Below, in pieces: positions 1 to 64,000 of a DNA stretch of 64,000 bases. Position numbers and translations under genes: made by a program. How positions within the stretch are numbered: position 1 is the first letter of the stretch; each line of letters opens with the position of its first letter. The stretch spans positions 18,504 through 82,503 of the forward strand of contig JAJDDW010000114.1 in the NCBI GenBank assembly GCA_029260115.1, read 5' to 3'. The notes under the pieces were generated by a model. The model was not told where the DNA came from, ran no database searches, and was given only the letters and a program-made list of their open reading frames with translations. Source of the DNA: Phycisphaerae bacterium. GTDB lineage: Bacteria; Planctomycetota; Phycisphaerae; UBA1845.

Positions 1-935
1 GTTATTTGGCTAGCTAACGGTGACAACGCTGGAAACAATTCTGGGTGTAACAGAAAAGCCAATACTTCGATAGTGTCAATCAGCCGTGGGCCGCTACGGT
101 GAAAGAAGGCGTTGCCGTCGGCGGCGTAAACGCGACCATTACGCACGGCTGACAAGCTTTTCCAGTTGGTCAAATGAACCAGCGAAGCGGCTTCACTTAT
201 GGCACGTTGTAACGGAAAACCGCAGGGTGAGACAACGATGACCTCGGGGTCGTAGGTTATGACGTCTGACCAATCGGTGTAGGTGCTTCGTTGGCCTGAG
301 GTGGTGAAGTCTCCACAGCCTCCTGCGTGTGAAAATAGATCAGGCATCCAATTTGCGGCTACCATTACTGGCGACACCCATTCGATACAAATGGCACGAG
401 GCTTATTCTCAGTCGATAAGTGACCGCACCGCCCATGAATAAACGCAAGTCTTTGTCGCAACCGCGCCATGTACTCTTGGCCTCGTTGGGCGACGTTCGC
501 GGCGTCAGCTACGCGCTGGATGTCAAGTAGTATCTGGTCCAGCGTCGTGGGGTTCATCGCTAGCACTTCACAATGGCGGAGGCTGTCGTGGGTAGTAGTC
601 GCAGTTAATACGGCGTCATAACTGATAGCGCAAACTTCGCACTGGGCTTGGGTGATGATTAAATTTGGGTTGAGCGTAGCTAAAGCGTCCACATCAATCT
701 CGTATAACGTCTGGCCGGTGCGCACCAGCTGTTGTACCTGTTGATCAATTTCGGCGGCGGACTTTGTGCTGTCGATGTTTGCATGGGTTATGCGCGGTTT
801 TTCACAGGCCTGTGGCGGATAGTCGCACTCGTGGCTAATGGCAACGACTTGGTCGCCTAAGCCTAATGCGTAGAGAATCTCCGTGGCGCTGGCTAGCATG
901 GAAACGATGCGCGGGTTGTTTGTCCCATTGGCCAT
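1..935 (-). CDS. ABC transporter substrate-binding protein, cobalamin/Fe-siderophore (BtuF-like) family; 3' end runs off the window
   Basis: Not in the ORF track because it is open at the edge. Manual translation from ATG 935 gives MANGTNNPRIVSMLASATEILYALGLGDQVVAISHECDYPP and the frame ends ...LAFLLHPELFP, typical of helical-backbone binding proteins. Confidence 0.8.
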   Translation of the reverse strand, partial: MANGTNNPRIVSMLASATEILYALGLGDQVVAISHECDYPPQACEKPRITHANIDSTKSAAEIDQQVQQLVRTGQTLYEIDVDALATLNPNLIITQAQCEVCAISYDAVLTATTTHDSLRHCEVLAMNPTTLDQILLDIQRVADAANVAQRGQEYMARLRQRLAFIHGRCGHLSTENKPRAICIEWVSPVMVAANWMPDLFSHAGGCGDFTTSGQRSTYTDWSDVITYDPEVIVVSPCGFPLQRAISEAASLVHLTNWKSLSAVRNGRVYAADGNAFFHRSGPRLIDTIEVLAFLLHPELFPALSPLASQI

Positions 936-1111
936 AGATGTTTGCGCTCATGAAAATTATCTGACAGTTTTTTCGACACGCACGAGTCGTCGAGAGCTTT
1001 ATTGCGTCGCAACCCTTACTGCTAGCGAGATCCACTGTTAAGCTGTGGCTTACCCTTGTCACTCAGTAACTCTGCCATCCATCAAATAATCCGCACTAAC
1101 TTGATGTATTA

Positions 1112-2797
1112 CTATTGCTTCTTTTGTAATTTAGCCCATGCGTCTTTTAGTGTTAGAGTGCGGTTGAAGATTATGTGCTCGGTGGTGGAGTCTGAGTCGA
1201 CGCAAAAGTAACCATTGCGTTCGAACTGGAAAGTATCTCCTGGTCTCACCTCGCTAACAGAAGGCTCTAATTTGCATCCCGTAAGCACTTTGATCGAATC
1301 TGGATTGATGTTGTCCTTGAAATCAGCGCCTTCGGACAGGTCAGAAGGATCTTCAAGCGTAAACAAATGGTCGTAGAGTCGAACTTCGGCGTTAACGGCA
1401 TGAGCGGCGCTGACCCAATGCAAGGTGCCTTTGACTTTTCGGCCGTCTGGGGAATCACCGCCGCGCGTTGCGGGGTCGTAGGTGCAACGTAACTCTGTCA
1501 CCTCGCCAGCGTCGTTTTTGATCGCGTCGGTACATGTGACGAAGTAGCCATATCTTAGTCGGACTTCCTTGCCGACCGATAGGCGGAAGAATTTGCGTGG
1601 CGGGTCTTCCATGAAATCGTCGCGTTCGATGTATAATGTGCGAGAAAATGGCACTTTGCGCGTACCGGCTGAGGGGTCTTCGGGGTTATTGACAGCATCC
1701 AAGTCCTCGGTGAGATTTTCTGGGTAATTTTCGATGACGACCTTGAGCGGATTGAGCACGCCCATGACACGCGGTGCCCGCTTGTTCAAATTGTCTCGCA
1801 CGCAGTGTTGCAGCAGGGCCATGTCTACAACACCTTTAACCTTGGCGACGCCGATGCGCGCACAGAATTCACGAATGGCCTCGGGGGGGTAGCCGCGGCG
1901 TCTCATGGCGGAAATGGTGGGCATGCGAGGATCGTCCCATCCGGTCACGTGGCCGCCTTGTACGAGTTCGAGCAGTCGGCGCTTACTCATTACCGTATAA
2001 TTTAGTTCTAAGCGAGCGAACTCGATCTGCTGTGGGTGATGCAAGTGTAGTTGATCTAAAAACCAATCGTACAGCGGGCGATGGTCCTCGAATTCCAATG
2101 TGCAAATCGAATGCGTGATGCCTTCGATCGAATCTTCTAGGCCATGTGCCCAGTCGTACATGGGGTAGACGCACCAATCGTCGCCGGTACGGTGGTGCGT
2201 GGCGTGCATCACGCGATACATGACGGGGTCGCGCATGTTCATGTTGGCGGCGGCCATGTCAATCTTGGCACGGAGCGTGCGTGAGCCGTCGGGAAATTCG
2301 CCCCTGCGCATGCGATCGAACAAATCTATATTTTCTGCTACGTCGCGATTGCGGAACGGACTCTCTGAGCCAGGGGAGGTCAATGTGCCACGACGTTGGC
2401 GCAATTCTTCGAGGCTCAAGTCGCACACGAATGCTTTGCCATTCTCTATCAGCGTTAGGGCATGGTTGTAGAATCTTTCAAAATAGTCGGAAGCGAAAAG
2501 TAGGCGATCTTCCCAATCGAATCCTAGCCAAGCGACGTCCTTCTTTATGGCTTCGACGTATTCTGTTTCTTCCTTGCTGGGATTGGTGTCATCAAAGCGA
2601 AGGTTGCATTTGCCCTTGTATTGAGCAGCTAGGCCGAAATTTAGGCAGATTGATTTTGCGTGGCCAATGTGAAGATAGCCGTTAGGTTCGGGGGGGAATC
2701 GCGTATGCACCCGGCCATCGTTTTTGTTGGCGGCTAAATCCTCTTCAATGATCTGTTGGATAAAGTTCAGCTTTGGTTTTGATTGTTCATCGGTCAT
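1112..2797 (-). CDS. glnS: Glutamine--tRNA ligase
   Basis: [17 protein letters not shown] (HIGH), [25 protein letters not shown] and FQFERNGYF motifs. Confidence 0.97.
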
Positions 2798-3023
2798 GAG
2801 TTTCGTAGTCCATAAAACGCCTAAGTATAAAGTCTGTCAATTCACCGCACATGATACGCTAGGGTGGCGTGGCTTGAAACCGGTAGGCAGTGCTTTACAC
2901 AGCGAATATACCGCGACGGCCGAATGCCTGCGAGATATTTATGCGTGTCTATTGCCCACCCGCTGGGAATGCACGAAGAATGAAACCTCATTCCTTTCAC
3001 AATTGCCACAGGCCACCAGGACA

Positions 3024-3049
3024 CCGCGCGGGCTGAAGCCCTCGGCTCG
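3024..3049 (+). repeat. REP-like palindrome, copy 1 (CCGCGCGGGCTGAAGCCCTCGGCTCG)
   Basis: Imperfect hairpin GGGC-TGAA-GCCC; near-identical copies at 17282 and 37650. Confidence 0.75.
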
Positions 3050-3066
3050 TCATTCAATAAACGCCA

Positions 3067-4329
3067 TTAATTCAGGGTTAAAGCTTTGATGGTCTTGCAA
3101 TCTCTGAGGTATAGCTTTTGGCCAACCAAGGTGGGGACTGTCCAGGCTATGCGTTCAAGGACGCTGGCCTTGGCGTGGATGGTCACATCTTCGGGCGTGG
3201 CTGAGGCTAGGAGGAGCTGACCGTCCTCATCTAGTACGATTATCTTGTCACCGGCTAGGAGGAGCTGGGCCTTGCCGAATAAGCCTCGCTTCCGGAAGGC
3301 CATCTTCCCGGTTTTGACGTTGACGGCTGCGAAAAATGATGGGCCGTTGCCGCCGGTGGATGCGTAGATGTAATCGCCGATTCGAATGGCGCTGCCGAAA
3401 TGTATTTGCATTTTGCTATGATGCCAAAGTTCGTTGACGGTTGTTTTTCCGTCGGCCTGAGAGAGCTTTAATGCGCGACTTCCGGTGTTGTACGCGGAGG
3501 AGATGAAGAGGATGTTACCTGGGCACCAAAGGGGTAATGAAGCGTTGACGTTGTAGGAAGTTTTGTGCGGATGGTACCATAGTAGTTTCCCATTGGCTGG
3601 GTCCACAGCTACGATCTCATCGGTCATGGGAATGACGACTTGCTGCTGTTTGTCAACGTTGATGAGCAATGGTGAAGCGTATGAACATTTTACGTCCAGG
3701 CTCGACCAGGCTACTTCGCCGGTTTTTTGACGAAAGGCCATGACACCGTAGCCTTTGCCACCGACGGGAAGGATGATGGTGTCCTCAAAGGCGAGCGGGC
3801 TGGCGGAATAGCCCCACATTAATTTGTTGGCGTTATATTCTTTCGTCAAATCGTGTGACCACACAACGGCACCAGTGTTTAAGTTTAGGCAATACAGCTT
3901 TGCGGTGATGCCGACAGTGAAAACAAGATCGCCAACAATGAGTGGTGATGATCGCGGACCTACGCCGAAGCCTCTGTCTAACTCACTAAATAGCGGCGCG
4001 GGGTAAGTATGCTGCCATTTGGTTTCGCCTGTATCAGCGTCCAGCGCGACGACGATTTCATTTTCACCTTGGCGGTGCATGGTTAGTAGCATGTTTTGTG
4101 CGACGGAAATGGTGGAATAACCATCCCCAATAGGCTTAGACCAAAGCGTTTTAGGGCCTTCTTTGGGCCAGGTTTTTTTTAGTGAGGCGTCGGGGATGGT
4201 GAAATCTCGGTTGGGGCCTCCCCACTGCGACCATTGGGCACTGGCCAGCGACGAAGTTAGGCTCACGCAAAAGATTGTACATAGTAAAGTTTGATAGTGT
4301 CGGCTCGATGACATATGGTTATTTTCCAT
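3067..4329 (-). CDS. Secreted PQQ-binding-like beta-propeller repeat protein
   Basis: Signal peptide, N-terminal WSQWGGPNR motif, repeated ALDADTGETKW/CLNLNTGAVVW blades. Start placed at ATG 4329, one base after the upstream stop and behind a GGAGA. Confidence 0.85.
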   Translation of the reverse strand: MENNHMSSSRHYQTLLCTIFCVSLTSSLASAQWSQWGGPNRDFTIPDASLKKTWPKEGPKTLWSKPIGDGYSTISVAQNMLLTMHRQGENEIVVALDADTGETKWQHTYPAPLFSELDRGFGVGPRSSPLIVGDLVFTVGITAKLYCLNLNTGAVVWSHDLTKEYNANKLMWGYSASPLAFEDTIILPVGGKGYGVMAFRQKTGEVAWSSLDVKCSYASPLLINVDKQQQVVIPMTDEIVAVDPANGKLLWYHPHKTSYNVNASLPLWCPGNILFISSAYNTGSRALKLSQADGKTTVNELWHHSKMQIHFGSAIRIGDYIYASTGGNGPSFFAAVNVKTGKMAFRKRGLFGKAQLLLAGDKIIVLDEDGQLLLASATPEDVTIHAKASVLERIAWTVPTLVGQKLYLRDCKTIKALTLN

Positions 4330-4330
4330 C

Positions 4331-5545
4331 TTATTTTTTATCTCCAAAACAATAGAGTACGCCATCTTGTGTACCAATAATAAGGCAGCCTTCAGCTACG
4401 GCCGGTGAGGCCGAGATGGGTGCGCCGGCCTCAAATCGCCAAGTTTCTTTTCCTGTTTCGATATTTACGGCGTAGATGTTTCCGTCGTTCGATCCGACGA
4501 AGACGCGCTGGCCAACGATCACGGCGGAGGAATCTATTCTACCTTTGGTAGGAAATATCCATTTCATTTCCCCGGTGGCTAGGATGATCGCTCGGAGTCG
4601 TTTATCTCGACCGCCGACGATGGCAAGCTCTTCTGTGACAGCGGCGGAAGACATAAACGGGAATTGCTTGTCGGGGTCTTCAAATGTCCAGCGTCTGGCC
4701 CCGGTTTTCCAATCGACGCCGATGATTTGGTTGCCATAGGTTCCAAGGTACACATTTGAGCCGACGATGGCTGCGGAAGCGCCGGCGGGTGAGCCGATCG
4801 ATACCTCTCGAATTTTTTTTCCGCTACTGGCGTCCAGCACGTGCAAGTTTTCATCGCAGGCTACAGATAGCACGTGGTTGTCCACGATGCCAGAAGTGGC
4901 ATGAACTTTACTCTCGGTTTCAGCTTTCCAAGCTAGTGATCCATCTGCGACTTTTATGCAGTAAATGAAGCCGTCGTAAGAGCCTATGATGACAGTATCA
5001 CCGGCGACATTCGCAGATGAAATCACCTGGCCATTGGTGGCGTAGGTCCACAAGCCTTGCCCCGTTTGGACGTCCACGGCGTGAACGATGCCGCTGTCGT
5101 CGCCGAAGATGACCTTACCACTGACCACGGTGGGTGAGGATTGGATGAAATCTTTGGCGTGATAATTCCATTTCATTTTGCCGGTGTGCAAGTCTACTGC
5201 GTAGAGGTATTCATCGTCACAGCCGAAGTAAACGGTGCTATCGACAATGGCGGCGGACGAGGTAATGGCTTCTTTTCGCTTGAAGCGCCATCGCACGGCA
5301 AGCTTTTCTGGCAACTGGCTCACGGCGACGCCGGTTAGACGAGGGTTACCGCGGAACATTGGCCAGGACTGGGCGGTAGCGCGAGGCGCGACGGATGGCG
5401 ATTTTTCTACTTGGGCAAAAACTGTCGACGAGGTTATCGATATCAAAATTATGAGTGGGAGGTATACACGCCATGCGCTTCGCAGGTTCGCGTTGGCGAA
5501 TCCATTATTTGCTATGGCCGCATACTGTGTGTCGTATTTTCTCAC
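4331..5545 (-). CDS. Secreted PQQ-binding-like (BamB-like) beta-propeller repeat protein
   Basis: WPMFRGN motif and about 8 regular repeats of SSxAI...VYFGSxDxxLYAVDxxTGxxxW. Confidence 0.88.
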   Translation of the reverse strand: MRKYDTQYAAIANNGFANANLRSAWRVYLPLIILISITSSTVFAQVEKSPSVAPRATAQSWPMFRGNPRLTGVAVSQLPEKLAVRWRFKRKEAITSSAAIVDSTVYFGCDDEYLYAVDLHTGKMKWNYHAKDFIQSSPTVVSGKVIFGDDSGIVHAVDVQTGQGLWTYATNGQVISSANVAGDTVIIGSYDGFIYCIKVADGSLAWKAETESKVHATSGIVDNHVLSVACDENLHVLDASSGKKIREVSIGSPAGASAAIVGSNVYLGTYGNQIIGVDWKTGARRWTFEDPDKQFPFMSSAAVTEELAIVGGRDKRLRAIILATGEMKWIFPTKGRIDSSAVIVGQRVFVGSNDGNIYAVNIETGKETWRFEAGAPISASPAVAEGCLIIGTQDGVLYCFGDKK

Positions 5546-5563
5546 AATCGAATGCCACTTCGA

Positions 5564-6019
5564 CTACGAAGGTTTGAATCTAAGAACCAGGGCTGCGCCC
5601 ACGCCAGCCAATGCGATGCCCGCGTAGAACATCATGTGCGGAGGCTTGGCTGGTTTATTCCAGATCATTGATACAATCGTATTCATGATCGGAGCGCCCG
5701 CAAAAACTAGCGGGGCGACATAAATTGGCTTACCGCCTTGCTTGAAAGCGAACACGATCCCCAAGGCTCCGATTGCGCCGAGTATACCTGCTAAGGTAGA
5801 CAGGTTGACGCCCTTGGATGTAAATTCCCACGGCTCTGATTTGGCGAACCAGATATATGCTACGCAGGCTAAGGACACAACAAAATATGCAACGCCTACG
5901 AATAGGAACGCGCGTAGTGCGCTGTTCTTGCCTATCGCAGTTTGGCCATGATGTAGCGTGGGCACATACGCGCCCCAACAGAGGATAGTCAGGATGACAA
6001 ACATTGGCCAAAGCTTCAT
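5564..6019 (-). CDS. Small integral membrane protein, possibly DMT/EamA-like
   Basis: About 5 hydrophobic segments, ILCWGAY start motif, GGAG RBS upstream. Confidence 0.7.
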   Translation of the reverse strand: MKLWPMFVILTILCWGAYVPTLHHGQTAIGKNSALRAFLFVGVAYFVVSLACVAYIWFAKSEPWEFTSKGVNLSTLAGILGAIGALGIVFAFKQGGKPIYVAPLVFAGAPIMNTIVSMIWNKPAKPPHMMFYAGIALAGVGAALVLRFKPS

Positions 6020-6088
6020 GGGGTGCTCCTCTTGGAATTAGCTGCGAATCTCAATCTATTGTTTGCAGCGACTCTTGTATCTGTGTTA

Positions 6089-6118
6089 ATTATAGTCTGT
6101 TCTGCCGCAAAATGTAAA
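6089..6118 (-). promoter_or_regulatory. Candidate sigma70 promoter (TTTACA-N18-TATAAT) upstream of the 151-aa membrane protein gene
   Basis: Perfect -10 hexamer and 5/6 -35 hexamer in the intergenic gap. Confidence 0.4.
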
Positions 6119-6150
6119 TTGCGGTCGAGGTCAGTATGACTATCTTGGCT

Positions 6151-6176
6151 CCGCGCGGCCTGAAACTTGCGGCGCG
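6151..6176 (+). repeat. REP-like palindrome, degenerate copy 2
   Basis: CCGCGCGGCCTGAAACTTGCGGCGCG, immediately downstream of the thioesterase stop codon. Confidence 0.55.
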
Positions 6177-6182
6177 GGGGTA

Positions 6183-6602
6183 CTAGCCATTTATTTTGGC
6201 CTGCAATTTTTCTCTGATTTCATCTGGAATTATTATCGAGTGAAATTTTCCACCTTGGGTGGAACAACATACGGCCGACGATCGACCAGTGGCAATACAC
6301 ACGCCGTCTATTCGAAACTCGCACTTAAAAGAGACGGACTTGTCGGTGATTTCGGTCAAAGTGATGGCTAATTCCACATCATCTTCAAAACGAGCGGGAC
6401 GGGCGTATTCACAGCTAACGGACACGCGAGGCCAGCCAATATGCCCGTCACCGGCTGGGATATTTACGCTGATGCCCAACGATCGCCAGAAGCCGCATTC
6501 CACTTCTTCCATGTATCGAAAATAATTGGAAAAATGAACCACGCCGGCTAGGTCGGTATCGGCGAACTGAACTATTCTGGTCATTGTATAGTGATCGGAC
6601 AT
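6183..6602 (-). CDS. Acyl-CoA thioesterase, hotdog fold (4-hydroxybenzoyl-CoA thioesterase/YbgC family)
   Basis: VQFADTDLAGVVHFSNYFRYME signature and CEYARPARFED. Confidence 0.9.
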   Translation of the reverse strand: MSDHYTMTRIVQFADTDLAGVVHFSNYFRYMEEVECGFWRSLGISVNIPAGDGHIGWPRVSVSCEYARPARFEDDVELAITLTEITDKSVSFKCEFRIDGVCIATGRSSAVCCSTQGGKFHSIIIPDEIREKLQAKING

Positions 6603-6723
6603 TCTCGATTTTCCATCAAAATCGCGCCAACCTCTGATGCACGGTGGCGACGGTGTAAAGCTTGGTATCTTTACGATTCTTATTTTACTACATAACTGCG
6701 AACGACTAACTGTTTCCGTTAGT

Positions 6724-6750
6724 CAGCGCGGGCTTAAAACTCACGGCTCA
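6724..6750 (+). repeat. REP-like palindrome, degenerate copy 3
   Basis: CAGCGCGGGCTTAAAACTCACGGCTCA, downstream of the symporter stop codon. Confidence 0.5.
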
Positions 6751-6774
6751 AGTATCGTAAAGCTCCGGCCGGTA

Positions 6775-8442
6775 TCACGCCTTGCCGAAGAACTTTTCTA
6801 CTGTGGCTGTCGACGGCGGTCTTGTGATTAGCGATACCACTACCAGCGACACTGTCGAGACCGAGATGATCGTAGCTACGGGCATCATGTCTAAAAATAG
6901 ATACTCACGGTTGGCGCCATAGCCTGCTTGGGCGAACAGATAAACCCAAGCGACGGCGGTACTAATGACACAGGCGTATGCGCCAGCCGTCGTCGTGCGT
7001 TTCCAATAAAGGGCGGCTGCGACTAGTGGGAACAAGCTGGCAAATCCGCTGAAGCACCATACGCCGAGGGTGAACACACCGCCAGGGCGTGTTTGAGCCA
7101 AGAGATACGTAACGATTACAATGAAAACGACGAAGCCGCGTCCTAGTAATAGGCGCTGTTTATCTGACAGTGAGCCATCTTTGGCGTAGTGAGCCACGAT
7201 GTCGTTAGTGAAAATGCTACCAAGACAAAGGAACTGCGAATCCAATGAAGACATAATCGCGGCGAGGATGCCTGCGGTCAGCAATCCACCTAGTACCGGA
7301 CCCGTGCTGGAATCGACAAGCTTGCCGAGGACCGCGTTGGGGTTAGAAAATCCGTAAGGAATAATGGGCTTGCCGTCTATCATGGCACTGGTAGCCCATA
7401 CGCCAATCAATACGCAGGGCACCCACACGAGCATGATGAGAATGGGATGCGCGATGACGGACAGTTTAAACGATTTCGCGCTTTTCGCGGTTAACCAATG
7501 TTGAAAAAGATGCGGAAACATGCCCACGCTTAGCGGAATAAACATATACGTGAGAAACTTCAGATGGCCAATGCCATGCGGCTTAACCGGCTTGTTCGGC
7601 GCAGTGCCACGCTGGGACTCTGGCTTATTTTTCCAAGCGGCGAATCTCTTTTCATAGACTTTCACGTCGCCTTTGTAGCGGGTGAGTTGGTCATTTTCTC
7701 GCACGGTGCGGCGCAGTTTGTCGGGATTATGCTTTTGCACCATAGCTGTCGCTTCTTTCACTCCGCCGAGCTTGTCGGAAATAGCTGCGAAAGTGACGAC
7801 GCCTAATATGATAAACACAATGGTCTGAAAAGCGTTGGCCCAGGCTGTGCCGCGCACGCCGCCAAAGAAAACGTAAATCATGACGACGATACAAATTAGC
7901 GCTGAGCCATAGGCGTATGGAATAGCGCCAGCAGCACGAGCGGCTGGGCCTACACCAGCCGCGGGAAAGATGTCAGGTAATGCGCCGCCGGTTAATTTTT
8001 CGATCGTCGTGCCAGCGCCCATGACTCCGATGAGAAGGTATGGAATCACAAGGCCTACGAGGATAGGAAAAAGCAATAATCCAAAGTTGTTAGACTCAAA
8101 CCGATCTCTGAAAAACTGAATTTGTGTTGTGTAGCCAAACCGTTTGCCGAATGACCATAACTTAATGCCTATAATGAAGAAACAAGCGGAATGAATGATG
8201 CCAGACCAAGAGGCCATCTTGCCGTATACGCCGATGCCATCTTTAAAAGTGGCGCCGGTCGAGCCGACGAGGGCGAAGGCAGTCATGGTCGTTCCGAACA
8301 ACGACATGAGCAGTAAAAATGGGCCGATGCTGCGGGATGCTAGGAAATAGTCTGCCGATGTTCCTTTGAACAATCGGCTACTGAAAACCCCGAGAATCAA
8401 GAGCAAGCCGAGATAAGCTAAGATAATGAGAAGTTGTGTCAT
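6775..8442 (-). CDS. Sodium:solute symporter family protein
   Basis: DYFLASRSIG, FFGGVRGTAWANAFQ and AAIMSSLDSQ motifs; about 13 TM segments. Confidence 0.93.
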   Translation of the reverse strand: MTQLLIILAYLGLLLILGVFSSRLFKGTSADYFLASRSIGPFLLLMSLFGTTMTAFALVGSTGATFKDGIGVYGKMASWSGIIHSACFFIIGIKLWSFGKRFGYTTQIQFFRDRFESNNFGLLLFPILVGLVIPYLLIGVMGAGTTIEKLTGGALPDIFPAAGVGPAARAAGAIPYAYGSALICIVVMIYVFFGGVRGTAWANAFQTIVFIILGVVTFAAISDKLGGVKEATAMVQKHNPDKLRRTVRENDQLTRYKGDVKVYEKRFAAWKNKPESQRGTAPNKPVKPHGIGHLKFLTYMFIPLSVGMFPHLFQHWLTAKSAKSFKLSVIAHPILIMLVWVPCVLIGVWATSAMIDGKPIIPYGFSNPNAVLGKLVDSSTGPVLGGLLTAGILAAIMSSLDSQFLCLGSIFTNDIVAHYAKDGSLSDKQRLLLGRGFVVFIVIVTYLLAQTRPGGVFTLGVWCFSGFASLFPLVAAALYWKRTTTAGAYACVISTAVAWVYLFAQAGYGANREYLFLDMMPVATIISVSTVSLVVVSLITRPPSTATVEKFFGKA

Positions 8443-8681
8443 GCTTTGCCTCCGTTTTTAGAAGCTCGTGCATTTACCGGTTGGACATCATCCAATTCGC
8501 TTGGCCAACAGTATACTACGGCTAGTGCCCACAAGATGCCGGAGGCGAGTGATATGCCCGCATGATAGGCTAGCCCGATGGGTACGAAACCGAATACTAA
8601 TGTTTCGGAATTATCCCACCACCACCAATCGTGATGAAGGAACGCGAGAAGAATGATTGAGCCGTATATGATTTTTTTCAT
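8439..8681 (-). CDS. Small 2-TM symporter-associated protein (DUF3311-like)
   Basis: MKKIIYG...HHDWWWWD...VFGFVPIGLAYH; ATGA overlaps with both neighbours. Confidence 0.8.
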   Translation of the reverse strand: MKKIIYGSIILLAFLHHDWWWWDNSETLVFGFVPIGLAYHAGISLASGILWALAVVYCWPSELDDVQPVNARASKNGGKA

Positions 8682-9940
8682 GTGGTTTCCGTACCCGTTT
8701 TCAAATCGCTCGGCTGGGGGAGCGTAATCCATTGTCGCATGGTGTCAAACATTTGCGCGACTTCATCGTTAAAGACGTCGCCAATCAGGATTCGCACCAA
8801 GTGGTCGCGGTGGTGTGGGAATTCCTTCATAAATTGGCCGAAACTAAAATCTCGATTATAAAAAGCTTCGACTAGTTGCCGGATCATGTTCATGCCGTGT
8901 AGCAATTCCGGCGCAAAGCAACCCAGCTTGTTCCCTGATAAATCCTTATCGCTTAACCCTTGATGAATGGCGTCGGCGGCTAATTCTCCGCTTTTTAGTG
9001 CCAGCATAATGCCAGACGAATAGACGGGATCCATAAAGCCAAAGGCGTCCCCGATGAGTACCCAACCGTCCCCGGCCATTTGATCGGCGCGGTAGGAAAA
9101 GTCTGTGGTAACGAAGCCTTTGGTGATACGCTCAGCTTTTTCAAGTCGACGCAAGATGCCTGGACACTTCGCGATTTCCTCGTCGAGCGTGACTAAGGGA
9201 TCGTTGCCGCGGCCAGTACAGAGATACGATGGCGGCGCGACTACGCCGATACTGGTGACGCCATTGCAAAGCGGGATATACCAGAACCAGCCATCCCTTT
9301 TTGGCATGTGGATGATGATCGTCGCCCCACTATTGCGCCCTTCATCGCGATACGCCCCTTTGTAATAGGCATAAATCGCCGCGTTTTTGAATTTTGGGTC
9401 AGGGCGGCGCAGTTTCAATTGCTTAGCTAGGATGGAACTCATGCCGGAGGCGTCTACAACTACCTTGGCGAAAGTATCTTCGGAACCGGCATCGGTCACG
9501 ACACGAACGCCAACTGCTTTGCCCCCTTCAAAGAGGACTTCTTTAACACGTACGCCTTCACGCACAATCACTCCCTGTGAAATGGCGTTGTCTAGCATCA
9601 TTCTATCGAATACATCTCGCTCTACCTGCCATGTTATCGAGCAGGGACTGTCATCGCGATCGGTAAAGTAGAATGGTTGAGAGTCCTTGCCGGACGTCGA
9701 GACGAATTGCACACTTTCCTTACGGGGGAAATTTGAAGCTTCCATCTTTTCGAGCATGCCCAATCTTTTGAAGGTCCAATACGTTTGCGGCATGAGCGAC
9801 TCGCCGATATGCGGTCGCGGAAACAATGACTGTTCAAGCACCATCACGTTTCGACCTTGCTGGGCTAAAATGGTCGCGGCTGTCGCACCGGCTGGTCCGC
9901 CGCCAATTATCGCACAATCGTAATCGGCTGTATGGCTCAT
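8678..9940 (-). CDS. FAD-dependent oxidoreductase, flavin-dependent halogenase-like
   Basis: GGGPAG, FPRPHIGESL, FPRK (candidate catalytic Lys), GWFWYIP (WxWxIP) and GDAFGFMDPVYSSG (FxxPxxSxG). Confidence 0.82.
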   Translation of the reverse strand: MSHTADYDCAIIGGGPAGATAATILAQQGRNVMVLEQSLFPRPHIGESLMPQTYWTFKRLGMLEKMEASNFPRKESVQFVSTSGKDSQPFYFTDRDDSPCSITWQVERDVFDRMMLDNAISQGVIVREGVRVKEVLFEGGKAVGVRVVTDAGSEDTFAKVVVDASGMSSILAKQLKLRRPDPKFKNAAIYAYYKGAYRDEGRNSGATIIIHMPKRDGWFWYIPLCNGVTSIGVVAPPSYLCTGRGNDPLVTLDEEIAKCPGILRRLEKAERITKGFVTTDFSYRADQMAGDGWVLIGDAFGFMDPVYSSGIMLALKSGELAADAIHQGLSDKDLSGNKLGCFAPELLHGMNMIRQLVEAFYNRDFSFGQFMKEFPHHRDHLVRILIGDVFNDEVAQMFDTMRQWITLPQPSDLKTGTETT

Positions 9941-10551
9941 GGTTGATCGTCACCTTTATCCGAGAGGCTAATATTATGATCTTGGCTAACATTGAGTACG
10001 ACTTCAAATAGTTCGATGGCGGGCTGATGATGGCAATAGATAATGCCAATGCGGCCAAAGCTTTCCTGGGTGACGACAGGCTCAGTGCTTTTCCAAATAG
10101 CCGCTTCTGGCGAGAGCTGTAGCAGCCAACATGGTTCTATGCGACGAAGCACGTTGTGACTAATCAGAATATCACCCAACGGGCGTTGCTTGGCAAGTAT
10201 CTCCTCGCGCACTTCCGTTGACAGCGCATCAAGGTCTAGACGAACGATACCGTATTCAACAATGGTGTTTGAACTTGGCAAGGTCAACACAATCTCTCTG
10301 GTATAGCAATGCTCATCAAGATGGTATCGCAATACGCGCAGCGCGACAGATTCGCCGTGGTAATTTTGGAGCGTGGTGGTCATGTGGTTTTGATGCGTGA
10401 GTAGCTCGCGCACTGTGCGGGGTAATGACTTGTCGTCAACCGGTTGAATACCGTCAAGGCACATCGGCTGATCGAAGAAAGGCTTCGCGAGAAGAGACAA
10501 GGCCGACAGCGCGTTGTCGCAACTGGTGATGTGGTCAGGCCGGGAGATCAC
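9937..10551 (-). CDS. Chorismate pyruvate-lyase-like protein (UbiC/Rv2949c/UTRA fold)
   Basis: LLTHQNHMTTTLQ, YTREIVL and RPLGDILI match the LL...sxT.xL / REvxL / PLGxxL pattern of chorismate lyases; translationally coupled on both sides. Confidence 0.6.
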   Translation of the reverse strand: MISRPDHITSCDNALSALSLLAKPFFDQPMCLDGIQPVDDKSLPRTVRELLTHQNHMTTTLQNYHGESVALRVLRYHLDEHCYTREIVLTLPSSNTIVEYGIVRLDLDALSTEVREEILAKQRPLGDILISHNVLRRIEPCWLLQLSPEAAIWKSTEPVVTQESFGRIGIIYCHHQPAIELFEVVLNVSQDHNISLSDKGDDQP

Positions 10552-11861
10552 GCTAAGTTGTCACCTTGAAATTGTGGTTCAAAAAAAGCAGGCAACAGCC
10601 CATCCACCCGAAGCAAACCTTGGCGAGACAGATGTAGCTGCTGGCCGGTGACCGTTGCGAAACCTTTGTCGATTAGCGAGTTAACGACGTCTGCATAAAC
10701 ATCCAATACGTCAACATCGAATTTAGCCTGAAAATAAGGGGCGTCGATGCGGCCTAATTTAAGTTGTAATACAAGCTCACGAATCAAAGCTTGGCGCGGT
10801 GTCATTTGCATCGCGCGAGATAGTGGCAGTTCACCGGCTTGTAGCTTGCCGATATAGTCTTCCCATTTGTCGGCGTTTTGATAATGCACACCTTGGAAGT
10901 GAGAAAAGGAGGCTACGCCCATGCCAATCATATCGGCGCCGTGCCATATGGAATCGCGATAAACAAAGCCCGAACCAACCGACGGCTTGACTAGCGTATA
11001 GCCACTGGACACCACATATCCGGCCGCTTCAAAAGCTCGAAAAGCGTAGTCCGTCCAGGCACGCTTGGTGGGCCAATCTGCCACCGGTGAAGCAGTGCCT
11101 GATTGCGTCATTTCATGAGAGATCGTTGTGTTGCGGGGCAGCTCCATTTGATAAATGGTGACGCTGTCCGGGTCGAGTGCGACAGCTTTGCTGACCGTAT
11201 CCTCCCAAGTCTTCGTGGTATCGCCCACCATGCCAGCGATGAGGTCGATGTTAATTTGATCAAATCCAACTTCGCGCGCCCAATCGTAAGCGCGGATAAT
11301 CTCTGGGGATTTATGCGCCCGGCCATTAAGCTCTAACACGTGGTCGTCGAAATGTTCGACGCCTAAACTTAAACGTGTCACGCCGATGGCTTTGATGGTT
11401 TCAAGCTTGCTTTTTTTCAGCGTGCCCGGTTCACATTCAAAAGTTACTTCTTTCGCTTTTTCCCAGTTCCAATATTTTGCGATACGATCGACAAGACGCT
11501 GTAACTGGGCCTCGCTCAAGAACGAGGGAGTTCCGCCGCCAAAGTATACGAATTCAAAGTGACGATCTTTTAGCCCTGCCCGGTCGGCGTACAGGGCGAC
11601 CTCTTGACCAAGGGCGTCGAGATACGTTTCGACTTCGTTGGAATTCTTGTCGGTGTAAACGCGGAAGTAACAAAATTTGCATCGTTTTCTACAAAACGGA
11701 ATATGAATATACAACCCGACGGGCGAGGTATCGGTTAAGGGTTTATCCATAAAGTCATTGGCCTTGGAAATATGCTTAGCCGACCACTCTGAGAACGGTG
11801 GATAGTTAGCGACGAAATAGGTGCCGACTTCAGTTTTATCGTTAAGAATTTCCAAATCCAC
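10548..11861 (-). CDS. HemN-like (class C-type) radical SAM protein
   Basis: LYIHIPFCRKRCKFCYF (CxxxCxxC), YFGGGTPS, RLSLGVE, INIDLIAG. Confidence 0.9.
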   Translation of the reverse strand: MDLEILNDKTEVGTYFVANYPPFSEWSAKHISKANDFMDKPLTDTSPVGLYIHIPFCRKRCKFCYFRVYTDKNSNEVETYLDALGQEVALYADRAGLKDRHFEFVYFGGGTPSFLSEAQLQRLVDRIAKYWNWEKAKEVTFECEPGTLKKSKLETIKAIGVTRLSLGVEHFDDHVLELNGRAHKSPEIIRAYDWAREVGFDQINIDLIAGMVGDTTKTWEDTVSKAVALDPDSVTIYQMELPRNTTISHEMTQSGTASPVADWPTKRAWTDYAFRAFEAAGYVVSSGYTLVKPSVGSGFVYRDSIWHGADMIGMGVASFSHFQGVHYQNADKWEDYIGKLQAGELPLSRAMQMTPRQALIRELVLQLKLGRIDAPYFQAKFDVDVLDVYADVVNSLIDKGFATVTGQQLHLSRQGLLRVDGLLPAFFEPQFQGDNLA

Positions 11862-11971
11862 AGTGTCGGCTCGCTTGGTTCTGTCATTTCGTCAGGGTTA
11901 CCGCCGTCCTGCATCCAATAATGGCCATGGCGCGATTGGCGGACGATTTCGCTTCCTTACATTCCTTAATC

Positions 11972-11999
11972 AGTATAGCGACTTGGCGAAGCGACTCAA
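11972..11999 (-). promoter_or_regulatory. Candidate internal sigma70 promoter (TTGAGT-N16-TATACT) upstream of the radical SAM gene
   Basis: Lies in the 200-bp gap that separates two translationally coupled gene blocks. Confidence 0.45.
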
Positions 12000-12059
12000 T
12001 GTAAAATCTTGTGGACCAACGTATTGGGACGTAGTCGTTACATGCCCCAGATGAGAATC

Positions 12060-13214
12060 TCAGGCGAAGGCCGATGCGTAGATTTCTAGAAGCTCCTCTT
12101 CGCCTACGGGTCGAGGATTAAAGCCTGCAGTCCACTGTTTACCAGCTAGGGCAGCTAAAGCGGGTAGACGGCTGCGATTAACACCGCAATCGTTTAAACG
12201 TGTCGGCAGGCCGCTGTTTGCTAGAAATTTTGATAACTGCTGAGCAAGCAATTCTGGATCATCTACGAGATCTGCGTAGACATTATTTCCTTTAGCACAA
12301 TTATAACGCACCACATGCGGCAGTAACAAACCCACCGCTTGGCCATGGACGATACCACATTGCGATGTCAATGGATTGGCACACGCATGGGCGGCACCTA
12401 ACATGGACTGCTCTATAGCTGCCCCCGCGAGGTGCGCACCTAGCAACATATTCGCCCGCGCTCGATCATCGCCTGGCGATACAATTACAGTTCCATAAGA
12501 CGAGGATAATAACAGCCAAGCCTGTTTAGACAATTCTCGTGACACGTCGTTGCGGCGCGTCGTGCCTGCGGTCTCGACCGCGTGGGCTATGGCATCTATT
12601 CCAGCGGCAGCAGCCACTGCGGCCGGTTGGCTGCTGGTGAGTTGAGGATCGAGAATGGTAAGTCTGGGGCGAAGTCCACCCTCCTTAGGCAAACGACGAT
12701 CTCCGCATACCATCTTTTGTTTAGAATCTACGTCACTAATCAGGGCGAACGATTGGGCTTCGCTACCCGTACCAGCCGTCGTGGGAACAAGTATCGTTGG
12801 CAGCAATGCGTCGGTCGCTTTACCCTCCCCCCAATAATCCGCTATCGTTCGTCCGCCCGTAAGAATCAGGTTGATTCCTTTGGCGCAGTCCATCGCGCTA
12901 CCACCACCCAAACCCACGATGAAGTCTATCGGATGCTGCCGCGCTAATGTCACACCGGCTGCGACGTTATCCGTGGTGGGATTTTCGTGCGTGCCATCGA
13001 AGAGAAAAACATCTACGCCGGCGTCCCGTAAAGATTGTCTTGCCCGATCAGCGTAGCCTGCACGGACTATGCCGGGGTCGGTCACCAATAAGGCACATGT
13101 CGCTCCCTCTTCTCGTGCGCATTGACCTAAATCATCCAGCAATCCATGGCCAAATAGGACGCGCACCGGTGAGTGGGTGAGGATAGCTGGCAGCGTGAAC
13201 GGATCGGAGGTCAT
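12060..13214 (-). CDS. Iron-containing alcohol dehydrogenase
   Basis: GLGGGSAMDCAK, PTTAGTGSE, DAIAHAVE, AHAC and VHG metal-ligand motifs. Start set to ATG 13214 (ATGA overlap with the upstream gene). Confidence 0.92.
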   Translation of the reverse strand: MTSDPFTLPAILTHSPVRVLFGHGLLDDLGQCAREEGATCALLVTDPGIVRAGYADRARQSLRDAGVDVFLFDGTHENPTTDNVAAGVTLARQHPIDFIVGLGGGSAMDCAKGINLILTGGRTIADYWGEGKATDALLPTILVPTTAGTGSEAQSFALISDVDSKQKMVCGDRRLPKEGGLRPRLTILDPQLTSSQPAAVAAAAGIDAIAHAVETAGTTRRNDVSRELSKQAWLLLSSSYGTVIVSPGDDRARANMLLGAHLAGAAIEQSMLGAAHACANPLTSQCGIVHGQAVGLLLPHVVRYNCAKGNNVYADLVDDPELLAQQLSKFLANSGLPTRLNDCGVNRSRLPALAALAGKQWTAGFNPRPVGEEELLEIYASAFA

Positions 13215-14632
13215 GCGGCTGACTCGACTTGGAAAGCCCGCTGACGATAAAGATGCTCGAACAGGTTGCCCTCGTGGGGCTGGTCCCAACTTAGCTGATA
13301 AGTAGGGATCGCGCCGATATTCAATCGATCTATATGAGAACAAGCCATCAAAGTTTTCTTGAATGACTCGTCATGTGTGATGGCTGTGGCAACAAGCGTT
13401 GGGCCTATTGCAGTAGGCATTTGATCGATCGGACACTCAACGACGGAGGCGAACGGAAACAAAAATTCCCGGTTGGAAAGTGGATGATCTCGATCGTCAC
13501 AGTGAATAATCGTCGGTAACAAATAAGCACACTTTCCCAGGTGCGCGAGTCGATCCTGTCCTCGTTGCTTTTGGGTTAGGTCTGTCGCGCCGTCAATGTT
13601 CAAATCGTTATCGATCATGGCAGAAATTTGCGTGGCGACATTTGCATTAGCAAACGCTGCAATCTGAGCGTCTGCATGGTCCGAAGGTAACGCTTGTATA
13701 GCTGAAAGTTTTTTCGCCAGCGCTTCTGCGATCTCTCGCCCATGCCTTGGCGTCCAAACACCGGAAGCATTGATGCAAGATCGGCCTCCATTGGCCGCGA
13801 TGGAGGCCGCGATCATGTCGATATGCTTTTCCCAATCGTCAACCTCATCCTCGCCGAACAATATTTTGCTAAAGCCAGGCCCATGCACTTCGACACGCGG
13901 ATCGTCTTTATACGGCTCGGTCGTAGCGGAACCTCCGAAGAGCATGGAACGATCTACCTGACGAAGTAATTCACTTGCACCAGCATGATCTGTCGGATAA
14001 AAACCGAAAGCTTCCTTGGGGACGCCGGCTTCGATAAACGCTTGAATCATACGGTATGGCGTCCAAGGTTCCTCGCGACCGGGCTTGAGCATGATCGGCG
14101 CTTTGAGTGCGATCGCCGGTGCCCATAATGAATGTACACCGGGCGAGTTGCTTGGCAACACGGCGCCGAATACACGGCCATCTCTGAAGAAACTGAGCGT
14201 GCCACCAGCGCTAGTTCCATGACCAATATCTAGAATGGATAGATCAAAGCCCCGCGTCAGACCGCGAATAACAGTTTCAATATTGCTTAAGATGTTGTAA
14301 ATCTTCGAGGCGTTGTGGCGGCAATATGTGATCGGCATGCCCGTCGTGGCGGAGAGCTGTTTCACATAATCATCGAACGATTGCTTCGAATCGCCAAGCG
14401 GCAGTGAGGCTGTCATGAATAATTCTGCGGCGTGGCGAGACATTTCCATAAGCTCAGCCACGCTAAATCCTTCAAGCACATCGTCGGCTAAGAGACTTTT
14501 GTCGCGACCGATGACGCCGCTGTTTACTTGGCTAACCGAAGCGACTGGCTCTCCGGTGGCATGATGAAGAATATCTACTTTTGTCATGCTCTCGTAAGGT
14601 TGACCGAGTCGCAGTGCGGGGATGTGTAACAT
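13211..14632 (-). CDS. Aldehyde dehydrogenase-superfamily protein, GriD/EhpG-like acyl reductase component
   Basis: VLPSNSPG, LKPG, GGRSCINAS (catalytic Cys), EFLFP. The ELGG motif is replaced by VHGPGFSK. TAATG-coupled to the adenylating enzyme gene. Confidence 0.8.
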   Translation of the reverse strand: MLHIPALRLGQPYESMTKVDILHHATGEPVASVSQVNSGVIGRDKSLLADDVLEGFSVAELMEMSRHAAELFMTASLPLGDSKQSFDDYVKQLSATTGMPITYCRHNASKIYNILSNIETVIRGLTRGFDLSILDIGHGTSAGGTLSFFRDGRVFGAVLPSNSPGVHSLWAPAIALKAPIMLKPGREEPWTPYRMIQAFIEAGVPKEAFGFYPTDHAGASELLRQVDRSMLFGGSATTEPYKDDPRVEVHGPGFSKILFGEDEVDDWEKHIDMIAASIAANGGRSCINASGVWTPRHGREIAEALAKKLSAIQALPSDHADAQIAAFANANVATQISAMIDNDLNIDGATDLTQKQRGQDRLAHLGKCAYLLPTIIHCDDRDHPLSNREFLFPFASVVECPIDQMPTAIGPTLVATAITHDESFKKTLMACSHIDRLNIGAIPTYQLSWDQPHEGNLFEHLYRQRAFQVESAA

Positions 14633-15738
14633 TAATAAACCCCTTCAACAATCGGCGTAGCGAAGCCCGAGAACGGACGTACATCACCAATACCATCCCA
14701 CGCGTAGGCCTCGCATGGCGCATGTCGAATACCTTCGTCGCGTTCTAAAAATCGCGGCATGAAAAATTCTTTGGTTAAAGTCGTAAGACGAGCACGCCCG
14801 GTCTCACCATAATCAACCACGCGGTCGGTTTGATCGGGGTCGACAACCTCAATCATCGCACGCGGCGACGGGGGATAATAGATAACACTATAATTATCAG
14901 CAGGCTCGTACGGCTTATGGCAAGCGAGACCCATCAACGTGTTGCCATATGTCGGGACGAATTCGATCGATCCTTCCAGCAATTCCTCGCGGGCGAAGCG
15001 GTGGAACTGAGCGGTTAATTGCGTACCTCCACAGAATACGCCTTTGATACCCAACTTCTTGAGTGACACCCGCTCGCACAAAGCTTCGAGTAATTTTGGC
15101 GTCGTGAATATGCACTGAATGTTTTTATGCGCGCGGAGCAAAGTCAGCCCTTGGTTGATGGCGTGGTCCTTGTATTCGTGCATTTCTGCCATGCGACCAG
15201 ACTTAATCAGCTTAGTCACCCACCTAGGGTCCAGATCAATGCTAAAGCAAATGCCACCACGAAATTGACACAGATGCTCTACCGCGAGGCGCAACCGGCG
15301 CGGGCCACTAGGACCGAGCATGAGCCAGTCTGCGCCTTTGGGAAAAGCTTCATCGGAAAGCGTACGGCTAAACAGTTCGTAATCGATCTTGAAATCTTCG
15401 ATGTTGATCCGCGCTTTGGGACGCCCCGTACTCCCGCCGGTTTCAAAAACGTAAATCGGCTGGCCGGCACAACCCTTGGGAACCCACCGTCTAATGTCGC
15501 CTTCGCGCAGCCATTCGTCACGAAAATTATCAAACTTCTTCAGATCGTCGTAGACCTGGATTTCTTTTCGCGGATCCCAGCTCAGATTAGCAGCGTAATC
15601 CAGCCAGAATGGGCATCCGGTATCTGGATCAAAGTGCCAGGAGACTGTCTCTCTGGTATGCTCATCCAGGCGTTCTCGCACCTGCTCGATGCGCTGATCC
15701 AAAGATAGTCCTGATGATGTCGTGGAAGATGGTGTCAC
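14632..15738 (-). CDS. Short ANL-superfamily adenylating enzyme, GriC/EhpF-like
   Basis: FETGGSTGRPK P-loop, WHFDPDTGCPFW N-terminus, YGNTLMG, FLERD; only 368 aa, with no full C-terminal subdomain. Confidence 0.75.
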   Translation of the reverse strand: MTPSSTTSSGLSLDQRIEQVRERLDEHTRETVSWHFDPDTGCPFWLDYAANLSWDPRKEIQVYDDLKKFDNFRDEWLREGDIRRWVPKGCAGQPIYVFETGGSTGRPKARINIEDFKIDYELFSRTLSDEAFPKGADWLMLGPSGPRRLRLAVEHLCQFRGGICFSIDLDPRWVTKLIKSGRMAEMHEYKDHAINQGLTLLRAHKNIQCIFTTPKLLEALCERVSLKKLGIKGVFCGGTQLTAQFHRFAREELLEGSIEFVPTYGNTLMGLACHKPYEPADNYSVIYYPPSPRAMIEVVDPDQTDRVVDYGETGRARLTTLTKEFFMPRFLERDEGIRHAPCEAYAWDGIGDVRPFSGFATPIVEGVY

Positions 15739-15828
15739 TGAAAAATTCCTTAACCAATCAAAAACATTACAATAGCCTTATTGGACGCGCTTGGATGCGA
15801 GTAACACATAGCTGCCAACCTACGCAAC

Positions 15829-17355
15829 CTATTTCGATTTCTCGATCGCATACAACGTATTACGATTACTGATATAAAGTACACCATTGGCCACGACAGG
15901 CGTGGTGTACACGGAATTACCTGTATCGTTAACGCCTATTTTTTTCATTTCCTTACCATGTTCCATTACGACAACTTCGCCATCTTCGGTTCCCAGGAAC
16001 ACCTTACCATCTACCACAAATGCTGACCCCCAGATAGCTGACATGGTATCGTATTTCCAATACTGCTTTCCGGTCTTTTCGTCGAAGCAATATAGAAAGC
16101 CGCTAAGATCAGCGTTGTATACCAGGCCATCCGCCACGGTGGCGGAGGACATGGTGCGATGAAAATCGTCGCCTCCGATATGCCACACGAGACCGGTCTG
16201 GGTAATGTCGCCACGTTTGGTGGCATCGATGCTGAAAAAGTGCCCTGGACCTTCACCGTGCTCAGGGTCTTGCCCCACAGCTAAGAGAACTTTGTTATCT
16301 TGGATAACAGGCGTAGCGATGATATTATTTTTCGTGCCACGACCGCCTAGAATCCATTTCGAATCTGCAGGATTCAGATTAAACTTCCAGAGCAATTTGC
16401 CGGTCTTAGCTTCGTAGGAATAACACCATCCATCACCGCCAGAGAAAATTGCCTGGGCGGTCCCATCGATAACGCCATAGGCCGGGGACGACCATTGGCC
16501 ATGCAATACTTTGTCAGCTGGGTGCCCCGCTTCCCACACGATTTTTCCAGTGCGCTTATCTACAGCTAGAAAATCCGGGGCGTCTGGCACGGGCATGTTA
16601 AGGTGTCCTTCGTCCACGCCGTTTGAGGTAGATACGAATATGAGATCACCAGCGCCGACGGGCGAACTTGTCGCTAGGTTATGCGGGAACACTTCTAGAT
16701 CGTCGAACATATCCAAAACCCAGACAATGTCGCCGTCTTGCTTGTCTTTATATTTTTCTTCCTTGAAAGGTCCATCGTTTTCATCATCGAGGAAGCCATT
16801 CAAATCGGCGCACACTAACTCGCAGCGATTACTCACGTAGTATATTCGATCCCCTTCCACCCAAGGTGCAGAACAAATGCCTTGCTCAGGCCAATCGTTC
16901 ACCCTACCGGTCGGCAATTTGTCATGCGTCATCTGCCAGAGAAATTTTCCGGTCTTTTCTTCTACGCAAAGAAGCACACCTTTATCGCCTTTAATGTTCG
17001 GACGAAGGTTACCGTTGTTGTTGGTGCCCACCAATACTTTACCTTGCGCGATAACGGGATTGCCGTAGGTCTGGGAACCAAGCTTAGACTTCCACTTGAT
17101 GTTTAGGCCTGACTTAATATCCCACTTACCTGGAATCCCAGTTTCACCCGAAACCATATTACGATCCGGCGTGCCTCCCCACATGGTCCAATCGCCACGA
17201 TGGGCCTTGGAAAGAGGTTCAGCGTGGGTTGATGTGGCTAGAAGAGATGTGAACAGTATCGCAAGTACCTTAGCGCCAGCGCCGCGCGGGTTGAACCCCG
17301 CGGCTCGATTTTCATGTTGTTTCTTTGTTTGCATTTCGCAATATTTCCTAATCAT
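15829..17355 (-). CDS. Secreted PQQ-binding-like beta-propeller repeat protein
   Basis: Signal peptide, WTMWGGTPDRN, repeated xDxxTGKxxW blades, acidic loop DLNGFLDDENDG. The start may be ATG 17334. Confidence 0.87.
   Translation of the reverse strand: MIRKYCEMQTKKQHENRAAGFNPRGAGAKVLAILFTSLLATSTHAEPLSKAHRGDWTMWGGTPDRNMVSGETGIPGKWDIKSGLNIKWKSKLGSQTYGNPVIAQGKVLVGTNNNGNLRPNIKGDKGVLLCVEEKTGKFLWQMTHDKLPTGRVNDWPEQGICSAPWVEGDRIYYVSNRCELVCADLNGFLDDENDGPFKEEKYKDKQDGDIVWVLDMFDDLEVFPHNLATSSPVGAGDLIFVSTSNGVDEGHLNMPVPDAPDFLAVDKRTGKIVWEAGHPADKVLHGQWSSPAYGVIDGTAQAIFSGGDGWCYSYEAKTGKLLWKFNLNPADSKWILGGRGTKNNIIATPVIQDNKVLLAVGQDPEHGEGPGHFFSIDATKRGDITQTGLVWHIGGDDFHRTMSSATVADGLVYNADLSGFLYCFDEKTGKQYWKYDTMSAIWGSAFVVDGKVFLGTEDGEVVVMEHGKEMKKIGVNDTGNSVYTTPVVANGVLYISNRNTLYAIEKSK
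17282..17307 (+). repeat. REP-like palindrome, copy 4, inside the 5' coding region of the beta-propeller gene
   Basis: CCGCGCGGGTTGAACCCCGCGGCTCG; reads RAAGFNPRG in the protein frame. Confidence 0.7.
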
Positions 17356-19585
17356 TTTTGGTTACTCGATAATTGTCAAAGAAGATCGGCGCTCCCGGTC
17401 GACTGACTGTGGCCCCTTTGGAATAAGCATATAAGCCTGGACTACCCTCTGTGTTGGGAAGTGGGTCGGTCATTTCGATGGTCCAAGAGCCTGGCTCTGC
17501 GCTATCCTTGGGCCATACTTTGCCGCGCACGATGGCTTTCCCGTCACGAATATCAACGCTCAACTTACCCCGATACCACACGTCTGGCTCCATCACAAAA
17601 TCTATGTCTTTTTGTACACGCGGTATTGGAGAATACGTTACCAGCCTAAGCTGTTTATCTCGGCCAAGCATAATCATTTTATACCGGGCGTTAATAATGC
17701 CCATATCCGGAAGCGTAGGCCGCTTGCCCGGCTTTAGCTCACCACGCATATCCACTTCCACCGTATACCCGGTAGGAATCGGCGAAGTAGCGAAGGCCCG
17801 CATACGCATATACTTCGCAGACGGACGCAACGCCATTTTTTGGAACACGACAGATCCATCTTTATCGACCAGCTTTGTCTTAGCATCCACGCCTATCCAT
17901 CCAGGGGGCTGCGTGCCCACCTTCATATCGTCGAAGTTTTCTTCGATCGGAAGACGCGGGCTGACGCGAATGCGAGACTGGGCTTTCAATTTGCCATACG
18001 TCGCCGTGACTATGCCTGCAGAGAAAGCATTGGCCGCGTCGGCACTAAACGAGCCATCACTTTTGATCGAACCACGCGTACCAGCGACCTCCCAAACGAC
18101 ATCCGGTGATGCAATCAATACGCCGTGATTATCATATAGTTGAGCAGCCAATTTCAGCGTCTCGCCCGGATAGAGCGTAGCCTCTGCAGGCACAACTAGT
18201 AGGCTTGAAGGTGTTTTCGTGTCGGCAGGTACTTCAGCCATCATCGATGGAATAGGTAGGGGCATAGCCTTGGCATCTCTACTACCAAGGCAATAGGTCG
18301 CATCATTGTTCATGAAATAGACGCGACCATTGGCCACTGCGGGCGTGCCATTGACCTCGATCACGATCTCATCTTCACGCGTAAATTCCTTGGTAGAAAT
18401 CATTTCGCAATGGTCACCGGCATCTTTAAGAATGTGAAAATGAGCATTCACTTCGCCGTAGTAGATGTAGCCATCCGCCGTCGCCGTGGGAGAGCCTTTC
18501 GCCACCCGCCCCATGCTTTCTGACCAATAGGATTGACCAGTTTTAGCGTCCAAACAGTGCATCGTCGCAGAATTCGTCACGGCATACAAACGACCGTTAG
18601 CCAGTGCCGGAGAGGAGTAACCAACTTGAAGCCCATCCGCCCGCCAGACCTCACCCGTTTCTGTGATGTCACCTTTACCGGAAGCATCAATACACACTAC
18701 CCGGCCCATCACCGTACCAGAAATATTTTCCTCGCTATGGGAGATGTATACGTATTTTCCGTCAGCCACCGCCGAGCTATTTAGGCCGCCTTTGCTGAGT
18801 TTAAATGTCCAGACCTTCTCGCCGGTTCGTGCTTTCATACCATATACGTTGCCGTCAGCGTTACCAGCAACGAGCAATCGCTGGCCATCTACTACCGTAA
18901 CCACTGGCGCGGAGTAGGTGGTATTAAGCGGCTTGTCACCAGGCTGCGCCCACCAAGCGACGTCGCCAGTTCGTTTATCGAACGCATAATAGCGATGTCC
19001 AGCTTTTTTCTTGCCAGTGCCCCACTGTGTAAGAATATACGTGAAGCTAATAATCACGCGGTCTTCATCAATGATCGGCGTTTGCAATCTGCCGCCATAC
19101 CCGCTAGATCGTCCGAAGGTTTCAGTCAATGAATGTTGCCACAAAAGTTTACCATCACGAGATAGGCAAATCATCTGCCCGCCCGTCCCGTGGGCATACA
19201 CGTTGCCGGTTTCGGGATCGCCGACCACAGAGGTCCACCCCAAACGATTCTCCACAATATCGGTGTGGAACACGTTGATGTGATGTTCCCAAATCATTTT
19301 CCCGGTGTCAGCATCAAGACACACGATGCGTTCGTGCAATGTTTCGTTGCCGCCGGCTGGGGCAATCATAAACACGCGACCATCCATCACGATGGGCGTT
19401 GATCGACCGCCGACGGGTGCTTGCCAGAGTACGCCAGAGCCGTCTTCGGGCCAGTCTGTCACCATCGCGTTTTCTAGCGTTGCGCCCATTTGCTGAGGGC
19501 CTCGCCATGATGGCCAATCGTTTGCCTGGGCGAGTGAGCTGCATAAACTCATGATGATCGCGGTTAAGTAGGTTGTGCGTTTCAT
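17348..19585 (-). CDS. Secreted PQQ-like beta-propeller protein with C-terminal Ig-like and probable beta-sandwich (lectin-like) domains
   Basis: Signal peptide, NDWPSWRGP, propeller repeats to about aa 435, then LLVVPAEATLYPGETLKL (Ig-like) and WYRGKLSV...VRGKVWP...FFDNYRV. Confidence 0.85.
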   Translation of the reverse strand: MKRTTYLTAIIMSLCSSLAQANDWPSWRGPQQMGATLENAMVTDWPEDGSGVLWQAPVGGRSTPIVMDGRVFMIAPAGGNETLHERIVCLDADTGKMIWEHHINVFHTDIVENRLGWTSVVGDPETGNVYAHGTGGQMICLSRDGKLLWQHSLTETFGRSSGYGGRLQTPIIDEDRVIISFTYILTQWGTGKKKAGHRYYAFDKRTGDVAWWAQPGDKPLNTTYSAPVVTVVDGQRLLVAGNADGNVYGMKARTGEKVWTFKLSKGGLNSSAVADGKYVYISHSEENISGTVMGRVVCIDASGKGDITETGEVWRADGLQVGYSSPALANGRLYAVTNSATMHCLDAKTGQSYWSESMGRVAKGSPTATADGYIYYGEVNAHFHILKDAGDHCEMISTKEFTREDEIVIEVNGTPAVANGRVYFMNNDATYCLGSRDAKAMPLPIPSMMAEVPADTKTPSSLLVVPAEATLYPGETLKLAAQLYDNHGVLIASPDVVWEVAGTRGSIKSDGSFSADAANAFSAGIVTATYGKLKAQSRIRVSPRLPIEENFDDMKVGTQPPGWIGVDAKTKLVDKDGSVVFQKMALRPSAKYMRMRAFATSPIPTGYTVEVDMRGELKPGKRPTLPDMGIINARYKMIMLGRDKQLRLVTYSPIPRVQKDIDFVMEPDVWYRGKLSVDIRDGKAIVRGKVWPKDSAEPGSWTIEMTDPLPNTEGSPGLYAYSKGATVSRPGAPIFFDNYRVTKND

Positions 19586-19726
19586 GATGATCGTTTTACT
19601 CCCGACAGCTTCGTAGCCGTCTTTGAATTATCCTGACTACTGTCCCTCTACGAGGGCTGATATTTTTCTTTGGTTGGCCAATTAGGTTTCATCGCAATCT
19701 AATACATCACTATTCAATACATATTG

Positions 19727-21031
19727 TTACCCGGAACGGTTTGTATGAACAAGTCGCTTGGCCTTCATATCGAACCGTGGCAATGTATCAGCCTTGACCG
19801 AAGCGACGTCGGGGCGAAATAACAGTTTATCCCGCACCTTATTGGCGATTCGATCTTCCAACCCGGCTACCATAGCCGAACTTATAGTCTCTATCTCAAT
19901 ACATAAATTGCAAATGCCGCCACTATGGTCAGCTATCAAGCGAAATTCCGCGACTTCGGAAAACTGACGAATGATAGCCTCGATCGCAGAAGGGAACACG
20001 TTATTGCCGCGAATAAAAAGCATATCATCAATACGCCCCTGAATCCCGCCTTCTAACCTAGCGAAACACCGGCCACAATCACATTGATCGCGTGTGAGAA
20101 CGACCAAATCGCCCGTTCGATATCGAATGACGGGGCTGGTGGATCTGCCCAACGTGGTCAATACTAATTCACCGGGCTGACCGTCAGCGACAGCCGTTTG
20201 CGTATCCGCATCGACGACCTCCGCGATAAATTCAGTTTCGATAACATGAACACCGCCCGGCGATTCGACACACTCAAAGCCCCACGCACCAGCTTCAGTC
20301 ATACCCGCGTGATCGAAAATCCTTGCCCCCCAGCCAGTCTCGATGCGCTGCCGAACGGCTGGAATGCTGCCGCCCGGCTCGCCGCCAACAATAATCATGC
20401 GCACAGCCGACGATGATAAATCGATCGACTCCTCAGAGGCGACATCTACCATGCGCATCGCGTAAGTCGGCGTGCAGCAAATGACCGTCGCGCGATTGTC
20501 TAAAATGTATTGCAAACGAGCCTTGGTTGTCATGCCGCCGGCAGCTAATACCCTATTGCCTAACATCTGCGCCGCATCGAAGGCCATCCAAAAACCTATG
20601 AATGGCCCAAACGAAAATGGAAACACAACGACATCGTCGTCTCGAAGACCTGCCGCCCTAAATACGATACTCCAGCACGTCTTGCACCAGGACCACGATT
20701 CCTCGCTATCAAGCCAGCGCAAAGGCTGCCCGCTTTTCGTACCAGACGTCTGATGTAATCGAACGCAATCACTCAACGCACACGAATGATTCGTACCATA
20801 AGGAGGATGAGCATCAATATCTGCCTGAATCTCCGATCGGGTCGTAAATGGCAAATGACTATACGAGTCTGAAAGCGGATCAAACGAAATGCCGCCGAGC
20901 TTGTGTTGATAAAATGGATTGTTCGCCCGCACGACATCCAGCAGCGCAGCTAGCTTGCGTCTTTGAAGTTGTTCGATCGAATCTCGATCCAACGTCTCTT
21001 GTTCAGCGCAATAATAAGGCATACGCGTCAA
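19727..21031 (-). CDS. Phenylacetate--CoA ligase family (PaaK-like) protein
   Basis: LHQTSGT, HAGMTE, RYRTGDL, GRIDDMLFIRGNNVFPS, LPRFDMKAKR. Confidence 0.9.
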   Translation of the reverse strand: MTRMPYYCAEQETLDRDSIEQLQRRKLAALLDVVRANNPFYQHKLGGISFDPLSDSYSHLPFTTRSEIQADIDAHPPYGTNHSCALSDCVRLHQTSGTKSGQPLRWLDSEESWSWCKTCWSIVFRAAGLRDDDVVVFPFSFGPFIGFWMAFDAAQMLGNRVLAAGGMTTKARLQYILDNRATVICCTPTYAMRMVDVASEESIDLSSSAVRMIIVGGEPGGSIPAVRQRIETGWGARIFDHAGMTEAGAWGFECVESPGGVHVIETEFIAEVVDADTQTAVADGQPGELVLTTLGRSTSPVIRYRTGDLVVLTRDQCDCGRCFARLEGGIQGRIDDMLFIRGNNVFPSAIEAIIRQFSEVAEFRLIADHSGGICNLCIEIETISSAMVAGLEDRIANKVRDKLLFRPDVASVKADTLPRFDMKAKRLVHTNRSG

Positions 21032-21265
21032 CTCTCAGCAACATCGGCGAACTAGGCAACACCCGCAATGGTCGGCAATCTGTCCACCACTTACGAACAA
21101 TTATCCATCTTCCCATTATCAGGCTATTATGGCAACGACCAACGAGTGTCTCATTGTGTAATTTTTCCTCACTACGCAGTAAGTTAACGAGACTCACAAC
21201 CAATGTGACATTCGTGATACTTGTTTACTAGCTGCTTTCCGGCATGTCTGGTTATGATGTCACAC

Positions 21266-22594
21266 ATGACTACTCCGCAGCACGTGGACTCAGCCAACAC
21301 ACCCATAAGCGTCGCCTACTTAATCGCTGGCGCAGGCGGCATGTATTGCGGTAGCTGTATGCGAGACAATCGCGTCGTAGCCAAGCTTAAATCGCTAGGC
21401 TATGACGTCACCCTAATCCCACTATACACACCCATCCGCACAGACGAAACGGATGTCAGCGAGCATCATGTCCACTACGGGGGCATCAACGTATTCCTGC
21501 AACAAAAATCAGCCATCTTTCGGCACACGCCTTGGTTCATGGATCGACTCCTCGACGCGCCGAGCCTACTGCGCGGTGTGGGCCGATTGGCGGCTAAGAC
21601 ACGGGCGGAGGATGTTGGCGCGTTAACCGTATCCGTCTTAGAAGGAAGCCACGGAGCACAGCGAAAGGAACTTAAAAAACTTATCGCCCACCTCAAGAAA
21701 ATGTCTCCTACGCTAGTGCATTTACCCAACCTCATGTTTGTAGGCATGGCCAACGAACTTAAAAAGGCTTTAGGCGTACCCGTGATATGTTCGCTCGCAG
21801 GCGAAGATGTTTTTATGGACGCACTTCCAGAAAATCACCGCGACCGATGCTTCTCTTTAGTACGTGAGGGTGCGGGCTATATCGACGGTTACATCTCACC
21901 TACAAGCTACTACGCTCAGCACGCCGCTACCCATTTTGGCATTCCAACCGAGCGCATCCACCAGACTGTCATGGGCATCGCCGTAGACGACTTTCCGCAA
22001 GCACAGCCAATTGACGCCCCCTTTACAGTCGGATATCTCGCCCGCATCTGCCCCGAAAAAGGCTTGGCTAACTTAGCGGAAGCGTTCGCCTTGCTGTGTC
22101 AATCCCGCCCCAACAGCCGACTGCGCATCGCGGGGTATTTAGGCGGCGCGGATCAACCATATTGGAATGAGATAGAATCATTCCTTCATAAAAAAAAATT
22201 GACCAGCCAAGTCGACTTTTTGGGCGAAGTGGATCGAGCTGGCAAGTTGTCCATGCTGCAATCGCTCCATGTGTTATCTACGCCAACGACCTACGCGGAA
22301 GCAAAAGGCTTCTACATTCTCGAAGCCTTAGCCTGTGGCGTACCCGTCATTCAACCACGACACGGCGCATTCCCCGAAATCCTCACAGCTACCGGCGGGG
22401 GCCTGCTATACAGACCTGGCGATACGCAAGCACTGGCTACGGCGCTCATCGAATTGCATGATAACCCAGCCAAACGTAAGGCAATGGGCGACGCGGGCAG
22501 AGAAGCAGTAGCGAATTCCTATACTGACGATTTGATGGCTACCCAAACGTGGTCAATCTACGCATCGATTGTCAAACAAGCCCGTGGTGCATAA
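21266..22594 (+). CDS. Glycosyltransferase family 4 (GT-B) protein
   Basis: GYLARICPEKG and EAKGFYILEALACGVPVI (EX7E). Start uncertain (21221-21266). Confidence 0.88.
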   Translation: MTTPQHVDSANTPISVAYLIAGAGGMYCGSCMRDNRVVAKLKSLGYDVTLIPLYTPIRTDETDVSEHHVHYGGINVFLQQKSAIFRHTPWFMDRLLDAPSLLRGVGRLAAKTRAEDVGALTVSVLEGSHGAQRKELKKLIAHLKKMSPTLVHLPNLMFVGMANELKKALGVPVICSLAGEDVFMDALPENHRDRCFSLVREGAGYIDGYISPTSYYAQHAATHFGIPTERIHQTVMGIAVDDFPQAQPIDAPFTVGYLARICPEKGLANLAEAFALLCQSRPNSRLRIAGYLGGADQPYWNEIESFLHKKKLTSQVDFLGEVDRAGKLSMLQSLHVLSTPTTYAEAKGFYILEALACGVPVIQPRHGAFPEILTATGGGLLYRPGDTQALATALIELHDNPAKRKAMGDAGREAVANSYTDDLMATQTWSIYASIVKQARGA

Positions 22595-22633
22595 CCTTAT
22601 CTAAGCGAACGAATCGTAACAGGACGAACCCTT

Positions 22634-23308
22634 ATGAGCCAAGCTATCTTCGACGGTGTGAGTAAAACATATCCTTCGGGCACCGACAGCCTGACGGTGC
22701 TGCGCGATGTGTCCTTAACATTCCAAGCTGGCGAATCCGTCGCGATCATGGGGCCTTCCGGCGCAGGCAAGAGTACATTACTCAACATCCTAGGCACACT
22801 TGAAACACCGACGAGCGGACACGTTACGATTAACCAACATGACCCGTTTTCACTTTCCGAAAAAGCCCTAGCCGGTTTTCGCAATGAATCCATTGGCTTT
22901 ATCTTTCAAGATCACCACTTACTACCGCAATGCACTGCTTTGGAAAATGTCCTGCTGCCGACGTTGGTGTCGTCAGATCGTTCGTCTGCGATTGATCGCG
23001 CTCATTCGCTTCTTGAAAAAGTTGGCCTAGCAGATCGACTCGATCATAAGCCCGCAGCGCTTTCAGGCGGCGAACGACAGCGCGTCGCCATTGCGCGTGC
23101 CCTCATCAATCGTCCCGCCTTGCTCTTGGCTGATGAACCCACTGGAAATCTCGACCGAGGCACAGCCGGCCGCGTGGTCGAGATGATTTTCGAATTACAG
23201 CGTCAAGAAGGCGTCACCTTAGTGTGCGTCACCCACGATGATTCACTAGCGGCGCGTTTCGACCGTCGCCTAGAACTAGTCGATGGGTCGCTGAATACTA
23301 ACAAGTAG
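22634..23308 (+). CDS. ABC transporter ATP-binding protein, LolD/MacB-like
   Basis: GPSGAGKST, LSGGERQRVA, LLADEPTGNLD, VTHD. Confidence 0.95.
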   Translation: MSQAIFDGVSKTYPSGTDSLTVLRDVSLTFQAGESVAIMGPSGAGKSTLLNILGTLETPTSGHVTINQHDPFSLSEKALAGFRNESIGFIFQDHHLLPQCTALENVLLPTLVSSDRSSAIDRAHSLLEKVGLADRLDHKPAALSGGERQRVAIARALINRPALLLADEPTGNLDRGTAGRVVEMIFELQRQEGVTLVCVTHDDSLAARFDRRLELVDGSLNTNK

Positions 23309-23318
23309 GAACGTCTGC

Positions 23319-26300
23319 GTGAGCATATTCAGTTTAATATTCAGCAGCCTGCGTCATCACTATCGGGCCCACCTAGCCGTGGCCATGGGCGTGGTTGTAG
23401 CCACCGCTACGTTGGCGGGTGCGATGATTGTCGGCGATTCTATGCGTGATAGCCTGCGTAACGTAGCTATTGGCCGACTAGGCCCAGTCACGCACGCCAT
23501 GACCTCGACGCGGTTTTTTAGCGATTCGTTGATTGATACGCTACGCGGGCAAGAGAATTTCGACAAACTTTTTTCCAGCGGCTTTTCAGCTATTTTAATG
23601 CCGGGCGGCATAGCTAACGCCGATAGCGGCGCTCGCGCCAATCGCATTCAAATCGTCAGCTTTTCTGGCGGCGAAGTGATGCTCAATAATCGGCTGGCGT
23701 CAGAGATTGGCGTACAGGTTGGCGACGACATTTTGGTTCGGCTAGGAAAACCCAGCGCGATTTCTACGGAGACTCTGCTTGGCCGACGCGATGATACTAC
23801 GACGACAGTTCGACTGACCGTGGCCAAGTTAGCCAAAGACAACGACTACGCCGACTTTGGCCTTGACCCGCGCCAGTCCGCACCTCGAAATGTATTTATT
23901 CCGCTAGAATATCTTCAACGCACGCTAGGGCAAAGGGGACGGGCGAATACGATATTGTTGGTCGCTCAGCAGAACAACGAAGCCCAGCCTGCGCAACATT
24001 GGCTAACCGCTGCGCTGCAAAAATCGGTATCGCTCGAAGACTATGGTCTAACTTTACGCACGGATGAATCGCGACGCTATCTTTCGCTTGACAGCGAAGC
24101 CATGATGCTTGATCCAACCGTTGAATCGGCTGCGGAGTCTGTTAGTAATCAGTCACAGCTTTCGACCTCCCTGATTATCACTTACCTAGCGAATACCATT
24201 GCATTAGCTCCGTCGAAAGCGGACATACAACCGCCACCCAAGCCTCTCTCTGGAATCCCCTATTCCACAGTGGTTGCTGTTCAGCCCCATACAAACAGTG
24301 CAATTAACTTGACACTAACGGACTCTAGCGTCGTTAATAGCATCCCAAGCGGCAGCCTTTTGCTCAACGAATGGGCAGCTTCGGACTTAGGTGCAGCGGT
24401 AGGTCAATCCGTTGAGTTGACCTATTATGTGACCGGTGATTTCGGTCAGTTAAAAACTGTCACCTCAACCTTTCGTCTTCACGGCGTCGTGCAGGATAAT
24501 CCACAGTCTTTGGACCGAGGCTTCATACCGGCTTATCCCGGCATTACAGATGCAAAAAGCCTGACTGATTGGGATCCGCCCTTCCCGGTTGATCTCAAAC
24601 GAGTGCGCGATAAAGATGATGACTACTGGGAAAAACATGGCCCATCACCCAAAGCATTCATTTCTCTGGAAGATGGCAGACGCTTGTGGGCAGAAAAAGG
24701 TGAATCGCGTGCTCGGGCAACATCCGTGCGCTTTCATGTGCCAGCAGAACAGTCCATTGTAACGACCAATGAGCAAATAACGCAGCGACTGCTAGCAACG
24801 CTAAGACCTGCACAACAGGGTCTAAGTTTCGAGGCTGTTCGCGACAAAGCCATCACCGCCAGTTCCGGAAGCACGGATTTTGGGGGGCTGTTTATCGGCT
24901 TTAGTCTCTTCCTCATTGCGTCCTCAGTCATGCTCGTAGCCCTACTATTTAGGTTGGGCATTGAGCATCGCGTGAAAGATGTCGGTATTCTCTCAGCCGT
25001 TGGCATCCCTGCTAGTACTATACTACGACTGCTCTTAGCGGAAGGGGCCGTCGTCATTATGGTCAGCGCCTTAGTCGGCCTAGCTGGGGCGGCGGGCTAT
25101 GCCTGGCTTATGCTCACGGGATTACGCACCTCGTGGTCAGCCGCAGCTAATGCGCCGTTCTTAACATTATCCTTATCCCCGACCACGATGTGCATAGGCT
25201 ATGTCGCCAGCAGTGTCGTAGCCTTGGCATCCATCACCAAAGCCGTCTGGGACATCAAGCGAAGTTCCACCCGGGCTATGCTATCTGGAATTATCCGGCC
25301 AGTTGCCCCCAAACATAAAAACTCCCGCAAGAAATGGACTATCGTTGCCGGTTCAACAGGCATTATGGCTATATCACTTATGGTGCTACCCACGTTTGCA
25401 GAGGTGCTCCCCCCAGCCATCGCGTTTTTTCTTAGTGGCGCATCATTGCTAGTGATGATGCTCGCACTTATCAGTGGATGGTTGAATAAAAATCAGCGTA
25501 ACACAATAAAGGGTGGCGGCACGGCATCGTTGTGCTTGCTCGGCATACGCAACGCCCCACGTCATGCCGGGCGTAGCTTATTGATTGCCTCACTCATTGC
25601 ATCCGCGACTTTTCTGGTCACGGCCTTGGAAGCCTTCCATCTCGACGCCACGACGGACGTAACCAAAAAGGATTCCGGCAGTGGCGGCTTTTCGCTCATG
25701 GCAGAGTCCACGCTCGCACTACCCTACGACCTCAACACAGCCGGCGGACGAGAGGCCCTAAATGTCACCGAGCAGGCCAGTCAATCGCTAGCCTCGACAT
25801 CCACATACGCCATGCGATTGCGACCTGGCGACGCGTCGAGCTGTCTAAATTTGTACATGCCATCCGACCCGCGACTAGCTGGCGTTCCAGACGAGTTCAT
25901 CAAGCGTGGCGGATTTCTTTTTTCCAAGTCAATCGCAGAAACCCAAGAAGAGCTTGAAAACCCTTGGCTATTATTGCAACGCACCCTCGACGATGGCGCA
26001 ATCCCTGTCATCGGCGACGAAAACGCTGTGCTATGGCAGTGGCACCTGGGGCTGGGAAAAGATTTAATCATGCAAAGCGAGCAAGGCCAAGAGGTTACGC
26101 TGCGCTTTGTCGCTCTACTTAGCGGGAGCATTCTTCAAGATGAACTCATCATCGCGGAATCTCGTTTTACTAAACTCTTCCCATCCATTCACGGACATAG
26201 CCTATTTCTCATAGAAGCACCACTGGCCAGCAGTGCATCCGTCAGCCAACTATTAGAATTCCAATTGCAAGCGTTTTCGTTTGACGTGTCGTCAAGTCAG

Positions 26301-26714
26301 CAACGACTAACCGAATTCCTAGCCGTCCAAAACACGTACTTGGGCACTTTCCAAACGCTCGGCGGCTTAGGTTTAATACTCGGCACGATAGGCCTTGTGG
26401 TGGTTTTACTTCGCAACGTATGGGAGCGTCGCGGAGAATTAGCGTTGATGCGTGCTCTAGGATTTACGCATCGCAGCTTAGGTTGGATGGTCTTAGCCGA
26501 AAACACCACCCTAGTCGTCCTGGGCCTTGCCGCCGGAGTCATACCCGCAGCCGTAGCCATCGCCCCCCATCTCATCAACAGACCGCAAGCGATACCTTGG
26601 TTATCCATCAGCATTACCATATTGGGTACGCTTATCGTAGGCATAGGCGGCGGAGCAGCCGCATTGATCCCAACCTTGAAAACTCCTTTACTACCAGCCC
26701 TGCGCTCGGAGTAA
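23319..26714 (+). CDS. ABC transporter permease with duplicated FtsX/MacB-type domains
   Basis: Two permease halves (RVKDVGILSAVG; RRGELALMRALGF), each preceded by a large periplasmic region; 1131 aa. Confidence 0.9.
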   Translation: MSIFSLIFSSLRHHYRAHLAVAMGVVVATATLAGAMIVGDSMRDSLRNVAIGRLGPVTHAMTSTRFFSDSLIDTLRGQENFDKLFSSGFSAILMPGGIANADSGARANRIQIVSFSGGEVMLNNRLASEIGVQVGDDILVRLGKPSAISTETLLGRRDDTTTTVRLTVAKLAKDNDYADFGLDPRQSAPRNVFIPLEYLQRTLGQRGRANTILLVAQQNNEAQPAQHWLTAALQKSVSLEDYGLTLRTDESRRYLSLDSEAMMLDPTVESAAESVSNQSQLSTSLIITYLANTIALAPSKADIQPPPKPLSGIPYSTVVAVQPHTNSAINLTLTDSSVVNSIPSGSLLLNEWAASDLGAAVGQSVELTYYVTGDFGQLKTVTSTFRLHGVVQDNPQSLDRGFIPAYPGITDAKSLTDWDPPFPVDLKRVRDKDDDYWEKHGPSPKAFISLEDGRRLWAEKGESRARATSVRFHVPAEQSIVTTNEQITQRLLATLRPAQQGLSFEAVRDKAITASSGSTDFGGLFIGFSLFLIASSVMLVALLFRLGIEHRVKDVGILSAVGIPASTILRLLLAEGAVVIMVSALVGLAGAAGYAWLMLTGLRTSWSAAANAPFLTLSLSPTTMCIGYVASSVVALASITKAVWDIKRSSTRAMLSGIIRPVAPKHKNSRKKWTIVAGSTGIMAISLMVLPTFAEVLPPAIAFFLSGASLLVMMLALISGWLNKNQRNTIKGGGTASLCLLGIRNAPRHAGRSLLIASLIASATFLVTALEAFHLDATTDVTKKDSGSGGFSLMAESTLALPYDLNTAGGREALNVTEQASQSLASTSTYAMRLRPGDASSCLNLYMPSDPRLAGVPDEFIKRGGFLFSKSIAETQEELENPWLLLQRTLDDGAIPVIGDENAVLWQWHLGLGKDLIMQSEQGQEVTLRFVALLSGSILQDELIIAESRFTKLFPSIHGHSLFLIEAPLASSASVSQLLEFQLQAFSFDVSSSQQRLTEFLAVQNTYLGTFQTLGGLGLILGTIGLVVVLLRNVWERRGELALMRALGFTHRSLGWMVLAENTTLVVLGLAAGVIPAAVAIAPHLINRPQAIPWLSISITILGTLIVGIGGGAAALIPTLKTPLLPALRSE

Positions 26715-26764
26715 CGTAATTCGCTCATTGAAACATCATTCTTCTACAAAGGAACGGCCAGAAA

Positions 26765-27145
26765 ATGGAACAGCAAAAACCAAAAATCTTAGACGTCGGG
26801 CAATGCGACCTAGACCACGGAAACATTTCTCGCATGTTACAATCGTCATTGCAAGCTGATGTCGATCGAGCGCACAATATGTCGCAGGCCTTGTCAGCCA
26901 TTCGCGACCACGATTACAACCTTGTACTCGTGAACCGCATCTTCGACGCCGACGGACAGGAAGGTCAGGAACTTATTAGCCAAGTCAAAGAGGCTTCTTT
27001 CGGTAAATATGTTAAAATTATGCTGGTCAGCAACTTCGATGACGCGCAAGATGCAGCCATAGCGCTCGGCGCGGTACGAGGCTTCGGGAAAAATGCCATT
27101 GGCGAGCCAGCGACGATCGAGCTACTTCAGGCGTCAATTACCTAA
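26765..27145 (+). CDS. Single-domain CheY-like receiver protein, degenerate
   Basis: Receiver topology KILDVG...YNLVLVNRIFDADGQEGQELI...IMLVS...GAVRGFGK. Confidence 0.72.
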   Translation: MEQQKPKILDVGQCDLDHGNISRMLQSSLQADVDRAHNMSQALSAIRDHDYNLVLVNRIFDADGQEGQELISQVKEASFGKYVKIMLVSNFDDAQDAAIALGAVRGFGKNAIGEPATIELLQASIT

Positions 27146-27232
27146 CGCCTACCCACCAGGCAGAGTAGCCATCACCGTTAACGGCACATACAATTGACCT
27201 AACAGAGGTAATGTTATCTGGGAGAATGCAAT

Positions 27233-27805
27233 ATGGCCACGAGAAGAATATTATTGAATGTAGTCTTAGCATCACTTGTTTTCGGTTGTGCCGCACAAAC
27301 CCTGATGGCAGACGAAACAGGAAAGACGAAACAGAACATCGAGAATAAGCCCTCAACAGCGACCGATCGCTCACAACTCGAAAAGAAATTCGAGTCATTA
27401 CTTTCGAATGCTGTACTTGAGGGCTTGTGGCAAATGACTGGAGAAGGCGGATTGCAAAGCAAGCTGCCTCTCACGACGCCAAGACCAGAACGATACACCA
27501 TCGTCAGCGCCAGCAAAATCGGTGAAAACGATTGGCTTATACAAGCACGCGTCGAGATTGCCGAAGACAAGGATGTAACGATCCCGGTTCCAGTGCGCGT
27601 CCTCTGGGCCGGAGATACGCCGGTGATCACGCTAGACGAAATCGCCATTCCCATCCTGGGCACGTATTCCGCCAGAGTGATGATGCACAGCCAATTTTAT
27701 AGCGGCGTATGGTGGTCCTACGCCAAGAATTACGGCGGCACCATGGCTGGTCGAATCATCAAAGCTGCGCCCCGCGGCGCAGCTTCAGACCAAGACCATA
27801 AATAA
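27233..27805 (+). CDS. Secreted hypothetical protein
   Basis: N-terminal signal peptide and beta-rich mature part; GGAG upstream of the start. Confidence 0.7.
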   Translation: MATRRILLNVVLASLVFGCAAQTLMADETGKTKQNIENKPSTATDRSQLEKKFESLLSNAVLEGLWQMTGEGGLQSKLPLTTPRPERYTIVSASKIGENDWLIQARVEIAEDKDVTIPVPVRVLWAGDTPVITLDEIAIPILGTYSARVMMHSQFYSGVWWSYAKNYGGTMAGRIIKAAPRGAASDQDHK

Positions 27806-27844
27806 CCAGCGAAAAACTGTCGCGGAACAGCGCTGAAGCGTCCG

Positions 27845-29152
27845 TTAAAAACGCTGACGCGAAGCTTCTGCAACCTTGGCTAGCGCGACAGCATAAGCGG
27901 CCATCCGTAGCGGAATTTTTTCGTCGGTGTGTCGTTGGTGAACGGCGTTCCAAGCTTTGACCATACGCAACTCTAATTCATGGTTCACCTTATCCAGATC
28001 CCAATTGAATTGTTGCAGGTTTTGTACCCATTCAAAATAGGATACAGTCACACCGCCAGCGTTCGCTAAAATATCTGGTACGATGCGGATGCCCTTGCTG
28101 CGAAATTTTTCATCAGCAAAAGGCGTCACAGGCGAATTCGCCGCCTCAACAACAAGTTTTGCTTTTACGTCATCCACATTTTTTTCGGTAATCGCGCCGC
28201 CCAGTGCAGCCGGAATAAGCACGTCCACGTTCAGCGTGAGAAGTTCCTCGTTAGTTACATCCTGCGTGCCTGGCATGTCCACAACTGAGCCGGTGCTATT
28301 CAAGTGAGTAAAGACTTTTTCTATATCCAGCCCTTTCTCCGCGTAGATACCACCCTTCACATCTGAAACTGCCACGATTTTCGCGCCGAGGTTTGAGATC
28401 AAGCGTGCAGCCCATGACCCTACGTTACCAAAGCCTTGTATGGCGACGCGCGCGTTCTTTATGTCCATGCCGAAAGCCTTGCAAGCTTCGCGGGTAATAA
28501 TCATCACCCCACGCCCCGTAGCCTCATCTCGTCCAAGAGATCCGCCAAGGTTAACCGGCTTACCCGTAACGATAGCCGGAGTATATCCATGCTTCTTGCC
28601 ATACTCATCCATGATCCAGGCCATGACTTGCGCATTCGTACCAACATCCGGAGCAGGTATGTCACGGTACACGCCAAGGGCCATATCGATTTTTTGCGCG
28701 AATCCGCGCGTCAGACTTTGCAACTCCTTACGACTCATATTTGTTGGATCGCAGGTAATACCGCCCTTCGCACCCCCGAAAGGAACGTCTACGAGCGCAG
28801 TCTTCCACGTCATCAGTGCAGCCAATGACCTCACTTCGTTAAGGTCTACCTTGTGGTGATAACGGATACCACCTTTATAAGGACCACGAACCGCATTGTG
28901 CTGTACACGAAAACCGTGAAACAATTCCAAGCTGCCATTGTCCATGCGTACAGGTATCTGAACGATCAGCTCTCGATAAGGCGTGCGTAGCAAAAGCTGA
29001 ATCTCGCGATCCAGCTTCATATGGTCCGCCGCTGCTTGAAATTGCTCGTTAGCAATTTGATTGAAATTCAAGTGCGGCGCGGCAGGTCGAACGTTGGCAG
29101 CATCCCCAACAGGCGCAGCAGGGCTTGGTGCAATAGTGGCGGTGGTCATCAC
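27845..29152 (-). CDS. gdhA: Glu/Leu/Phe/Val dehydrogenase (glutamate dehydrogenase)
   Basis: GPYKGGIRY, PFGGAKGG, DIPAPDVGT, QGFGNVG, ANAGGVTVSYFEW. Confidence 0.93.
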   Translation of the reverse strand: MMTTATIAPSPAAPVGDAANVRPAAPHLNFNQIANEQFQAAADHMKLDREIQLLLRTPYRELIVQIPVRMDNGSLELFHGFRVQHNAVRGPYKGGIRYHHKVDLNEVRSLAALMTWKTALVDVPFGGAKGGITCDPTNMSRKELQSLTRGFAQKIDMALGVYRDIPAPDVGTNAQVMAWIMDEYGKKHGYTPAIVTGKPVNLGGSLGRDEATGRGVMIITREACKAFGMDIKNARVAIQGFGNVGSWAARLISNLGAKIVAVSDVKGGIYAEKGLDIEKVFTHLNSTGSVVDMPGTQDVTNEELLTLNVDVLIPAALGGAITEKNVDDVKAKLVVEAANSPVTPFADEKFRSKGIRIVPDILANAGGVTVSYFEWVQNLQQFNWDLDKVNHELELRMVKAWNAVHQRHTDEKIPLRMAAYAVALAKVAEASRQRF

Positions 29153-29299
29153 GAGAAATCCTTATATATAATAGCGAAGCAAACAATAAAAACTACGCAC
29201 GTCACCCGGAAAGATCGACGCAATCAAAGTCGTAATTCACTTGAAATTAATAAAGAACCGGAAAGAAGTTAGTCGTTTTCGGACGCTACACGCCCGAGC

Positions 29300-29331
29300 A
29301 TTATCATGCAGTGATAATCCGCAAAATTATC
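29300..29331. promoter_or_regulatory. Overlapping inverted repeats ATTATCA-N5-TGATAAT and GATAAT-N7-ATTATC (Fur-box-like operator) upstream of gdhA
   Basis: Read directly in the sequence; 13/19 match to the classical Fur box GATAATGATAATCATTATC. Confidence 0.45.
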
Positions 29332-29380
29332 GGAGATACGAATTGTCATGACGTCAAATTCCACAAGCTGAGCTTGAAGA

Positions 29381-30016
29381 TTATCTAGGACTAGGCTGAA
29401 CGGCGTCATCCGCATATTGGATTTCGCGTGCCAGGTTTCCCTTGTCATCCCACAAACGCGAAGGCCCTTGCCGCAGACCATCCACGTAATCTACACTCCT
29501 TTTTACTTGGCCATTCGTGTGCCAACTAGTATATGGGCCCTGCCAAGTGCCATTGTCAATCGTAAATTGCTGTTGCTTTTTGCCATCGGCAAACCACACA
29601 ATCCATTCGCCGTGGTCCCTACCGTATCGATGCTCACCTACCGACCAAGGCTTTCCATCCTGATGCCAGGCAGCTCGTAGACCATGTTTTTGGCCGCACT
29701 TGTATTCCATTTGCAGTTTCTTATTTCCGTTCTGCCAATAGTGAGTCATTAACCCATGAGGAATCTGTTCACCATCTTCCCCTATCACTACTTCCTGCCG
29801 CAAAGACAATTGGCCACTATCATACTTCTCCTCCACTACAACAATTGGAAGACCATCACAAGCATGAATACCTGAATATGCTTCGGTAGCAGGCACAGCC
29901 TCGTTTGTTTCTGCCTGCGCCATCGAAACTTTGCTCGACGGCGCCCCCGTAGAACAACCCGCAACAAGAAGGCAAGTAACCAACCCTAATACAAACGAAC
30001 ATTTTTTTTCCGTCAT
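29381..30016 (-). CDS. Lipoprotein with MORN-variant (YwqK-like) repeats
   Basis: Lipobox LLVAGC and repeats HGxxxxYWQNGNKK / QGPYTSWHTNGQVK. Start set to ATG 30016, behind GAGGTG. Confidence 0.8.
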   Translation of the reverse strand: MTEKKCSFVLGLVTCLLVAGCSTGAPSSKVSMAQAETNEAVPATEAYSGIHACDGLPIVVVEEKYDSGQLSLRQEVVIGEDGEQIPHGLMTHYWQNGNKKLQMEYKCGQKHGLRAAWHQDGKPWSVGEHRYGRDHGEWIVWFADGKKQQQFTIDNGTWQGPYTSWHTNGQVKRSVDYVDGLRQGPSRLWDDKGNLAREIQYADDAVQPSPR

Positions 30017-30199
30017 CACAACACCTCTGATCATTTTGATGTCTTCTTGCACAAAGTCTATTCCAAAAACCGCCAAGCCAACCAACGGGCGCTATGGCCT
30101 ACCAACACCCGATTCCAGCAGGAAAGCATACCAAATAAATAGACCCATGCGTAGTAGTGGGGGAAACCTTAACAATTATGGCGGGAAATTATTGCCCGA

Positions 30200-33100
30200 T
30201 TAACGCCAATTGAGACACGGGGACGCGCCAAGTGTCCTACCTTGCGTAGCTTGCGCTCCGCCAGCCCCATGATAGGCGTCAATGGCGTCAATCAAATCCA
30301 AAGAAGTTACGCTGCCGGTACGATTAAAATCGAACCTGTGCAGCTCAATATCTACCATGGGTGCCAGACTGACATGTTCGATTAGCCCGCGAATATCTTG
30401 CTGATCAACCACACCGTTCTGATCGGTATCACCAGACAAAACCCCCAAGCAAAATTGTTCGCCACTAGCTAGGTGCGTAAACACCGACCACATATCCGAA
30501 GCTATCGGCTCGGATAATTCGGCCCTAAAAGACTGGAATCCGATGCCTAGCACCTCCAAGATCGTTGGTGTAGCCCCGGCCACTTGCCCATCGATCAATG
30601 TAAATTCCAATGGCGCAGGTCGATATCTTGCATCAAAATTCACATCAACCGTAGTCCAATTCGCCGCACTGCCAGCAGATGCACTTCGGCGAGCGTCTAC
30701 ACTATCATTGGCTGGCATCGTAGAGCTGATCGCCACGCAAGGATTTCGTGGCAAGGCATCGCAAACGCCGGCATCACAAAAATCGCCCGTACATGGATCG
30801 CCATCATCACAGTCGATATTCGAGTTACAGAAACAATCGAACACCACAAAGTCATCCACATACCAGCCATCCAACCCTCCGCAGCCATCTTTACCGAAAT
30901 TAAATTTCAATTGGATCGTATCGCCCGGCAAAGCCAAACCGGATAGATCAATAACTGACGTCCCCCATCCGCCACCTGCCCCTGTAAAAGCAGGCTGCCC
31001 AGCCAGGGGATTGGTGTTACCTTCGGCCACAGTCTTAAACGTCATATTATAATCATTGAACGAAAACGCCGAGTCTGGAATCACCAGCCAACTCGTTCGC
31101 CCTACTGCCATGAAGGATACATTACCACCATCAAACCTTGGTTCCGTAGCCACGAAATGTGTAAAGGCTACCTGAGGCTGCTTCACATTAGCCGGCAAGT
31201 TGATAGTGGGGCTAATCAGCGCATGCTGAGAGGACTCATCCTGCGCCCCACAGTCTCCGACATTCGGATCGTCCGCCTTCCAGGCAACACCCGTGCGACC
31301 CGCAGGCAGCGAACTATCCAACTCCCAATTATACGGTGTAGGCGGAAGCGGCGCTTGATTGAACACGGTCCAACCAAAAGCGCCACTCTCGAAATCATCC
31401 TCAAACAACACGCGTTGCGAAGAGCAAATTGTCGGCGGTGTAGAATCAAGCACGTTAACACTCGCGCCGCATCGACCCACCAGATGCATTTCCACAGCCA
31501 TTAACGTCGCTTCAACTTGGTCCGCGTCAAACTGCGTGAATACTTCGTTAATAGGCAATCCCGTACGTGGGTCGAGCACGAAGGTGCCGATAAGATCGCT
31601 CGCCGATTGATTCATCGCCCAAAACGCATCCTGAAAATCTGAACCGGGCGTCAAGTAGTACACCAACGCATGAAACCAAACCGCCCCGGCCTTGATTAAC
31701 CCGATGGGTTCGATCGTAAAACCATTAAACGTACTCCCGTCTACGAGCATCGCGAACGCATGATTGGGAATACCACTGCCGCTGTGTACACCGCCGTTGT
31801 CTAAATGATTACTACCACCGCATGTTTGAGCCGTACTAAATGCGCGGTTGGGATCGCCATAGCATCCCGGACTCCACATATCGCGAATCACCGTCGAATC
31901 CTCACCGATGAGCCAACGAAAACCATCAGCATAATCATTTTGAATCCAGCTACACAAACTACTTACAGAACGATCAATACGAAGATTGTTTGGTTCATCC
32001 AACCCCGAATTTACATAGTCCGCATCCTTTGGCCAAAATGGTGCGGAAGCTGGGCCAACATCCATCAAATCGCTGTTAAGCAAATCGATGAGTTCGCCAA
32101 AGACATCAGAAAAAGACTCATTGAGTTGGCCCGATTGGTTTTGATAAATCAGATTCGCGGTAAAACTTGTCAGGCCATGCGTCCATTCGTGACCGACAAC
32201 ATCATCAGTCACGAGGCCAGAACAAAATACGGTCTGACCAAGTGTAGACGTCCAAAACGCATTAGGACAAGCGGTTAATGAGCCTGAGTATCTAACGGTC
32301 ATCTTCAAACCTAATCCTAGACCATCAATACTATCACGACCAAACGCGCGGAAAAAATAATCGTAAATATCACCGGTGTAGTCGTAACCGGCATTCACAT
32401 CAGAAACAAAGTTGGGCGGATTGCCCTCGCTACGAGCCAGCGTGCCCGGTAGCGCAAGCCCCACGAAAGCATCGTGAATTAAGCGATTTTTCACCGAGCA
32501 CGCTTGAGTCCAACGATCCAGCACATTAAGCGTTTGCGCGTCAATAAAAAACGCCTCATCCACATCACCAGTATCATTGGCTACGATCACATGCCACGCG
32601 AGGTGCGGACCAATAGACGGATCGCCATACCATCCCGGATCGACTATCAACAGAGTAGACTGAGTCACGTGCGTGTCATCTCGCCCAACAAGACCCATCG
32701 CTACATTCCCGGCTTGATCCGCCGTCACACCAGCCGTGACGCGCAATTTACCAGGGACTAGATGAAACTCGCCATTGGCCGCCGTCACTTGAGCGTCCAG
32801 ACGATGATGCACTTTCAACATACCGCTGAATACCGGCACACCCCGATGTACTTGATTAAAGGTAGAATGAAAACCGCCGACAACATCAGCTACGCAGCGC
32901 GAATCATCTCGAACAAGCTGCGCATTAGAATCGACCACACCAAAATGTTGCCCATATTGTTGCAAAAATCCCAGAGCAATATCATCGCGCCGGCTAGAAG
33001 CTGCCTCCACTGGTAACACCTGACCGTGCGCCGGGACAAGAAACGTCGCCATTCCAGAATCAGAAGAACGCCGCAACACGCGCACCGCACCAGGCGTCGC

Positions 33101-33262
33101 CGCGCGGGCCATCCCAGTCATGGTCAGCAAAACCAATCCGCCCATCAAACATCGATACACAAAACGATGCGTGACCAGCAACTGTCCGTGACTATTATAA
33201 ATCAAGAAGAACCCCTTCTTCGTAAATCTCAGATACCTGTACACGTTTCCCGGAAAGCGCAC
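30200..33262 (-). CDS. Secreted M4 (thermolysin-family) metallopeptidase with C-terminal beta-sandwich, Cys-rich and dockerin-like modules
   Basis: FTP/PepSY-like propeptide, NAFW, HEWTH, GQLNESFSD, DNGGVHSGSG. The true start is probably about 33145-33180. Confidence 0.9.
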   Translation of the reverse strand: MRFPGNVYRYLRFTKKGFFLIYNSHGQLLVTHRFVYRCLMGGLVLLTMTGMARAATPGAVRVLRRSSDSGMATFLVPAHGQVLPVEAASSRRDDIALGFLQQYGQHFGVVDSNAQLVRDDSRCVADVVGGFHSTFNQVHRGVPVFSGMLKVHHRLDAQVTAANGEFHLVPGKLRVTAGVTADQAGNVAMGLVGRDDTHVTQSTLLIVDPGWYGDPSIGPHLAWHVIVANDTGDVDEAFFIDAQTLNVLDRWTQACSVKNRLIHDAFVGLALPGTLARSEGNPPNFVSDVNAGYDYTGDIYDYFFRAFGRDSIDGLGLGLKMTVRYSGSLTACPNAFWTSTLGQTVFCSGLVTDDVVGHEWTHGLTSFTANLIYQNQSGQLNESFSDVFGELIDLLNSDLMDVGPASAPFWPKDADYVNSGLDEPNNLRIDRSVSSLCSWIQNDYADGFRWLIGEDSTVIRDMWSPGCYGDPNRAFSTAQTCGGSNHLDNGGVHSGSGIPNHAFAMLVDGSTFNGFTIEPIGLIKAGAVWFHALVYYLTPGSDFQDAFWAMNQSASDLIGTFVLDPRTGLPINEVFTQFDADQVEATLMAVEMHLVGRCGASVNVLDSTPPTICSSQRVLFEDDFESGAFGWTVFNQAPLPPTPYNWELDSSLPAGRTGVAWKADDPNVGDCGAQDESSQHALISPTINLPANVKQPQVAFTHFVATEPRFDGGNVSFMAVGRTSWLVIPDSAFSFNDYNMTFKTVAEGNTNPLAGQPAFTGAGGGWGTSVIDLSGLALPGDTIQLKFNFGKDGCGGLDGWYVDDFVVFDCFCNSNIDCDDGDPCTGDFCDAGVCDALPRNPCVAISSTMPANDSVDARRSASAGSAANWTTVDVNFDARYRPAPLEFTLIDGQVAGATPTILEVLGIGFQSFRAELSEPIASDMWSVFTHLASGEQFCLGVLSGDTDQNGVVDQQDIRGLIEHVSLAPMVDIELHRFDFNRTGSVTSLDLIDAIDAYHGAGGAQATQGRTLGASPCLNWR

Positions 33263-33641
33263 TCACGCCCCATACAGGAGAATCCGGCCTTCGCCTATTA
33301 TATTCCCATAGCAAATCTTAGACGACTAAAAACTTCAAATCGCTCTGACAGGTGTAAAAATCAAGTATAAATCGAGGAGAGTAGCGAAATTGTAGACCAC
33401 GCAGTCGTCAGAAAATCCCCCTATTCCCCTCGCAGTACATCAGGCGAGGGAGGTCTGGCGCATAGCGAAATATTCGGATAATCCACATATTTTTTATTTT
33501 TCTCTTGACAATAGGGAGGGGGGGCGATAACAGGGATACATGGGTGTGAGGTGGTAGCTTATTCTGGTTGCTGCCGAACACGTTCCTATCTATCTGTTGA
33601 AGGGAATTTTGGGGCAAATCTATTTACTGGGGAGTTATGTT

Positions 33642-34427
33642 ATGAATGTATCGATGAAGGTTCGGTTTTCAGTGGTTGTTCTTGCTGCCGCAGGGTTCAG
33701 TTTGGCACATGCTGATGAGGGCGAGTCAAAGCGAAGCGATGTGCTGCGGATACTGAAAACGATTGCACCTCAGATAATCACACAAGACGAAGAAATGGTT
33801 TCCGATTGGCAAGCACAGCGTGCCACGATGACGCCAGTTGTACAAATTGAACGAGAACTATCCGAACGCGCCGAAATGGGTGTGGAAGCTATCGAAGCCA
33901 TAACCTTTTGGGATGACAACAACCGTTACGATTTAATCCTCGATGACGATGGGGCCATCGTCCTTGATATTGAGGCACAAACAGCTAGTGATTCGTTTAC
34001 CTTCACCGTCGGCCCGGTACCGATCGTCAAGAACCAGGAAAAAGTACTTGTATCCACTTTGGGGGTGATGGCTAGTAAAAATGGTAATAGCGGTACGTTC
34101 GATCTGGAAGTGGATGACCTGAACTCGGAAACGGCTATTGAAGCCTTCAATCAATCTAACGCTGCGCAGGTTTTCATCGAATCCGGAACGGTGGTGGCAT
34201 TCTTTTTCACAGACGGCGAGCTGAATGCAGCTTTGCACTTCTCTCCATTGGACCAGGAAGTCGGTGAAGATAAACAGTTGAGCCAGGAGGGAAATCTCCT
34301 CTTGTCGGCACCTTTATATTGGTTGAGACTCAAACAGGTGTGCGATGTACTCTACACCAAGTGTGTAGATCAGGGCAACGTGGATGCCTGCGGCCACTGG
34401 TTAGATCACTGTCAGCAGGCACCGTAA
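33642..34427 (+). CDS. Secreted hypothetical protein with a 4-Cys C-terminal motif
   Basis: GGAG RBS, signal peptide ending SLAHA, acidic body, tail CDVLYTKCVDQGNVDACGHWLDHC. Confidence 0.65.
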   Translation: MNVSMKVRFSVVVLAAAGFSLAHADEGESKRSDVLRILKTIAPQIITQDEEMVSDWQAQRATMTPVVQIERELSERAEMGVEAIEAITFWDDNNRYDLILDDDGAIVLDIEAQTASDSFTFTVGPVPIVKNQEKVLVSTLGVMASKNGNSGTFDLEVDDLNSETAIEAFNQSNAAQVFIESGTVVAFFFTDGELNAALHFSPLDQEVGEDKQLSQEGNLLLSAPLYWLRLKQVCDVLYTKCVDQGNVDACGHWLDHCQQAP

Positions 34428-34620
34428 TAGTCGTGCAAGAACGCCTCTGCCATAAAATAATCGCTCCGGCTGGGTGAGCGGGCTATATCCTGCTTCCACC
34501 CTCCTGCCTGACGTAATCCATCCAGCCTATTTCACAATCCTCCCACCCGACGATACACTACAATCCAGTCGCGTAGTGGAACGAAGTTATAGTCGGACAC
34601 AAAAGCTGGAGGATCGCGTT

Positions 34621-35139
34621 ATGGGATTAGCTGCATTTAATTTGAAAGAGTGGATCGACGAACACCGCCATCTACTCAAACCGCCGGTCGGCAACCAATG
34701 CGTATATAAAGATAGCGACTTTATCATTATGATCGTTGGCGGGCCTAACCAGCGGAAAGATTATCACGTCAATCCCACAGAAGAATTTTTCTTCCAACTC
34801 GAAGGTGACATCACCCTAAAAATTTTTGAAGATGGCAAACGCAAAGACATCGCTATCAATGAAGGCGACATTTTCCTCCTGCCCCCTCAAATTCCCCACT
34901 CGCCACAACGCCCCGCAAACACCGTCGGTATGGTCGTCGAACGTCGCAGGCCCAAAGGGCAACATGACCACATGCGATTTTTCTGCGAGAAATGTGACAA
35001 CGTGCTATTCGACCCGGACTTTTATCTCGTGGACATTGTCAACCAGCTTAGGCCTTTGATGGAACAGTTTTGGGGCGATGAATCTCTGCGCACTTGCGAC
35101 AAATGCAGCGCCGTTATGGAGCCACCGGCTAAGGGGTAA
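34621..35139 (+). CDS. nbaC: 3-hydroxyanthranilate 3,4-dioxygenase
   Basis: LLKPPVGN, VGGPNQRKDYH, EEFFFQLEG, PHSPQR, two CxxC pairs; GGAGG RBS before ATG 34621. Confidence 0.96.
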   Translation: MGLAAFNLKEWIDEHRHLLKPPVGNQCVYKDSDFIIMIVGGPNQRKDYHVNPTEEFFFQLEGDITLKIFEDGKRKDIAINEGDIFLLPPQIPHSPQRPANTVGMVVERRRPKGQHDHMRFFCEKCDNVLFDPDFYLVDIVNQLRPLMEQFWGDESLRTCDKCSAVMEPPAKG

Positions 35140-35178
35140 ACAGATAGCTTCGATCCTTTTTGTCGGCTGGACTTTGTT

Positions 35179-36201
35179 GTGCTAAAAATTGATATCCACA
35201 CGCACATTCTTCCCGAGCGTTGGCCCGACCTGCGCGAACGGTTTGGCTACGGCGGGTTCGTGCGTCTGGAACACCATAAGCCCTGCTGTGCCCGCATGAT
35301 GGTCGACGATAAATTCTTTCGCGAAATCGAGGACAACTGCTGGTCCCCCACCCGCAGAATCAAAGACTGCGATGATTCTGGCGTCCAAGTTCAGGTGTTG
35401 TCCACCGTGCCCGTCATGTTTAACTACTGGGCTAAGCCGCAAGACTCACTCGATTTATCAAAAATTCTAAACGAACACATCGCCGGAGTGGTGCGCGAAT
35501 ATCCGCAGCGGTTCGTCGGACTAGGCACGCTTCCCATGCAAGCCCCTAAATTGGCCGTGCCTGAACTTGAGCGATGTGTAAACGAACTGGGCCTCGCTGG
35601 CGTGCAAATCGGTTCACACATCAACGACTGGAATCTCGATCAGCCGGAACTGTTCGAGATATTCGAATCCGCAGCCTCGCTGGGAGCAGCCGTTTTTGTA
35701 CATCCCTGGGATATGATGGGCAAGGACCGTATGCCCAAATATTGGCTGCCCTGGCTAGTGGGCATGCCAGCAGAAACATCCCTGGCTATCTGCTCGATTA
35801 TCTTCGGTGGAGTACTGGATCGACTGCCCCATCTGCGTATCGGATTCGCACACGGCGGCGGCGCGTTTCCGTTCACCGTAGGCCGAGTACAACATGGGTT
35901 CGACGTTCGGCCCGATCTATGCGCGGTTGATAATAAAAACTCGCCACGCAATTATCTCGGAAAATTTTTCGTAGACTCACTCGTTCATGATGCAGACGCC
36001 CTGCGCTTTCTGGTAAACCAAATGGGAGACAACCGTGTCGCGCTAGGCTCGGATTACCCGTTCCCCTTAGGAGAGTCTCGGCCGGGCGCGATGATTGAAT
36101 CGTTAAGCGATTTTTCAGCATCCACAAAAGATAAGCTTCTAGCGGGTACTGCGATTGAATTTCTCGGCGTGAATCGTCAGCAGTTTGAAATTAAAGGTTA
36201 A
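35179..36201 (+). CDS. nbaD: 2-amino-3-carboxymuconate-6-semialdehyde decarboxylase (ACMSD)
   Basis: IDIHTHILP, FVHPWDM, WLPWLVGMPAET, AHGGG, LGSDYPFPLGE; pathway context. Confidence 0.93.
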   Translation: MLKIDIHTHILPERWPDLRERFGYGGFVRLEHHKPCCARMMVDDKFFREIEDNCWSPTRRIKDCDDSGVQVQVLSTVPVMFNYWAKPQDSLDLSKILNEHIAGVVREYPQRFVGLGTLPMQAPKLAVPELERCVNELGLAGVQIGSHINDWNLDQPELFEIFESAASLGAAVFVHPWDMMGKDRMPKYWLPWLVGMPAETSLAICSIIFGGVLDRLPHLRIGFAHGGGAFPFTVGRVQHGFDVRPDLCAVDNKNSPRNYLGKFFVDSLVHDADALRFLVNQMGDNRVALGSDYPFPLGESRPGAMIESLSDFSASTKDKLLAGTAIEFLGVNRQQFEIKG

Positions 36202-36209
36202 GTCATTTT

Positions 36210-37526
36210 ATGTCCGCAGATTCTAACAACGTTTCCGAGACGGAATCAGATTTTACTACCGACGAATCGTGCGCATTGTCATTCGATCAACACGACCCGC
36301 TAGCTAAATACCGTCAACAGTTTCATCAGCCAAGCGGCGGCGACGGAGTGCCAAAAATATACTTCGCCGGCAATTCGCTAGGCCTTCAGCCAAAGGGTGT
36401 TCGGGATGAACTATCCCAAGAACTAGACGACTGGGCTAAGCTAGGCGTCGATGCACACTTTGATGGCCGAAACCCTTGGTTTTCCTATCATGAAATTCTT
36501 CGCGATAGCGGCGCTCGTCTCGTAGGTGCAAAACCGAGCGAAGTAGTCATGATGAATAGCTTAACCGTCAATCTGCATCTGATGATGGCTTCGTTTTATC
36601 AGCCAACGCAATCTCGATACAAAATATTGATGGACTACCCGGCTTTCCCTTCTGATGTATATGCGATCAAATCCCAACTGCGACATCATGGGTATGACCC
36701 GTATGATGCGTTGATCGAAGTTCATCCACTCGATGGCGAACATACGCTACGAAGCGAAGACATCGTAAAGCAAATCGAACGCGACGGGCAGCAAATCTCG
36801 CTGGTCCTGCTAGCTGGTGTCAATTATTTCACGGGTCAGTACTACGATATGCAGACAATCACCCAATCCGGTAGAAGCCAGGGCTGTGCGGTTGGCTGGG
36901 ATCTCGCCCACGCAGCTGGAAACGTAGACATGAAGCTTCACGATTGGGACGTGGATTTCGCCTGTTGGTGCAACTACAAATATATCAACAGCGGTCCCGG
37001 GGCTTTGGCGGGCTGTTTTGTACACGAACGACACGGGAATAATCTCGACTTGCCGCGATTGGCTGGGTGGTGGGGCAACGATCCTACAAAACGTTTTCAA
37101 ATGCATCTGCTACCTGAGTTTACACCCCAGGTAGGGGCTGATGGTTGGCAGATTAGCAATCCGCCAATTTTTGCGGCGGCGCCTTTGAAGGCGTCGCTTG
37201 CGGTGTTTGACCAGGCCACCATGCCCGCGTTGCGAAAAAAGTCTTTATCGCTAACTGGCTATCTGCAATTTTTAATCGACGATATTTCGCCCGAGCGTTT
37301 TGAAGTCATCACGCCACGCAGACCTGAGGCGAGAGGTTGTCAGCTTTCCATTTTGGTACATAGCCGACCGGAGGCGTTATTACAATCCTTGAAAGATGGC
37401 AATGTAGTATGCGATTTTCGCCAGCCTAATGTGATTCGCGTCGCGCCGACTCCGCTGTATAATTCGTACCATGAGGTGTGGCGCTTCGCCCAGGTATTAA
37501 AATTGCATGATGTCTTAAACGCTTGA
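36210..37526 (+). CDS. kynU: Kynureninase
   Basis: YFAGNSLGLQP, MNSLTVNLH, DLAHAAGN, CWCNYKYINSGPG (PLP lysine). Confidence 0.96.
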   Translation: MSADSNNVSETESDFTTDESCALSFDQHDPLAKYRQQFHQPSGGDGVPKIYFAGNSLGLQPKGVRDELSQELDDWAKLGVDAHFDGRNPWFSYHEILRDSGARLVGAKPSEVVMMNSLTVNLHLMMASFYQPTQSRYKILMDYPAFPSDVYAIKSQLRHHGYDPYDALIEVHPLDGEHTLRSEDIVKQIERDGQQISLVLLAGVNYFTGQYYDMQTITQSGRSQGCAVGWDLAHAAGNVDMKLHDWDVDFACWCNYKYINSGPGALAGCFVHERHGNNLDLPRLAGWWGNDPTKRFQMHLLPEFTPQVGADGWQISNPPIFAAAPLKASLAVFDQATMPALRKKSLSLTGYLQFLIDDISPERFEVITPRRPEARGCQLSILVHSRPEALLQSLKDGNVVCDFRQPNVIRVAPTPLYNSYHEVWRFAQVLKLHDVLNA

Positions 37527-37649
37527 ATCGAGCTGCGGGCAAAATAAAACCCCGATTCATCGGGAACCCACGTGGAGTTGAAAATACAATATGATGCACA
37601 ATACTAATGCGGATTGCTCAAAGGCCGATGGCTGCACTGGAACCCAAGT

Positions 37650-37675
37650 CCGCACAGGCTGAAGCCTGCGGCTCG
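37650..37675 (+). repeat. REP-like palindrome, copy 5 (CCGCACAGGCTGAAGCCTGCGGCTCG)
   Basis: Stem CAGGC-TGAA-GCCTG carries a compensatory change relative to the consensus; intergenic between kynU and kmo. Confidence 0.75.
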
Positions 37676-37711
37676 TTCAGATGGTAACACCCATAACAGG
37701 GTTCGTACAAA

Positions 37712-39049
37712 ATGAGTGATTCACAAACGCAAAAATTTACCATCGTCGGCGGCGGCCTCGGTGGTGCGCTCATGGCTGTCTACCTTGGGCAGGCGGGGTA
37801 TGACGTCGAAGTATACGAGATGCGCCCTGACATGCGCGGCGGAAACATTCCAGGCGGTCGCTCTATCAATCTCGCCTTATCGCATCGAGGCATCGTCGCG
37901 CTAGAACGCGTGGGCCTCGCCGAGGAAATTCTCAAGACGGCTGTCCCCATGCGCGGGCGGATGATTCATGAGGCTAATTCTTCGCTCAAGTTTCAGCCAT
38001 ACGGCAAGGACGATTCGCACGTTATCCATTCCGTCTCGCGCGGCGGATTAAACGCATTACTCCTCGAAGCCGCTGATCGCTTGCCCAACGTCAAACTGTT
38101 TTTCAATAAAAAATGTACCGACGTTCAGCTCAGTACCAGCTCAGTTGAATTGCTGGATATGGAGACCAACGAGACTTCGACCGTCGATGGTGGGATTGTT
38201 GTCAGCGCCGACGGCGCTTTCTCCGCAGTACGCAAACCCATGCAAAAGTTGGATCGTTTCGATTATAGCCAGAATTATTTGGCGCACGGGTACAAGGAAT
38301 TAGTCATCCCGCCTGGAAAAAATGGCTCCTTTCAGATGGCCCGCGACGCCCTGCATATTTGGCCGCGAAAATCGTTTATGATGATCGCGCTTCCTAACGA
38401 AGACGGCTCGTACACATGCACGATTTTTTGGCCTTTTGCAGGGCCTCACAGCTTCGATGTGCTGCGAACCAAACAAGACGTCGAGTCATATTTCCGCGAA
38501 CATTTTCCCGACGCCGTCCCCATCATGCCCACACTGACAGAAGATTATTTCGCCAACCCCACAAGCTCACTATGCACCTTGCGCTGTGGGCCTTGGTATT
38601 ATCGCGACAAGGTTGTGTTGCTCGGAGATGCCGCCCACGCCGTAGTCCCCTTTTATGGCCAGGGTATGAACGCCTCGTTTGAAGACGTGCTCGTGTTGTG
38701 CGAGTGCATGGAAAAGCATAAACCGAACTGGGAAGTTGCGTTTCGTGAGTATTTCCAAATTCGTAAGGAACATGTAGACGTATTAGCTGACCTCGCAATT
38801 AGCAATTTTGTTGAAATGCGCGATCATACCGGATCGAAAATGTTTCGCCTTAAAAAATACACGGAGAAACTTCTCAGTAAAATGCTGCCATTTTGGTACA
38901 CACCGCTGTACAACATGACTACGCACTCACGTATGCGCTATGGGGATGCAATTAAGCGAGCAAATTTCCAAAACCGGGTCGTAGCAACGACGGCTATTAC
39001 GGCTATGGTAATTATCGCAGGCGCTGTTCTTCGAACATTACTATTTTGA
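37712..39049 (+). CDS. kmo: Kynurenine 3-monooxygenase
   Basis: GRSINLALSHRG, LHIWPR, GDAAHAVVPFYGQGMNASFED, NFVEMRD. Confidence 0.95.
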   Translation: MSDSQTQKFTIVGGGLGGALMAVYLGQAGYDVEVYEMRPDMRGGNIPGGRSINLALSHRGIVALERVGLAEEILKTAVPMRGRMIHEANSSLKFQPYGKDDSHVIHSVSRGGLNALLLEAADRLPNVKLFFNKKCTDVQLSTSSVELLDMETNETSTVDGGIVVSADGAFSAVRKPMQKLDRFDYSQNYLAHGYKELVIPPGKNGSFQMARDALHIWPRKSFMMIALPNEDGSYTCTIFWPFAGPHSFDVLRTKQDVESYFREHFPDAVPIMPTLTEDYFANPTSSLCTLRCGPWYYRDKVVLLGDAAHAVVPFYGQGMNASFEDVLVLCECMEKHKPNWEVAFREYFQIRKEHVDVLADLAISNFVEMRDHTGSKMFRLKKYTEKLLSKMLPFWYTPLYNMTTHSRMRYGDAIKRANFQNRVVATTAITAMVIIAGAVLRTLLF

Positions 39050-39077
39050 ATTTGATCTAACGCAACGGAATCGACAA

Positions 39078-39860
39078 ATGCCATTAACTTATCGTGACTA
39101 TTTGATGATCGACGAATTGCTTTCTTTGCAGCAATCGCGCTCCCACCCACCGGAGCATGACGAACAGTTATTCATCATCATTCACCAAGTTTACGAACTA
39201 TGGTTCAAACTGATGCTACACGAGTTCGGCAAAATCAATCGTGATTTTTCGGGCAATGATTTATTCGGAGCCATCCACACTTTCAAACGTGTCCGCACGA
39301 TCATGAAAACGCTGGTAAGCCAAATTGATATTTTGGAAACGATGACGCCGATGTCGTTTACCAGTTTTCGTGATCGTCTCGACACGGCCTCCGGTTTTCA
39401 GTCCGTGCAATTTCGCGAGTTTGAATACGCGCTAGGTTACAAGCGCCCGGATATGCTCAAATACCACGAGCAAGCTAGCGCAGCCCATGCGACGCTATCC
39501 AAAAGATTAAATGAACGTAGTGTCATGGACCATTTCTATGACTTTTTGCAACACCAAGGCGCGTCGATTCCCAAGTTACTTCTTGAAAAACCCGTTGCAG
39601 CGCCAACGGCCGCGAATGAGGACATTCAGCAATCGTTGCATACGCTTTATACGACCAAGCCTGACTTAGCTATTCTTTTTGAATCCATGATGGATTTTGA
39701 TGAAGGCGCGCAGGAGTGGCGCTATCGGCATGTAAAACTCGTCGAGCGTACCATTGGCCAAAAGCATGGCACAGGCGGTTCGCTGGGCGTCGATTTTCTA
39801 AAGCAGTCCCTTTTTCAACCGCTCTTCCCAGACCTCTGGGCCATCCGACATCGGCTATAG
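39078..39860 (+). CDS. kynA: Tryptophan 2,3-dioxygenase
   Basis: YRDYL, HDEQLFIIIHQVYELWFK, ASGFQSVQFR, WRYRH, GTGGS. Confidence 0.96.
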   Translation: MPLTYRDYLMIDELLSLQQSRSHPPEHDEQLFIIIHQVYELWFKLMLHEFGKINRDFSGNDLFGAIHTFKRVRTIMKTLVSQIDILETMTPMSFTSFRDRLDTASGFQSVQFREFEYALGYKRPDMLKYHEQASAAHATLSKRLNERSVMDHFYDFLQHQGASIPKLLLEKPVAAPTAANEDIQQSLHTLYTTKPDLAILFESMMDFDEGAQEWRYRHVKLVERTIGQKHGTGGSLGVDFLKQSLFQPLFPDLWAIRHRL

Positions 39861-40101
39861 CCCCTTGGCGGTCGATCAGAGAGCTGAATTAAAGAAATTA
39901 TTACTTTTTGCATCCCGACCAACCGTCGTAGGACGTTTTTTCGGACTATATACTCTCTACCACACAGCCAACGTTGAAAATCACGCGAATTGGCCCTACG
40001 CTTATGTGGGGAGAATTGGCCTCGCTGCGTCCAGAAAATGAACAGGGGTAGATTTGGACTGCGGGCTGATAGTTGTTGTCTAACTAAGGGGGAACGCGTC
40101 C

Positions 40102-41892
40102 ATGCGGATGTCCAATATTGCGATCACAGTATTCGCTTCACTCACTTTCGGTGCTGCCGTTGCACATGCCCTTCCGATGTTCGTCGATCAAACATTGGAC
40201 GCGGGGGTTAGCTACGTTCAATGGGACGGCATCATGCCAGCCGGCGTGGACAACGGCGTTTTCATGATGTCCGGCGGCGCGGCAGCTGGCGACTTTGACA
40301 ACGACGGCTGGCCTGACCTCTATGTCACACGTATCGGCGCACCCAACCGACTCTTTCGAAATCTCACAAACGGCACGTTCGAGGAGGTTGGCACACTTCG
40401 CGGTGTTGCGTTAGATAGCTTTTCGACCGGATGCGCCTGGGCGGACATCGACAACGACGGCGACCTCGACCTCTACGTCCTCACCACGGAACCAGCGACG
40501 CGCCATTATCTATTTATTAACGATGGCACTGGGATGTTTACTGAACAGGCTATCGCGCGCGGCGCGGACATAACAACGAGTTCAGCTAAACGGTCATCTA
40601 CGAGTACAACATTTGGCGACTACAATCGAGACGGTTGGCTAGACGTTATCGTAGCTACTTGGTCACCCAATACTGCAAGCACCGGCGGCGAACGAACCTA
40701 CCTTCTCAAAAATACAGGTAATGGCAATTTCGTAGACGTGACCACCTCGGCAAACTTATTTTATCAAGACGTCGTATGGGGGTTTTCGCCGCGTTTTACG
40801 GATGTGGATAACGACGGCTGGCCCGACATTCTCATCGCTGCGGATTTCAACTCTAGCAAGCTTTATCACAATAATCAGGACGGCACTTTTACTGACATAA
40901 CATCGGCATCTAACGTGGCCACCGACGAAAATGGCATGGGCGCTACGGTTGGCGATTTCGAAAATGATGGCGATCTTGATTGGTTTGTCACTTCGATTTA
41001 CGATTCAGCAGCAACGTGCGATATTCCGGCTAATAGCTGTAATTGGGGAAATAGCGGTAATCGCATGTACGCCAATGGCGGAAGCGGCGTCTTCTCCGAC
41101 TCAACCGATTTCTGCGGTGTACGCGAAGGCTATTGGGGCTGGGGCACAACCTTTCTCGACTACGACAACGACGGCGATGCAGACCTTACGATGACCAACG
41201 GCGTGAATTTCCCCGTCACATTCGACGACCCATTCAACTTCAATCCGGTACGATTTTGGGATAATGACGGCACTGGCCAGATGACCGAAATCAGTGCCAC
41301 ACTAGGCCTGACCGACGCCCGCAGCGGCAAAGGCATTCTAACATTCGATTACGATCATGATGGTGACCAAGACATATTCGTGACCAACAACCGCGATACA
41401 CCTGTGCTATATCGCAACGACATTGGCAATGCCAAACCTTGGCTACAAGTACAATTACAGGGCTTCGAAACAAATCGCTCCGGCGTGGGTGCCCGCATAT
41501 ATGTGTATTCTACGGGAACTACCAATCCGCAGATGCGGGAAGTATCTGCCAGTTCTAATTTCATGTCGCATAACGACATCGTCGAACATTTTGGATTATC
41601 CACCGCAACTTTCGCCGACGTCGTGCGCGTCGATTGGCCATTGAGCGGCTTGACGTCGATCATGAGGAATATTCCGTCAGGCCAGAAGATCACCATCTAC
41701 GAACCACACGCCGGTGATTTCGACGGCGACAACCTCACGACCTTAGATGATGCGCAAGCATTCACGACTTGCCTAGCTGGCCCAAGCAGCAACCAATCGG
41801 CTACCCTATGCCGGGTCGGCGATATGGATGAGGATAGCGACGTCGATCTACAAGACGTGCAACTGTGGCAGATGCAATTTCAATCACCGTAA
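40102..41892 (+). CDS. Secreted CRTAC1-family protein (FG-GAP repeats plus ASPIC/UnbV) with dockerin-like tail
   Basis: Repeated GDFDNDGWPDLY motifs, NRSGVGARI...EHFGL...VDWP, C-terminal GDMDEDSDVDLQD. Confidence 0.9.
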   Translation: MRMSNIAITVFASLTFGAAVAHALPMFVDQTLDAGVSYVQWDGIMPAGVDNGVFMMSGGAAAGDFDNDGWPDLYVTRIGAPNRLFRNLTNGTFEEVGTLRGVALDSFSTGCAWADIDNDGDLDLYVLTTEPATRHYLFINDGTGMFTEQAIARGADITTSSAKRSSTSTTFGDYNRDGWLDVIVATWSPNTASTGGERTYLLKNTGNGNFVDVTTSANLFYQDVVWGFSPRFTDVDNDGWPDILIAADFNSSKLYHNNQDGTFTDITSASNVATDENGMGATVGDFENDGDLDWFVTSIYDSAATCDIPANSCNWGNSGNRMYANGGSGVFSDSTDFCGVREGYWGWGTTFLDYDNDGDADLTMTNGVNFPVTFDDPFNFNPVRFWDNDGTGQMTEISATLGLTDARSGKGILTFDYDHDGDQDIFVTNNRDTPVLYRNDIGNAKPWLQVQLQGFETNRSGVGARIYVYSTGTTNPQMREVSASSNFMSHNDIVEHFGLSTATFADVVRVDWPLSGLTSIMRNIPSGQKITIYEPHAGDFDGDNLTTLDDAQAFTTCLAGPSSNQSATLCRVGDMDEDSDVDLQDVQLWQMQFQSP

Positions 41893-41956
41893 TGGCAAAG
41901 CCAAATTCACGAATTCCGTTAGGCGAAATGGAGTTTCAGAATAACCGGCTGAATGG

Positions 41957-43630
41957 CTAACGCCCTGGTATATTCACCCCGCGATCCTTCGCGATCTCGT
42001 CCGCTTTTTCATAGCCTGCATCCACATGGCGAATCACGCCCATCGCGGGGTCTGCCGTGAGGACTCGTTGCAGGCGGGCTGCGGCTTCTTTCGTACCGTC
42101 GGCGACGATGACCTGCCCCGCGTGAATAGCGTAACCAATACCCACACCGCCGCCATGATGAACGGAAACCCAACTCGCTCCGCATGCGGTGTTGACTAGC
42201 GCATTGAGAATTGGCCAATCGGCAATGGCGTCTGAGCCATCCTTCATACCCTCGGTTTCGCGATTGGGCGAGGCGACGCTTCCACAATCCAAATGGTCCC
42301 GGCCAATGACAATCGGCGCGGTAATCTCACCGCTAGCAACCAAATCATTAAACACCAACCCCATCTTCGCTCGCTCGCCATAGCCTAGCCAGCAGATTCG
42401 CGCGGGCAATCCTTGAAAAGCCACCCGCTCACTGGCTAGCCGAATCCAACGGCAAAGATGTTCGTGCTGGGGAAAAGTTTCTAAAATCGCCCGGTCCGTG
42501 CGTTTTATATCATCCGGGTTTCCAGACAGCGCCGCCCAACGGAAAGGCCCTTGCCCTTCGCAAAAAAGCGGGCGGATAAACAGGGGCACGAAACCGATGA
42601 TGTCGAATGCATTTTCTACGCCCACCAGCTTAGCTTGGCCACGAATGTTATTGCCGTAATCAAAGGTCACCGCACCGCGCTGCTGCATCTCAAGCATCGC
42701 ACGAACGTGTTCGCCCATGGTCCGCATGGATTCGGTGATGTACCGATCGGGATCGGTCTTGCGTAACTTGACTGCCTCACCAAAACTCATCCCGTTGGGC
42801 ACATAGCCATCGAGGGCGTCATGGGCAGAAGTCTGGTCCGTGAGCATATCCGGCGTGATATCTCGCTTGATTAACGTCTGCAACACATCCGCACAATTAC
42901 CGAGCAGGCCAACCGACAACGGCTGATTATTAGCTACGGCATCTGTCGTCCACTGCAGGGCTTCGTCTAAATTGTCAGTCCACTTATCAAGATAACGCGT
43001 TTGAATACGCCGCTCGATACGGGCCTTGTCCACTTCCACGCATAGACAAACACCTTCGTTCATCGTCACGGCTAAAGGTTGCGCACCGCCCATGCCGCCA
43101 AGCCCACCGGTCAATACCCATTTCCCCTTCAACGAACCGCTGTAATGCTGTCGGGCAGCTGCGCCGAAAGTTTCATACGTGCCCTGCAAAATGCCCTGCG
43201 TTCCAATATAAATCCAACTCCCCGCAGTCATCTGCCCATACATCGTTAGCCCCAAAGCTTCGAGCTTGCGGAACTCGTCCCAGTTACCCCAATGGGGTAC
43301 GAGCATCGAATTCGAGATAAGCACGCGCGGGGCGTCCAGGTGCGTCATCACCACACCGACAGCTCGACCAGATTGCACGAGAAGCGTTTCGTCGTTTTCG
43401 AGTTGTTTCAAAGCGGTGACGATGCGATCGTAGTCGGGCCAAGATCGCGCGGCCTTCCCGCTTCCGCCATAAACAACAAGCTCAGCCGGGTTTTCTGCGA
43501 CGTCTGGATCGAGGTTGTTCATTAGCATGCGCATCGCAGCTTCCTGTTGCCAGCCTTTACAACTAAGCGTTGAGCCGTGCGGTGCTCGAATAGTGCGAGA
43601 TGATTTTTGCGACGAGGCTGCGACTGTCAT
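41957..43630 (-). CDS. hutU: Urocanate hydratase
   Basis: [49 protein letters not shown]. Start set to ATG 43630. Confidence 0.97.
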
Positions 43631-43683
43631 AGCGATAATTCCGTTTTTATAGCTTACCAAGCAATTCTTACACGACAGGTGAT

Positions 43684-43713
43684 ATTATAGGTGAGCATTT
43701 ACACTTGAGGCAA
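43684..43713 (-). promoter_or_regulatory. Candidate sigma70 promoter for hutU (TTGCCT-N18-TATAAT)
   Basis: Perfect -10 hexamer about 55 bp upstream of the start codon. Confidence 0.4.
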
Positions 43714-43786
43714 CTTGCGCATTGGCCAACCCAAAAAACCGGCTAAATGGTGATAGTCCGGTTTGGGGGCATCTGAATACGAGCAG

Positions 43787-44593
43787 TTAATCCGCCGTCG
43801 ATTCGAGATCAATCTTATCTACTAGCCCGGCATTATGTTGCGGACGAGACGGACCTGGGGCAGTGTTTTGGCTGGTATCTTGGGCCTTCATGTCGTAAGG
43901 GGAGTCGATGAGCCTTACGCGAAACCGCGCGTCACCGATTTGCAGCGTATCCTGATCTTCAAGAATTCTGAACATCGTCGCCTCATCGTTGACCAGCGTG
44001 CCGTTATGTGAATATAAATCCACAACGACAGGCCGTCCAAAATATCGCATCAACAAAGCATGCACACGCGATACACGATTATCATCAAGGTGAATATCGC
44101 AGCCCCCGCGCCGACCAATCAAACATACCACCCGGTTAGGCTGAAGAATTCTTTTCGAATCGAGATGTTCCAGGGCAACCACTACAGGCACGGGTTCTAA
44201 TCCAAACTGATGCGCACCGGAATCGACATCGTGATCGTGAGGCTGCACAATATCAACGCGAAACGTCCAATGACCAACCTGCAGCATGTCACCATCAGTT
44301 AGCTGTTCATGCTCCATCTTCAAGCCGTTTAACCGCGTACCTAACTTTGATAATAGATCGATAGCGTATACATGCTCACCGTTATTCACAATGGCGACGT
44401 GCAGGGCAGAAACTTTTCGATGTGGCAGTACGATCTTACAACTTGGTTGTGATCCAATCGTAGTGACCAATCGACGGCACTCGATGTCGACCTTGTCGTC
44501 TGAGCCTGCGATGACCTTAAGCGTCACCCGCGGAGCAGACGCAGCAGCAATGGGTATCGAATCAGATGTCATAACGGCACCGAGCAAGCGCAT
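43787..44593 (-). CDS. Tandem FHA-domain protein
   Basis: Two FHA motifs: TIGS...VSALH...SKLGTRLNG and LIGR...VSRVHA...SHNGTLVN. Confidence 0.88.
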   Translation of the reverse strand: MRLLGAVMTSDSIPIAAASAPRVTLKVIAGSDDKVDIECRRLVTTIGSQPSCKIVLPHRKVSALHVAIVNNGEHVYAIDLLSKLGTRLNGLKMEHEQLTDGDMLQVGHWTFRVDIVQPHDHDVDSGAHQFGLEPVPVVVALEHLDSKRILQPNRVVCLIGRRGGCDIHLDDNRVSRVHALLMRYFGRPVVVDLYSHNGTLVNDEATMFRILEDQDTLQIGDARFRVRLIDSPYDMKAQDTSQNTAPGPSRPQHNAGLVDKIDLESTAD

Positions 44594-44819
44594 ACTACTC
44601 CTGTGCTTTTTCGTAAGTACCCCTTACAAAGGATTTGGCCAGCGCCAAACTCCCAGCATATACATTATACCGAGCGAGGAACCTCGATTCCAGCTATTTC
44701 AGTAGAAAGTAGCCCTGCGCACGTCATTGTCGGCTTAGAATCGGGGCTAATTGAGTTGAGTAGCGATCGCACCCAGTCAAGCGGGTGTCACTACCGGTTA
44801 GCCGCAAATTGGCACAAAA

Positions 44820-45440
44820 TTATTTTCCGTCAATCTGGAGAAACTCGACCATATACTGGTCATACGCTTCCTGCCCAGTCGGAGAACTCAAGGAAAGGCC
44901 TAGCTCATTGATGACCTTAGTCCCCATCGGAATCCATTCTTGCCAGCAGCCTTGGCAAATATTGTCCGCCAGGGTGACACCCAACGCGCCCTTGAAAGGA
45001 GGCTTTTCGAGTTGTTGGTCAGGCCGGCCACACCGTGCGCAAGAGAAGCCCTCTTTAGAAGAGCCGTTACCAGATGACACCGCCTTGGGTGCAGTGTCTT
45101 GGGCAATTTCAGGAACAGCAGCCCCCCAGTCGCGCAGCAGTTTGATCATCGAATCCCGAGGCATGACATCGCCTTGCTTATCGGCAACCGCAACGCCTTT
45201 AGTAACGACTTCCACGGCTTTATCTTTTTGCTCAGCCCCGGCTGCGGCCTCACCAAAAAGCTGATAGGCTTTGCTCATGGTAGGCTTGAGTTGTATGACG
45301 CGATCTAACGAAACCATCGCCTCCGCAAATTGACCGGCTTCCAATAGCGCCTTGCCCAGACTAAAGTGCCCGAGTTCATTGTTAGGGTCTGCCTCTGCCA
45401 TTTGTTTGAATTGTTGTATCCGCGGGTCTACGCTCATCAT
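44820..45440 (-). CDS. TPR plus Fe(II)-trafficking (YggX-like) domain fusion protein
   Basis: N-terminal TPRs; C-terminal PPFKGALG...CWQEW...TKVINELGL...MVEFL. Confidence 0.82.
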   Translation of the reverse strand: MMSVDPRIQQFKQMAEADPNNELGHFSLGKALLEAGQFAEAMVSLDRVIQLKPTMSKAYQLFGEAAAGAEQKDKAVEVVTKGVAVADKQGDVMPRDSMIKLLRDWGAAVPEIAQDTAPKAVSSGNGSSKEGFSCARCGRPDQQLEKPPFKGALGVTLADNICQGCWQEWIPMGTKVINELGLSLSSPTGQEAYDQYMVEFLQIDGK

Positions 45441-45529
45441 TCGCTCACTTTCCTAGCTACCAAAAATTACCTCAAGCTCCGTTAGGGATTGTACTTCGCC
45501 AACGATCAAAACGTCTAGCGGGAATGGCC

Positions 45530-46717
45530 CTAATGACGAAGAAAAAACTCCAGCAGTTCATGTCCTGGGTTAATCTGCAGGTCACTGTCGCAGGCATTAG
45601 CCTCAGAAAACGGTCGATTTAGTACCGTGTTAATCAAATGACCAGCCAGGCAAAACGGCGGCGGGGTCATGGTGTGAACCCGGCTGCCCACTGGGGTAGG
45701 ATGATCCGGCGCTATCATAATGCGCCACGCATCATACGCACGTAGCTTCTCCAACAACGGGCCAACAATGTGAGTATCAATCTGTTCAATGGCCGCCACT
45801 TTCGCCGCGGCGTCCCCCTGATGCCCGGCTTCGTCCGGCGCTTCGATGTGAACAACGACAAGATCGTACTCATCGACCGCCTCGACGGCCGCGGCCCCCT
45901 TCGCGGCATAATCGGTATCCAAATATCCCGTCGCACCTGGAACGTCGAGCACCGTCAGACCAGCACACGACGCAATACCACGTATCAAGTCCACGGCTGC
46001 GATGCACGCACCGCTGATGCCAAAACGCTTCGTCATCGGCTCTAAACTCGCGGGCTTTCCATAACCCCATAGCCAAATGTCGGTGACAGGATTTTCGCCC
46101 AGGTCGCGCCGCACATTGTTCACCTCATGTTCAGCCAATATCTCATGCGCCTTAGCCATGATTTGGGCCAACTTATGTGCCCCTTTTCCCTTGGGAAAAT
46201 GCTTGGCTACTGCTTGACCAGGAATATCATGCGGCGGCGTACACAACGCTTTCATCTCGGCGATGTCGCTGGCTACCATTAAGTTGCGATATGAAACCCC
46301 GGCATGAAACACGCACTCCGATTGGCCTAGTTGTTGGTTCAAATCGCTGATGAGTTGACGGGCTTCGCTATCGCCAATGTGCCCAGCCGTGAAATCTTCC
46401 ATCACGCCATCGACAATGGTCACGAAATTACAGCGAAAAATGAGTTGATCCGCAGCGGCAGACACGCCACGCGCGACCGCTTCCAACGGCGCTCGGCCTG
46501 GATAGCAAGTGTGCGGATCATAGCCCATTAGTGACAACGTAGCCACGTCACTTCCCGGACTAAACCCTTCTGGCACGGTCACCACGCACCCTTGCCGCCC
46601 GTGAATAGAAACCCAATCGATGTTTGGCGTCTGGGCAAAAGCCAAGGGTGTGAGATCGTTCAACGCCGCAATGGGTTCATCAGCGGCCCCATCTGGTAAT
46701 ACAATGACAAATTTCAT
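45530..46717 (-). CDS. apgM: Cofactor-independent phosphoglycerate mutase, ApgM family
   Basis: DGAAD, TPNID, PGSDVA, GRAPLEA, HIEAPDEAGH, PDHPTP. Confidence 0.88.
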   Translation of the reverse strand: MKFVIVLPDGAADEPIAALNDLTPLAFAQTPNIDWVSIHGRQGCVVTVPEGFSPGSDVATLSLMGYDPHTCYPGRAPLEAVARGVSAAADQLIFRCNFVTIVDGVMEDFTAGHIGDSEARQLISDLNQQLGQSECVFHAGVSYRNLMVASDIAEMKALCTPPHDIPGQAVAKHFPKGKGAHKLAQIMAKAHEILAEHEVNNVRRDLGENPVTDIWLWGYGKPASLEPMTKRFGISGACIAAVDLIRGIASCAGLTVLDVPGATGYLDTDYAAKGAAAVEAVDEYDLVVVHIEAPDEAGHQGDAAAKVAAIEQIDTHIVGPLLEKLRAYDAWRIMIAPDHPTPVGSRVHTMTPPPFCLAGHLINTVLNRPFSEANACDSDLQINPGHELLEFFLRH

Positions 46718-46828
46718 GAAAAATTTAACGCGTTAAAACTTCTTAACTACGTGCGAGCTACAGCCCGTAACTCTAAAACATCTTAATGTTCCAGGCAAAC
46801 TCCGGCTAGATGGGCCTCATTTTCGGCA

Positions 46829-49126
46829 TCAAGAAAAAGACACCGGATCAACATCCACAACCAGCGACTTCGCCTTAGAGAACAAGCACTTCTGCTCACG
46901 TAGCGCCTTCATCAGCCTTCGCAAGTCCGACGCATTAGCCGTGCGTACGATGGCATCGTAGCGATATAAGTTGCGAATCCGGGCCATCGCACAAGCGTTT
47001 GGGCCTAACACCTCCGCGCCGGCTAGCGCCATGTCCGTAAGCACAGCCTGAATCCTACACACCACCACATCTGTTTCATCCCTGGCTATCTCCTCGCGCG
47101 GATGCGATAAGATGAACCTCACAATCCGCGAAAACGGAGGCAGCGATGCGCGTTGGCGCACTGCTAATTCGTTTTCCGCAAAGGTATCATAATCATGAGT
47201 TAGCGCAGCGCGCATAGCAGGCAACTCGGGAACCGTTGTTTGCACCACCACTTGGGCATCACCCTCAGCCCGGCCTGCCCGACCAGCCACTTGTGTCACG
47301 AGCTGGAAAAGTCGTTCATTCATACGAAAATCTGTCGCATAGCCCGACGGGTCAGCGTCCACCACGCCAACGAAGCTAACATGCGGAAAGTCCAAACCCT
47401 TCGCGATCATCTGCGTACCGATCAACACATCAATCTCACGATCCTGAAACTGCTTCACGATACGCTCGTATTCGCTACGGTGTGTCATCGTATCGCTATC
47501 TACACGTGCGATTATTGCCTCAGGAAAAAAACCACGCACGTCATCTTCCAGTCGCTGCGTACCAAAGCCAACTTGTTGTAGCTGCTGCCCGCAAGACGGA
47601 TTAGTACAAATCGTAGGGATGGGCGTTCGCAAATTGCAATAATGACAACGACATTGCTTCGAGGCTGCATGCACGACCATGCCAACTTGGCAACTCGGGC
47701 AGGTGACGCGGGATTTGCACGTCGGACAAAATACGCGATACGCAAACCCACGGCGATTGAGTAACATCATAGCCTGTTGTTTGCGAGCTAGCGTTTCGCC
47801 AAGCAAGCGGTGCATCGACCGGGAAAGCAGCACAGGCTGTTTACATTCCGCCCATTCGTCGCGCATATCGATCACATGAATTTTCGGTAGCGACAGCGAC
47901 ATGACACGAGAGGGCAATACCTGCAAATGATAATCAGGGCGCGTGCGTGCATGGAAAAAAGTTTCTAGAGAGGGCGTAGCAGACCCCAGCACGATGGGAA
48001 TTTTGTGCAAGTTGGCCCGCATAATCGCGACGTCACGCACATGAAAACGCGGCGTTTGCAGGTTTTTATAGCTTGGTTCTTGCTCTTCATCTACGCAAAT
48101 TAGACCCAAATTGGGACACGGCGCAAACACGGCACTGCGCGTCCCGATCACAACTTTCTTATCGCCCATAGCCACGCGTCGCCACATGATCGACCGCTGC
48201 GACCCCGTTAGCCCGCTATGGAAAAGCGCTACATCCGGCAAACGATGCAATAGTCGAGACACCAACTGCGTAGTGAGCACAATCTCCGGCACGAGAAGAA
48301 TGGCCTGTTGCCCCCGGGCTAACGCCCGACGAATGGCGTGGATGTAAACCTCCGTCTTCCCGCTACCGCTGACCCCATGCAACAACATCACACCAAATTC
48401 GTTTCCCTTAGCCATCTTCTCGACATGGTCGCAGGCTGCCTGCTGATCGTTATTAAGCGTAAACTCTGGATCAATTTGCTCGATAAACGCATCGTCTAGC
48501 TCGGGTAGCTCCTTCCGCGTCTCAACAGACACCCAACCATTCTTCACCAATGCCGCCAATACGCTCGCCCCCGCGCCGACGTGTTTCAGTAAAGCATTCA
48601 CCAACATCGGCTGATGTGCCTGCTGTAACGATTCGAGTATCGCCCGCCGCTTTGCGCTTATGCTGGCTCGCTCATCGATTTCGTCAAGTGGCGTCACCAG
48701 CTTGGCATAACGCACCGAGCGCAGTCCCGACTCTTTCCGAACTGCTTCCGGAAGCATAGCTTTTAACGCCAGGCCCCACGCACAGGAATAATGACGACTA
48801 ATCTGTTTCCCTAACGCGATGAGCTTTTCGCTGAGAAATGTTTTTTCATCGACGCATTTTTCGATGGATCGCAGGGTAGAATCCCAAAACTTTTTATCCA
48901 GGCTGACAACAAATCCTTCAACCTCTCGCCCGCGCTTGCCAGTCTGCACCAATACTCGCTGACCAATTTCTATCCCCTCATCCATACTTTCTGGCACGTT
49001 GAAATGATAGGTTTTATCCGTCGCAAGAATCGGCGCGACCTCGGCCACCAGACCCTCACTCTGCTGACCCTGCTCTATCCAAAGGAACTCGTTGGATTGA
49101 GATATGATTGAAGAGTCTCCAGCCAT
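46829..49126 (-). CDS. priA: Primosomal protein N' (replication restart helicase)
   Basis: GVSGSGKTEVY, DEEQE, GSATPS, four CxxC pairs, GTQMIAKGLDF, QVAGRAGR. Start set to ATG 49126. Confidence 0.96.
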   Translation of the reverse strand: MAGDSSIISQSNEFLWIEQGQQSEGLVAEVAPILATDKTYHFNVPESMDEGIEIGQRVLVQTGKRGREVEGFVVSLDKKFWDSTLRSIEKCVDEKTFLSEKLIALGKQISRHYSCAWGLALKAMLPEAVRKESGLRSVRYAKLVTPLDEIDERASISAKRRAILESLQQAHQPMLVNALLKHVGAGASVLAALVKNGWVSVETRKELPELDDAFIEQIDPEFTLNNDQQAACDHVEKMAKGNEFGVMLLHGVSGSGKTEVYIHAIRRALARGQQAILLVPEIVLTTQLVSRLLHRLPDVALFHSGLTGSQRSIMWRRVAMGDKKVVIGTRSAVFAPCPNLGLICVDEEQEPSYKNLQTPRFHVRDVAIMRANLHKIPIVLGSATPSLETFFHARTRPDYHLQVLPSRVMSLSLPKIHVIDMRDEWAECKQPVLLSRSMHRLLGETLARKQQAMMLLNRRGFAYRVFCPTCKSRVTCPSCQVGMVVHAASKQCRCHYCNLRTPIPTICTNPSCGQQLQQVGFGTQRLEDDVRGFFPEAIIARVDSDTMTHRSEYERIVKQFQDREIDVLIGTQMIAKGLDFPHVSFVGVVDADPSGYATDFRMNERLFQLVTQVAGRAGRAEGDAQVVVQTTVPELPAMRAALTHDYDTFAENELAVRQRASLPPFSRIVRFILSHPREEIARDETDVVVCRIQAVLTDMALAGAEVLGPNACAMARIRNLYRYDAIVRTANASDLRRLMKALREQKCLFSKAKSLVVDVDPVSFS

Positions 49127-49315
49127 GTAATCGCCCAGCATGTGCAAAAAACAAAAGAGCAAGTTCCAAAGGCGTATTCTAGCAGAGAATGAGTTAAAAA
49201 TCCGCCCTGTTGAGAATAAACCCCTCACTGCGCTTGAACAAATTGCAGCCTGCAAATACCTTAGCCTCAGAAATAGTATTCAGGGCGTAGTCGCCGACTT
49301 TCAAGGGAATCAGCC

Positions 49316-50824
49316 ATGCCAACATCATCAGAAATCGTCCGTGTCCGCTTCGCCCCATCGCCCACGGGCTATCTTCATATTGGCGGCGCAAGGACCATGC
49401 TCTTCAATTGGCTCGTCGCCCGAAAAGCGGGTGGCTGCATGGTATTGCGTATCGAGGACACAGACCAAGCCCGCCATGTGGAAGATTCCTTGCAAAAAAT
49501 TCTCGACGACTTACGCTGGCTTGGCCTCACCTGGGACGAAGGCCCCGAGGCTGGCGGCGACTATGGGCCATACTTCCAGAGCCAACGGCTCGACATCTAC
49601 AACCAATACATGCAGCAGCTACTAGACGCGGGGCAGGCCTACTACGCCATGGAATCACCGCAAGAATTGGACCGCATGCGCGAAATCGCCAAGAAAGAGC
49701 AAGGCGGATTTCGATATCCCCGCCCTGACCCACTCCCCACCATCGAGCAAGGCCAGCTTGCCATGCGCGAGGGCAGGAAGGTGGTCGTGCGATGCAAAAT
49801 GCCCGACGAAGACATCACCGTTCACGACAGCATCCTCGGCGACGTCACCCTTACCGCCGATCAGTTCGAGGATTTCATTATTCAAAAAAGTGATGGTTTT
49901 CCTACTTACCACTTCGCCTGTGTTGTCGACGACGCCCTGATGAAAATCACCCACGTCTTGCGGGGCCAGGAACATCTAATGAATTCGCACAAACACGTCG
50001 CGCTGCAACATGCACTGGGCTTCCCCACGCCAATCTATGGCCACATGCCTGTCATATTCAATCTTGATGGGTCCAAAATGAGCAAACGAGATAAGGAAAA
50101 AGCGATCAAAGCCGGTCTCGCGCCACCAGAGATTGAGGTCCATGACTTTCGTACTGCAGGATTTCTGCCCGAGGCCATCCTAAATTTCATCGCTCTGCTC
50201 GGCTGGAGTACCGGCGACGACCAGGAAGCGTACACCCTAGACGAACTTACGCAGGCGTTTTCGATGGAACGTATAGGCAAGACCAATGCCAAATTCGACC
50301 GGGCGAAGCTACTTTCGTTCAACACCGATTGGGCGGCCCGCCTGCCCGAGCCACTGCTACTAGAGCGTCTAAAAGATTACGCCACGATCAACAATCTTCC
50401 CATTTGCAGCGCAACCGACGACCTACTTTTGCGCCTGCTACAGGCCTGCGCCGGATTTCGCACCTTTGCAGACTTGCAAAAGAAGATCGGCTTTCTATTC
50501 ATCGAAGACGAAGCCATCGAATTTGATCCCAAAGCTGTCAAAAAAGTGCTCGCTAAAAACGACAATGCGGGGTTTTCGATATTAAATCAAACGCTGACTA
50601 AGCTGGATGCCTTGGAAGACTGGACGAAGTCGCCGATCGAAGATTTAGTCAACGATTTATGCGAATCACTAGATACTAAAATGGGCAACGTCGCCCAACC
50701 CATACGCGTAGCCGTCTCCGGCTCGACAGTAAGCCCACCCATCGGTGAAACGCTAGAGCTGCTTGGAAAAGATAAAACACTAATCCGCATCAGAAAATGT
50801 CTGAAACTACACGTAGCGGTGTAA
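49316..50824 (+). CDS. gltX: Glutamate--tRNA ligase
   Basis: RFAPSPTGYLHIGG, RIEDTD, KMSKR, C-terminal anticodon-binding domain. Confidence 0.96.
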   Translation: MPTSSEIVRVRFAPSPTGYLHIGGARTMLFNWLVARKAGGCMVLRIEDTDQARHVEDSLQKILDDLRWLGLTWDEGPEAGGDYGPYFQSQRLDIYNQYMQQLLDAGQAYYAMESPQELDRMREIAKKEQGGFRYPRPDPLPTIEQGQLAMREGRKVVVRCKMPDEDITVHDSILGDVTLTADQFEDFIIQKSDGFPTYHFACVVDDALMKITHVLRGQEHLMNSHKHVALQHALGFPTPIYGHMPVIFNLDGSKMSKRDKEKAIKAGLAPPEIEVHDFRTAGFLPEAILNFIALLGWSTGDDQEAYTLDELTQAFSMERIGKTNAKFDRAKLLSFNTDWAARLPEPLLLERLKDYATINNLPICSATDDLLLRLLQACAGFRTFADLQKKIGFLFIEDEAIEFDPKAVKKVLAKNDNAGFSILNQTLTKLDALEDWTKSPIEDLVNDLCESLDTKMGNVAQPIRVAVSGSTVSPPIGETLELLGKDKTLIRIRKCLKLHVAV

Positions 50825-50849
50825 TCGTAAACACCTGACGCCTATCGCA

Positions 50850-51755
50850 TTATACGCGAATCAACCGATTCACCACGTCCGCATATTTAGCTGACGTGTT
50901 TCGGACGATCTCGTCGGGAAGCTGAGGTCCAGGCGGGGTCTTGTCCCACGTACCCGCTTCGACGAGCGTAGTAAGATAATTACGCACATATTGTTTGTCG
51001 AAGCTGTCCTGATCGCGACCAGACTCATATTTATCAGCGGGCCAAAAGCGCGACGAATCCGGCGTGAGCACTTCATCAATTAGATAATACTCGCCATTAA
51101 GTTTTCCCCACTCAAACTTGGTGTCCGCGATGATAATCCCACGTTTACGCGCATAGTCCGCAGCCTTGTTGTATAACGCGATGCTCCGATCGCGCAGCTC
51201 CTTCATGCAAGACGCGCCCACGAGTTCGCTGGCACGTTCAAAGGAAACATTTTCATCATGACCAACATCTTCTTTAGTCGCCGGGGTAAAAATCGGCTCG
51301 GGTAGTTGTTGGCACTGTTGTAAACCTGCAGGTAAATCGATACCACACACTTGGCCGGTATTGAGATAATCCTTCCACCCTGATCCTGTGATGTATCCAC
51401 GAACAACAAATTCGATAGGCACGACCTCAGTCTTGATGCACCGCATCGTCCGACCTTGCAATTGCGGCAGATATGCATCCAGGCCTGGGGGCGCAGTATT
51501 TTGAATCACTTCTATCAGGTGATGAAGTATATCGCCCTGAAAAAAGTCGAACCAAAAATTGGAGACGCTCGTCAGCATCATTCCTTTTTGAGGTATCGCA
51601 GTAGGAAGAACCACGTCGTAAGCGCTGATACGATCCGTAGCTACGAGCAATATTTCGTCACCAAGATCGTAAATATCCCTCACTTTGCCTCGGCGAACAG
51701 GGACATCTGCAATTTGGGTCTCTGTCACGATTTGCGGTGCATTCAATCTGGTCAT
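50850..51755 (-). CDS. purC: Phosphoribosylaminoimidazolesuccinocarboxamide (SAICAR) synthase
   Basis: GKVRDIY, TDRISAYD, IADTKFE, DEVLTPDSSRFW, DKQYVR. Confidence 0.96.
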   Translation of the reverse strand: MTRLNAPQIVTETQIADVPVRRGKVRDIYDLGDEILLVATDRISAYDVVLPTAIPQKGMMLTSVSNFWFDFFQGDILHHLIEVIQNTAPPGLDAYLPQLQGRTMRCIKTEVVPIEFVVRGYITGSGWKDYLNTGQVCGIDLPAGLQQCQQLPEPIFTPATKEDVGHDENVSFERASELVGASCMKELRDRSIALYNKAADYARKRGIIIADTKFEWGKLNGEYYLIDEVLTPDSSRFWPADKYESGRDQDSFDKQYVRNYLTTLVEAGTWDKTPPGPQLPDEIVRNTSAKYADVVNRLIRV

Positions 51756-52094
51756 GAGTATGGCCCTATCGCTAAAGTACATATAAAACGTCTAGTCTCG
51801 CCCACCCCTAACTACTCCCGCCCGACTTGGGGGCAGACACACGAACGATAAGCCGTCCGAGGGGCGAAAATACGCTGGTTCTTGGCCAGCACGGACAGCC
51901 ATGCTAACGCAATATTCTCAAAATGGGAGCGCTTTTTGCAACTATGCCGACTAAATCATTTGGGAAACCAGCCTGTCCGCGCTCGACGATGCCAAAACGA
52001 TTTGCCATAATGGGCATGATAGCAGGTGTGTGGTTATGATGGCCGCTTAGACCGAATGTCGCCGCGAGAGATTTCAGCTATACTTAGGCTTATT

Positions 52095-53594
52095 ATGCTT
52101 TCATTCGAAGTTTACGAATCTAACAAACTGGCTCAGAACGCCAACTTAGCTGGCGCCTATGTCGTCGGAAGCGACGATGTACCGCTCCGGGCCGATATAA
52201 CCTTTCGCAACGGTATTATCCAATGTACCAAACGAGCCGCTGGACCTGCGGGATTAGCCTTACTATGGAAAATAGACGGCGTCGGAGAGGTGCTGACAGA
52301 AACCGTCCGGCTGTTGGAACGCGAAGCGCCCTATATTCTACAAGTAGAATTAGCCCGAGGCCGACTTCTCAGACTCAATCAGAAAATCGAAGACTGGGGC
52401 CTGTTAGACCAGCAAGAACCTGAAGACGCCTTCAAGCTAATTCACGAAGCGCGCGAGCTACTCATTCAGGCATTACAGGCAGATACCCCCGGCCAGGCTG
52501 CAGAACTGGCAGATAAGTCCCTAGCCGCTGCCGCTCAAGGCTCGGAAAGCCTTTCTGCCTATCATGCAAACGTATTCTTCGAGCGCCGTTTGCGTACCGG
52601 GTCACTACCTCGGCGCGTGCTGGGATGCAGGGTCGCGGACGAAGCCCCCCCCGATCAGGCTAGGGAACGTATCGCAGCTATCTGTAACTTTGTCACCGTC
52701 CCCATGCACTGGCGTCAAATCGAGCCTACGGAACAGACGTATGACTGGAAGGTCATCGATGCTTGGATTGAGCTACTCGCCAAGCAAAAACTCCCCATCA
52801 AAGGCTCGCCGTTATTGTGCTTCCAAGAGAACACGATCCCCAAATGGTTATACGCCTGGGAAAATGATTTTGACACCTTGCGCGATCTGGCGTTTGAACA
52901 TATTCGTCGCGTAGTGCACCGATATGGACAATATGTCCACTCGTGGGACGTATCCAGTGCGTTACACGCGCCAAATTGCATGCCCTTCAATTTCGAGCAG
53001 ATCATGGAATTGACTCGGATGGCTGCTGCTCTAACCAAACAAACCGCCCCAAAAGCTAGCATCGTCATAGACATCGCAATGCCCTGGGGAGAATACTATA
53101 GTCGAAACCAGCGCACTATTCCGCCATTACTCTACGCGGACATGGCCGTCCAAAGCGGCGTCGTATTCGATGCTTTCGGTCTACAATTTAATTTTGGCCC
53201 TCAACTCGACGGCATGTTCGTAAGAGACATGTTCCAAATCTCTTCCTTGTTAGATGCTTTTGGTAAAATTGGCAAACCGATCCAGATTACTGGCATGCAG
53301 GTACCTTCAGGCACAGGCCCTGATGGCACGACGTCTGATAACGGCGATCGACCAGACTTAGCTGGTGGAACGTGGCGAGGAGAATGGAACGAGCAGATAC
53401 AAGCCGATTGGATGAGACAATTTGCGGTCTTAGCGTTAAGCAAGCCGTTCGTTGAAAGTGTCTCGTGGGGCAGCTTCTACGACTACGGAAATCAACCGGT
53501 CCCACACGGCGGCCTACTCCGTTCAGACGCAGCGCCTAAACAGGCCTATCACGAGATGACAAACTTCTATAAAGAACTCAAAAAAGCGACCTAG
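52095..53594 (+). CDS. Protein with a GH10 (xylanase)-like TIM barrel, apparently lacking the catalytic glutamates
   Basis: WRQIEP...YDW...KGSPL...RY...SWDV...DAFGLQ...GKPIQIT...GLL...PKQAY follows the GH10 pattern; extra N-terminal domain. Confidence 0.75.
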   Translation: MLSFEVYESNKLAQNANLAGAYVVGSDDVPLRADITFRNGIIQCTKRAAGPAGLALLWKIDGVGEVLTETVRLLEREAPYILQVELARGRLLRLNQKIEDWGLLDQQEPEDAFKLIHEARELLIQALQADTPGQAAELADKSLAAAAQGSESLSAYHANVFFERRLRTGSLPRRVLGCRVADEAPPDQARERIAAICNFVTVPMHWRQIEPTEQTYDWKVIDAWIELLAKQKLPIKGSPLLCFQENTIPKWLYAWENDFDTLRDLAFEHIRRVVHRYGQYVHSWDVSSALHAPNCMPFNFEQIMELTRMAAALTKQTAPKASIVIDIAMPWGEYYSRNQRTIPPLLYADMAVQSGVVFDAFGLQFNFGPQLDGMFVRDMFQISSLLDAFGKIGKPIQITGMQVPSGTGPDGTTSDNGDRPDLAGGTWRGEWNEQIQADWMRQFAVLALSKPFVESVSWGSFYDYGNQPVPHGGLLRSDAAPKQAYHEMTNFYKELKKAT

Positions 53595-53615
53595 TCCGCT
53601 ACCCAACGGTGCGTC

Positions 53616-53984
53616 ATGAACCCACCAACTTCGCCCGTAACTCAACAACCTCCCACCCTTGATGGCAGCGACATCATTTTCAAACGCATGGCCGTAATGG
53701 TTTGCCTGCTTTGGCTCATCGTTACCGCGGGATTATTTCGCGCACCTCAGCATAGAAAATTGAAGACTGAGCCAGCACCCACCACCTTGCGCATCAACCC
53801 CAACCGTGCGGAGTTATGGGAATTAACCACGCTACCGCGCATCGGTGATACCAAAGCTGCGGCTATCATTGACCACCGCAATACGAATGCCGCCTATACC
53901 AAGACAAACGATCTACAACGCGTTCGGGGTATTGGCCCTAAGACCGCCGCCAGGCTAGAACCTTACTTGCGCTTCGACAACTAG
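53616..53984 (+). CDS. ComEA-family helix-hairpin-helix DNA-binding membrane protein
   Basis: One TM segment, INPNRA, LPRIGDTKA, VRGIGPKT. Confidence 0.87.
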   Translation: MNPPTSPVTQQPPTLDGSDIIFKRMAVMVCLLWLIVTAGLFRAPQHRKLKTEPAPTTLRINPNRAELWELTTLPRIGDTKAAAIIDHRNTNAAYTKTNDLQRVRGIGPKTAARLEPYLRFDN

Positions 53985-54037
53985 TAAGGTTGGCCACGCT
54001 TCAGATTTCCCTTTTTTGTGCTTTGTGCCAAAATTAA

Positions 54038-54799
54038 TTATTGCTGCTGCTGTTGTTGTAGTTCTTGTTCTGCAGCGGTGAGTAGTGGTGGTCGACGGCG
54101 ACGACGGCGTTTTTTCGGTGCGCCGATAGGTCTTGGTTCAGCCTTACGAGGTTCAGCTGCCTCGGCTAGGGGGATCGCTTCTTGGGCGGTATTGGCAAAT
54201 AAATCTGCGTGAACTTCTTTCCACAATCCATCAGCCCGGTTGAATACACCGCCGGAGACCATAATGTTCATGGTCGGGTTTGAGTCTACGGTGCGAATCG
54301 TATCAATTAGATTGCGTACCATAGGGACACCCGTGGGTTCTGTGCCATATATCAATAGGACTTCAGGCCGTAATTGGCCTACAATTGACAAGATTTCGTC
54401 AGCCGGAACACCACCACCGAGAAAATAAACTTCCCAACCTTTGCTCTCAAAAAGATCGGCAGTCATTTGTGCGCCTAGTTCCTCCGACTCCCCGTCGGCA
54501 CAGCAAATAATGATTTTCTTCCCAATCGCCGCAGCGGCCTTAAGTTTCGCCTGTACTTGGTCCGCAATAGCCCGATTGATGCGCGTAGCCATATGCTCGG
54601 AAGCGGCGTTAATTCTGTCTTCGCGATACATCCTATCAACCTGCTCCATCGCAGGCCAAAGCAGGTCGCGATACAATCGCATCGTATCCCCCCACCGCTT
54701 CATTCGGTCTTGAACCAGTTGCCGACATGCCAAGCGATTGCCGGCTAACAGGGGGGTCATGTAATCATTGAGTAGAGAAAGAGTCGCCATCGAATACAC
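54038..54799 (-). CDS. Cobalamin-binding-domain protein (helical cap plus Rossmann domain)
   Basis: LLWPAMEQV...EHMAT cap, GESEELGAQM, GWEVYFLG, IMVSGG. Confidence 0.8.
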   Translation of the reverse strand: MYSMATLSLLNDYMTPLLAGNRLACRQLVQDRMKRWGDTMRLYRDLLWPAMEQVDRMYREDRINAASEHMATRINRAIADQVQAKLKAAAAIGKKIIICCADGESEELGAQMTADLFESKGWEVYFLGGGVPADEILSIVGQLRPEVLLIYGTEPTGVPMVRNLIDTIRTVDSNPTMNIMVSGGVFNRADGLWKEVHADLFANTAQEAIPLAEAAEPRKAEPRPIGAPKKRRRRRRPPLLTAAEQELQQQQQQ

Positions 54800-55260
54800 T
54801 CCTTTTGCTCGGATCAGACAACAAGGCCTCTAGATAGGCCTCCTGCCTGATCCTTGAGAATGATCCGATGCTCGATTTTCATAATGCTCGACGAGCCTCC
54901 GCTCGCCGCTAAGTTCACAATCCGCCCCAATTGCAAGCCGCAAAAAAGGTAATTTGGGCTGCCTGGGTTGTTTAGTAAGAAATTTATCGGCGAAGGCGCA
55001 AAAAAAACTTGAGCGTCGGCAAGCATTACCAACCATGCAGTATTATAGGGCTGTATCTACTGTTCTACATCCGGGAGCGGCGCAACTTCTGCGCTTCACT
55101 AATGCAAGCTCTATTTCGCCATTGCCACGAAACAACAACCGCTGGGTCGAAATCAGACCGGCGTGACTCCGACGGGCGGAGTCGATTTTGAGTGTGGAAA
55201 CCTTATCTCATCCCCACTCAAAGCATGAAAAGATGCGATTAATGAAAAAATCATTTAACT

Positions 55261-56020
55261 AAGCACGCTCTCGACAATGCATCCATAATCGCACCGACCA
55301 ACTTACTCGCCGCGCTGGACGGTCATATCCCTGTACTAGATGGCATCAGAGGTGTAGCTATTCTACTAGTGATGATGGACCACATTCTCCGGCTCGGCGG
55401 TCATAGCCTAGCTTTCGTACCTGAGGCAATCGCCCGAGCGGGCTGGGCGGGGGTTGATCTGTTTTTTGTTCTCTCAGGATTTCTCATCATCGGCATCCTG
55501 TTGAAGACGAATGGGGAAACGAATTAATTGCGAAAATTTATATGCTTCGAACGCTGCGTATTTTTTCGTTGTATTATACTTTTCTAGTCTGCATATATGT
55601 TGCTGGCGCTTCTGTGACAGCACTTGACACCCCAGGGTAGATAATCAGCTCAGCATCAAGTTTGGCTTTGGACATACGCAGCTAATGTCTGGCATTACTG
55701 CACGGGAAAACAAATTTTTGTTGGCGATTGGGTACAGGCTAATCACTTATAGTCTTTGGTAGCGGAACAGCAGTTCAATCTCGTTTGGCAAGTACAGTTT
55801 CGGGATTAGTTTTTTTCATGTTGGACTCGACCGGTTAGTCTTGGAACCATTAATTCCCGCGTGAACGATAAAACACTATCTAGGTTATCAGCTATTCGCC
55901 TCGCCTACGCAATTCGCCCTGAAAGTGACGGCCTCCTTCGGGCTGGCCTGGCTCAGTTGGCATATATACGAAAGGCACTTATTGAAACTTAATCACCGAT
56001 TTGTCTGCAAATTGACGTGA
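55261..56020 (+). pseudogene. Degraded acyltransferase-3 (OafA/YrhL family) gene
   Basis: Manual translation: HIPVLDGIRGVAILLV, GWAGVDLFFVLSGFLI, in-frame TAA at 55525, frameshift to RTLRIFSLYY, HL*SLVAEQQFNLVW, then SWHIYERHLLKL after an apparent internal deletion. Confidence 0.88.
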
Positions 56021-56232
56021 ATTTCAACAATACAGCCTATTGGCACTGCGGCTTCCGTTTAGGCATTCAAAGCTAAATCTCCCTCCTGATTCATAGCAGA
56101 ACGACTTGGACAATAGAGCGGATTCCATGAGTCTTGCATAATCCGTAGTTACAGTCGATCATCATTTGGCTTCGAGATGTTTGTGCGTTTGTGCACCTAT
56201 GGAAGATGCACTATTAGCGAATTGGATCAGAT

Positions 56233-58506
56233 ATGTCCTCCAAAAAATACGCTGACCGAATTATAGAATTCATTAGCCAGGGTGGGTATCAACCCCAAGC
56301 AGCCGCAGAGCTCGCCTTGGCTATGGATATTGGCGAAGACGAGCTTGGCGATTTTCACAGCGCATGTAAAGCGTTGATGAAAACCGGGCGCGTGGCACTG
56401 GGAAGTAGCCATGCCATGATGTTGGCCGAGCCGCCAGCGGTCGTGGTCGGTAGCTTCCGTGCCAACCCTCGAGGCTTTGGCTTCATCATTCTCGATACAC
56501 CCAATGCCCACGGTGATCTATACATCTCACGTGAGAAGACAGGCGGCGCGCTAACCGGCGACCGCGTGCGGGCCCGCGTTTCGAGAAAAGGAAAACGCGA
56601 AGGACGCACGCTTTTTGATGGTAACATCGTTGCGATTGTTGAACGCGGGCAAAGTCAATTCGTCGGAGAACTAAAACACCAGGGTAGCAGCTGGCTGGTA
56701 GTGCCTGACGGGAATGTTTTACACATCCCCATTATCGTCGGCGACCCTTCAGCTAAGCAGGCTAAACCGGGCGACCAGGTTGTCGTGGAGATGACCGAAT
56801 ATCCGACGCCGCAACGCCCAGCCCGCGGCGTGATCGTCAAAGTGTTAGGTAAACGCGGCGATCCCGTTGTCGATATCGAGACAGCGATTGAGCAGTACCA
56901 ACTGCCCAGAGACTTTCCGCCTGAGGTTCTTAGCGAAGCGCGACAGGCCATAGCACACTACGACGTCGACCATGCTTACGAGGACCGCGAAGACCTCCGC
57001 AAGCTAACTATTATCACGATTGACCCGCCAGACGCACGCGATTTTGACGATGCCATTTCGTTAACACTCAATAAAAATGGTACGATCGAGCTTGGCATAC
57101 ATATAGCTGACGTAAGTCATTTTGTTCCACTGGGAGGGGCGTTGGACATCGAAGCGCACAAACGGGGCAATAGTACATATTTGCCTAATTATGTCATTCC
57201 CATGCTCCCGGAGATTTTGTCTAACGGTGTTTGTTCTTTACAACAAGGCGAAGTACGCCTGACGAAAAGTGCCTTCATCACCTATTCTCCACGCGGCGTC
57301 GTCAAGAAAGCACGCGTGGCCAATACGGTCATTCGCTCAGCCAAACGACTTACTTATGTGCAGGCGCAACAAATTATCGACGGCAAACCTGGGAGAACGA
57401 GCACGAAAGTTGTGGCCTTGCTCAAAGACATGGAAAAGCTAGCTAGGACAATCAGAAGTCGAAGACTCAAAGACGGCATGCTGGTGCTGGACCTACCGGA
57501 TTCACAACTTATTCATGACGACAATGGCTGTGTGATCGACGTGGTTCCTACCGACTCAAGCTATACCCATACGATAATCGAAATGTTCATGGTCGAAGCC
57601 AATGAAGCAGTGGCCCGTCTGCTTCACGCTACGGACGTAGCGTATCTGCGGCGGGTACACGAAGAACCACGCGATTTGGGAGAAGGCGGATTGCAACGAC
57701 TGCTACGCGTACTCGGACACGATTTGCCTGACGATGCTGATCGCAAAGACTTGCAAGCGTTGCTTGATAAGGTGCGGGGGCAATCGGAATCGTTCCCGGT
57801 AAATCTCGCGGTTTTGCGATCGATGCAAGCAGCAGAATATGCCCCGCGCGATAGCGGACATTACGCATTAGCTAGCAAAAACTATAGCCATTTCACATCA
57901 CCCATCCGTCGATACCCAGACTTAACCATACACCGCTTACTTGATGCGCTACTCGCTGGTAAATTAAAAACCAAGAAGGGCCGAGAATCCACACTATCGT
58001 TCCAAGACCTCATTACGCTCGGTAGTCATTGCGGCGACCGAGAGAGAAAGTCTGAAGCTGCGGAGCGTGATGTGCGATTGGTTCGCGTATTGCGACTAAT
58101 CGAAAAAGATCACTTGGGCAGCGATTTTTCTGGCGTCGTTACTGGCGTAGCCAACATCGGTGTGTTCGTTCAATTGAATCGATTCCTGGTAGATGGACTT
58201 ATCTTATTCGAAAACATGCCCGACGATTGGTGGCACGTCGACGCGCAGCGAGGCGTGGTCATCGGCGAACGCAGTGGCCGAGAAATTCGTATCGGCGACA
58301 AACTCGAAGTGCGTGTCGCTAGCGTACACCTTTCAACGCGGCGCATGGATTTAACATTAAGCGATGCCCCGCCGCCAAGCGACAAAAAGCGCAGGCGAAA
58401 ACCACAAGGCTCTGAAGCCAAGAAAGTGCCAAATAATCGCAAGGCAACAGGAAAGGGGAAACGCCCCAAGGCTAAGGTAACCCGAAAGAAGAAGAAGCGC
58501 CGCTAA
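56233..58506 (+). CDS. rnr: Ribonuclease R
   Basis: TIDPPDARDFDDA, HFTSPIRRYPDL, S1 domain, basic C-terminal tail. Confidence 0.95.
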   Translation: MSSKKYADRIIEFISQGGYQPQAAAELALAMDIGEDELGDFHSACKALMKTGRVALGSSHAMMLAEPPAVVVGSFRANPRGFGFIILDTPNAHGDLYISREKTGGALTGDRVRARVSRKGKREGRTLFDGNIVAIVERGQSQFVGELKHQGSSWLVVPDGNVLHIPIIVGDPSAKQAKPGDQVVVEMTEYPTPQRPARGVIVKVLGKRGDPVVDIETAIEQYQLPRDFPPEVLSEARQAIAHYDVDHAYEDREDLRKLTIITIDPPDARDFDDAISLTLNKNGTIELGIHIADVSHFVPLGGALDIEAHKRGNSTYLPNYVIPMLPEILSNGVCSLQQGEVRLTKSAFITYSPRGVVKKARVANTVIRSAKRLTYVQAQQIIDGKPGRTSTKVVALLKDMEKLARTIRSRRLKDGMLVLDLPDSQLIHDDNGCVIDVVPTDSSYTHTIIEMFMVEANEAVARLLHATDVAYLRRVHEEPRDLGEGGLQRLLRVLGHDLPDDADRKDLQALLDKVRGQSESFPVNLAVLRSMQAAEYAPRDSGHYALASKNYSHFTSPIRRYPDLTIHRLLDALLAGKLKTKKGRESTLSFQDLITLGSHCGDRERKSEAAERDVRLVRVLRLIEKDHLGSDFSGVVTGVANIGVFVQLNRFLVDGLILFENMPDDWWHVDAQRGVVIGERSGREIRIGDKLEVRVASVHLSTRRMDLTLSDAPPPSDKKRRRKPQGSEAKKVPNNRKATGKGKRPKAKVTRKKKKRR

Positions 58507-59261
58507 GCGCGAACGGGGTTAGTCGGCGGAAGCTGAGCGGTTGACATTTCGCCAGCGAGTAGCCAATCGTTGCGCGGTACGGTGATAGCTGGCATGAGCG
58601 TCGCATGGGCGGGTACGCCAACCACAGTGGACAGCGGCGCGACATCACGGATGACAACCGCACCTGCGCCAATGACGGACTCGTAACCTACGCGCAGACT
58701 TTGAATCACCGTTGCTCCAATACCGACGAAAGCGCCAGACTCAACGGTCACTCGACCAGCCAATCTTGCGCCGGGGCAAATGTGTGTGGCTGTGCCAATC
58801 AATGACTCATGATCGACGATACATCCCGTGTTGAGTATGACGGAGTCACCGATCTGGCAGTGAGCGCAGACCAGGGCCCCGGCGGCGACCACTACATTTT
58901 TCCCCATGGTGGCATTGCTAGCAATATTGGCTGAGGGGTGAACGGCATTGATTAGTTGAAGTCCCAAATCCGAAAGCTTGTGAGCAAAGTCGCGTCGTAC
59001 ACCATTGTTGCCGATCGCGACGATCGCACTATCAACATTGTGTTTCGATCGGATATTTTCTAGGTCATCGGGTAGGCCCAGCACTTCGATACCGTCGATA
59101 CGACGACCGATCATGTGGACATCAGAATCGACAAAACCGATCACATCTGCGAAGCCTGCATTCCGAAGAATATCGAGTACAACCCGGCCATGCCCCCCAC
59201 ACCCTAGGATGAGGCATCGACATCGCGTCTGTTGAGATGGTGTAGTCGTGGACACGTACAT
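58503..59261 (-). CDS. Sugar acetyltransferase, NeuD/PglD family
   Basis: ILGCGGHGRVV, VAIGNNGVR, hexapeptide repeats, VDHE, VVGVPA. Confidence 0.9.
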   Translation of the reverse strand: MYVSTTTPSQQTRCRCLILGCGGHGRVVLDILRNAGFADVIGFVDSDVHMIGRRIDGIEVLGLPDDLENIRSKHNVDSAIVAIGNNGVRRDFAHKLSDLGLQLINAVHPSANIASNATMGKNVVVAAGALVCAHCQIGDSVILNTGCIVDHESLIGTATHICPGARLAGRVTVESGAFVGIGATVIQSLRVGYESVIGAGAVVIRDVAPLSTVVGVPAHATLMPAITVPRNDWLLAGEMSTAQLPPTNPVRA

Positions 59262-59444
59262 CTGTTTCCTAATGCAAGGTTCGTGCGATTCTCACATCGA
59301 ACCACTATAATACGTAATATCGGTCGTTGGCCTGTGCGACTGAATCACGCTCTCCAGTATCCGTAGAGCTGGGAGATCACAAATTATGAAAAAAGCTCAT
59401 TTCCTGGCTGGAGAAAGTCAATCTGGGCGGGTTTGAAAGCCGAT

Positions 59445-59473
59445 TTGACGTTATGGAGTATGCTATCTATACT
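59445..59473 (+). promoter_or_regulatory. Candidate sigma70 promoter (TTGACG-N17-TATACT) for the EpsI-like/TPR genes
   Basis: 5/6 match in both hexamers with 17-bp spacing, 65 bp upstream of ATG 59539. Confidence 0.6.
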
Positions 59474-59538
59474 TCCGCGCCGCGGGTCGCAGAGAATAGG
59501 GATTCTAGCGCAACTCGTTTATTCACAAGAGTTTATCG

Positions 59539-60309
59539 ATGAGTCCAAGCCCTGAAACTGCTTCACAACGTATCTTAACTCGACCTTTTCTGGTGGTAGT
59601 GGTTTTGCTTGGAATCGCCCTGATCCTTTCTGGCCCGGTGGCCAATCGACTGGGGATAAACGCTAGCAAGAAATCTTTACCGTTAAAAACGCGACTTAGT
59701 GCTCTAGACGAGGCCTCGCTACTGCCTTATCGCGTTATTGATCGAATTATTCTTGATTCCACCATGATTGAGTCGCTAAATACGAGCGAGTACATCAACT
59801 GGGTTCTTGAGGATACAAGCCTGCCTAAAAATGACCCGCTACGGCTAGCAACGCTTTTGGTCACCTACTATACAGGTGCAGACAATATGGTGTTGCACAA
59901 ACCCGACGTGTGTTATTACGGCGCGGGATATCAGCCGTTTCAGCCACATGAAGAAACTACCATTCAAATAAAGGCACTAGGCGAAGCCGACCAAGATGTG
60001 CCCATACGTGTGCTGACTTTTTCCAAGACTCAAATACACAATGAAAGCAAAATTTCGGTCATCTATAATTTTTATTGTAACGGCCGATTCGTAGCCAATA
60101 GCTTTAATGTGCGCATGATGGTCAATAGTTTAACAAACACATATGCGTATTTCAGCAAAGTCGAGGTTAGCTTTCCCAGGGCGACGCGTGAACAAAATAT
60201 TGAAGGGGTTACCAAACTTTTTGACCTGGTTCTCCCCGTGCTCGTACATGACCACTTTCCCGACTTCGATGCGTCAGAGCAGGAAGCTTTGCAGAAGAAG
60301 CAAACGTAA
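59539..60309 (+). CDS. Exosortase-associated EpsI-like (DUF3485) protein
   Basis: N-terminal TM segment, LLVTYYTG, HKPDVCYYGAGY (HxPxxCxxxxG), VIYNFYCNG, YFSKVEV. Confidence 0.75.
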   Translation: MSPSPETASQRILTRPFLVVVVLLGIALILSGPVANRLGINASKKSLPLKTRLSALDEASLLPYRVIDRIILDSTMIESLNTSEYINWVLEDTSLPKNDPLRLATLLVTYYTGADNMVLHKPDVCYYGAGYQPFQPHEETTIQIKALGEADQDVPIRVLTFSKTQIHNESKISVIYNFYCNGRFVANSFNVRMMVNSLTNTYAYFSKVEVSFPRATREQNIEGVTKLFDLVLPVLVHDHFPDFDASEQEALQKKQT

Positions 60310-60409
60310 AAAGACGAGTAGCGCGTCATCTGATGACGTTACGAGCGCAAGACAGATACAACCTCAAGCACACGTTTAGTGTTAGTCTTGGGTAAAGGAA
60401 ACTATTGCT

Positions 60410-63400
60410 ATGGCCCGCAAACGACTGAATAAAAATATCGTCATCGGCCTGACGCTTTTCTCAATGGCGGTCATGGTACTCTTAGCTGTGCTCATGTTGC
60501 GACAATTACAACGCCGCGACCCTCAACATTTTATCACGCTAGCTAAGGAATATGAAGCTCACGAAGAATGGCAACAGGCCGCCGGGTTTTACATGCATGC
60601 GTATACGCGCAGTAAAGACCCGCTACATCTAGTCTCCATGGGGCACGCTTTTCTTGAGGCTGGTGAAGTTTCACGCGCCTTGTCCGCTTGGGAGCAAGCG
60701 ATGATTGACGACCCATCCTTGGTCGCGGCTCACCGAATTAGACTCGAAACATTACTATCGCTATCAAAATTATATCCTTCACCACGCATATGGTCGAACA
60801 TCGCGGACGCCGCTAAGACAATGCTGGAAATTGCGGCTCAGGCAGATGAGACGACACTAGCCTTTGTTTATCATGCCAAAGGCCTGTCTCTTACGCACAA
60901 CAAATCGGCGCCTGACACGCAAGCGGTAGAAGAAGGTCTTCTTGCGTTAGAAAAGGCCGCTTCGCTTCAGCCAGACAATGTAGATTATGCCATCGACCTA
61001 GCCAATGCGCATTTACAAGCAGGAGATATCTCAGCCGGGGAGTCTCAGTTTACGGACTTACTCTCAACGCACGCCAACGAAAGCGTCGAGGCGTCCAACA
61101 TTCATATAGCCTTTGCTAAATATCTGAATCGCCCACGCACACCTGATGAAACCAACGAAGCCTATCTAGCCCGCATCGCGCGAGCCGGACAGCACATCAA
61201 CAGCGGTGTCGCCTTAGCCGACGGTGACCCCAAAGCGGCCCATGAAGCGTATCAGCAGCAAGGCATTTTCTTTGCCCAGGCCTGGGCACGTGCCAAGCAA
61301 GGTAAAGCTGCCGAGGGCGAATTGGATGACCTCGCAGCCAAGGCAATTGCCTCATATGAGCGAAGCATTAAAGCCGATGACGACAACTTCGAAACATATG
61401 TGTTGCTTGCGACCCTATATCGGGCTACGCAACATTTTGACGAGGCGATCAGTGCTTGTGAGCGCCAATTGGATGCTGGTTTTTCACGTAAAGGCATTCG
61501 GTCATCGTATGACAAGCAACTGGCATTCCAGTTGATGATTCTTGCCTCGCAGACAGCGTTAGCCAAGACGCAGTCGAAAGACAATGCGATCGAACCTGCT
61601 GAAAAAGAAAAATTCATCACCCTAGCCAAGCAGTACGTCGACGACGCCAATGGTGAGTTTCCAGGTCATCCGCACGTGTTAACCCAATCGGCAAGGATTA
61701 AGTTTTTCACTGGTCAGGACCGCGAGGCGTTGGAAGATTTACGAAACGCGGATGCTGGATTTCTGGCTATGGACATGGTTGATTGGGATAGCAAACTACT
61801 TCTGGCACGTTTGCACCTCAAACTTAACGAACCAGGCGCAGCGAAAGATACAATTATAGATGGTCGCAACAGGGCTGGCGGTTCCGCGCCATTAACCATG
61901 TGGATCACATACGCACAAGCGTTAATGCTCAACGATGAAATAGATAACCCAGAGCTTGACCGCACACTTGAAATTGTGCGGCGAAACGATCCTACAAACG
62001 CCCAGGCCCGGCAAATTCAGGCCGCTTTGTTAGAACGCCGAGGACAATTCCAAAGCGCTGGCGGCTTGGTGCAGGACGAAGCACTTCGCTCACTCCTAAT
62101 GGCCCGGGAACTGATAAGCCAAGACGACATCGAACAAGCGACAACGGTGCTTCTTGACGCACTGAAGGACAACCCCGCAGAGCCTAGGCTGTTAGCCGCG
62201 GCGGTTCAACTGTTACTGTCGCAAGAAAACGTAGACCAAGCGCGAGTGGCTGTGACTGCCGCCCAAAAAATTAAACCAGAGGATAGCTATCTAAAAAGGT
62301 TGGCACTGGTGGTTCAGCCTAATCTCTCTCCTGCGCAGCGTAAGGAGAGCATGGTCTCACTCATTAGCGAAGAAAAGGACGCCTATGAGCGGGCTGCACA
62401 AATGGCTGATTTTTTCATTCGCAGCCACGAACCTGAACAAGCGTTAGCCTATCTCGATGAAGCGGAGAAACATCTCATAGCCAAGGACACACCAGCCGCC
62501 CAGGAAACAACCAGCGCGCAACACCGCGCCATTTTGCTGAGTAAACTCCGAGCAGCTGCCTTGTCGAACAATGACTTGGCTATGACCGAAGCACGAGATG
62601 CCGCGGCTAAGTATAATGTAGACGGCGCGCGTGGGCAGTTCATGCTTGGTCTTTACTATATGTATCGCGATGAATGGTCCTTGGCGAAACTGGCGCTGCG
62701 CGCCGCGGTCGATGCTCAGCCAACACACGCCAAATCGCTAGCGAGCCTAGCTCATTGCCTGCATCGTTTGGGAGATTCAGATGAGGCGGCAGCTTTGTAT
62801 AAACGCGCCTTGCGTGTGAATCCCAATGAAGCCCTTGCTCGAAAGGGGCTGGCGATGCTGGCAAAGGATGTCGGCGATCAGGCTACCTACGAGCAACATC
62901 TAGCTGTTTGCCGACGTTTAATCCCGTCTGACCAGTGGGTGCGAAACGAATTGGAACTACAGCAAGAGCGTGCCGACCCCGATAGTGCTATTGCCAATTA
63001 CGAAGCAACATTAACAAGCGATCCCGACAATCTGAAAACACTTTCTCGCTTAACTGAGTTATATGAAGCAAAAAACGATCTAGAAAAAGCAGACAATATA
63101 TATGGCCATTTGATGACGCTAAAACCGGACGAACGCACGCTGTTCGTGGCTATCGGAAAATATTATCGTCGTACACATCGGCCGCAGCTCGCAGAGAAAG
63201 CGTTAGTAGAATTCGCAGAATCTCGACATACGCCACAAGAAAAAGCCGAGGCACTTGTGCTGTTAGCCGCCCATCAGCTCAGCTTATCCCAACTCGAAGA
63301 TGTTGAAAAAACGTTATTGCAAGCGGCTCAGATTGCCAGCACGTTCGACGTTTGCCATAGCCTGGGCGAATTCTACCAACGCACCGTACACAAACCCGCG

Positions 63401-64000
63401 GATGCTTTGATATGGTACGATCAAGCCATTGCCTCTACTGAAGATGGCGCAGACGCTAGATTAGCTTCGGTGAAGCTGGCCAGAATCGCGTGTTTATTGT
63501 CGCGTGAATTGGACGATTTCAATAGTGCTAGCGAAGACTTGGTCACCTTTAGAAAGCAATACCCCACCGATGCCCGCGCTGACTTGTGGGAGAGTGAGAT
63601 ACTAGCTCGTCGTGGACAAATTGCCCCGGCTATCGATCGACTTACAACCTTTTTGCGGGTGCATCCCAATCACACTTATGCCTTGTTTAAGCGAGCGCAG
63701 CACACGTTGTCGCTTGGCCGATTACCAGCTGCGCTTAACGACTTGGAGCAAATTAAACAATCTGACCCGCTCGCTTTAGCGTTAGCCCCGCGACTGCTAC
63801 TAGCTCGACTTCACCATCAAGCAAACCGTCAAGACGCCAGGCTACGAGAATTAGAATCACTCCTTCAAGATGCGCCGCAGTCTGATGTCGCGCTGGAAGC
63901 GATTACCCGGGCCTATATTGATATGAAACGGTACGCGGATGCAGATCGCGTCGTCACTGCGCGAATTAACCAGTTAGCTAGTGCGCCCGACCCGCGTTGG
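60410..64000 (+). CDS. Very large membrane-anchored tetratricopeptide repeat protein; 3' end runs off the window
   Basis: Not in the ORF track because it is open at the edge. AAGGA RBS, then MARKRLNKNIVIGLTLFSMAVMVLLAVLML (TM) followed by TPR-like helical repeats; the same frame is open at 64000 (...RINQLASAPDPRW). Not every internal codon was checked. Confidence 0.85.
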   Translation, partial: MARKRLNKNIVIGLTLFSMAVMVLLAVLMLRQLQRRDPQHFITLAKEYEAHEEWQQAAGFYMHAYTRSKDPLHLVSMGHAFLEAGEVSRALSAWEQAMIDDPSLVAAHRIRLETLLSLSKLYPSPRIWSNIADAAKTMLEIAAQADETTLAFVYHAKGLSLTHNKSAPDTQAVEEGLLALEKAASLQPDNVDYAIDLANAHLQAGDISAGESQFTDLLSTHANESVEASNIHIAFAKYLNRPRTPDETNEAYLARIARAGQHINSGVALADGDPKAAHEAYQQQGIFFAQAWARAKQGKAAEGELDDLAAKAIASYERSIKADDDNFETYVLLATLYRATQHFDEAISACERQLDAGFSRKGIRSSYDKQLAFQLMILASQTALAKTQSKDNAIEPAEKEKFITLAKQYVDDANGEFPGHPHVLTQSARIKFFTGQDREALEDLRNADAGFLAMDMVDWDSKLLLARLHLKLNEPGAAKDTIIDGRNRAGGSAPLTMWITYAQALMLNDEIDNPELDRTLEIVRRNDPTNAQARQIQAALLERRGQFQSAGGLVQDEALRSLLMARELISQDDIEQATTVLLDALKDNPAEPRLLAAAVQLLLSQENVDQARVAVTAAQKIKPEDSYLKRLALVVQPNLSPAQRKESMVSLISEEKDAYERAAQMADFFIRSHEPEQALAYLDEAEKHLIAKDTPAAQETTSAQHRAILLSKLRAAALSNNDLAMTEARDAAAKYNVDGARGQFMLGLYYMYRDEWSLAKLALRAAVDAQPTHAKSLASLAHCLHRLGDSDEAAALYKRALRVNPNEALARKGLAMLAKDVGDQATYEQHLAVCRRLIPSDQWVRNELELQQERADPDSAIANYEATLTSDPDNLKTLSRLTELYEAKNDLEKADNIYGHLMTLKPDERTLFVAIGKYYRRTHRPQLAEKALVEFAESRHTPQEKAEALVLLAAHQLSLSQLEDVEKTLLQAAQIASTFDVCHSLGEFYQRTVHKPADALIWYDQAIASTEDGADARLASVKLARIACLLSRELDDFNSASEDLVTFRKQYPTDARADLWESEILARRGQIAPAIDRLTTFLRVHPNHTYALFKRAQHTLSLGRLPAALNDLEQIKQSDPLALALAPRLLLARLHHQANRQDARLRELESLLQDAPQSDVALEAITRAYIDMKRYADADRVVTARINQLASAPDPRW

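Follow-up and report, generated by a model that had tools for sequence, protein, structure and literature searches.

A conserved multi-module gene system of Planctomycetota and Acidobacteriota, probably for making a small halogenated aromatic

The DNA analysed here (the window, 64,000 nucleotides in all) carries a copy of a multi-module system of about 20 genes, conserved in Planctomycetota and Acidobacteriota, where numerous planctomycetes and acidobacteria of soil have it. As a whole, the system seems to have gone undescribed so far. We think that it probably makes a small aromatic that is halogenated, reduced and sugar-tagged, and which is passed to a membrane pump and to a set of putatively secreted propellers.

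Results

The open reading frames (Table 1) bear out the layout given in the original prediction, i.e. 15 co-oriented minus-strand genes (14 reading frames of 139-745 aa, spanning 3067-21031, and one of 97 aa) and a divergent plus-strand arm of five genes coding for the GT4 enzyme, the ABC ATPase, the FtsX permease, the receiver-like protein and the 190-aa protein. Six stop/start junctions overlap in the minus-strand set: PQQd and PQQc share 8 nt, the EhpF-like and ALDH-like genes meet at TAATG, the radical SAM and 204-aa genes at GTGA, and ATGA is found at 204-aa/halogenase, at DUF3311-like/SSF and, provided that the iron alcohol dehydrogenase starts at 13214, at its junction with the ALDH-like gene. 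The description of the system as free of NRPS and PKS also holds, none of the Pfam scans giving a match to NRPS, PKS or carrier protein.

Table 1. Genes of the system and its arm, with the evidence for each assignment
Feature	Coordinates	Strand	Length (aa)	Evidence
Propeller PQQa, with leader, start uncertain	3067..4377	-	436	Pfam PQQ_2 82.5 bits
Propeller PQQb	4331..5545	-	404	Pfam Beta-prop_ACSF4 209.9 bits (cut-off 133), PQQ_2 159 bits
EamA-like half-size membrane transporter	5564..6019	-	151	4 hydrophobic segments, ESM Atlas
Hotdog-fold 4HBT/YbgC-type acyl-CoA thioesterase	6183..6602	-	139	Pfam 4HBT_2 + 4HBT
Sodium:solute symporter family (SSF) transporter	6775..8442	-	555	Pfam SSF 138 bits
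DUF3311-like small membrane protein	8439..8732	-	97	Pfam DUF3311 27.3 bits (cut-off 30)
Flavin-dependent halogenase, PltA/CndH/Bmp2-like	8678..9940	-	420	PDB matches + motifs
Chorismate-lyase/DUF98-fold protein	9937..10551	-	204	AF2 model + Foldseek
HemN-like (class C) radical SAM enzyme	10548..11861	-	437	Pfam Radical_SAM + HemN_C
Iron-type alcohol dehydrogenase, from ATG at 13214	12060..13214	-	384	Pfam Fe-ADH + ADH_Fe_C
ALDH-like reductase partner, EhpG/GriD-type by position	13211..14632	-	473	Pfam Aldedh 53.8 bits
EhpF/GriC-type adenylating enzyme, without C-terminal ANL subdomain	14632..15738	-	368	PDB EhpF match
Propeller PQQc	15829..17355	-	508	Pfam PQQ_2
Propeller PQQd, with ~300-aa C-terminal part without family match	17348..19585	-	745	Pfam PQQ_2 146 bits
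PaaK-type aryl/acyl-CoA ligase	19727..21031	-	434	Pfam AMP-binding + AMP-binding_C_2
GT4 glycosyltransferase	21221..22594	+	457	Pfam Glycos_transf_1 99 bits
LolD/MacB/YbbA-type ABC ATPase	22634..23308	+	224	Pfam ABC_tran
Duplicated FtsX-type permease	23319..26714	+	1131	Pfam FtsX, two stretches
Receiver-like protein	26765..27145	+	126	Response_reg 24.3 bits (cut-off 30.2)
Protein with N-terminal hydrophobic segment, occasional member	27233..27805	+	190	Sequence

Loci of the EhpF orthologue in other genera, in other classes and in a second phylum contain these families again, whereas the flanking glnS and gdh genes recur at none of the loci compared (0/9 in the order, 0/15 in the phylum, 0/46 in the contig set); the system is therefore more than a chance neighbourhood. 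The gene set is co-inherited; its arrangement is stable inside the taxonomic order, and is changed in the other classes of planctomycetes. Of the 11 loci compared inside the order, three (L015, L017 and L022) have the 14 larger genes in identical sequence, and another (L020) holds 13 of them, the stretch compared ending 1 kb past PQQb; at five of 19 loci from other classes or families, 14 or 15 families are co-directional in a changed order. In one complete genome (G110) the system is scattered over the sub-clusters EhpF-ALDH, SSF-thioesterase-ABC-FtsX-EamA and alcohol dehydrogenase-PQQb-radical SAM-chorismate lyase-like-halogenase, the first two of which are present in a further genome (G310).

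In Acidobacteriota, a first locus consists of EhpF-ALDH-GT4-ABC-FtsX-propeller operons and a second of radical SAM-halogenase-PaaK-thioesterase genes, with an EamA-like gene and propellers. The core common to both phyla is formed by the EhpF/ALDH-like pair, the GT4 enzyme, the ABC ATPase, the FtsX permease of about 1130 aa, the BamB-like propellers and the radical SAM-halogenase-PaaK-thioesterase set. Co-occurrence, which the original prediction proposed to look for by synteny, is thus found in both phyla. The GT4/ABC/FtsX arm does belong to the system as had been supposed; in other genomes it runs in the same direction as the enzyme genes.

Among 301 sampled genomes of Planctomycetota, the EhpF orthologue is present in 57, the halogenase in 52 and the FtsX permease in 87. 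The halogenase occurs in 52/57 EhpF-positive versus 0/244 EhpF-negative genomes, and FtsX in 54/57 versus 33/244; Fisher values for such counts overstate significance because the genomes are related. We regard the gene families and their co-inheritance as shown.

The 368-aa protein matches EhpF (3hgu/3l2k) over its full length (E 7e-44, residues 28-368 against 27-369), with TGGSTGRPK at residue 100, and its orthologues show 63-91% identity inside the order, 53-67% across the phylum and 68-73% in Acidobacteriota. The ALDH-like gene adjoins it at 8/9 order, 14/15 phylum and 42/46 contig-set loci (64/70 overall, counting loci with at least 6 kb on both sides), and Cys286 and Asn162 are invariant in 12 ALDH-like sequences. 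The predicted complex of the two proteins scores an ipSAE of 0.71, a mark reached by 58/80 solved complexes and 2/110 mismatched pairs, against 0.09 for the best control; contact agreement between runs is 100% and the partner pLDDT is 90-91. The EhpF/EhpG-type pair of the original prediction is thus supported. Natural fusions of the EhpF-like domain with a class-III aminotransferase (P0204) or a Zn-ADH (P0227) fit a conversion of acid to aldehyde and then onward. The iron alcohol dehydrogenase is present at 8/9 order and 11/15 phylum loci, and at only 7/46 contig-set loci. The reductase can exist without the tailoring module, since five of the 57 EhpF-positive genomes (completeness 87-99%) show no halogenase orthologue and several loci hold the EhpF/ALDH pair alone.

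The tailoring enzymes are of several kinds. The halogenase matches 8zop (230 bits), then PltA, ChlB4, Mpy16, CndH, Bmp2 and CmlS, and the halogenase Lys (Lys74), WFWxIP and the FAD motif GDAxxFxDP are kept in 29/29 orthologues, so that the WxWxIP signature noticed earlier is genuine. The HemN-like radical SAM assignment is likewise upheld (HemN 132 bits, NocN methyltransferase 100 bits in the PDB, CxxxCxxC at residue 57), every NCBIfam equivalog being below its cut-off; the gene adjoins the halogenase in Acidobacteriota, as does that of the PaaK-type ligase. The best PDB match of this ligase is the PaaK-like 4r1l (202 bits), and the NCBIfam PaaK and FlxY models all fall below their cut-offs. 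The thioesterase, whose gene adjoins ABC/FtsX or PaaK in other genomes, is closest in the PDB to 5wh9, named 4-hydroxybenzoyl-CoA thioesterase (61 bits). For the GT4 enzyme, found directly 3' of the ALDH-like gene at 35/46 loci in Acidobacteriota, PDB matches are PimB', BshA, MshA and tetrahydrobiopterin glucosyltransferase, and all NCBIfam models are below cut-off.

The 204-aa protein matched no Pfam or NCBIfam family and no chorismate-lyase sequence model. Its AF2 model (pLDDT 85.5) retrieves in Foldseek the DUF98 protein AF1396 (E 1e-8, TM 0.75), E. coli chorismate lyase (E 3e-5) and next UTRA domains. Its gene always lies between those of the radical SAM enzyme and the halogenase in planctomycete loci; the acidobacterial loci examined gave no sign of it. 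The chorismate lyase proposed originally therefore stands as a fold of this protein only, and not as part of the cross-phylum core.

All four propellers have an N-terminal hydrophobic leader before the first blade, from which we read them as probably secreted. PQQc is the most conserved (mean column identity 70%, 10 orthologues), and the closest folds to its AF2 model (pLDDT 77) are BamB (TM 0.74-0.80 versus 0.38-0.54 for PQQ/lanthanide dehydrogenases). PQQb scores 165 bits against the BamB model, under the cut-off of 285; its gene adjoins that of the alcohol dehydrogenase or radical SAM enzyme in other planctomycete classes. PQQd is present at 8/9 order and 11/15 phylum loci, and a PQQa-like propeller lies 3' of FtsX in acidobacterial operons. 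The four PQQ-like propellers announced earlier are thus there, as BamB-like proteins; fold and profile matches led us to reject PQQ dehydrogenases.

The ABC ATPase reaches 262.6 bits with LolD (below the cut-off of 307.75), 220 with YbbA and 210 with MacB in NCBIfam. A PDB sequence search with the permease gave no match; the positions of its hydrophobic segments imply that two large parts, about 39-523 and 773-1012, are periplasmic. The SSF transporter has about 12 hydrophobic segments and is replaced by an MFS transporter at one acidobacterial locus; the DUF3311-like reading frame directly upstream, probably starting at an internal Met near 8681, likely codes for its partner. One assignment is corrected: the 151-aa protein is a four-TM EamA-like membrane protein (no match in the Pfam scan; 0.98 in the ESM Atlas, with clusters named "putative EamA domain-containing protein"), which recurs in planctomycete and acidobacterial loci, and it is the 204-aa protein that is chorismate-lyase-like. 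The receiver-like protein, with Asn at the expected phospho-acceptor Asp position (read by eye), is dropped from the system, its gene recurring at 0/9, 0/15 and 0/46 loci (0/70 in all). The 190-aa protein gave no match in family-model scans and has a homologue beside the system at L015 and L033 only.

Discussion

From family membership and gene neighbourhood, which suggest each chemical step and the product alike, we propose a pathway of eight steps. An aromatic acid would first be supplied, in planctomycetes most likely as 4-hydroxybenzoate that the 204-aa protein would form from chorismate, and elsewhere perhaps by import through the SSF or MFS transporter; since the chorismate-lyase-like gene was not detected at the acidobacterial loci examined, some carriers of the system may start from an acid other than 4-hydroxybenzoate. 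The PaaK-type ligase would convert it into a CoA thioester (step 2), to be tailored by the halogenase and the radical SAM enzyme (step 3), the latter probably by C-methylation or similar one-carbon chemistry, although the chemistry of HemN-like enzymes is varied, with several types. The hotdog thioesterase would free the tailored acid (step 4), and the two-protein carboxylate reductase would turn it into an aldehyde (step 5), the EhpF-like enzyme adenylating it and Cys286 of the ALDH-like protein accepting the acyl group before reduction with NAD(P)H. The iron alcohol dehydrogenase could then give the alcohol (step 6) and the GT4 enzyme a glycosylated product (step 7). Together, the ABC ATPase and the very large, duplicated FtsX permease would act as a type VII machine of the MacB/YbbP kind that moves or presents this product in the periplasm (step 8), perhaps assisted by the EamA-like protein, with three or four BamB-like propellers as putative partners there. 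Use of the product by the propellers, or their binding to it or to the permease, is putative.

Several points speak against this pathway. Sequence models of chorismate lyase do not recognise the 204-aa protein, the alcohol dehydrogenase is rare in the contig set, and the reductase can occur without the tailoring module. The solved halogenases nearest to the 420-aa protein act mostly on substrates bound to carrier proteins, yet no carrier protein is encoded here; in our scheme, CoA would take the place of the carrier protein used by these relatives. Taken whole, from acid supply to periplasmic presentation, the scheme is tentative, and we consider it somewhat more apt to fail in some part than to hold throughout.

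The original statement that no characterised pathway has this combination needs a qualifier. A partial precedent is the planctomycete gene pair baaA/baaB, chorismate-lyase-like and halogenase, which has been proposed, with no knockout, to account for 3,5-dibromo-p-anisic acid. For the ABC/FtsX machine and its putative propeller partners, the precedent is YbbAP-TesA, presented as a type VII ABC transporter acting with a dedicated periplasmic partner.

Conservation and layout of the gene set

The genes between 3067 and 27805 very probably form one functional system, and this system is real and widespread across the Planctomycetota and the Acidobacteriota. The gene layout described in the original prediction is confirmed, while its interpretation as a biosynthetic system is supported in part. 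Fourteen minus-strand ORFs and a 97-aa ORF make up the 15 co-oriented genes that had been counted: a PaaK-type ligase, four propellers (PQQa to PQQd), an EhpF-like protein (368 aa), an ALDH-like protein (473 aa), an iron alcohol dehydrogenase (Fe-ADH), a radical SAM enzyme, a 204-aa protein, a halogenase, the 97-aa DUF3311-like protein, an SSF transporter, a thioesterase and a 151-aa EamA-like protein. The divergent arm likewise consists of five genes, as claimed, coding for a GT4 glycosyltransferase, an ABC ATPase, an FtsX permease of 1131 aa, a receiver-like protein and a 190-aa protein with a hydrophobic segment at its N-terminus. Six junctions overlap: PQQd/PQQc (8 nt), EhpF-like/ALDH-like (TAATG), ALDH-like/Fe-ADH (ATGA), radical SAM/204-aa (GTGA), 204-aa/halogenase (ATGA) and DUF3311/SSF (ATGA).

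Positions of individual features in the window and of accessory genes in three acidobacterial loci (L066, L135, L136)
Feature	Sequence	Position	Strand	Remarks
14 ORFs, 139-745 aa	window	3067-21031	-	
97-aa ORF	window	8439-8732	-	DUF3311 27.3 bits against a cut-off of 30; ATGA overlap with SSF transporter start
204-aa/halogenase overlap	window	9937-9940	-	ATGA
Fe-ADH start	window	13214	-	not 13343, because of the ATGA overlap with the ALDH-like gene
EhpF-like protein	window	14632-15738	-	sign of transfer between phyla, together with loci L013-L126
PQQd	window	17348-19585	-	residues ~440-745 (~300 C-terminal aa) without Pfam match
GT4	window	21221-22594	+	N-terminal ~250 aa poorly covered by every model; ORF opens with TTG, start uncertain
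MORN-repeat protein, 234 aa	window	29381-30085	-	beyond the system
M4 peptidase, thermolysin-like, 1020 aa	window	30200-33262	-	beyond the system; FTP propeptide, MAM-like and dockerin domains
Inserts/TonB or beta-barrel genes	L066	13950-16203		
Inserts/TonB or beta-barrel genes	L135	12821-15991		
Inserts/TonB or beta-barrel genes	L136	2558-4342		

Of 41 related genomes, 24 have the EhpF-like protein at E <= 0.001, and 22 of these at E <= 1e-150. Within the order, 11 loci from further genera and families (L013-L023) were compared: three of them (L015, L017, L022) keep all 14 larger genes in unchanged order, L020 keeps 13 of the 14 in a sequence that stops 1 kb beyond PQQb, and L018 and L021 keep most. 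The radical SAM, 204-aa and halogenase genes are missing from L023, and the ALDH-like and Fe-ADH genes are missing at that place from L016; L013 and L014 have only the stretch from PaaK to Fe-ADH, and L019 only the EhpF/ALDH pair.

At the scale of the phylum, 57 of the 301 Planctomycetota genomes sampled have an EhpF orthologue (E <= 1e-60). Five of 19 phylum loci (L034, L036, L037, L038, L043) contain 14 or 15 of the families in one direction and in a different order, including GT4 and the ABC ATPase, which in the window belong to the divergent arm; in L028, L033 and L039 the GT4, thioesterase or EamA-like, ABC and FtsX genes lie directly downstream, and six of the 19 have the EhpF/ALDH pair only, with or without Fe-ADH. 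Four genomes with the system (G110, G196, G213, G310) are complete, each a single contig. That of G110 distributes the genes over three sub-clusters, namely EhpF-ALDH, SSF-thioesterase-ABC-FtsX-EamA and Fe-ADH-PQQb-radical SAM-204-aa-halogenase, the first two of which are seen in G310 as well. The 204-aa gene lies between the radical SAM and halogenase genes in the planctomycete copies. Five genomes of families f94 and f99 (G223, G256, G288, G303, G272) have a second EhpF orthologue: besides the copy in a full cluster there is one in a bare EhpF/ALDH pair (L039, L040). Paralogues with 29-35% identity, found in several relatives (loci L024-L027, in G003, G002, G038 and G034), have no ALDH-like, GT4 or ABC neighbour; we rejected them as members of the system and take them as a different branch of the family.

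The phyletic patterns are nested. A halogenase orthologue (E <= 1e-90) is present in 52 of the 301 genomes, all 52 of which are EhpF-positive, while none of the 244 EhpF-negative genomes has one; an FtsX orthologue (E <= 1e-80; 87 genomes in all) occurs in 54 of the 57 EhpF-positive genomes versus 33 of the 244 EhpF-negative ones, with Fisher values that overstate significance because the genomes are related. The EhpF-positive exceptions, whose completeness is 83-99%, are G107, G197, G282, G295 and G323 (no halogenase) and G163, G261 and G268 (no FtsX). Within families, EhpF and the halogenase are patchy alike (f12, 1/3; f15, 1/2; f28, 5/15; f38, 1/6).

A scan of genome contigs with the EhpF-like protein alone gave 600 candidate stretches, of which 583 were confirmed as relatives. 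The best 80 loci were used, and they include many Acidobacteriota (Blastocatellia, Pyrinomonadaceae, Bryobacteraceae, Vicinamibacterales) at 68-73% identity, in which the operon reads EhpF-ALDH-GT4-ABC-FtsX (~1130 aa)-propeller, with GT4 translationally adjacent to the ALDH-like gene. Among the 46 of these 80 loci that extend 6 kb or more to either side, the ALDH-like gene is found in at least 42, GT4 in at least 35, the ABC gene in at least 27 and FtsX in at least 24, which are lower bounds because the loci end at 10 kb. The halogenase (43-48% identity) and the radical SAM enzyme (52-57%) both have orthologues in all five acidobacterial genomes examined, their genes being adjacent in four and on separate short contigs in the fifth. 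Beside the four adjacent pairs lie PaaK (three loci), a thioesterase (one), an EamA-like gene (two) and propellers resembling PQQa-d (two), and no chorismate-lyase-like gene was detected between the radical SAM and halogenase genes of these four loci. An MFS transporter takes the place of the SSF transporter in L136. As for accessory genes, variable inserts between GT4 and ABC (DUF433, an acetamidase-like gene) occur in Acidobacteriota, and TonB-dependent or outer-membrane beta-barrel genes lie close to an acidobacterial radical SAM-halogenase locus. The flanking genes glnS and gdh, taken as controls, recur in 0/9, 0/15 and 0/46 loci, and so does the receiver-like gene.

The EhpF-like protein is 68-73% identical to the acidobacterial copies versus 53-56% to those of other orders of its own class (G133, G176, G212). 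In a quick EhpF tree, the clade of its own order, the Acidobacteriota and the "pair-only" planctomycetes form a single clade of 100 rows (SH-aLRT 95) that leaves out L036-L038. This suggests that the gene was transferred between phyla, in a tree whose root is unsure and which is unrooted for practical purposes, since the distant outgroup rows are dispersed on long branches.

Enzymes of the system

The 420-aa flavoprotein is, by its sequence signature, a flavin-dependent halogenase. Its closest solved halogenase in the PDB is 8zop (230 bits), followed by PltA, ChlB4, Mpy16, CndH, Bmp2 and CmlS. We compared it with 28 orthologues, acidobacterial ones included (n = 29): the FAD-binding GxGxxG reads GGGPAG or GAGPAG in 26, the remaining three HSPs beginning past the site; the second FAD motif, GDAxxFxDP, is present in all 29; and WxWxIP appears as WFWxIP in 28 and as WFWYVP in one (L136). 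Lys74, aligned with the Lys of the corresponding PltA segment and which we take to be the catalytic residue of halogenases, is present in 29/29. The protein is not CmlS itself, with 203.8 bits on the CmlS equivalog (NCBIfam NF033113) against a cut-off of 900.

The 204-aa protein matches no Pfam or NCBIfam model, and eight of its orthologues gave no match to the Chor_lyase/DUF98 Pfam models at E up to 10. Its AlphaFold model (pLDDT 85.5) points to a chorismate-lyase/UTRA fold, which makes the protein a putative lyase: Foldseek retrieves the DUF98 protein AF1396 (2nwi; E 1e-8, TM 0.75), then the E. coli chorismate lyase (1g81/1fw9, E 3e-5), then UTRA domains. A profile of the family run against the PDB finds AF1396 only, at E 0.088, with a shared R-x-P-[LI]-G-x-I-x-x-x-H stretch. 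The 151-aa protein had also been a candidate for this role; it is ruled out as a chorismate lyase, being a membrane protein, an EamA-like half transporter.

The radical SAM enzyme is HemN-like (class C), as judged from its motif and domains. The cluster motif CxxxCxxC reads CRKRCKFC at residue 57, the Pfam domains HemN_C (28.9 bits) and Radical_SAM (85 bits) exceed their cut-offs, and the PDB matches are HemN at 132 bits and NocN, a methyltransferase, at 100 bits. The enzyme falls under the cut-off of the HemN coproporphyrinogen dehydrogenase model (TIGR00538; 191.2 versus 324.95 bits), as it does for HemW, HutW, HemZ, STM4012 and every specific NCBIfam model.

In the PDB search, residues 28-368 of the 368-aa protein align with residues 27-369 of the 369-aa chain of solved EhpF (E 7e-44). 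The protein has the motif TGGSTGRPK, and Pfam recognises its AMP-binding core only, without any AMP-binding_C match for a C-terminal ANL subdomain. The 473-aa protein is a divergent ALDH (Pfam, 53.8 bits) in which Cys286 and Asn162 are invariant in 12 sequences. The two genes are adjacent in 64 of 70 loci, and structure prediction supports the view that the proteins bind each other: the predicted complex has an ipSAE of 0.71 (0.71-0.73 in three runs) versus 0.09 for the best control, the partners have pLDDT 90-91, and contacts agree 100% between runs; the mark of 0.71 is attained by 58 of 80 solved complexes and by 2 of 110 mismatched pairs. Of 1.84 billion representative proteins scanned, 1503 belong to the EhpF-like family at E <= 0.001 and 278 at E <= 1e-30, among them natural fusions in which a class-III aminotransferase (P0204) or a Zn-ADH (P0227) precedes the EhpF-like part; such fusions fit an aldehyde product that is handed onward. 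Another member, P0237 (687 aa), has an N-terminal part for which we have no explanation.

The remaining enzymes are the PaaK-type ligase, a 4HBT/YbgC hotdog thioesterase whose best solved match is named 4-hydroxybenzoyl-CoA thioesterase, the Fe-ADH and the GT4 glycosyltransferase, whose PDB relatives include the lipid glycosyltransferases PimA and PimB'. Pfam scans of the system genes matched no NRPS, PKS or carrier-protein domain.

Propellers and transporter

The four propellers all have N-terminal hydrophobic leaders and are predicted to be secreted. The original prediction called them PQQ-like, which is true in name only. All four match Pfam PQQ_2, and they score 37-76 bits on the PQQ-dehydrogenase model TIGR03075 against a cut-off of 480, with PF01011 matching short stretches only. 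The model of PQQc (pLDDT 77) superposes best on BamB (TM 0.74-0.80), versus 0.38-0.54 on the PQQ/lanthanide dehydrogenases PedH, XoxF and sorbose dehydrogenase. Because of this fold the propellers are BamB-like, and with their below-cut-off scores it rules them out as PQQ dehydrogenases; they are not orthologues of BamB either, scoring 58.5-165 bits on TIGR03300 against a cut-off of 285.2. PQQc has a mean column identity of 70% over 10 orthologues and many invariant loop residues. The pqqC model (TIGR02111) found no match in the 94%-complete genome of the window, and none in the control genomes either, so that this negative carries little weight.

The ABC ATPase and the FtsX permease are predicted to form a type VII (MacB/FtsX) ABC transporter. 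The ATPase scores on the DevA, LolD, YbbA and MacB models; the permease has two FtsX stretches (Pfam) and, as judged from its hydrophobic segments, periplasmic regions of ~485 and ~240 aa. It has no MacB_PCD match in Pfam and no sequence match in the PDB, and the cluster showed no gene for a membrane-fusion protein.

A possible pathway and its alternatives

From the enzyme families and their neighbourhoods we propose a biosynthetic chain, all of whose steps are hypothetical, and which as a whole we regard as quite possible and somewhat short of probable. The PaaK-type ligase would convert an aromatic acid into its aryl-CoA, which the halogenase and the HemN-like enzyme would modify before the thioesterase frees the tailored acid. 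That tailoring takes place on a CoA thioester is suggested by the contiguous radical SAM-halogenase-PaaK-thioesterase block of Acidobacteriota; relatives of the halogenase act on phosphopantetheine-tethered substrates. The EhpF-like/ALDH-like pair would then reduce the acid to an aldehyde and the Fe-ADH the aldehyde to an alcohol, GT4 would glycosylate the alcohol, and the type VII ABC machine would deliver the product to the periplasm, where the propellers would be its partners. The position of the putative chorismate lyase between the radical SAM and halogenase genes points to 4-hydroxybenzoate as the acid in planctomycetes; at loci without this gene the acid may come by import or from synthesis elsewhere.

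A further reading strikes us as distinctly unlikely. The product would be a halogenated, methylated hydroxybenzyl alcohol or aldehyde, or a glycoside of it, which the type VII ABC transporter would deliver to cofactor-less BamB-like propellers as a diffusible redox shuttle or non-PQQ prosthetic group, the whole being a new periplasmic system of small molecule and propellers, common to Planctomycetota and Acidobacteriota and spread from one to the other by gene transfer.

The product could instead be an envelope lipid or glycolipid, a reading that we consider unlikely. A hydrophobic (for example fatty) acid would be reduced to an alcohol by the EhpF/ALDH-like pair and Fe-ADH, glycosylated by GT4 and extracted by the ABC transporter towards the outer membrane, with the BamB-like propellers as periplasmic or outer-membrane partners and with the halogenase and radical SAM enzyme tailoring the chain. 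Export of heterocyst glycolipids by DevBCA offers a parallel, and the ATPase does score on the DevA, LolD and YbbA models. YbbAP is reported to pull hydrophobic compounds out of the inner membrane (PMC12646458). The operon shared across phyla, EhpF-ALDH-GT4-ABC-FtsX-propeller, has no gene specific to aromatic compounds, and the EamA-like half transporter, the relatedness of GT4 to PimA and PimB' and the fold of the propellers all go in the same direction. However, EhpF, the nearest characterised relative of the adenylating enzyme, is linked to an aromatic acid; the ligase is of PaaK type and the thioesterase has the best solved match named above; planctomycete copies have the chorismate-lyase-fold gene between the radical SAM and halogenase genes; and fatty-acid, polyketide and prenyl enzymes are absent from the cluster.

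We think it improbable that the product cycles across the membrane as a redox shuttle or cofactor for the propellers, in a way resembling the chlorinated anisyl alcohol cycle of white-rot fungi. A halogenated benzyl alcohol or aldehyde, or its glycoside, would be exported, oxidised or used by the propellers, re-imported by the SSF or MFS transporter and re-reduced by the EhpF/ALDH-like pair and Fe-ADH. In favour of such a cycle, secreted propellers are co-inherited with an importer, with two transporters of export type and with a reductase pair for acid and aldehyde, and the conservation of PQQc is unusually high for a scaffold. The compound 3,5-dibromo-p-anisic acid, reported from a planctomycete, is a brominated counterpart of the fungal chlorinated compounds (10.1101/723874). 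Yet the propellers have no full-length PQQ dehydrogenase match, their fold is nearer to BamB and no redox cofactor site was identified in them; pqqC was not found in the genome, with the control genomes negative too; and it is hard to see where GT4 would act in a shuttle.

More doubtful still is a route that degrades or detoxifies aromatic or halo-aromatic acids from outside the cell, by SSF import, CoA ligation, thioesterase and reduction: an importer, a PaaK-type ligase and a 4HBT thioesterase are in the set and their families are known from aromatic-acid degradation, but the flavoprotein keeps the halogenating Lys and WxWxIP throughout its orthologues and is devoid of dehalogenase family features, GT4, the ABC/FtsX exporter and the chorismate-lyase-fold gene point to synthesis and export, and the cluster has no ring-cleavage, beta-oxidation or dehalogenase genes. 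Finally, that these are unrelated neighbours held together by descent and not by function, an idea already disfavoured, is hardly credible: gene order could simply be inherited within the order, and PQQ_2 propellers are a large paralogous family in which tblastn assignment is loose, but other classes keep the content despite shuffled order, complete genomes retain the dispersed set, the second phylum splits it differently, the halogenase occurs only with EhpF and the flanking genes never recur.

Soils, sediments and waters are rich in Acidobacteriota and Planctomycetota, and a function has been assigned to only a minority of the gene sets that these phyla conserve. Here a true flavin halogenase signature lies inside a widely inherited system (57/301 Planctomycetota genomes and many acidobacterial MAGs) and not in a sporadic antibiotic cluster. 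If a halogenated aromatic is the product, organohalogens could have a large and unrecognised biological origin in both phyla. In that case the system would also provide a first functional context for the many BamB-like "PQQ-repeat" propellers of both phyla, for an unusually large type VII ABC permease, and for EhpF/GriC-type two-protein carboxylate reductases outside antibiotic pathways.

Comparison with known systems

The individual parts belong to known families, while the system as a whole is undescribed in the literature searched: no description of the whole gene combination was found there, subscription journals being mostly outside that literature, nor any report of a halogenase with a radical SAM enzyme in Acidobacteria and Planctomycetes, nor any paper on the structure 8zop.

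EhpF/EhpG of the Pantoea griseoluteic-acid pathway and GriC/GriD of the Streptomyces grixazone pathway are two-protein aryl carboxylate reductases whose genes belong to antibiotic clusters (phenazine or aminophenol) in Proteobacteria and Actinobacteria. The pair described here has full-length homology to EhpF, likewise without the C-terminal ANL subdomain, and its adenylating enzyme is translationally coupled to, and predicted to form a complex with, an ALDH-like partner that has a conserved catalytic Cys and is by position the putative counterpart of EhpG and GriD. Unlike them, it is coupled with GT4 and a type VII ABC transporter, and its identity of 68-78% across two phyla is far above the typical conservation of secondary-metabolite enzymes. 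The literature found on EhpF/EhpG, GriC/GriD and carboxylic acid reductases concerns antibiotic clusters or biocatalysis only.

The halogenase resembles PltA, Mpy16, Bmp2, CndH, ChlB4 and CmlS over most of its length (164-230 bits), with the FAD motifs, the catalytic Lys and WxWxIP kept. Unlike those enzymes, it has no carrier protein, NRPS or PKS gene nearby, and in both phyla its gene goes together with one for a HemN-like radical SAM enzyme. The propellers share PQQ_2 repeats with BamB and with the eight-bladed PQQ-dependent alcohol dehydrogenases; they differ from BamB in being larger (404-745 aa) and in their co-inheritance, three or four together, with enzymes.

Among type VII ABC systems, YbbAP-TesA extracts hydrophobic compounds from the inner membrane and presents them to a dedicated periplasmic protein, as reported (PMC12646458). 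YbbAP-TesA, LolCDE-LolA, MacAB-TolC and FtsEX-EnvC share with the present system a LolD/YbbA/MacB-like ATPase and an FtsX-domain permease with large periplasmic regions, and here too the transporter is co-inherited with secreted proteins that are possible partners. Unlike those of YbbAP, LolCDE, MacAB and FtsEX, the permease is a single duplicated chain of ~1130 aa; its candidate partners are propellers with a BamB-like fold, and the set also comprises cytoplasmic biosynthetic enzymes.

The nearest precedent for the 204-aa/halogenase pair is baaA/baaB of Planctomycetales strain 10988, a producer of 3,5-dibromo-p-anisic acid, for which baaA (chorismate-lyase-like), beside baaB (a flavin halogenase), was proposed as the origin (bioRxiv 10.1101/723874, 2019). 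This preprint is the only item on BaaB or dibromo-p-anisic acid in the literature searched; in its accessible text no knockout is reported, the methyltransferase is said to be unclustered and the rest of the present set is not mentioned. Both cases concern planctomycetes in which a chorismate-lyase-like gene directly adjoins, in the same orientation, that of a flavin halogenase, with no NRPS or PKS, and the route proposed there, from chorismate through 4-hydroxybenzoate to a ring-halogenated product, is by its description like the one suggested here. Unlike baaA/baaB, described in that text as two genes, the pair in the present system belongs to a set of about 20 genes, which further codes for a radical SAM enzyme (HemN-like), a CoA ligase and a thioesterase, the two carboxylate reductase proteins, an alcohol dehydrogenase, GT4, three transporters and four propellers.

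Follow-up and report, generated by a model that had tools for sequence, protein, structure and literature searches.

In marine Pseudoalteromonas, the bmp pathway for bromophenols and bromopyrroles comprises a chorismate lyase (Bmp6), a brominase-decarboxylase (Bmp5) and a halogenase of carrier-bound pyrrole (Bmp2). In the D-alanylgriseoluteic acid phenazine pathway of Pantoea agglomerans, EhpF and EhpG reduce a carboxylate to an aldehyde; ehpF and ehpG are adjacent in a phenazine cluster table. As for the planctomycetes themselves, Planctomycetales strain 10988 has a chorismate-lyase-like gene, baaA, next to baaB, the best halogenase homologue of that genome, and the pair was proposed to make 3,5-dibromo-p-anisic acid (Panter et al. 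2019; bioRxiv 10.1101/723874). Alichondrichlorin from Alienimonas chondri is described as p-hydroxybenzoate joined to C-25 of a long chain with a 2-chloro-3-hydroxy-carboxylate (PMC11848864; PMC12078418).

We analysed a window of 64,000 nucleotides from a Phycisphaerae bacterium. Three of its genes, all on the reverse strand, encode a HemN-like radical SAM protein (10548..11861, 437 aa), a protein with a predicted chorismate-lyase/DUF98 fold (9937..10551, 204 aa) and a putative flavin-dependent halogenase (8678..9940, 420 aa). As a preliminary description had stated, each gene overlaps the next by 4 nt: GTGA joins the stop of the radical SAM gene to the start of the 204-aa gene, and ATGA the stop of the latter to the start of the flavoprotein gene. 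Judged from their sequences, the three look like an enzyme set that makes a hydroxybenzoate, halogenates it and modifies it by radical SAM chemistry.

The bmp analogy drawn in the preliminary description is apt for the shared logic, a chorismate lyase combined with flavin-dependent halogenation of 4-hydroxybenzoate, but loose beyond it. The window flavoprotein resembles the carrier-dependent PltA/Bmp2 type and matches the structures of Bmp2, that is, of the pyrrole enzyme. Unlike bmp, the window cluster lacks both a carrier protein and a P450 coupling enzyme and adds radical SAM, EhpF/EhpG-like, GT4, propeller and transporter genes. The baaA/baaB pair, which we compared by description only, likewise consists of adjacent lyase-like and flavin-halogenase-like genes with a dihalogenated 4-hydroxybenzoate as the proposed product. 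The available part of that account mentions neither a radical SAM gene nor a wider cluster (bioRxiv 10.1101/723874), whereas the constant partner of the window halogenase is the HemN-like enzyme.

The three core proteins

The radical SAM protein matches Pfam Radical_SAM (8.3e-24) and HemN_C. With HemN, HemW and class C radical SAM methyltransferases such as NocN, ChuW/HutW and MenK/MqnK it shares the radical SAM core, the HemN_C domain and the GGGTP motif. It differs from all of these in an invariant N-terminal motif of its own (T10, G13, Y15, F16, N19-Y20-P21-P22, S24, W26) and in its genomic link to the halogenase. C57, C61 and C64 of the CxxxCxxC cluster, preceded by Tyr51 and His53, and GGGTP are invariant in all 44 sequences. 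Metagenomes hold at least 8000 close homologues, every one of the 8000 scored candidates having reached E <= 1e-60. Public sources label homologues of the protein 'oxygen-independent coproporphyrinogen III oxidase'.

Such names, and the fact that the closest solved relative is E. coli HemN (PDB 1olt, 1.6e-37), would fit an ordinary heme enzyme, either a HemN coproporphyrinogen dehydrogenase or a HemW heme chaperone, that is a mere neighbour of the other two genes. We regard this as highly improbable. The protein scores 191 bits against NCBIfam hemN (cut-off 325) and 175 bits against HemW (cut-off 205), and with 175-191 bits, under every cut-off, it is roughly equidistant from the models for hemN, STM4012, HemZ, HutW and HemW. 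In 43 of the 44 sequences the fourth Cys of HemN is replaced by Phe, the residue that HemW also has at this place. Furthermore, a genuine HemN (469 bits, encoded beside a hemA-like gene) and a genuine HemW (301 bits) are already present elsewhere in the genome, and the radical SAM gene co-occurs genome-wide with the halogenase. By sequence, the protein represents a third paralogue that is separate from both HemN and HemW.

For the 204-aa protein, we found no above-threshold match in Pfam or NCBIfam. Its structure model (pLDDT 92.4) aligns with the DUF98 protein AF1396 (Z 14.9) and with E. coli UbiC (Z 12.0) in VIA-align, and the top Foldseek matches are the same two (E 2.4e-7 and 7.9e-6). The model assigns the protein to the chorismate-lyase/DUF98 fold, as the preliminary description had supposed. 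In hhalign, M57, R85 and L125 correspond to the ligand residues M34, R76 and L114 of UbiC, which are thus conserved as in UbiC and the DUF98/Rv2949c-like chorismate pyruvate-lyases; the register at the equivalent of UbiC Glu155 is ambiguous. Invariant in 40 of 40 sequences are H53, H56, M57, T58, R85, G126, R136, R167 and E183. On the other hand, the protein lies under the Pfam thresholds of both families and, compared with UbiC, is extended by about 40 residues at the N-terminus and shows an invariant HxxHMT in place of EDSMT, with an HxxH that has no counterpart in UbiC. Its gene also differs from ubiC in having no ubiA partner beside it. Our searches matched the family solely in Planctomycetota-labelled records, and we found no canonical Chor_lyase or Rv2949c-like gene elsewhere in the genome, which is 93.9% complete. 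Going by the modelled fold, the protein is a probable source of 4-hydroxybenzoate.

The flavoprotein matches Pfam Trp_halogenase (6e-30) and, below the cut-off, NCBIfam CmlS (4.2e-60). For the preliminary description, a grouping with reductases and a missing catalytic Lys would have spoken against a halogenase. Its matches to halogenase structures (8zop 3.6e-67, PltA 1.9e-59, Bmp2 1.9e-54) are far above that to the geranylgeranyl-type reductase 3oz2 (3.5e-13), and the ten best PDB matches are all halogenases except 3nix, which was deposited as a flavoprotein/dehydrogenase. All 37 sequences compared keep the GxGxxG motif, the catalytic Lys (K74), W218-x-W220-x-I222-P223 (WxWxIP) and G297-D298. 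These signatures place it among the short flavin-dependent halogenases of PltA/Bmp2/CndH type. GxGxxG, the catalytic Lys and WxWxIP are common to the short 'variant B' halogenases (PltA, Mpy16, Bmp2, CndH, ChlB4, CmlS), and like them the protein, with about 420 aa, lacks the large substrate-binding C-terminal domain of the tryptophan halogenases. The closest solved halogenases act on carrier-bound substrates, whereas the window enzyme has no cognate carrier protein gene nearby. It also differs from the sporadically occurring 'variant B' enzymes in being a single-copy orthologue conserved across many genera.

Extent and content of the cluster

The preliminary description had treated the trio as a unit with its own putative promoter. 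'Trio' is too narrow a description, as both coupling and synteny reach further: the three genes stand at the core of a conserved cluster that numbers about 18 genes (roughly 3067-26714 of the window), consisting of 15 co-directional genes, a divergent GT4 gene and a MacB-like ABC exporter, with an order that is kept in other planctomycete genomes. The promoter-like TTGAGT-N16-TATACT is indeed present (11972..11999, reverse strand, 9/12 consensus positions matched). It lies in the 198-nt gap after the Fe-alcohol dehydrogenase gene, about 110 nt before the GTG start codon of the radical SAM gene, and is the sole listed scan match in that gap. However, the scan gave 27 such sites in 18.6 kb against 19.2 +/- 4.5 in shuffles; the match is therefore not above chance and does not support the view of the trio as an autonomous unit with a promoter of its own.

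ATGA coupling continues from the flavoprotein gene to a gene for a small DUF3311 membrane protein (8439..8681, reverse strand), if its start is Met18, and from there to a sodium:solute symporter family transporter (6775..8442, reverse strand, 555 aa), and we therefore see a five-gene coupled run. The DUF3311 ORF opens at 8732, with Met18 at 8681 as the likely start. Its Pfam match (3.9e-6) is below the cut-off, it adjoins the symporter in related loci, and from its sequence it is a probable symporter subunit. The symporter matches Pfam SSF (5.3e-40) and the NCBIfam sss superfamily, and reaches no equivalog.

Further along the reverse strand we find a 4HBT/YbgC-type acyl-CoA thioesterase (6183..6602, 139 aa; 4HBT_2 1.6e-12, 4HBT 5.6e-9), which is kept across cluster versions including the compact ones, and a conserved 151-aa small membrane protein (5564..6019). 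The latter has no Pfam family; its Atlas features match clusters named 'putative EamA domain-containing protein' (0.98), a lead towards a half-size EamA/DMT-like exporter. Then follow two BamB/PQQ-repeat beta-propellers (3067..5545, 404 and 436 aa) with matches to Pfam PQQ_2 and Beta-prop_ACSF4 and, below the cut-off, to NCBIfam BamB (165 and 59 bits). By clustering, the 404-aa type occurs in 18 loci. Two further PQQ-repeat propellers, assigned by Pfam and NCBIfam (15829..19585, reverse strand, 508 and 745 aa), are conserved in six related loci. All four propellers have hydrophobic signal-like N-termini and are predicted to be secreted.

Upstream of the radical SAM gene, here and in related loci, lies a reverse-strand block of an Fe-alcohol dehydrogenase (12060-13343; Fe-ADH 1.5e-45; likely start Met44, with a 4-nt ATGA overlap), an EhpG-like aldehyde-dehydrogenase-family protein (13211-14632; Aldedh 1.6e-14) and an EhpF-like adenylating enzyme (14632-15738; 7.3e-44 to EhpF, PDB 3hgu, over 28-368), the last two with a gap of -1. 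As in the phenazine pathway, a C-terminally truncated ANL adenylating enzyme is followed by an aldehyde-dehydrogenase-family protein. In contrast to it, phenazine genes are absent, an Fe-alcohol dehydrogenase follows, and the pair is embedded in a halogenase/radical SAM cluster. A PaaK-family aryl-acid CoA ligase (19727..21031, reverse strand, 434 aa; Pfam AMP-binding and AMP-binding_C_2) scores below the cut-offs of NCBIfam PaaK (1.9e-69) and FlxY (2e-45). On the forward strand, Pfam and NCBIfam identify the GT4 glycosyltransferase (21221-22594), a LolD/MacB/DevA-like ABC ATPase (22634-23308) and an FtsX-type permease (23319-26714), and homologues of these three lie inside the cluster in six related loci. 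The preliminary description was thus right about the PaaK-like ligase and the thioesterase, and also about the lack of a flavin reductase or carrier protein gene, as far as the locus ORFs scanned are concerned; the genome carries three Flavin_Reduct genes outside the locus.

Distribution in the phylum

Among the 301 phylum genomes sampled, 57 have the radical SAM orthologue, 56 the halogenase orthologue (E <= 1e-80) and 43 the lyase-like gene, and both latter sets fall entirely within the 57 (three tables cross-tabulated by reading). Another 20 genomes have weaker halogenase matches only (1e-60 to 1e-73). We found no match to the lyase-like gene in 14 of the 57 radical SAM genomes, and a profile search was also negative in 5 of these 14. 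Since the gene is missing from 14/57, and in two loci the cluster is contiguous without it, chorismate-derived 4-hydroxybenzoate cannot be taken as a universal or obligatory starting point. The gene order recurs in 39 related loci at 36-92% identity. Beside the radical SAM gene, these have the lyase-like gene in 30, the halogenase in 27 and the symporter, which adjoins the halogenase, in 21 cases; the GT4 family is present in 7. In two loci the cluster is compact, with a propeller, the radical SAM, lyase-like and halogenase genes, GT4, the thioesterase and the EamA-like gene.

These counts bear on a simpler explanation, in which nothing beyond the lyase-like protein and the halogenase is needed for 3-halo- or 3,5-dihalo-4-hydroxybenzoate, possibly methylated to an anisic acid as in strain 10988, and the neighbours are unrelated. 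The UbiC-like fold and the halogenase signature fit, and strain 10988 provides a precedent in baaA and baaB. However, the roles of these two genes are a proposal without genetic or enzymatic test, and an O-methyltransferase was not found in that locus (bioRxiv 10.1101/723874). In the window cluster, coupling and synteny extend well past two genes, and the halogenase co-occurs more tightly with the radical SAM gene (56/57) than with the lyase-like gene (43/57). We consider this explanation unlikely.

A possible pathway and the nature of the product

Our preferred reading, which we hold tentatively and at slightly less than an even chance, is a tailored halogenated 4-hydroxybenzoate derivative that would be reduced, glycosylated and exported, with a presumed radical SAM step. 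Since the 204-aa model has the chorismate-lyase fold and the flavoprotein sides with halogenases and keeps its catalytic Lys, the halogenated, radical SAM-modified derivative of the preliminary description stays the best reading, with the reservation that the lyase-like gene is not universal. The UbiC/DUF98-fold protein, going by its fold and ligand residues, would convert chorismate to 4-hydroxybenzoate. The PaaK-like ligase may then form a CoA thioester, and the short carrier-type halogenase, with FADH2 supplied by a reductase whose gene lies outside the cluster, would chlorinate or brominate the ring ortho to the hydroxyl. Class C methylation is one among several HemN-like chemistries, and a C-methylation of this kind is the most likely modification of the same scaffold by the HemN-like enzyme. 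The 4HBT thioesterase would release the acid, whose carboxylate the EhpF/EhpG-like pair and the Fe-alcohol dehydrogenase would, by homology, reduce to aldehyde and alcohol. Finally, glycosylation of the product would fall to GT4, and its export towards the four propellers to the EamA-like and MacB-like proteins, while the DUF3311/SSF symporter may import precursor, product or halide.

By analogy, the aromatic unit could also be the head group of a lipid- or isoprenoid-linked conjugate, such as a chlorinated long-chain hydroxy acid esterified with 4-hydroxybenzoate, as in alichondrichlorin, or a prenylated phenol. In that case an enolisable acyl thioester would be the substrate of the halogenase and a fatty acyl chain that of the EhpF/EhpG-like pair with the alcohol dehydrogenase, and a glycolipid would leave through the MacB-type pump. 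Alichondrichlorin is a planctomycete precedent (PMC11848864; PMC12078418). The GT4, the LolD/MacB/DevA-like ABC system and the YbgC-type thioesterase would suit such a product. In seven related loci polyprenyl synthase/DUF116 and squalene-hopene-cyclase-like genes adjoin the lyase-like gene, and LytB is near it in two others; the former neighbours hint at a prenylated product, which our main scheme does not explain. On the other hand, among the cluster ORFs scanned we found neither a fatty-acid or polyketide synthase nor an acyltransferase, a prenyltransferase or a carrier protein, the known substrate of EhpF is an aromatic dicarboxylate, and the halogenase scores better against pyrrole and phenol halogenases than against CmlS. 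We find a conjugate of this kind quite unlikely.

The distribution of the genes also bears on the kind of molecule that is made. In the family f9, all three core genes are present in 15/15 genomes although they are widely separated on the chromosome in the four that were examined; this retention despite dispersal therefore favours a shared function over mere neighbourhood. One could suppose that the product, instead of being an ecological secondary metabolite, serves the co-encoded propellers in a conserved physiological role, as a periplasmic ligand, a cofactor or a quinone-like compound, with the halogenase-type flavoprotein acting as such or cryptically. Besides f9, the constancy of the propeller genes even in the most compact cluster versions, the abundance of close radical SAM homologues in metagenomes and the presence of both importer and exporters agree with this. 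The propellers, however, are BamB-like, under all cut-offs, and reach no quinoprotein family, and elsewhere the occurrence is patchy (5/15 genomes in f18, 2/5 in f17, 1/3 in f2), like that of an accessory trait, so that we rate such a compound as distinctly improbable. The trio is the core of a far larger, uncharacterised cluster found across many planctomycetes, and the complete retention of the trio in f9, uncommon among genes for specialised metabolites, may be a sign of some other, physiological kind of molecule.

Gene layout and extent of the cluster

Three genes on the minus strand encode a HemN-like radical SAM enzyme (10548-11861, 437 aa), a chorismate-lyase-like protein (9937-10551, 204 aa) and a flavoprotein of the halogenase type (8678-9940, 420 aa), and they overlap by 4 nt at both junctions (GTGA, then ATGA). 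The preliminary description had presented them as a trio behind a putative promoter of its own. The overlaps are confirmed, but the coupling continues past the trio and comprises five genes: the Met18 codon of the DUF3311 gene overlaps the stop of the flavoprotein gene (ATGA), and the start of the sodium:solute symporter (SSF) gene overlaps the stop of DUF3311 (again ATGA). The element TTGAGT-N16-TATACT is also present, at 11999-11972 in the 198 nt that separate the radical SAM start from the Fe-ADH gene upstream, and agrees with the consensus at 9 of 12 positions. However, as there are 27 promoter-like sites in 18.6 kb versus 19.2 +/- 4.5 in shuffled sequences, the motif is no evidence of a promoter. 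The public runs that we found were three DNA runs of one biofilm-metagenome study, with no RNA sequencing among them.

The longest-ORF starts of two genes are probably too early. For Fe-ADH, a start at Met44 (13214) turns a 133-nt overlap with the preceding gene (window 13211-13343) into an ATGA overlap; for DUF3311, the start at Met18 (8681) does the same to a 55-nt overlap (8681-8732).

The trio is indeed a real finding, and the preliminary description was right in part, but the unit is much larger. In total, 15 co-directional genes with short gaps run from 21031 down to 3067. They begin with a PaaK-like ligase, two secreted PQQ-repeat propellers, an EhpF homologue, its Aldedh-family partner and the Fe-ADH, continue with the five coupled genes, and end with a 4HBT thioesterase, a small EamA-like membrane protein (as a lead only) and two more propellers. 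The EhpF homologue matches PDB 3hgu over almost its full length (7.3e-44) and overlaps its partner by 1 nt. By homology, this truncated ANL enzyme and the adjoining Aldedh-family protein qualify as an EhpF/EhpG-type pair, which mirrors the adjacency of ehpF and ehpG in phenazine clusters. A GT4 glycosyltransferase and a LolD/MacB-like ABC system diverge from the ligase gene. The ORFs scanned in window 1-41892 include no P450.

Two other features of the window lie outside this cluster. A run of kynurenine-pathway genes on the plus strand (33597-39860) includes 3-hydroxyanthranilate dioxygenase (34474-35139), an ACMSD-type amidohydrolase (35179-36201), kynureninase (36210-37526), a KMO-like FAD monooxygenase (37712-39049) and tryptophan 2,3-dioxygenase (39078-39860), and suggests that this planctomycete degrades tryptophan aerobically or makes NAD de novo. 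On the minus strand (30200-33262) we see a 1020-aa metallopeptidase of the thermolysin family (M4) that has dockerin-like and MAM-like regions at its C-terminus, adjoining a MORN-repeat protein.

With the lyase-like protein as bait (an alignment of seven rows), we collected 39 related loci from species-representative genomes. The lyase-like gene has the radical SAM gene next to it in 30 of them, the halogenase gene in 27 and the symporter gene in 21. Nearly all of the locus records (37/39) bear the label Planctomycetota or that of a lower taxon in this phylum; the other two are labelled Alphaproteobacteria and simply "uncultured bacterium". The alphaproteobacterial one, L038 (JANQQE010000005.1), comes from a metagenome-assembled genome and has the full cluster order, with proteins 42-74% identical to planctomycete ones, and its label probably reflects a mistake in binning or labelling, not gene transfer. 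The entire gene order is found at 40-92% identity in loci L031, L032, L041, L043, L044 and L046. Loci L090 and L094 have a compact version (propeller, radical SAM, lyase-like, halogenase, GT4, thioesterase, EamA-like), L083 and L085 have an otherwise intact cluster without the lyase-like gene, and the GT4 and ABC genes are found within the cluster in L083, L086, L056 and L082.

In genome G012 (L090:1934-4078, minus strand), the lyase-like and halogenase matches are in-frame within one open frame of 715 codons with no intervening stop; this could be a natural fusion, seen in a single genome whose sister, G178, has separate frames. In genome G190 (L080:6736-9582, minus strand), where the radical SAM and halogenase genes are not linked, the former has a propeller gene before it and, after it, genes for a 152-aa glycine-cleavage-H-like protein (lipoyl-carrier fold) and a 4Fe-4S ferredoxin-domain protein, which may serve as carrier and electron donor.

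Properties of the three proteins

The 204-aa protein does not match any Pfam or NCBIfam family, including PF04345 and PF01947, even at E <= 10, and its sequence and profile gave only chance-level matches in the PDB. A structure model based on an alignment of 27 sequences has a pLDDT of 92.4 (32 from the single sequence). For this model, Foldseek ranks the DUF98 protein AF1396 first (2.4e-7) and E. coli chorismate lyase second (7.9e-6). VIA-align, which was run independently of Foldseek, aligned 144 residues with AF1396 (2nwi; Z 14.9, rmsd 2.5) and 142 with E. coli UbiC (1fw9; Z 12.0, rmsd 3.1), and GntR effector domains scored lower (Z <= 10.8). As modelled, the protein has a fold of the UbiC/UTRA type, so that the chorismate-lyase fold on which the preliminary description depended was indeed recovered.

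An hhalign comparison of the family with E. coli UbiC, at a probability of only 31.5% (E 5e-4), pairs the motifs HMT, YxREI and PLG with SMT, LREI and PLG of UbiC. In this low-probability alignment Met34, Arg76 and Leu114 of UbiC, which together with Glu155 are product-binding residues (published numbering), correspond to M57, R85 and L125, conserved in 40/40, 40/40 and 39/40 family members. The alignment ended before Glu155; the last strand of the 204-aa protein carries E183, which is invariant in the family. In the Atlas clusters neighbouring this protein, only 15-19% of members belong to the PF04345 or PF01947 families. Some Atlas feature neighbours carry Verrucomicrobiota or Acidobacteriota labels, a hint of a possible occurrence outside the phylum. 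We did not find a canonical Chor_lyase or Rv2949c-like gene elsewhere in the genome. The protein is described here as a putative chorismate lyase, which would convert chorismate to 4-hydroxybenzoate (4-HB) and pyruvate.

For the flavoprotein, the best PDB matches are 8zop (3.6e-67) and PltA (1.9e-59), and ChlB4, Mpy16, CndH, Bmp2, CmlS and RadH are matched as well. Together with the flavoprotein 3nix, these entries score 134-230 bits, far above the match to the geranylgeranyl-type reductase 3oz2 (52 bits, 3.5e-13). The GxGxxG motif (G13/G15/G18), K74, the WxWxIP motif (W218/W220/I222/P223) and a GD motif occur unchanged in all 37 sequences compared, and K74 pairs with the Lys of PltA in the segment "nfpkKfg". 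Judging by PDB scores rather than by a tree, its nearer relatives are the halogenases, not the geranylgeranyl reductases or monooxygenases. A grouping with reductases and a missing catalytic Lys, which would have spoken against the original assignment, were thus not what we observed. Three flavin reductase genes are found elsewhere in the genome.

The radical SAM protein has Radical_SAM and HemN_C domains, and its closest solved relative is E. coli HemN (1.6e-37). A heme-related role might be expected from this similarity, but it is very unlikely. The protein scores 175-191 bits against the hemN, STM4012, HemZ, HutW and HemW models, always below the cut-off; for example, it reaches 191 bits for HemN (TIGR00538, cut-off 325) and 175 bits for HemW (TIGR00539, cut-off 205). 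CxxxCxxC and GGGTP are invariant across 44 radical SAM sequences; in 43 of these, Phe (Phe66) stands in place of the fourth Cys of the HemN motif CxxxCxxCxC. Furthermore, other genes in the genome pass these cut-offs and encode the true HemN (469 bits against 325) and the true HemW (301 bits against 205), which makes this gene a third, specialised paralogue. NocN matches only the radical SAM core (8.5e-28, residues 48-257). In architecture and context (HemN-like core, HemN_C, a non-heme biosynthetic setting), the protein agrees with the class C methyltransferases.

A role in methanopterin or menaquinone synthesis was dropped, as MqnA/MqnD of the futalosine route are found in the genome and the module in only 57 of 301 genomes. 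Apparent fusions of the radical SAM gene in genomes G033, G069, G074 and G242 turned out to be GC-rich read-through frames.

Co-occurrence across the phylum

We searched the same sample of 301 phylum genomes with each gene of the trio and compared the three tables by eye. The lyase-like gene was found in 43 genomes, the radical SAM orthologue in 57 (E <= 1e-138, 48-62% identity; a few second matches at 38-42% identity are paralogues) and halogenase matches at E <= 1e-60 in 77. All 43 lyase-positive genomes also have the radical SAM gene, and 56 of the 57 radical SAM-positive genomes have a halogenase match at E <= 1e-80. In the one exception, G067 (87% complete), the halogenase match reaches only 1e-65. 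The remaining 20 halogenase-positive genomes lack the radical SAM orthologue and have weaker matches (1e-60 to 1e-73), with 32-39% identity among those checked. Relatives in these counts are not independent of each other, yet the pattern covers many families. A profile of the lyase-like family found nothing in five genomes that have the radical SAM and halogenase genes and had already lacked a lyase match. A symporter search at E <= 1e-100 gave matches in 9/301 genomes, mostly of half length, at a threshold too strict to bear on co-occurrence and with numerous paralogues.

From these counts, the radical SAM enzyme and the halogenase form the tightest partnership, and the lyase-like gene is frequent but dispensable. 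The original reading of a locus for a halogenated 4-HB derivative holds for the fold and the halogenase signature, and has to be changed as to the size of the unit. As a rule, flavin halogenases are tailoring enzymes with a scattered distribution that is specific to lineages; in this case, a single halogenase orthologue is kept together with an unstudied HemN-like branch in about one fifth of the sampled planctomycete genomes.

The distribution is also compatible with a physiological role, in which the product is a ligand or cofactor. In family f9 the trio is fixed (all three genes in 15/15 genomes), propeller genes are an invariable part of the cluster, and all 8000 of the 8000 scored metagenomic radical SAM candidates pass E <= 1e-60. 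In the four genomes examined for linkage (G043, G156 and G270 of f9, and G190 of f85), the trio genes lie hundreds of kilobases to megabases apart. Going further, one could propose that an obligate, phylum-wide module of HemN-like enzyme and halogenase (56/57, even when unlinked), with optional lyase, glycosyltransferase and import/export, makes a halogenated phenolic glycoside of conserved physiological role, e.g. a ligand or cofactor of the propellers. On this reading, the symporter that is translationally coupled to the halogenase may concentrate halide; it belongs to the SLC5 family, as does the animal sodium/iodide symporter. We consider all this a long shot. If true, the product would be a primary-type metabolite that carries halogen, and HemN-like enzymes would have a chemistry not seen in them before.

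A possible pathway and its implications

Our preferred reading is a pathway to a tailored aromatic compound of the 4-HB type, which we propose tentatively and with slightly more doubt than confidence. Chorismate would be converted to 4-HB, and the PaaK-like ligase would make a CoA thioester, standing in for the carrier protein that is missing for this type of halogenase. The ring would then be halogenated ortho to the hydroxyl and modified by the radical SAM enzyme, most simply by a class C-type C-methylation. After thioester hydrolysis by the 4HBT thioesterase, the EhpF/G-like pair and Fe-ADH would reduce the carboxylate to the aldehyde and on to the alcohol; glycosylation by GT4 and export by the EamA-like and MacB-like systems would follow. 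The symporter is a candidate for the uptake of precursor, product or halide. Against this pathway stand the absence of the lyase-like gene from a quarter of the carriers, the lack of a carrier protein and the diverse chemistry of HemN-like enzymes.

There are also hints of a prenylated or lipid-linked product. At seven loci (L051, L053, L057, L058, L061, L066 and L082:4271-8620), the lyase-like gene directly follows a polyprenyl-synthase/DUF116 fusion, which at five of the seven is preceded by a squalene-hopene-cyclase-like gene. This neighbourhood may connect the aromatic product with isoprenoids. The seven loci are in genomes labelled Pirellula, Gemmataceae and Pirellulaceae; in G190, a symporter orthologue follows the lyase-like gene at the DUF116-fusion locus. 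Lipid-type 4-HB conjugates do exist: alichondrichlorin, described from a planctomycete, joins a 4-hydroxybenzoyl group by an ester bond to a long-chain acid with a chlorohydrin unit (PMC11848864).

Returning to the 4-HB pathway, we did not find a description of this cluster in the searchable literature. The bmp (marine bromophenol) and ambigol pathways share the lyase-plus-halogenase logic with the present cluster; they rely on carrier proteins and P450s, and a radical SAM partner is not known from them. To our knowledge, no biosynthetic proposal for a halometabolite of planctomycetes has been published other than that for the baaA/baaB pair of Planctomycetales strain 10988. This lyase-like and halogenase pair is also the nearest precedent, and we compared it by its published description: as far as the accessible text goes, it was proposed for 3,5-dibromo-p-anisic acid from adjacency and Phyre2 models, with no mutant, assay or methyltransferase in the locus (bioRxiv 10.1101/723874). 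A 2025 review, in the portion available, keeps it as postulated (PMC12078418). In summary, the lyase-plus-halogenase logic is known, and what is added here is the obligate HemN-like partner and a conserved cluster for reduction, glycosylation and transport.

The five translationally coupled genes offer a direct experimental handle, as they can be expressed together. The identity of the product would test a biosynthetic proposal of the baaA/baaB type and assign a function to a large orphan enzyme family, and the product itself could be a widespread halogenated compound with a bearing on how bacteria of biofilms or algal surfaces interact with their hosts.

Follow-up and report, generated by a model that had tools for sequence, protein, structure and literature searches.

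EhpF (PDB 3hgu, 3hgv and 3l2k) is a truncated adenylating enzyme from phenazine synthesis in Pantoea and belongs, with its partner EhpG, to the D-alanylgriseoluteic acid (ehp) cluster of Pantoea agglomerans. The Pantoea locus that we used for comparison has phzA/B, isochorismatase, anthranilate-synthase-like, PhzF and PhzG-like genes and, after them, the genes for a 366-aa AMP-binding protein (EhpF) and a 473-aa ALDH protein (EhpG). GriC and GriD act in grixazone synthesis in Streptomyces griseus; according to the passage of PMC10179220 that cites Suzuki et al. 2007, GriC makes an acyl-AMP, which GriD reduces to the aldehyde. Both characterised family members are reported to use aromatic acids, phenazine-1,6-dicarboxylate and 3,4-AHBA. 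The carboxylic acid reductases (CAR) of Nocardia and Mycobacterium perform the same net reaction, acid, ATP and NAD(P)H to aldehyde, on a single A-PCP-R chain with a carrier and an SDR-type reductase domain. The LuxE/LuxC fatty acid reductase of luminous bacteria combines an acyl-activating protein of ~370 aa with an ALDH-superfamily reductase of ~480 aa that has an active-site Cys. Among planctomycetes, Planctomycetales strain 10988 is reported to make 3,5-dibromo-p-anisic acid, for which a chorismate-lyase-like/halogenase gene pair, BaaA/BaaB, is proposed without genetic proof in section 2.3 of bioRxiv 10.1101/723874.

We compared these systems with a locus in a 64,000-nucleotide stretch of DNA from a Phycisphaerae bacterium (the window). 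An EhpF/EhpG-like pair and a following iron-containing alcohol dehydrogenase (Fe-ADH) gene lie here within a cluster of ~18 genes, 23.6 kb in length, at 3067-26714:

3067-4377, minus strand: PQQ_2/BamB-like β-propeller (Pfam PQQ_2, 4.7e-23)
4331-5545, minus strand: second PQQ_2/BamB-like β-propeller (Pfam PQQ_2, 1.9e-46; Beta-prop_ACSF4, 209.9 bits)
5564-6019, minus strand: small hydrophobic membrane protein, 151 aa, from its translation (no match in Pfam or NCBIfam)
6183-6602, minus strand: 4HBT-fold acyl-CoA thioesterase, 139 aa (Pfam 4HBT_2, 1.6e-12)
6775-8442, minus strand: sodium:solute symporter, 555 aa (Pfam SSF, 5.3e-40)
8439-8732, minus strand: DUF3311 small membrane protein, symporter partner (Pfam DUF3311, 3.9e-06; 27.3 bits, slightly under the cut-off of 30)
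8678-9940, minus strand: flavin-dependent halogenase, 420 aa (PDB halogenase matches, hallmark residues)
9937-10551, minus strand: chorismate-lyase-fold (DUF98/UbiC-like) protein, 204 aa (AF2, Foldseek, hhalign)
10548-11861, minus strand: HemN-like radical SAM enzyme, 437 aa (Pfam Radical_SAM and HemN_C)
12060-13214, minus strand: Group III Fe-ADH, 384 aa (Pfam Fe-ADH and ADH_Fe_C)
13211-14632, minus strand: EhpG-type ALDH-fold partner, 473 aa, putative thioester reductase (BLASTP, AF2, Foldseek, conserved residues)
14632-15738, minus strand: EhpF-family truncated ANL adenylating enzyme, 368 aa, GTG start, no C-terminal ANL subdomain (PDB EhpF match, Pfam)
15829-17355, minus strand: exported β-propeller, 508 aa, directly upstream of the trio (Pfam PQQ_2)
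17348-19585, minus strand: exported β-propeller, 745 aa, upstream of the trio with the preceding gene (Pfam PQQ_2)
19727-21031, minus strand: PaaK-like aryl/acyl-CoA ligase, 434 aa (Pfam AMP-binding and AMP-binding_C_2; NCBIfam PaaK models at 234 and 206 bits, under cut-off)
21221-22594, plus strand: GT4 glycosyltransferase, 457 aa (Pfam Glycos_transf_1, 2.2e-28)
22634-26714, plus strand: MacB/LolD-type ABC ATPase, 224 aa, and giant FtsX-type permease, 1131 aa (Pfam ABC_tran, 1.6e-37; FtsX, 2.8e-19)

The trio was placed from the open reading frames and their translations. The EhpF-like and ALDH-like genes share a TAATG overlap (...GTT TAT TAA TG...), and the ALDH-like and Fe-ADH genes an ATGA overlap (...GCC GCA TGA CC...). 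The Fe-ADH reading frame spans 12060-13343, and the protein has 384 residues if the ATG at 13214, within the ATGA overlap, is the start. The translations contain the ETGGSTGRPK, GRSC and VHGPG motifs. Thus, the preliminary description of a short adenylating enzyme coupled to an ALDH-fold protein with a retained Cys, coupled in turn to an Fe-ADH, was correct in its motifs and junctions. Of 17 loci from other Planctomycetota genomes that have a close EhpF-like gene, 11 show the identical three-gene order, and chance therefore does not explain it.

The comparison with EhpF that the preliminary description had suggested gave a full-length match (PDB 3hgu/3l2k, E 7.3e-44, residues 28-368 of 368 onto 27-369 of 369), and the identity to EhpF of the Pantoea ehp cluster is 32% (E 2e-46). 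The only ANL domain is Pfam AMP-binding (2.2e-08), with no AMP-binding_C; EhpF likewise lacks the ANL C-terminal subdomain, and both proteins end in EGVY. The phosphate-binding loop of ANL enzymes reads T/S-G-G-S/T-T-G-x-P-K and is ETGGSTGRPK in the 368-aa protein, where G102 is invariant among 40 sequences and E99, G101, G105 and P107 are kept in at least 90%. Its assignment as an EhpF-family truncated ANL enzyme is supported, with acyl-adenylate formation as the predicted activity. In a quick tree, the clade of the window's protein (20 rows, SH-aLRT 100) is separate from the EhpF clade (10 rows, 100). Members from many different phyla retain 50-79% identity, which sets them apart from a strain-specific antibiotic gene, and our literature search found no paper on this clade. 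Among more distant EhpF-like proteins there are fusions to a Zn-ADH (P0227) and to a class III aminotransferase (P0204), two kinds of enzyme that consume aldehydes.

The 473-aa protein matches Pantoea EhpG, encoded by the ALDH gene after ehpF, at E 3e-34 (BLASTP, 24% identity over 416 columns), and Pfam Aldedh at 1.6e-14. Its AF2 model (pLDDT 90.2) was matched by Foldseek to ALDHs with TM of 0.73-0.79. Four residues, N162, K183, H250 and C286, are invariant among 17 sequences. On alignment to KauB, N162, K183 and C286 fall on the Asn, Lys and Cys, whereas H250 falls on the Glu of LEAGGKSP, a site that is Q in EhpG. The catalytic Cys and oxyanion Asn are therefore retained and the general-base Glu of ALDHs is replaced by His. 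This supports an EhpG homologue that has kept the Cys and lost the Glu, with a predicted role in NAD(P)H-dependent aldehyde formation.

The window pair and EhpF/EhpG share their families, near-equal sizes (368/473 and 366/473 aa), gene order, a stop/start overlap and an ALDH-fold partner with Cys kept and Glu absent. They differ in that identity is just 32% and 24% and the adenylating enzymes occupy separate clades; the ehp cluster has phenazine genes and an SDR, whereas the window has an Fe-ADH instead of the SDR. Pfam scans of the reading frames around the trio found neither phenazine nor 3,4-AHBA genes, in agreement with the preliminary description; the window thereby differs also from GriC/GriD, whose substrate is 3,4-AHBA. 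To GriC/GriD we can liken the pair by description, from the passage cited above, in which the same chemistry is reported without a carrier protein. Membership of the type I CAR family was rejected because the carrier and the SDR-type reductase are both absent: neither a phosphopantetheine carrier nor an SDR-type reductase domain was found in the trio or any scanned cluster reading frame, and the reductase here has an ALDH fold. A carrier-protein gene would also have no room in the cluster, since the largest intergenic gap is 198 bp. LuxE/LuxC show a similar two-protein size pattern; membership was rejected because at E <= 0.01 neither protein matched the LuxE or LuxC model of Pfam, the only matches being to AMP-binding and Aldedh, and no LuxD-type transferase is present.

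We examined the neighbouring genes for a likely substrate. The 204-aa protein (AF2 pLDDT 93.4) has 2nwi (DUF98; E 9e-8, TMt 0.74) among its top Foldseek matches, and also matches E. coli chorismate lyase UbiC (1jd3/1fw9/1g81/1g1b, E 2e-6 to 2e-5). The hhalign match to E. coli UbiC is weak (probability 68.7%, E 4.5e-5); in it M57 and R85 stand opposite Met and Arg of UbiC, whose PLG is aligned as well. The product-binding residues of UbiC we take to be Met34, Arg76 and Glu155. The hhalign alignment ends before the catalytic Glu, and an invariant Glu, E183, lies on the last strand of the 204-aa protein. The adjoining halogenase matches PDB halogenases at 3.6e-67 (8zop) to 4e-47, including PltA (1.9e-59), CndH, Bmp2 and CmlS. 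Among 10 sequences, K74, WxWxIP (218-223; W218, W220, I222, P223) and GD (297-298) are invariant, and the GxGxxG glycines G13, G15 and G18 are kept in at least 90%. BaaA/BaaB, likened here by description, has the same adjacency of a chorismate-lyase-like gene and a flavin halogenase gene; section 2.3 of that account mentions no reductase, radical SAM enzyme or propellers (bioRxiv 10.1101/723874). Because the cluster encodes a chorismate-lyase-fold protein and a flavin halogenase, our best guess for the trio is a (halo)4-hydroxybenzoate-type substrate. The radical SAM protein matches HemN (1olt, 1.6e-37) and NocN (8.5e-28).

Gene content elsewhere links these parts. Of 201 sampled Planctomycetota genomes, 39 have a close EhpF-like gene, and precisely these 39 have a radical SAM orthologue; halogenase orthologues (E <= 1e-80) occur in 38 of these 39 and none of the other 162, and orthologues of the 508-aa propeller in 35 of the 39, with thresholds that were set after the bimodal E-values were seen and with related genomes that are not independent. 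Homologues of the 151-aa membrane protein also sit in the cluster in other genomes. Thus, the trio is not the self-contained module of the preliminary description, but part of a co-occurring system of ~18 genes. Conservation of the cluster extends to many bacterial groups that are poorly studied.

Homology alone backs the reading of the pair as a two-component carboxylate reductase, and the trio most likely turns a carboxylic acid into an alcohol. We propose that the 368-aa protein would use ATP to convert the acid to an acyl-adenylate, that Cys286 of the 473-aa partner would then take up the acyl group in thioester linkage, and that NAD(P)H would reduce the thioester to the free aldehyde. His250 occupies the place of the general-base Glu that would otherwise hydrolyse the thioester. 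The Fe-ADH would then convert the aldehyde to a primary alcohol. We give a probability of about 0.6 to the whole proposal, an EhpF/EhpG-type carrier-free reductase with an Fe-ADH that performs one step of the 3067-26714 pathway on a 4-hydroxybenzoate-type substrate. It is based on homology, fold, conserved residues, linkage and co-occurrence, from which we infer the catalytic steps, the substrate and the order of steps. The preliminary reading of a carrier-free aryl-carboxylate reductase extended by an ADH is thus upheld in part: the Ehp homology, the missing carrier gene, the Fe-ADH that follows and the chorismate-lyase-fold and halogenase neighbours all favour it, and against it the Fe-ADH is separable from the reductase pair.

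The Fe-ADH protein matches Pfam Fe-ADH (1.2e-45, 155.6 bits, cut-off 31.3) and ADH_Fe_C (2.7e-29, 102.7 bits, cut-off 27). In three genomes where the genes are scattered (L110, L111 and L113), the Fe-ADH gene stands between two propeller genes, the second followed by the radical SAM gene, and the reductase pair lies elsewhere. Where the Fe-ADH is separated from the pair in other genomes, a glycosyltransferase and an ABC exporter often come next instead; a GT4 gene, and not an ADH, stands behind the pair in 32 of 72 loci. An Fe-ADH orthologue at at least 46% identity was found in two of five acidobacterial genomes with the pair, and not in the other three. Every NCBIfam match is under cut-off, the top one being ErcA (229.9 bits, cut-off 550). 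The enzyme might therefore serve another step of the cluster, or sense a metabolite as an ErcA-like protein, and the ATGA coupling would reflect insertion of the pair into a conserved gene order. We consider this unlikely. Of 72 assessable loci, 25 have the Fe-ADH gene immediately behind the ALDH-like gene, four of them without an adjacent EhpF-like gene, and an aldehyde-producing enzyme just upstream is an obvious source of substrate. The translation has the GGGS...D..K dinucleotide motif and a D, H, H, H metal-ligand pattern, at positions that we assume from FucO. The AGA pathway also carries an acid through to a hydroxymethyl group.

The substrate of the pair could instead be an aliphatic or lipid acid, with the GT4 enzyme making an alkyl glycoside for export by the MacB-type ABC system and the halogenase and chorismate-lyase genes serving another branch. 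Cyanobacterial heterocyst glycolipids follow a parallel logic, with an alcohol aglycone, a glycosyltransferase and the DevBCA exporter. In 32 of 72 assessable loci the gene right behind the ALDH-like one is the GT4 gene; genes for GT4, the ABC ATPase and the giant FtsX permease come straight after the pair in 32 of the 72, mostly in Acidobacteriota. NCBIfam gives the ABC ATPase 188.9 bits for the DevA family and 262.6 bits for LolD, each under cut-off, and the nearest named families to the Fe-ADH act on small aliphatic substrates, namely alcohols. However, the aromatic acids reported for the two characterised family members, the absence of Pfam LuxC and LuxE matches and the halogenase orthologues that accompany the pair in 38 of 39 genomes make an aliphatic substrate quite improbable.

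The symporter gene is translationally coupled into the operon, and in Sinorhizobium DUF3311 genes accompany the MctP-type monocarboxylate permease, as described in PMC9100948. These points would suit an uptake and salvage or catabolic system, in which an environmental monocarboxylate is imported by the symporter with its DUF3311 subunit, then reduced and modified. Only 4 of 45 fully flanked loci have the symporter and 3 have DUF3311, so we regard the symporter as accessory. Catabolic pathways seldom spend ATP on reducing an acid to an alcohol, and a likely source of an aromatic acid is already encoded in the cluster; uptake is thus a very unlikely role. We give hardly any weight to the idea that the 473-aa protein works by itself, oxidatively, as a conventional NAD(P)+-dependent aldehyde dehydrogenase: it has the ALDH fold, Cys and Asn but carries His for the general-base Glu in 17/17 sequences, is far nearer EhpG than any solved ALDH (best E 1.8e-07) and has an EhpF-like gene immediately upstream in 32 of 68 assessable loci.

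On the proposed reduction of a 4-hydroxybenzoate-type acid, the wider pathway may be sketched. The chorismate-lyase-fold protein would make the acid and the flavin halogenase would halogenate it; after reduction, the benzyl-type alcohol would probably be glycosylated by the GT4 enzyme, and the MacB-type ABC system would then probably send the product outwards, towards the four exported propellers. The N-termini of the 508-aa and 745-aa propellers resemble signal peptides in translation. More speculatively, and with considerable doubt, the trio could be one step of a new small-molecule system. In it, a halogenated 4-hydroxybenzoate would be reduced to the benzyl alcohol; HemN-like radical SAM enzymes of a new branch would modify this alcohol and, once glycosylated, it would be transferred by the MacB-type ABC system to the periplasm, there to act as a cofactor or building block for the four co-conserved propellers. 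Such a system would be common to Planctomycetota, Acidobacteriota, Latescibacterota, Poribacteria, Gemmatimonadota, Armatimonadota, Verrucomicrobiota and Omnitrophota. If this is true, we would be dealing with a conserved pathway for the envelope or a cofactor, not with a strain-specific antibiotic.

The trio comprises three minus-strand open reading frames (ORFs), whose Pfam matches agree with the adenylating, ALDH-fold and Fe-ADH identities put forward in a preliminary description of this DNA. The features within the window are as follows.

Positions 3067–26714: the whole recurring gene set, bounded by glutaminyl-tRNA synthetase and glutamate dehydrogenase.
Positions 12060–13343, minus strand: Fe-ADH ORF (Pfam Fe-ADH/ADH_Fe_C), 384 aa when read from the ATG at 13214.
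Positions 13211–14632, minus strand: ORF of the ALDH-fold partner, 473 aa (Pfam Aldedh).
Positions 14632–15738, minus strand: ORF of the EhpF-like adenylating protein, 368 aa (Pfam AMP-binding).

Both of the gene overlaps that had been described can be read in the sequence. The EhpF-like and ALDH-like genes meet at TAT TAA TG, where the stop codon overlaps the next ATG (TAATG), and the ALDH-like and Fe-ADH genes meet at GCA TGA, where the ATG at 13214 overlaps the stop (ATGA) to give the 384-aa product. The motifs ETGGSTGRPK, GRSC and VHGPG are likewise all present in the translations. Scanning 11700–16000 for promoters and terminators gave no signal: six promoter-like and five terminator-like sites were counted, where shuffled sequences averaged 4.6 and 4.3. 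The sequencing runs that contain this stretch are three DNA runs of one study, possibly including its source, with no RNA run listed.

We compared the 368-aa protein to solved structures. EhpF, the truncated adenylating enzyme of a Pantoea phenazine pathway (PDB 3hgu, 3l2k), matches residues 28–368 with an E-value of 7.3e-44, as anticipated in the preliminary description, and no other solved structure matches below E 0.9. Both proteins end in EGVY, and a Pfam scan found no ANL C-terminal subdomain in the 368-aa protein.

For the 473-aa partner, a tblastn search of plasmids returned 19 records, four of them from Pantoea agglomerans. One of the four holds the ehp cluster, in which phzA/B-, isochorismatase-, anthranilate-synthase-, PhzF- and PhzG-like genes are followed by an AMP-binding gene of 366 aa and, overlapping it, an ALDH gene of 473 aa (EhpG). 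EhpG matches the window protein with E 3e-34 and 24% identity, while the best solved ALDH reaches E 1.8e-07. The AF2 model (pLDDT 90.2) superimposes onto ALDHs with TM scores of 0.73–0.79 at 12–18% identity. Residues N162, K183, H250, C286 and E389 are invariant in 17 orthologues. Alignment with KauB, a solved ALDH, places N162 on the oxyanion Asn, K183 on the cofactor Lys and C286 on the catalytic Cys. The Glu of LEAGGKSP in KauB corresponds to H250 in the window protein and to Gln in EhpG. A reductase role would fit these proteins, since the ALDH scaffold could form a thioester but lacks the hydrolytic base. The position after KPG varies among the 17 orthologues, and no NAD or NADP preference was assigned. 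Residues 449–456, WDQPHEGN, are invariant at seven of eight positions in 17 sequences (the exception is D450) and recognisable in EhpG as PHDG. We could not assign this stretch to any ordinary ALDH motif; a candidate role for it is contact with the adenylating partner. EhpF- and EhpG-like genes also occur in a phenazine-type cluster on an IncFIB plasmid of E. coli O170:H18 (NZ_CP076707.1), alongside an NRPS gene and a clbA-type gene for a phosphopantetheinyl transferase.

Membership of the pair in LuxC/LuxE was rejected on the Pfam scan. Homology, fold and conserved residues instead give good support to the pair being an EhpF/EhpG-type carrier-free reductase, an assignment that we regard as highly probable. 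For the whole statement, that such a reductase is followed by an alcohol dehydrogenase and is correctly placed in its pathway, we put the probability at about 0.6. To our knowledge, two antibiotic pathways are the only ones in which carboxylate reductases of two proteins without a carrier have been described. The chemistry proposed for the window pair is stated for GriC/GriD of the grixazone pathway in PMC10179220, and PMC3175449 has EhpF-O converting phenazine-1,6-dicarboxylate to AGA. Our literature search found no paper on the EhpF-like clade or its cluster.

The EhpF-like family is large. At least 8000 relatives were found at E 1e-5 in a 90%-clustered database, where all 8000 scored candidates passed, and the best 120 of these share 74–91% identity; a 50%-clustered library holds 278 clusters at E ≤ 1e-30. 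In a quick IQ-TREE search of 46 rows, the window protein lies in a 20-row clade and Pantoea EhpF in a separate 10-row clade, each with SH-aLRT 100. A "hypothetical protein" beside an ALDH gene on a Streptomyces plasmid was not taken as a stand-in for GriC; its branch in the tree is very long (4.75). Apparent EhpF-ALDH(-FeADH) fusions (proteins P0363–P0365) were rejected as fusion evidence, the two that were inspected (P0364 and P0365) being single-member calls with frameshift-like garbled stretches. Two distant EhpF-like domains are fused to other enzymes, one to a class III aminotransferase (P0204, 824 aa) and one to a Zn-dependent alcohol dehydrogenase (P0227, 725 aa). Both partners use aldehydes, so that an aldehyde product of the family would fit, and the fusions suggest acid-to-amine and acid-to-alcohol variants.

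Next, we searched 20 loci from other Planctomycetota genomes with the window genes by tblastn. The trio is found in order in 11 of the 17 loci with a close EhpF-like gene; in a further five the pair occurs but the ADH is missing, and in one the EhpF-like and Fe-ADH genes are present and the ALDH gene is not. Across the 20 loci the recurring neighbours are two propeller genes upstream of the trio, then the radical SAM gene, the 204-aa gene, the halogenase and GT4, as well as a thioesterase, a small membrane protein, a PaaK-like ligase, the ABC ATPase and the giant FtsX permease. Thus, the three-gene module of the preliminary description stands as a conserved gene order, but is only part of a larger recurring set. 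No intergenic gap in the cluster exceeds 198 bp, too little to hold a gene for a carrier protein, in keeping with the carrier-free system that had been proposed. The pair-only loci L005, L007, L009 and L011 have no common context in their flanks. One genome (G183) has two close EhpF-like genes, one in the big cluster (L004) with Fe-ADH directly after it and no ALDH-like gene, the other (L005) on another contig and paired with an ALDH-like gene. The propeller at 4331–5545 (minus strand) matches Beta-prop_ACSF4 with 209.9 bits against a cut-off of 133. This family is the propeller domain that eukaryotic ACSF4 carries fused to an adenylating enzyme, so that propellers of this kind are connected with ANL enzymes a second time, in a way as yet unexplained.

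We then examined co-occurrence in 201 genomes sampled evenly across Planctomycetota. The EhpF-like query matched 54 genomes; 39 of them have E-values of 7.1e-116 or lower, whereas the matches in the other 15 lie between 1.7e-23 and 3.5e-51. Radical SAM matches at E ≤ 1e-90 were found in exactly the same 39 genomes, in some of which the two genes lie megabases apart (G095, G173, G156, G043, G070 and G190). The halogenase query matched 51 genomes at E ≤ 1e-60, with 38 at E ≤ 2.1e-82 that are all among the 39; the remaining member, G067 (87% complete), matches only at 1e-65, and 12 genomes outside the 39 have weaker, paralogue-level matches. The first propeller, searched with seven candidates scored per genome, was found at E ≤ 1e-80 in 38 genomes (35 within the 39 and three outside), and tblastn of the loci showed that two of the four genomes missed (G066 and G172) do carry the gene. 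The linkage of the EhpF-like, radical SAM, halogenase and propeller genes is strong; thresholds were set after bimodal E-values were seen and related genomes are not independent, and our reading of this linkage is qualitative, with no statistical weight.

A wider search, of species-representative genomes, gave at least 596 relatives of the ALDH-like protein. The best 80 of these share 50–67% identity and, by record title, come from Planctomycetota, Acidobacteriota, Latescibacterota, Poribacteria, Gemmatimonadetes, Chthonomonadaceae, Verrucomicrobiia and Omnitrophota, with one Actinomycetota MAG and three MAGs labelled, as deposited, Heliobacteriaceae or Heliomicrobium. The long layout runs propellers, pair, Fe-ADH, propeller, radical SAM and halogenase, and the short layout pair, GT4, ABC ATPase and FtsX permease. 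Immediately upstream of the ALDH-like gene, 32 loci have the EhpF-like gene, three have a different cluster gene and 33 have no window gene (12 not assessable); immediately downstream, 25 loci have Fe-ADH, 32 have GT4, one has a propeller and 14 have none (eight not assessable). Four of five short-layout acidobacterial genomes have a radical SAM orthologue (54–56% identity) elsewhere in the genome.

The third protein is a group III Fe-ADH by Pfam. It falls short of the cut-off in all named NCBIfam models, among which ErcA, lactaldehyde reductase and GbsB fit best. Its translation has visible dinucleotide-binding and metal-ligand patterns of the kind present in FucO. It was found at ≥46% identity in only two of the five short-layout acidobacterial genomes, three scattered genomes place it between propellers, adjoining the radical SAM gene and away from the pair, and four loci have adjacent ALDH-like and Fe-ADH genes without an adjacent EhpF-like gene. 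On these layouts, the Fe-ADH is a member of the system and not a fixed third subunit of the reductase.

The neighbouring genes hint at the substrate. Pfam gave no match for the 204-aa protein, but it is modelled with a chorismate lyase fold (pLDDT 93.4), for which the top Foldseek matches are DUF98 (2nwi), four E. coli UbiC entries and then UTRA domains. A profile of 39 homologues aligns with E. coli UbiC at a probability of 68.7%, placing M57, R85 and PLG on the UbiC Met, Arg and PLG and ending before the catalytic Glu. Flavin-dependent halogenases include the 420-aa protein (8zop, 3.6e-67; PltA, 1.9e-59), in which the Lys and WxWxIP are invariant, and the radical SAM enzyme is HemN-like (1olt, 1.6e-37; NocN, 8.5e-28) and below every NCBIfam cut-off. 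The radical SAM and halogenase genes of one Planctomycetota genome read through as one ORF of 916 aa (L010:13028-15778), and the chorismate-lyase-fold and halogenase genes of another as one of 695 aa (L018:1534-3621); these are possible natural fusions tying the three proteins together. A planctomycete is reported to make 3,5-dibromo-p-anisic acid, for which Panter et al. (bioRxiv 10.1101/723874) propose, without genetic proof, a chorismate-lyase-like gene adjoining a flavin halogenase gene as the source. A comparable combination lies in the window at 9937–10551 (chorismate-lyase fold) and 8678–9940 (halogenase). Further 4-hydroxybenzoate-containing and halogenated planctomycetal compounds appear in a review (PMC12078418). 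Given the chorismate-lyase-fold protein, the halogenase and these compounds, our best guess for the acid substrate is a halogenated 4-hydroxybenzoate, at about one chance in three.

Elsewhere in the window, positions 34474–37526 (plus strand) encode a 3-hydroxyanthranilate dioxygenase (Pfam 3-HAO, 1.4e-61), an Amidohydro_2 enzyme that is possibly ACMSD-like and an adjoining kynureninase-like protein, which together resemble a block of the kynurenine pathway. At 30200–33262 (minus strand) lies a gene for a peptidase of the thermolysin family (M4), 1020 aa long, with a C-terminal dockerin-like match and an InhA-like MAM match.

A reductase type of two antibiotic pathways is seen here as a very strongly conserved clade, whose members share 50–79% identity between phyla. 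Co-occurrence ties it to a halogenase, a new branch of HemN-like radical SAM enzymes, an ABC exporter and four exported propellers. Once the substrate is identified, the biocatalysis toolbox would gain a compact ATP-driven module from acid to alcohol, and the origin of planctomycetal halogenated aromatics could be explained. Hundreds of genes now annotated as "hypothetical", in bacteria of soil, sea and sponges that are abundant but poorly cultured, would then also have a function.
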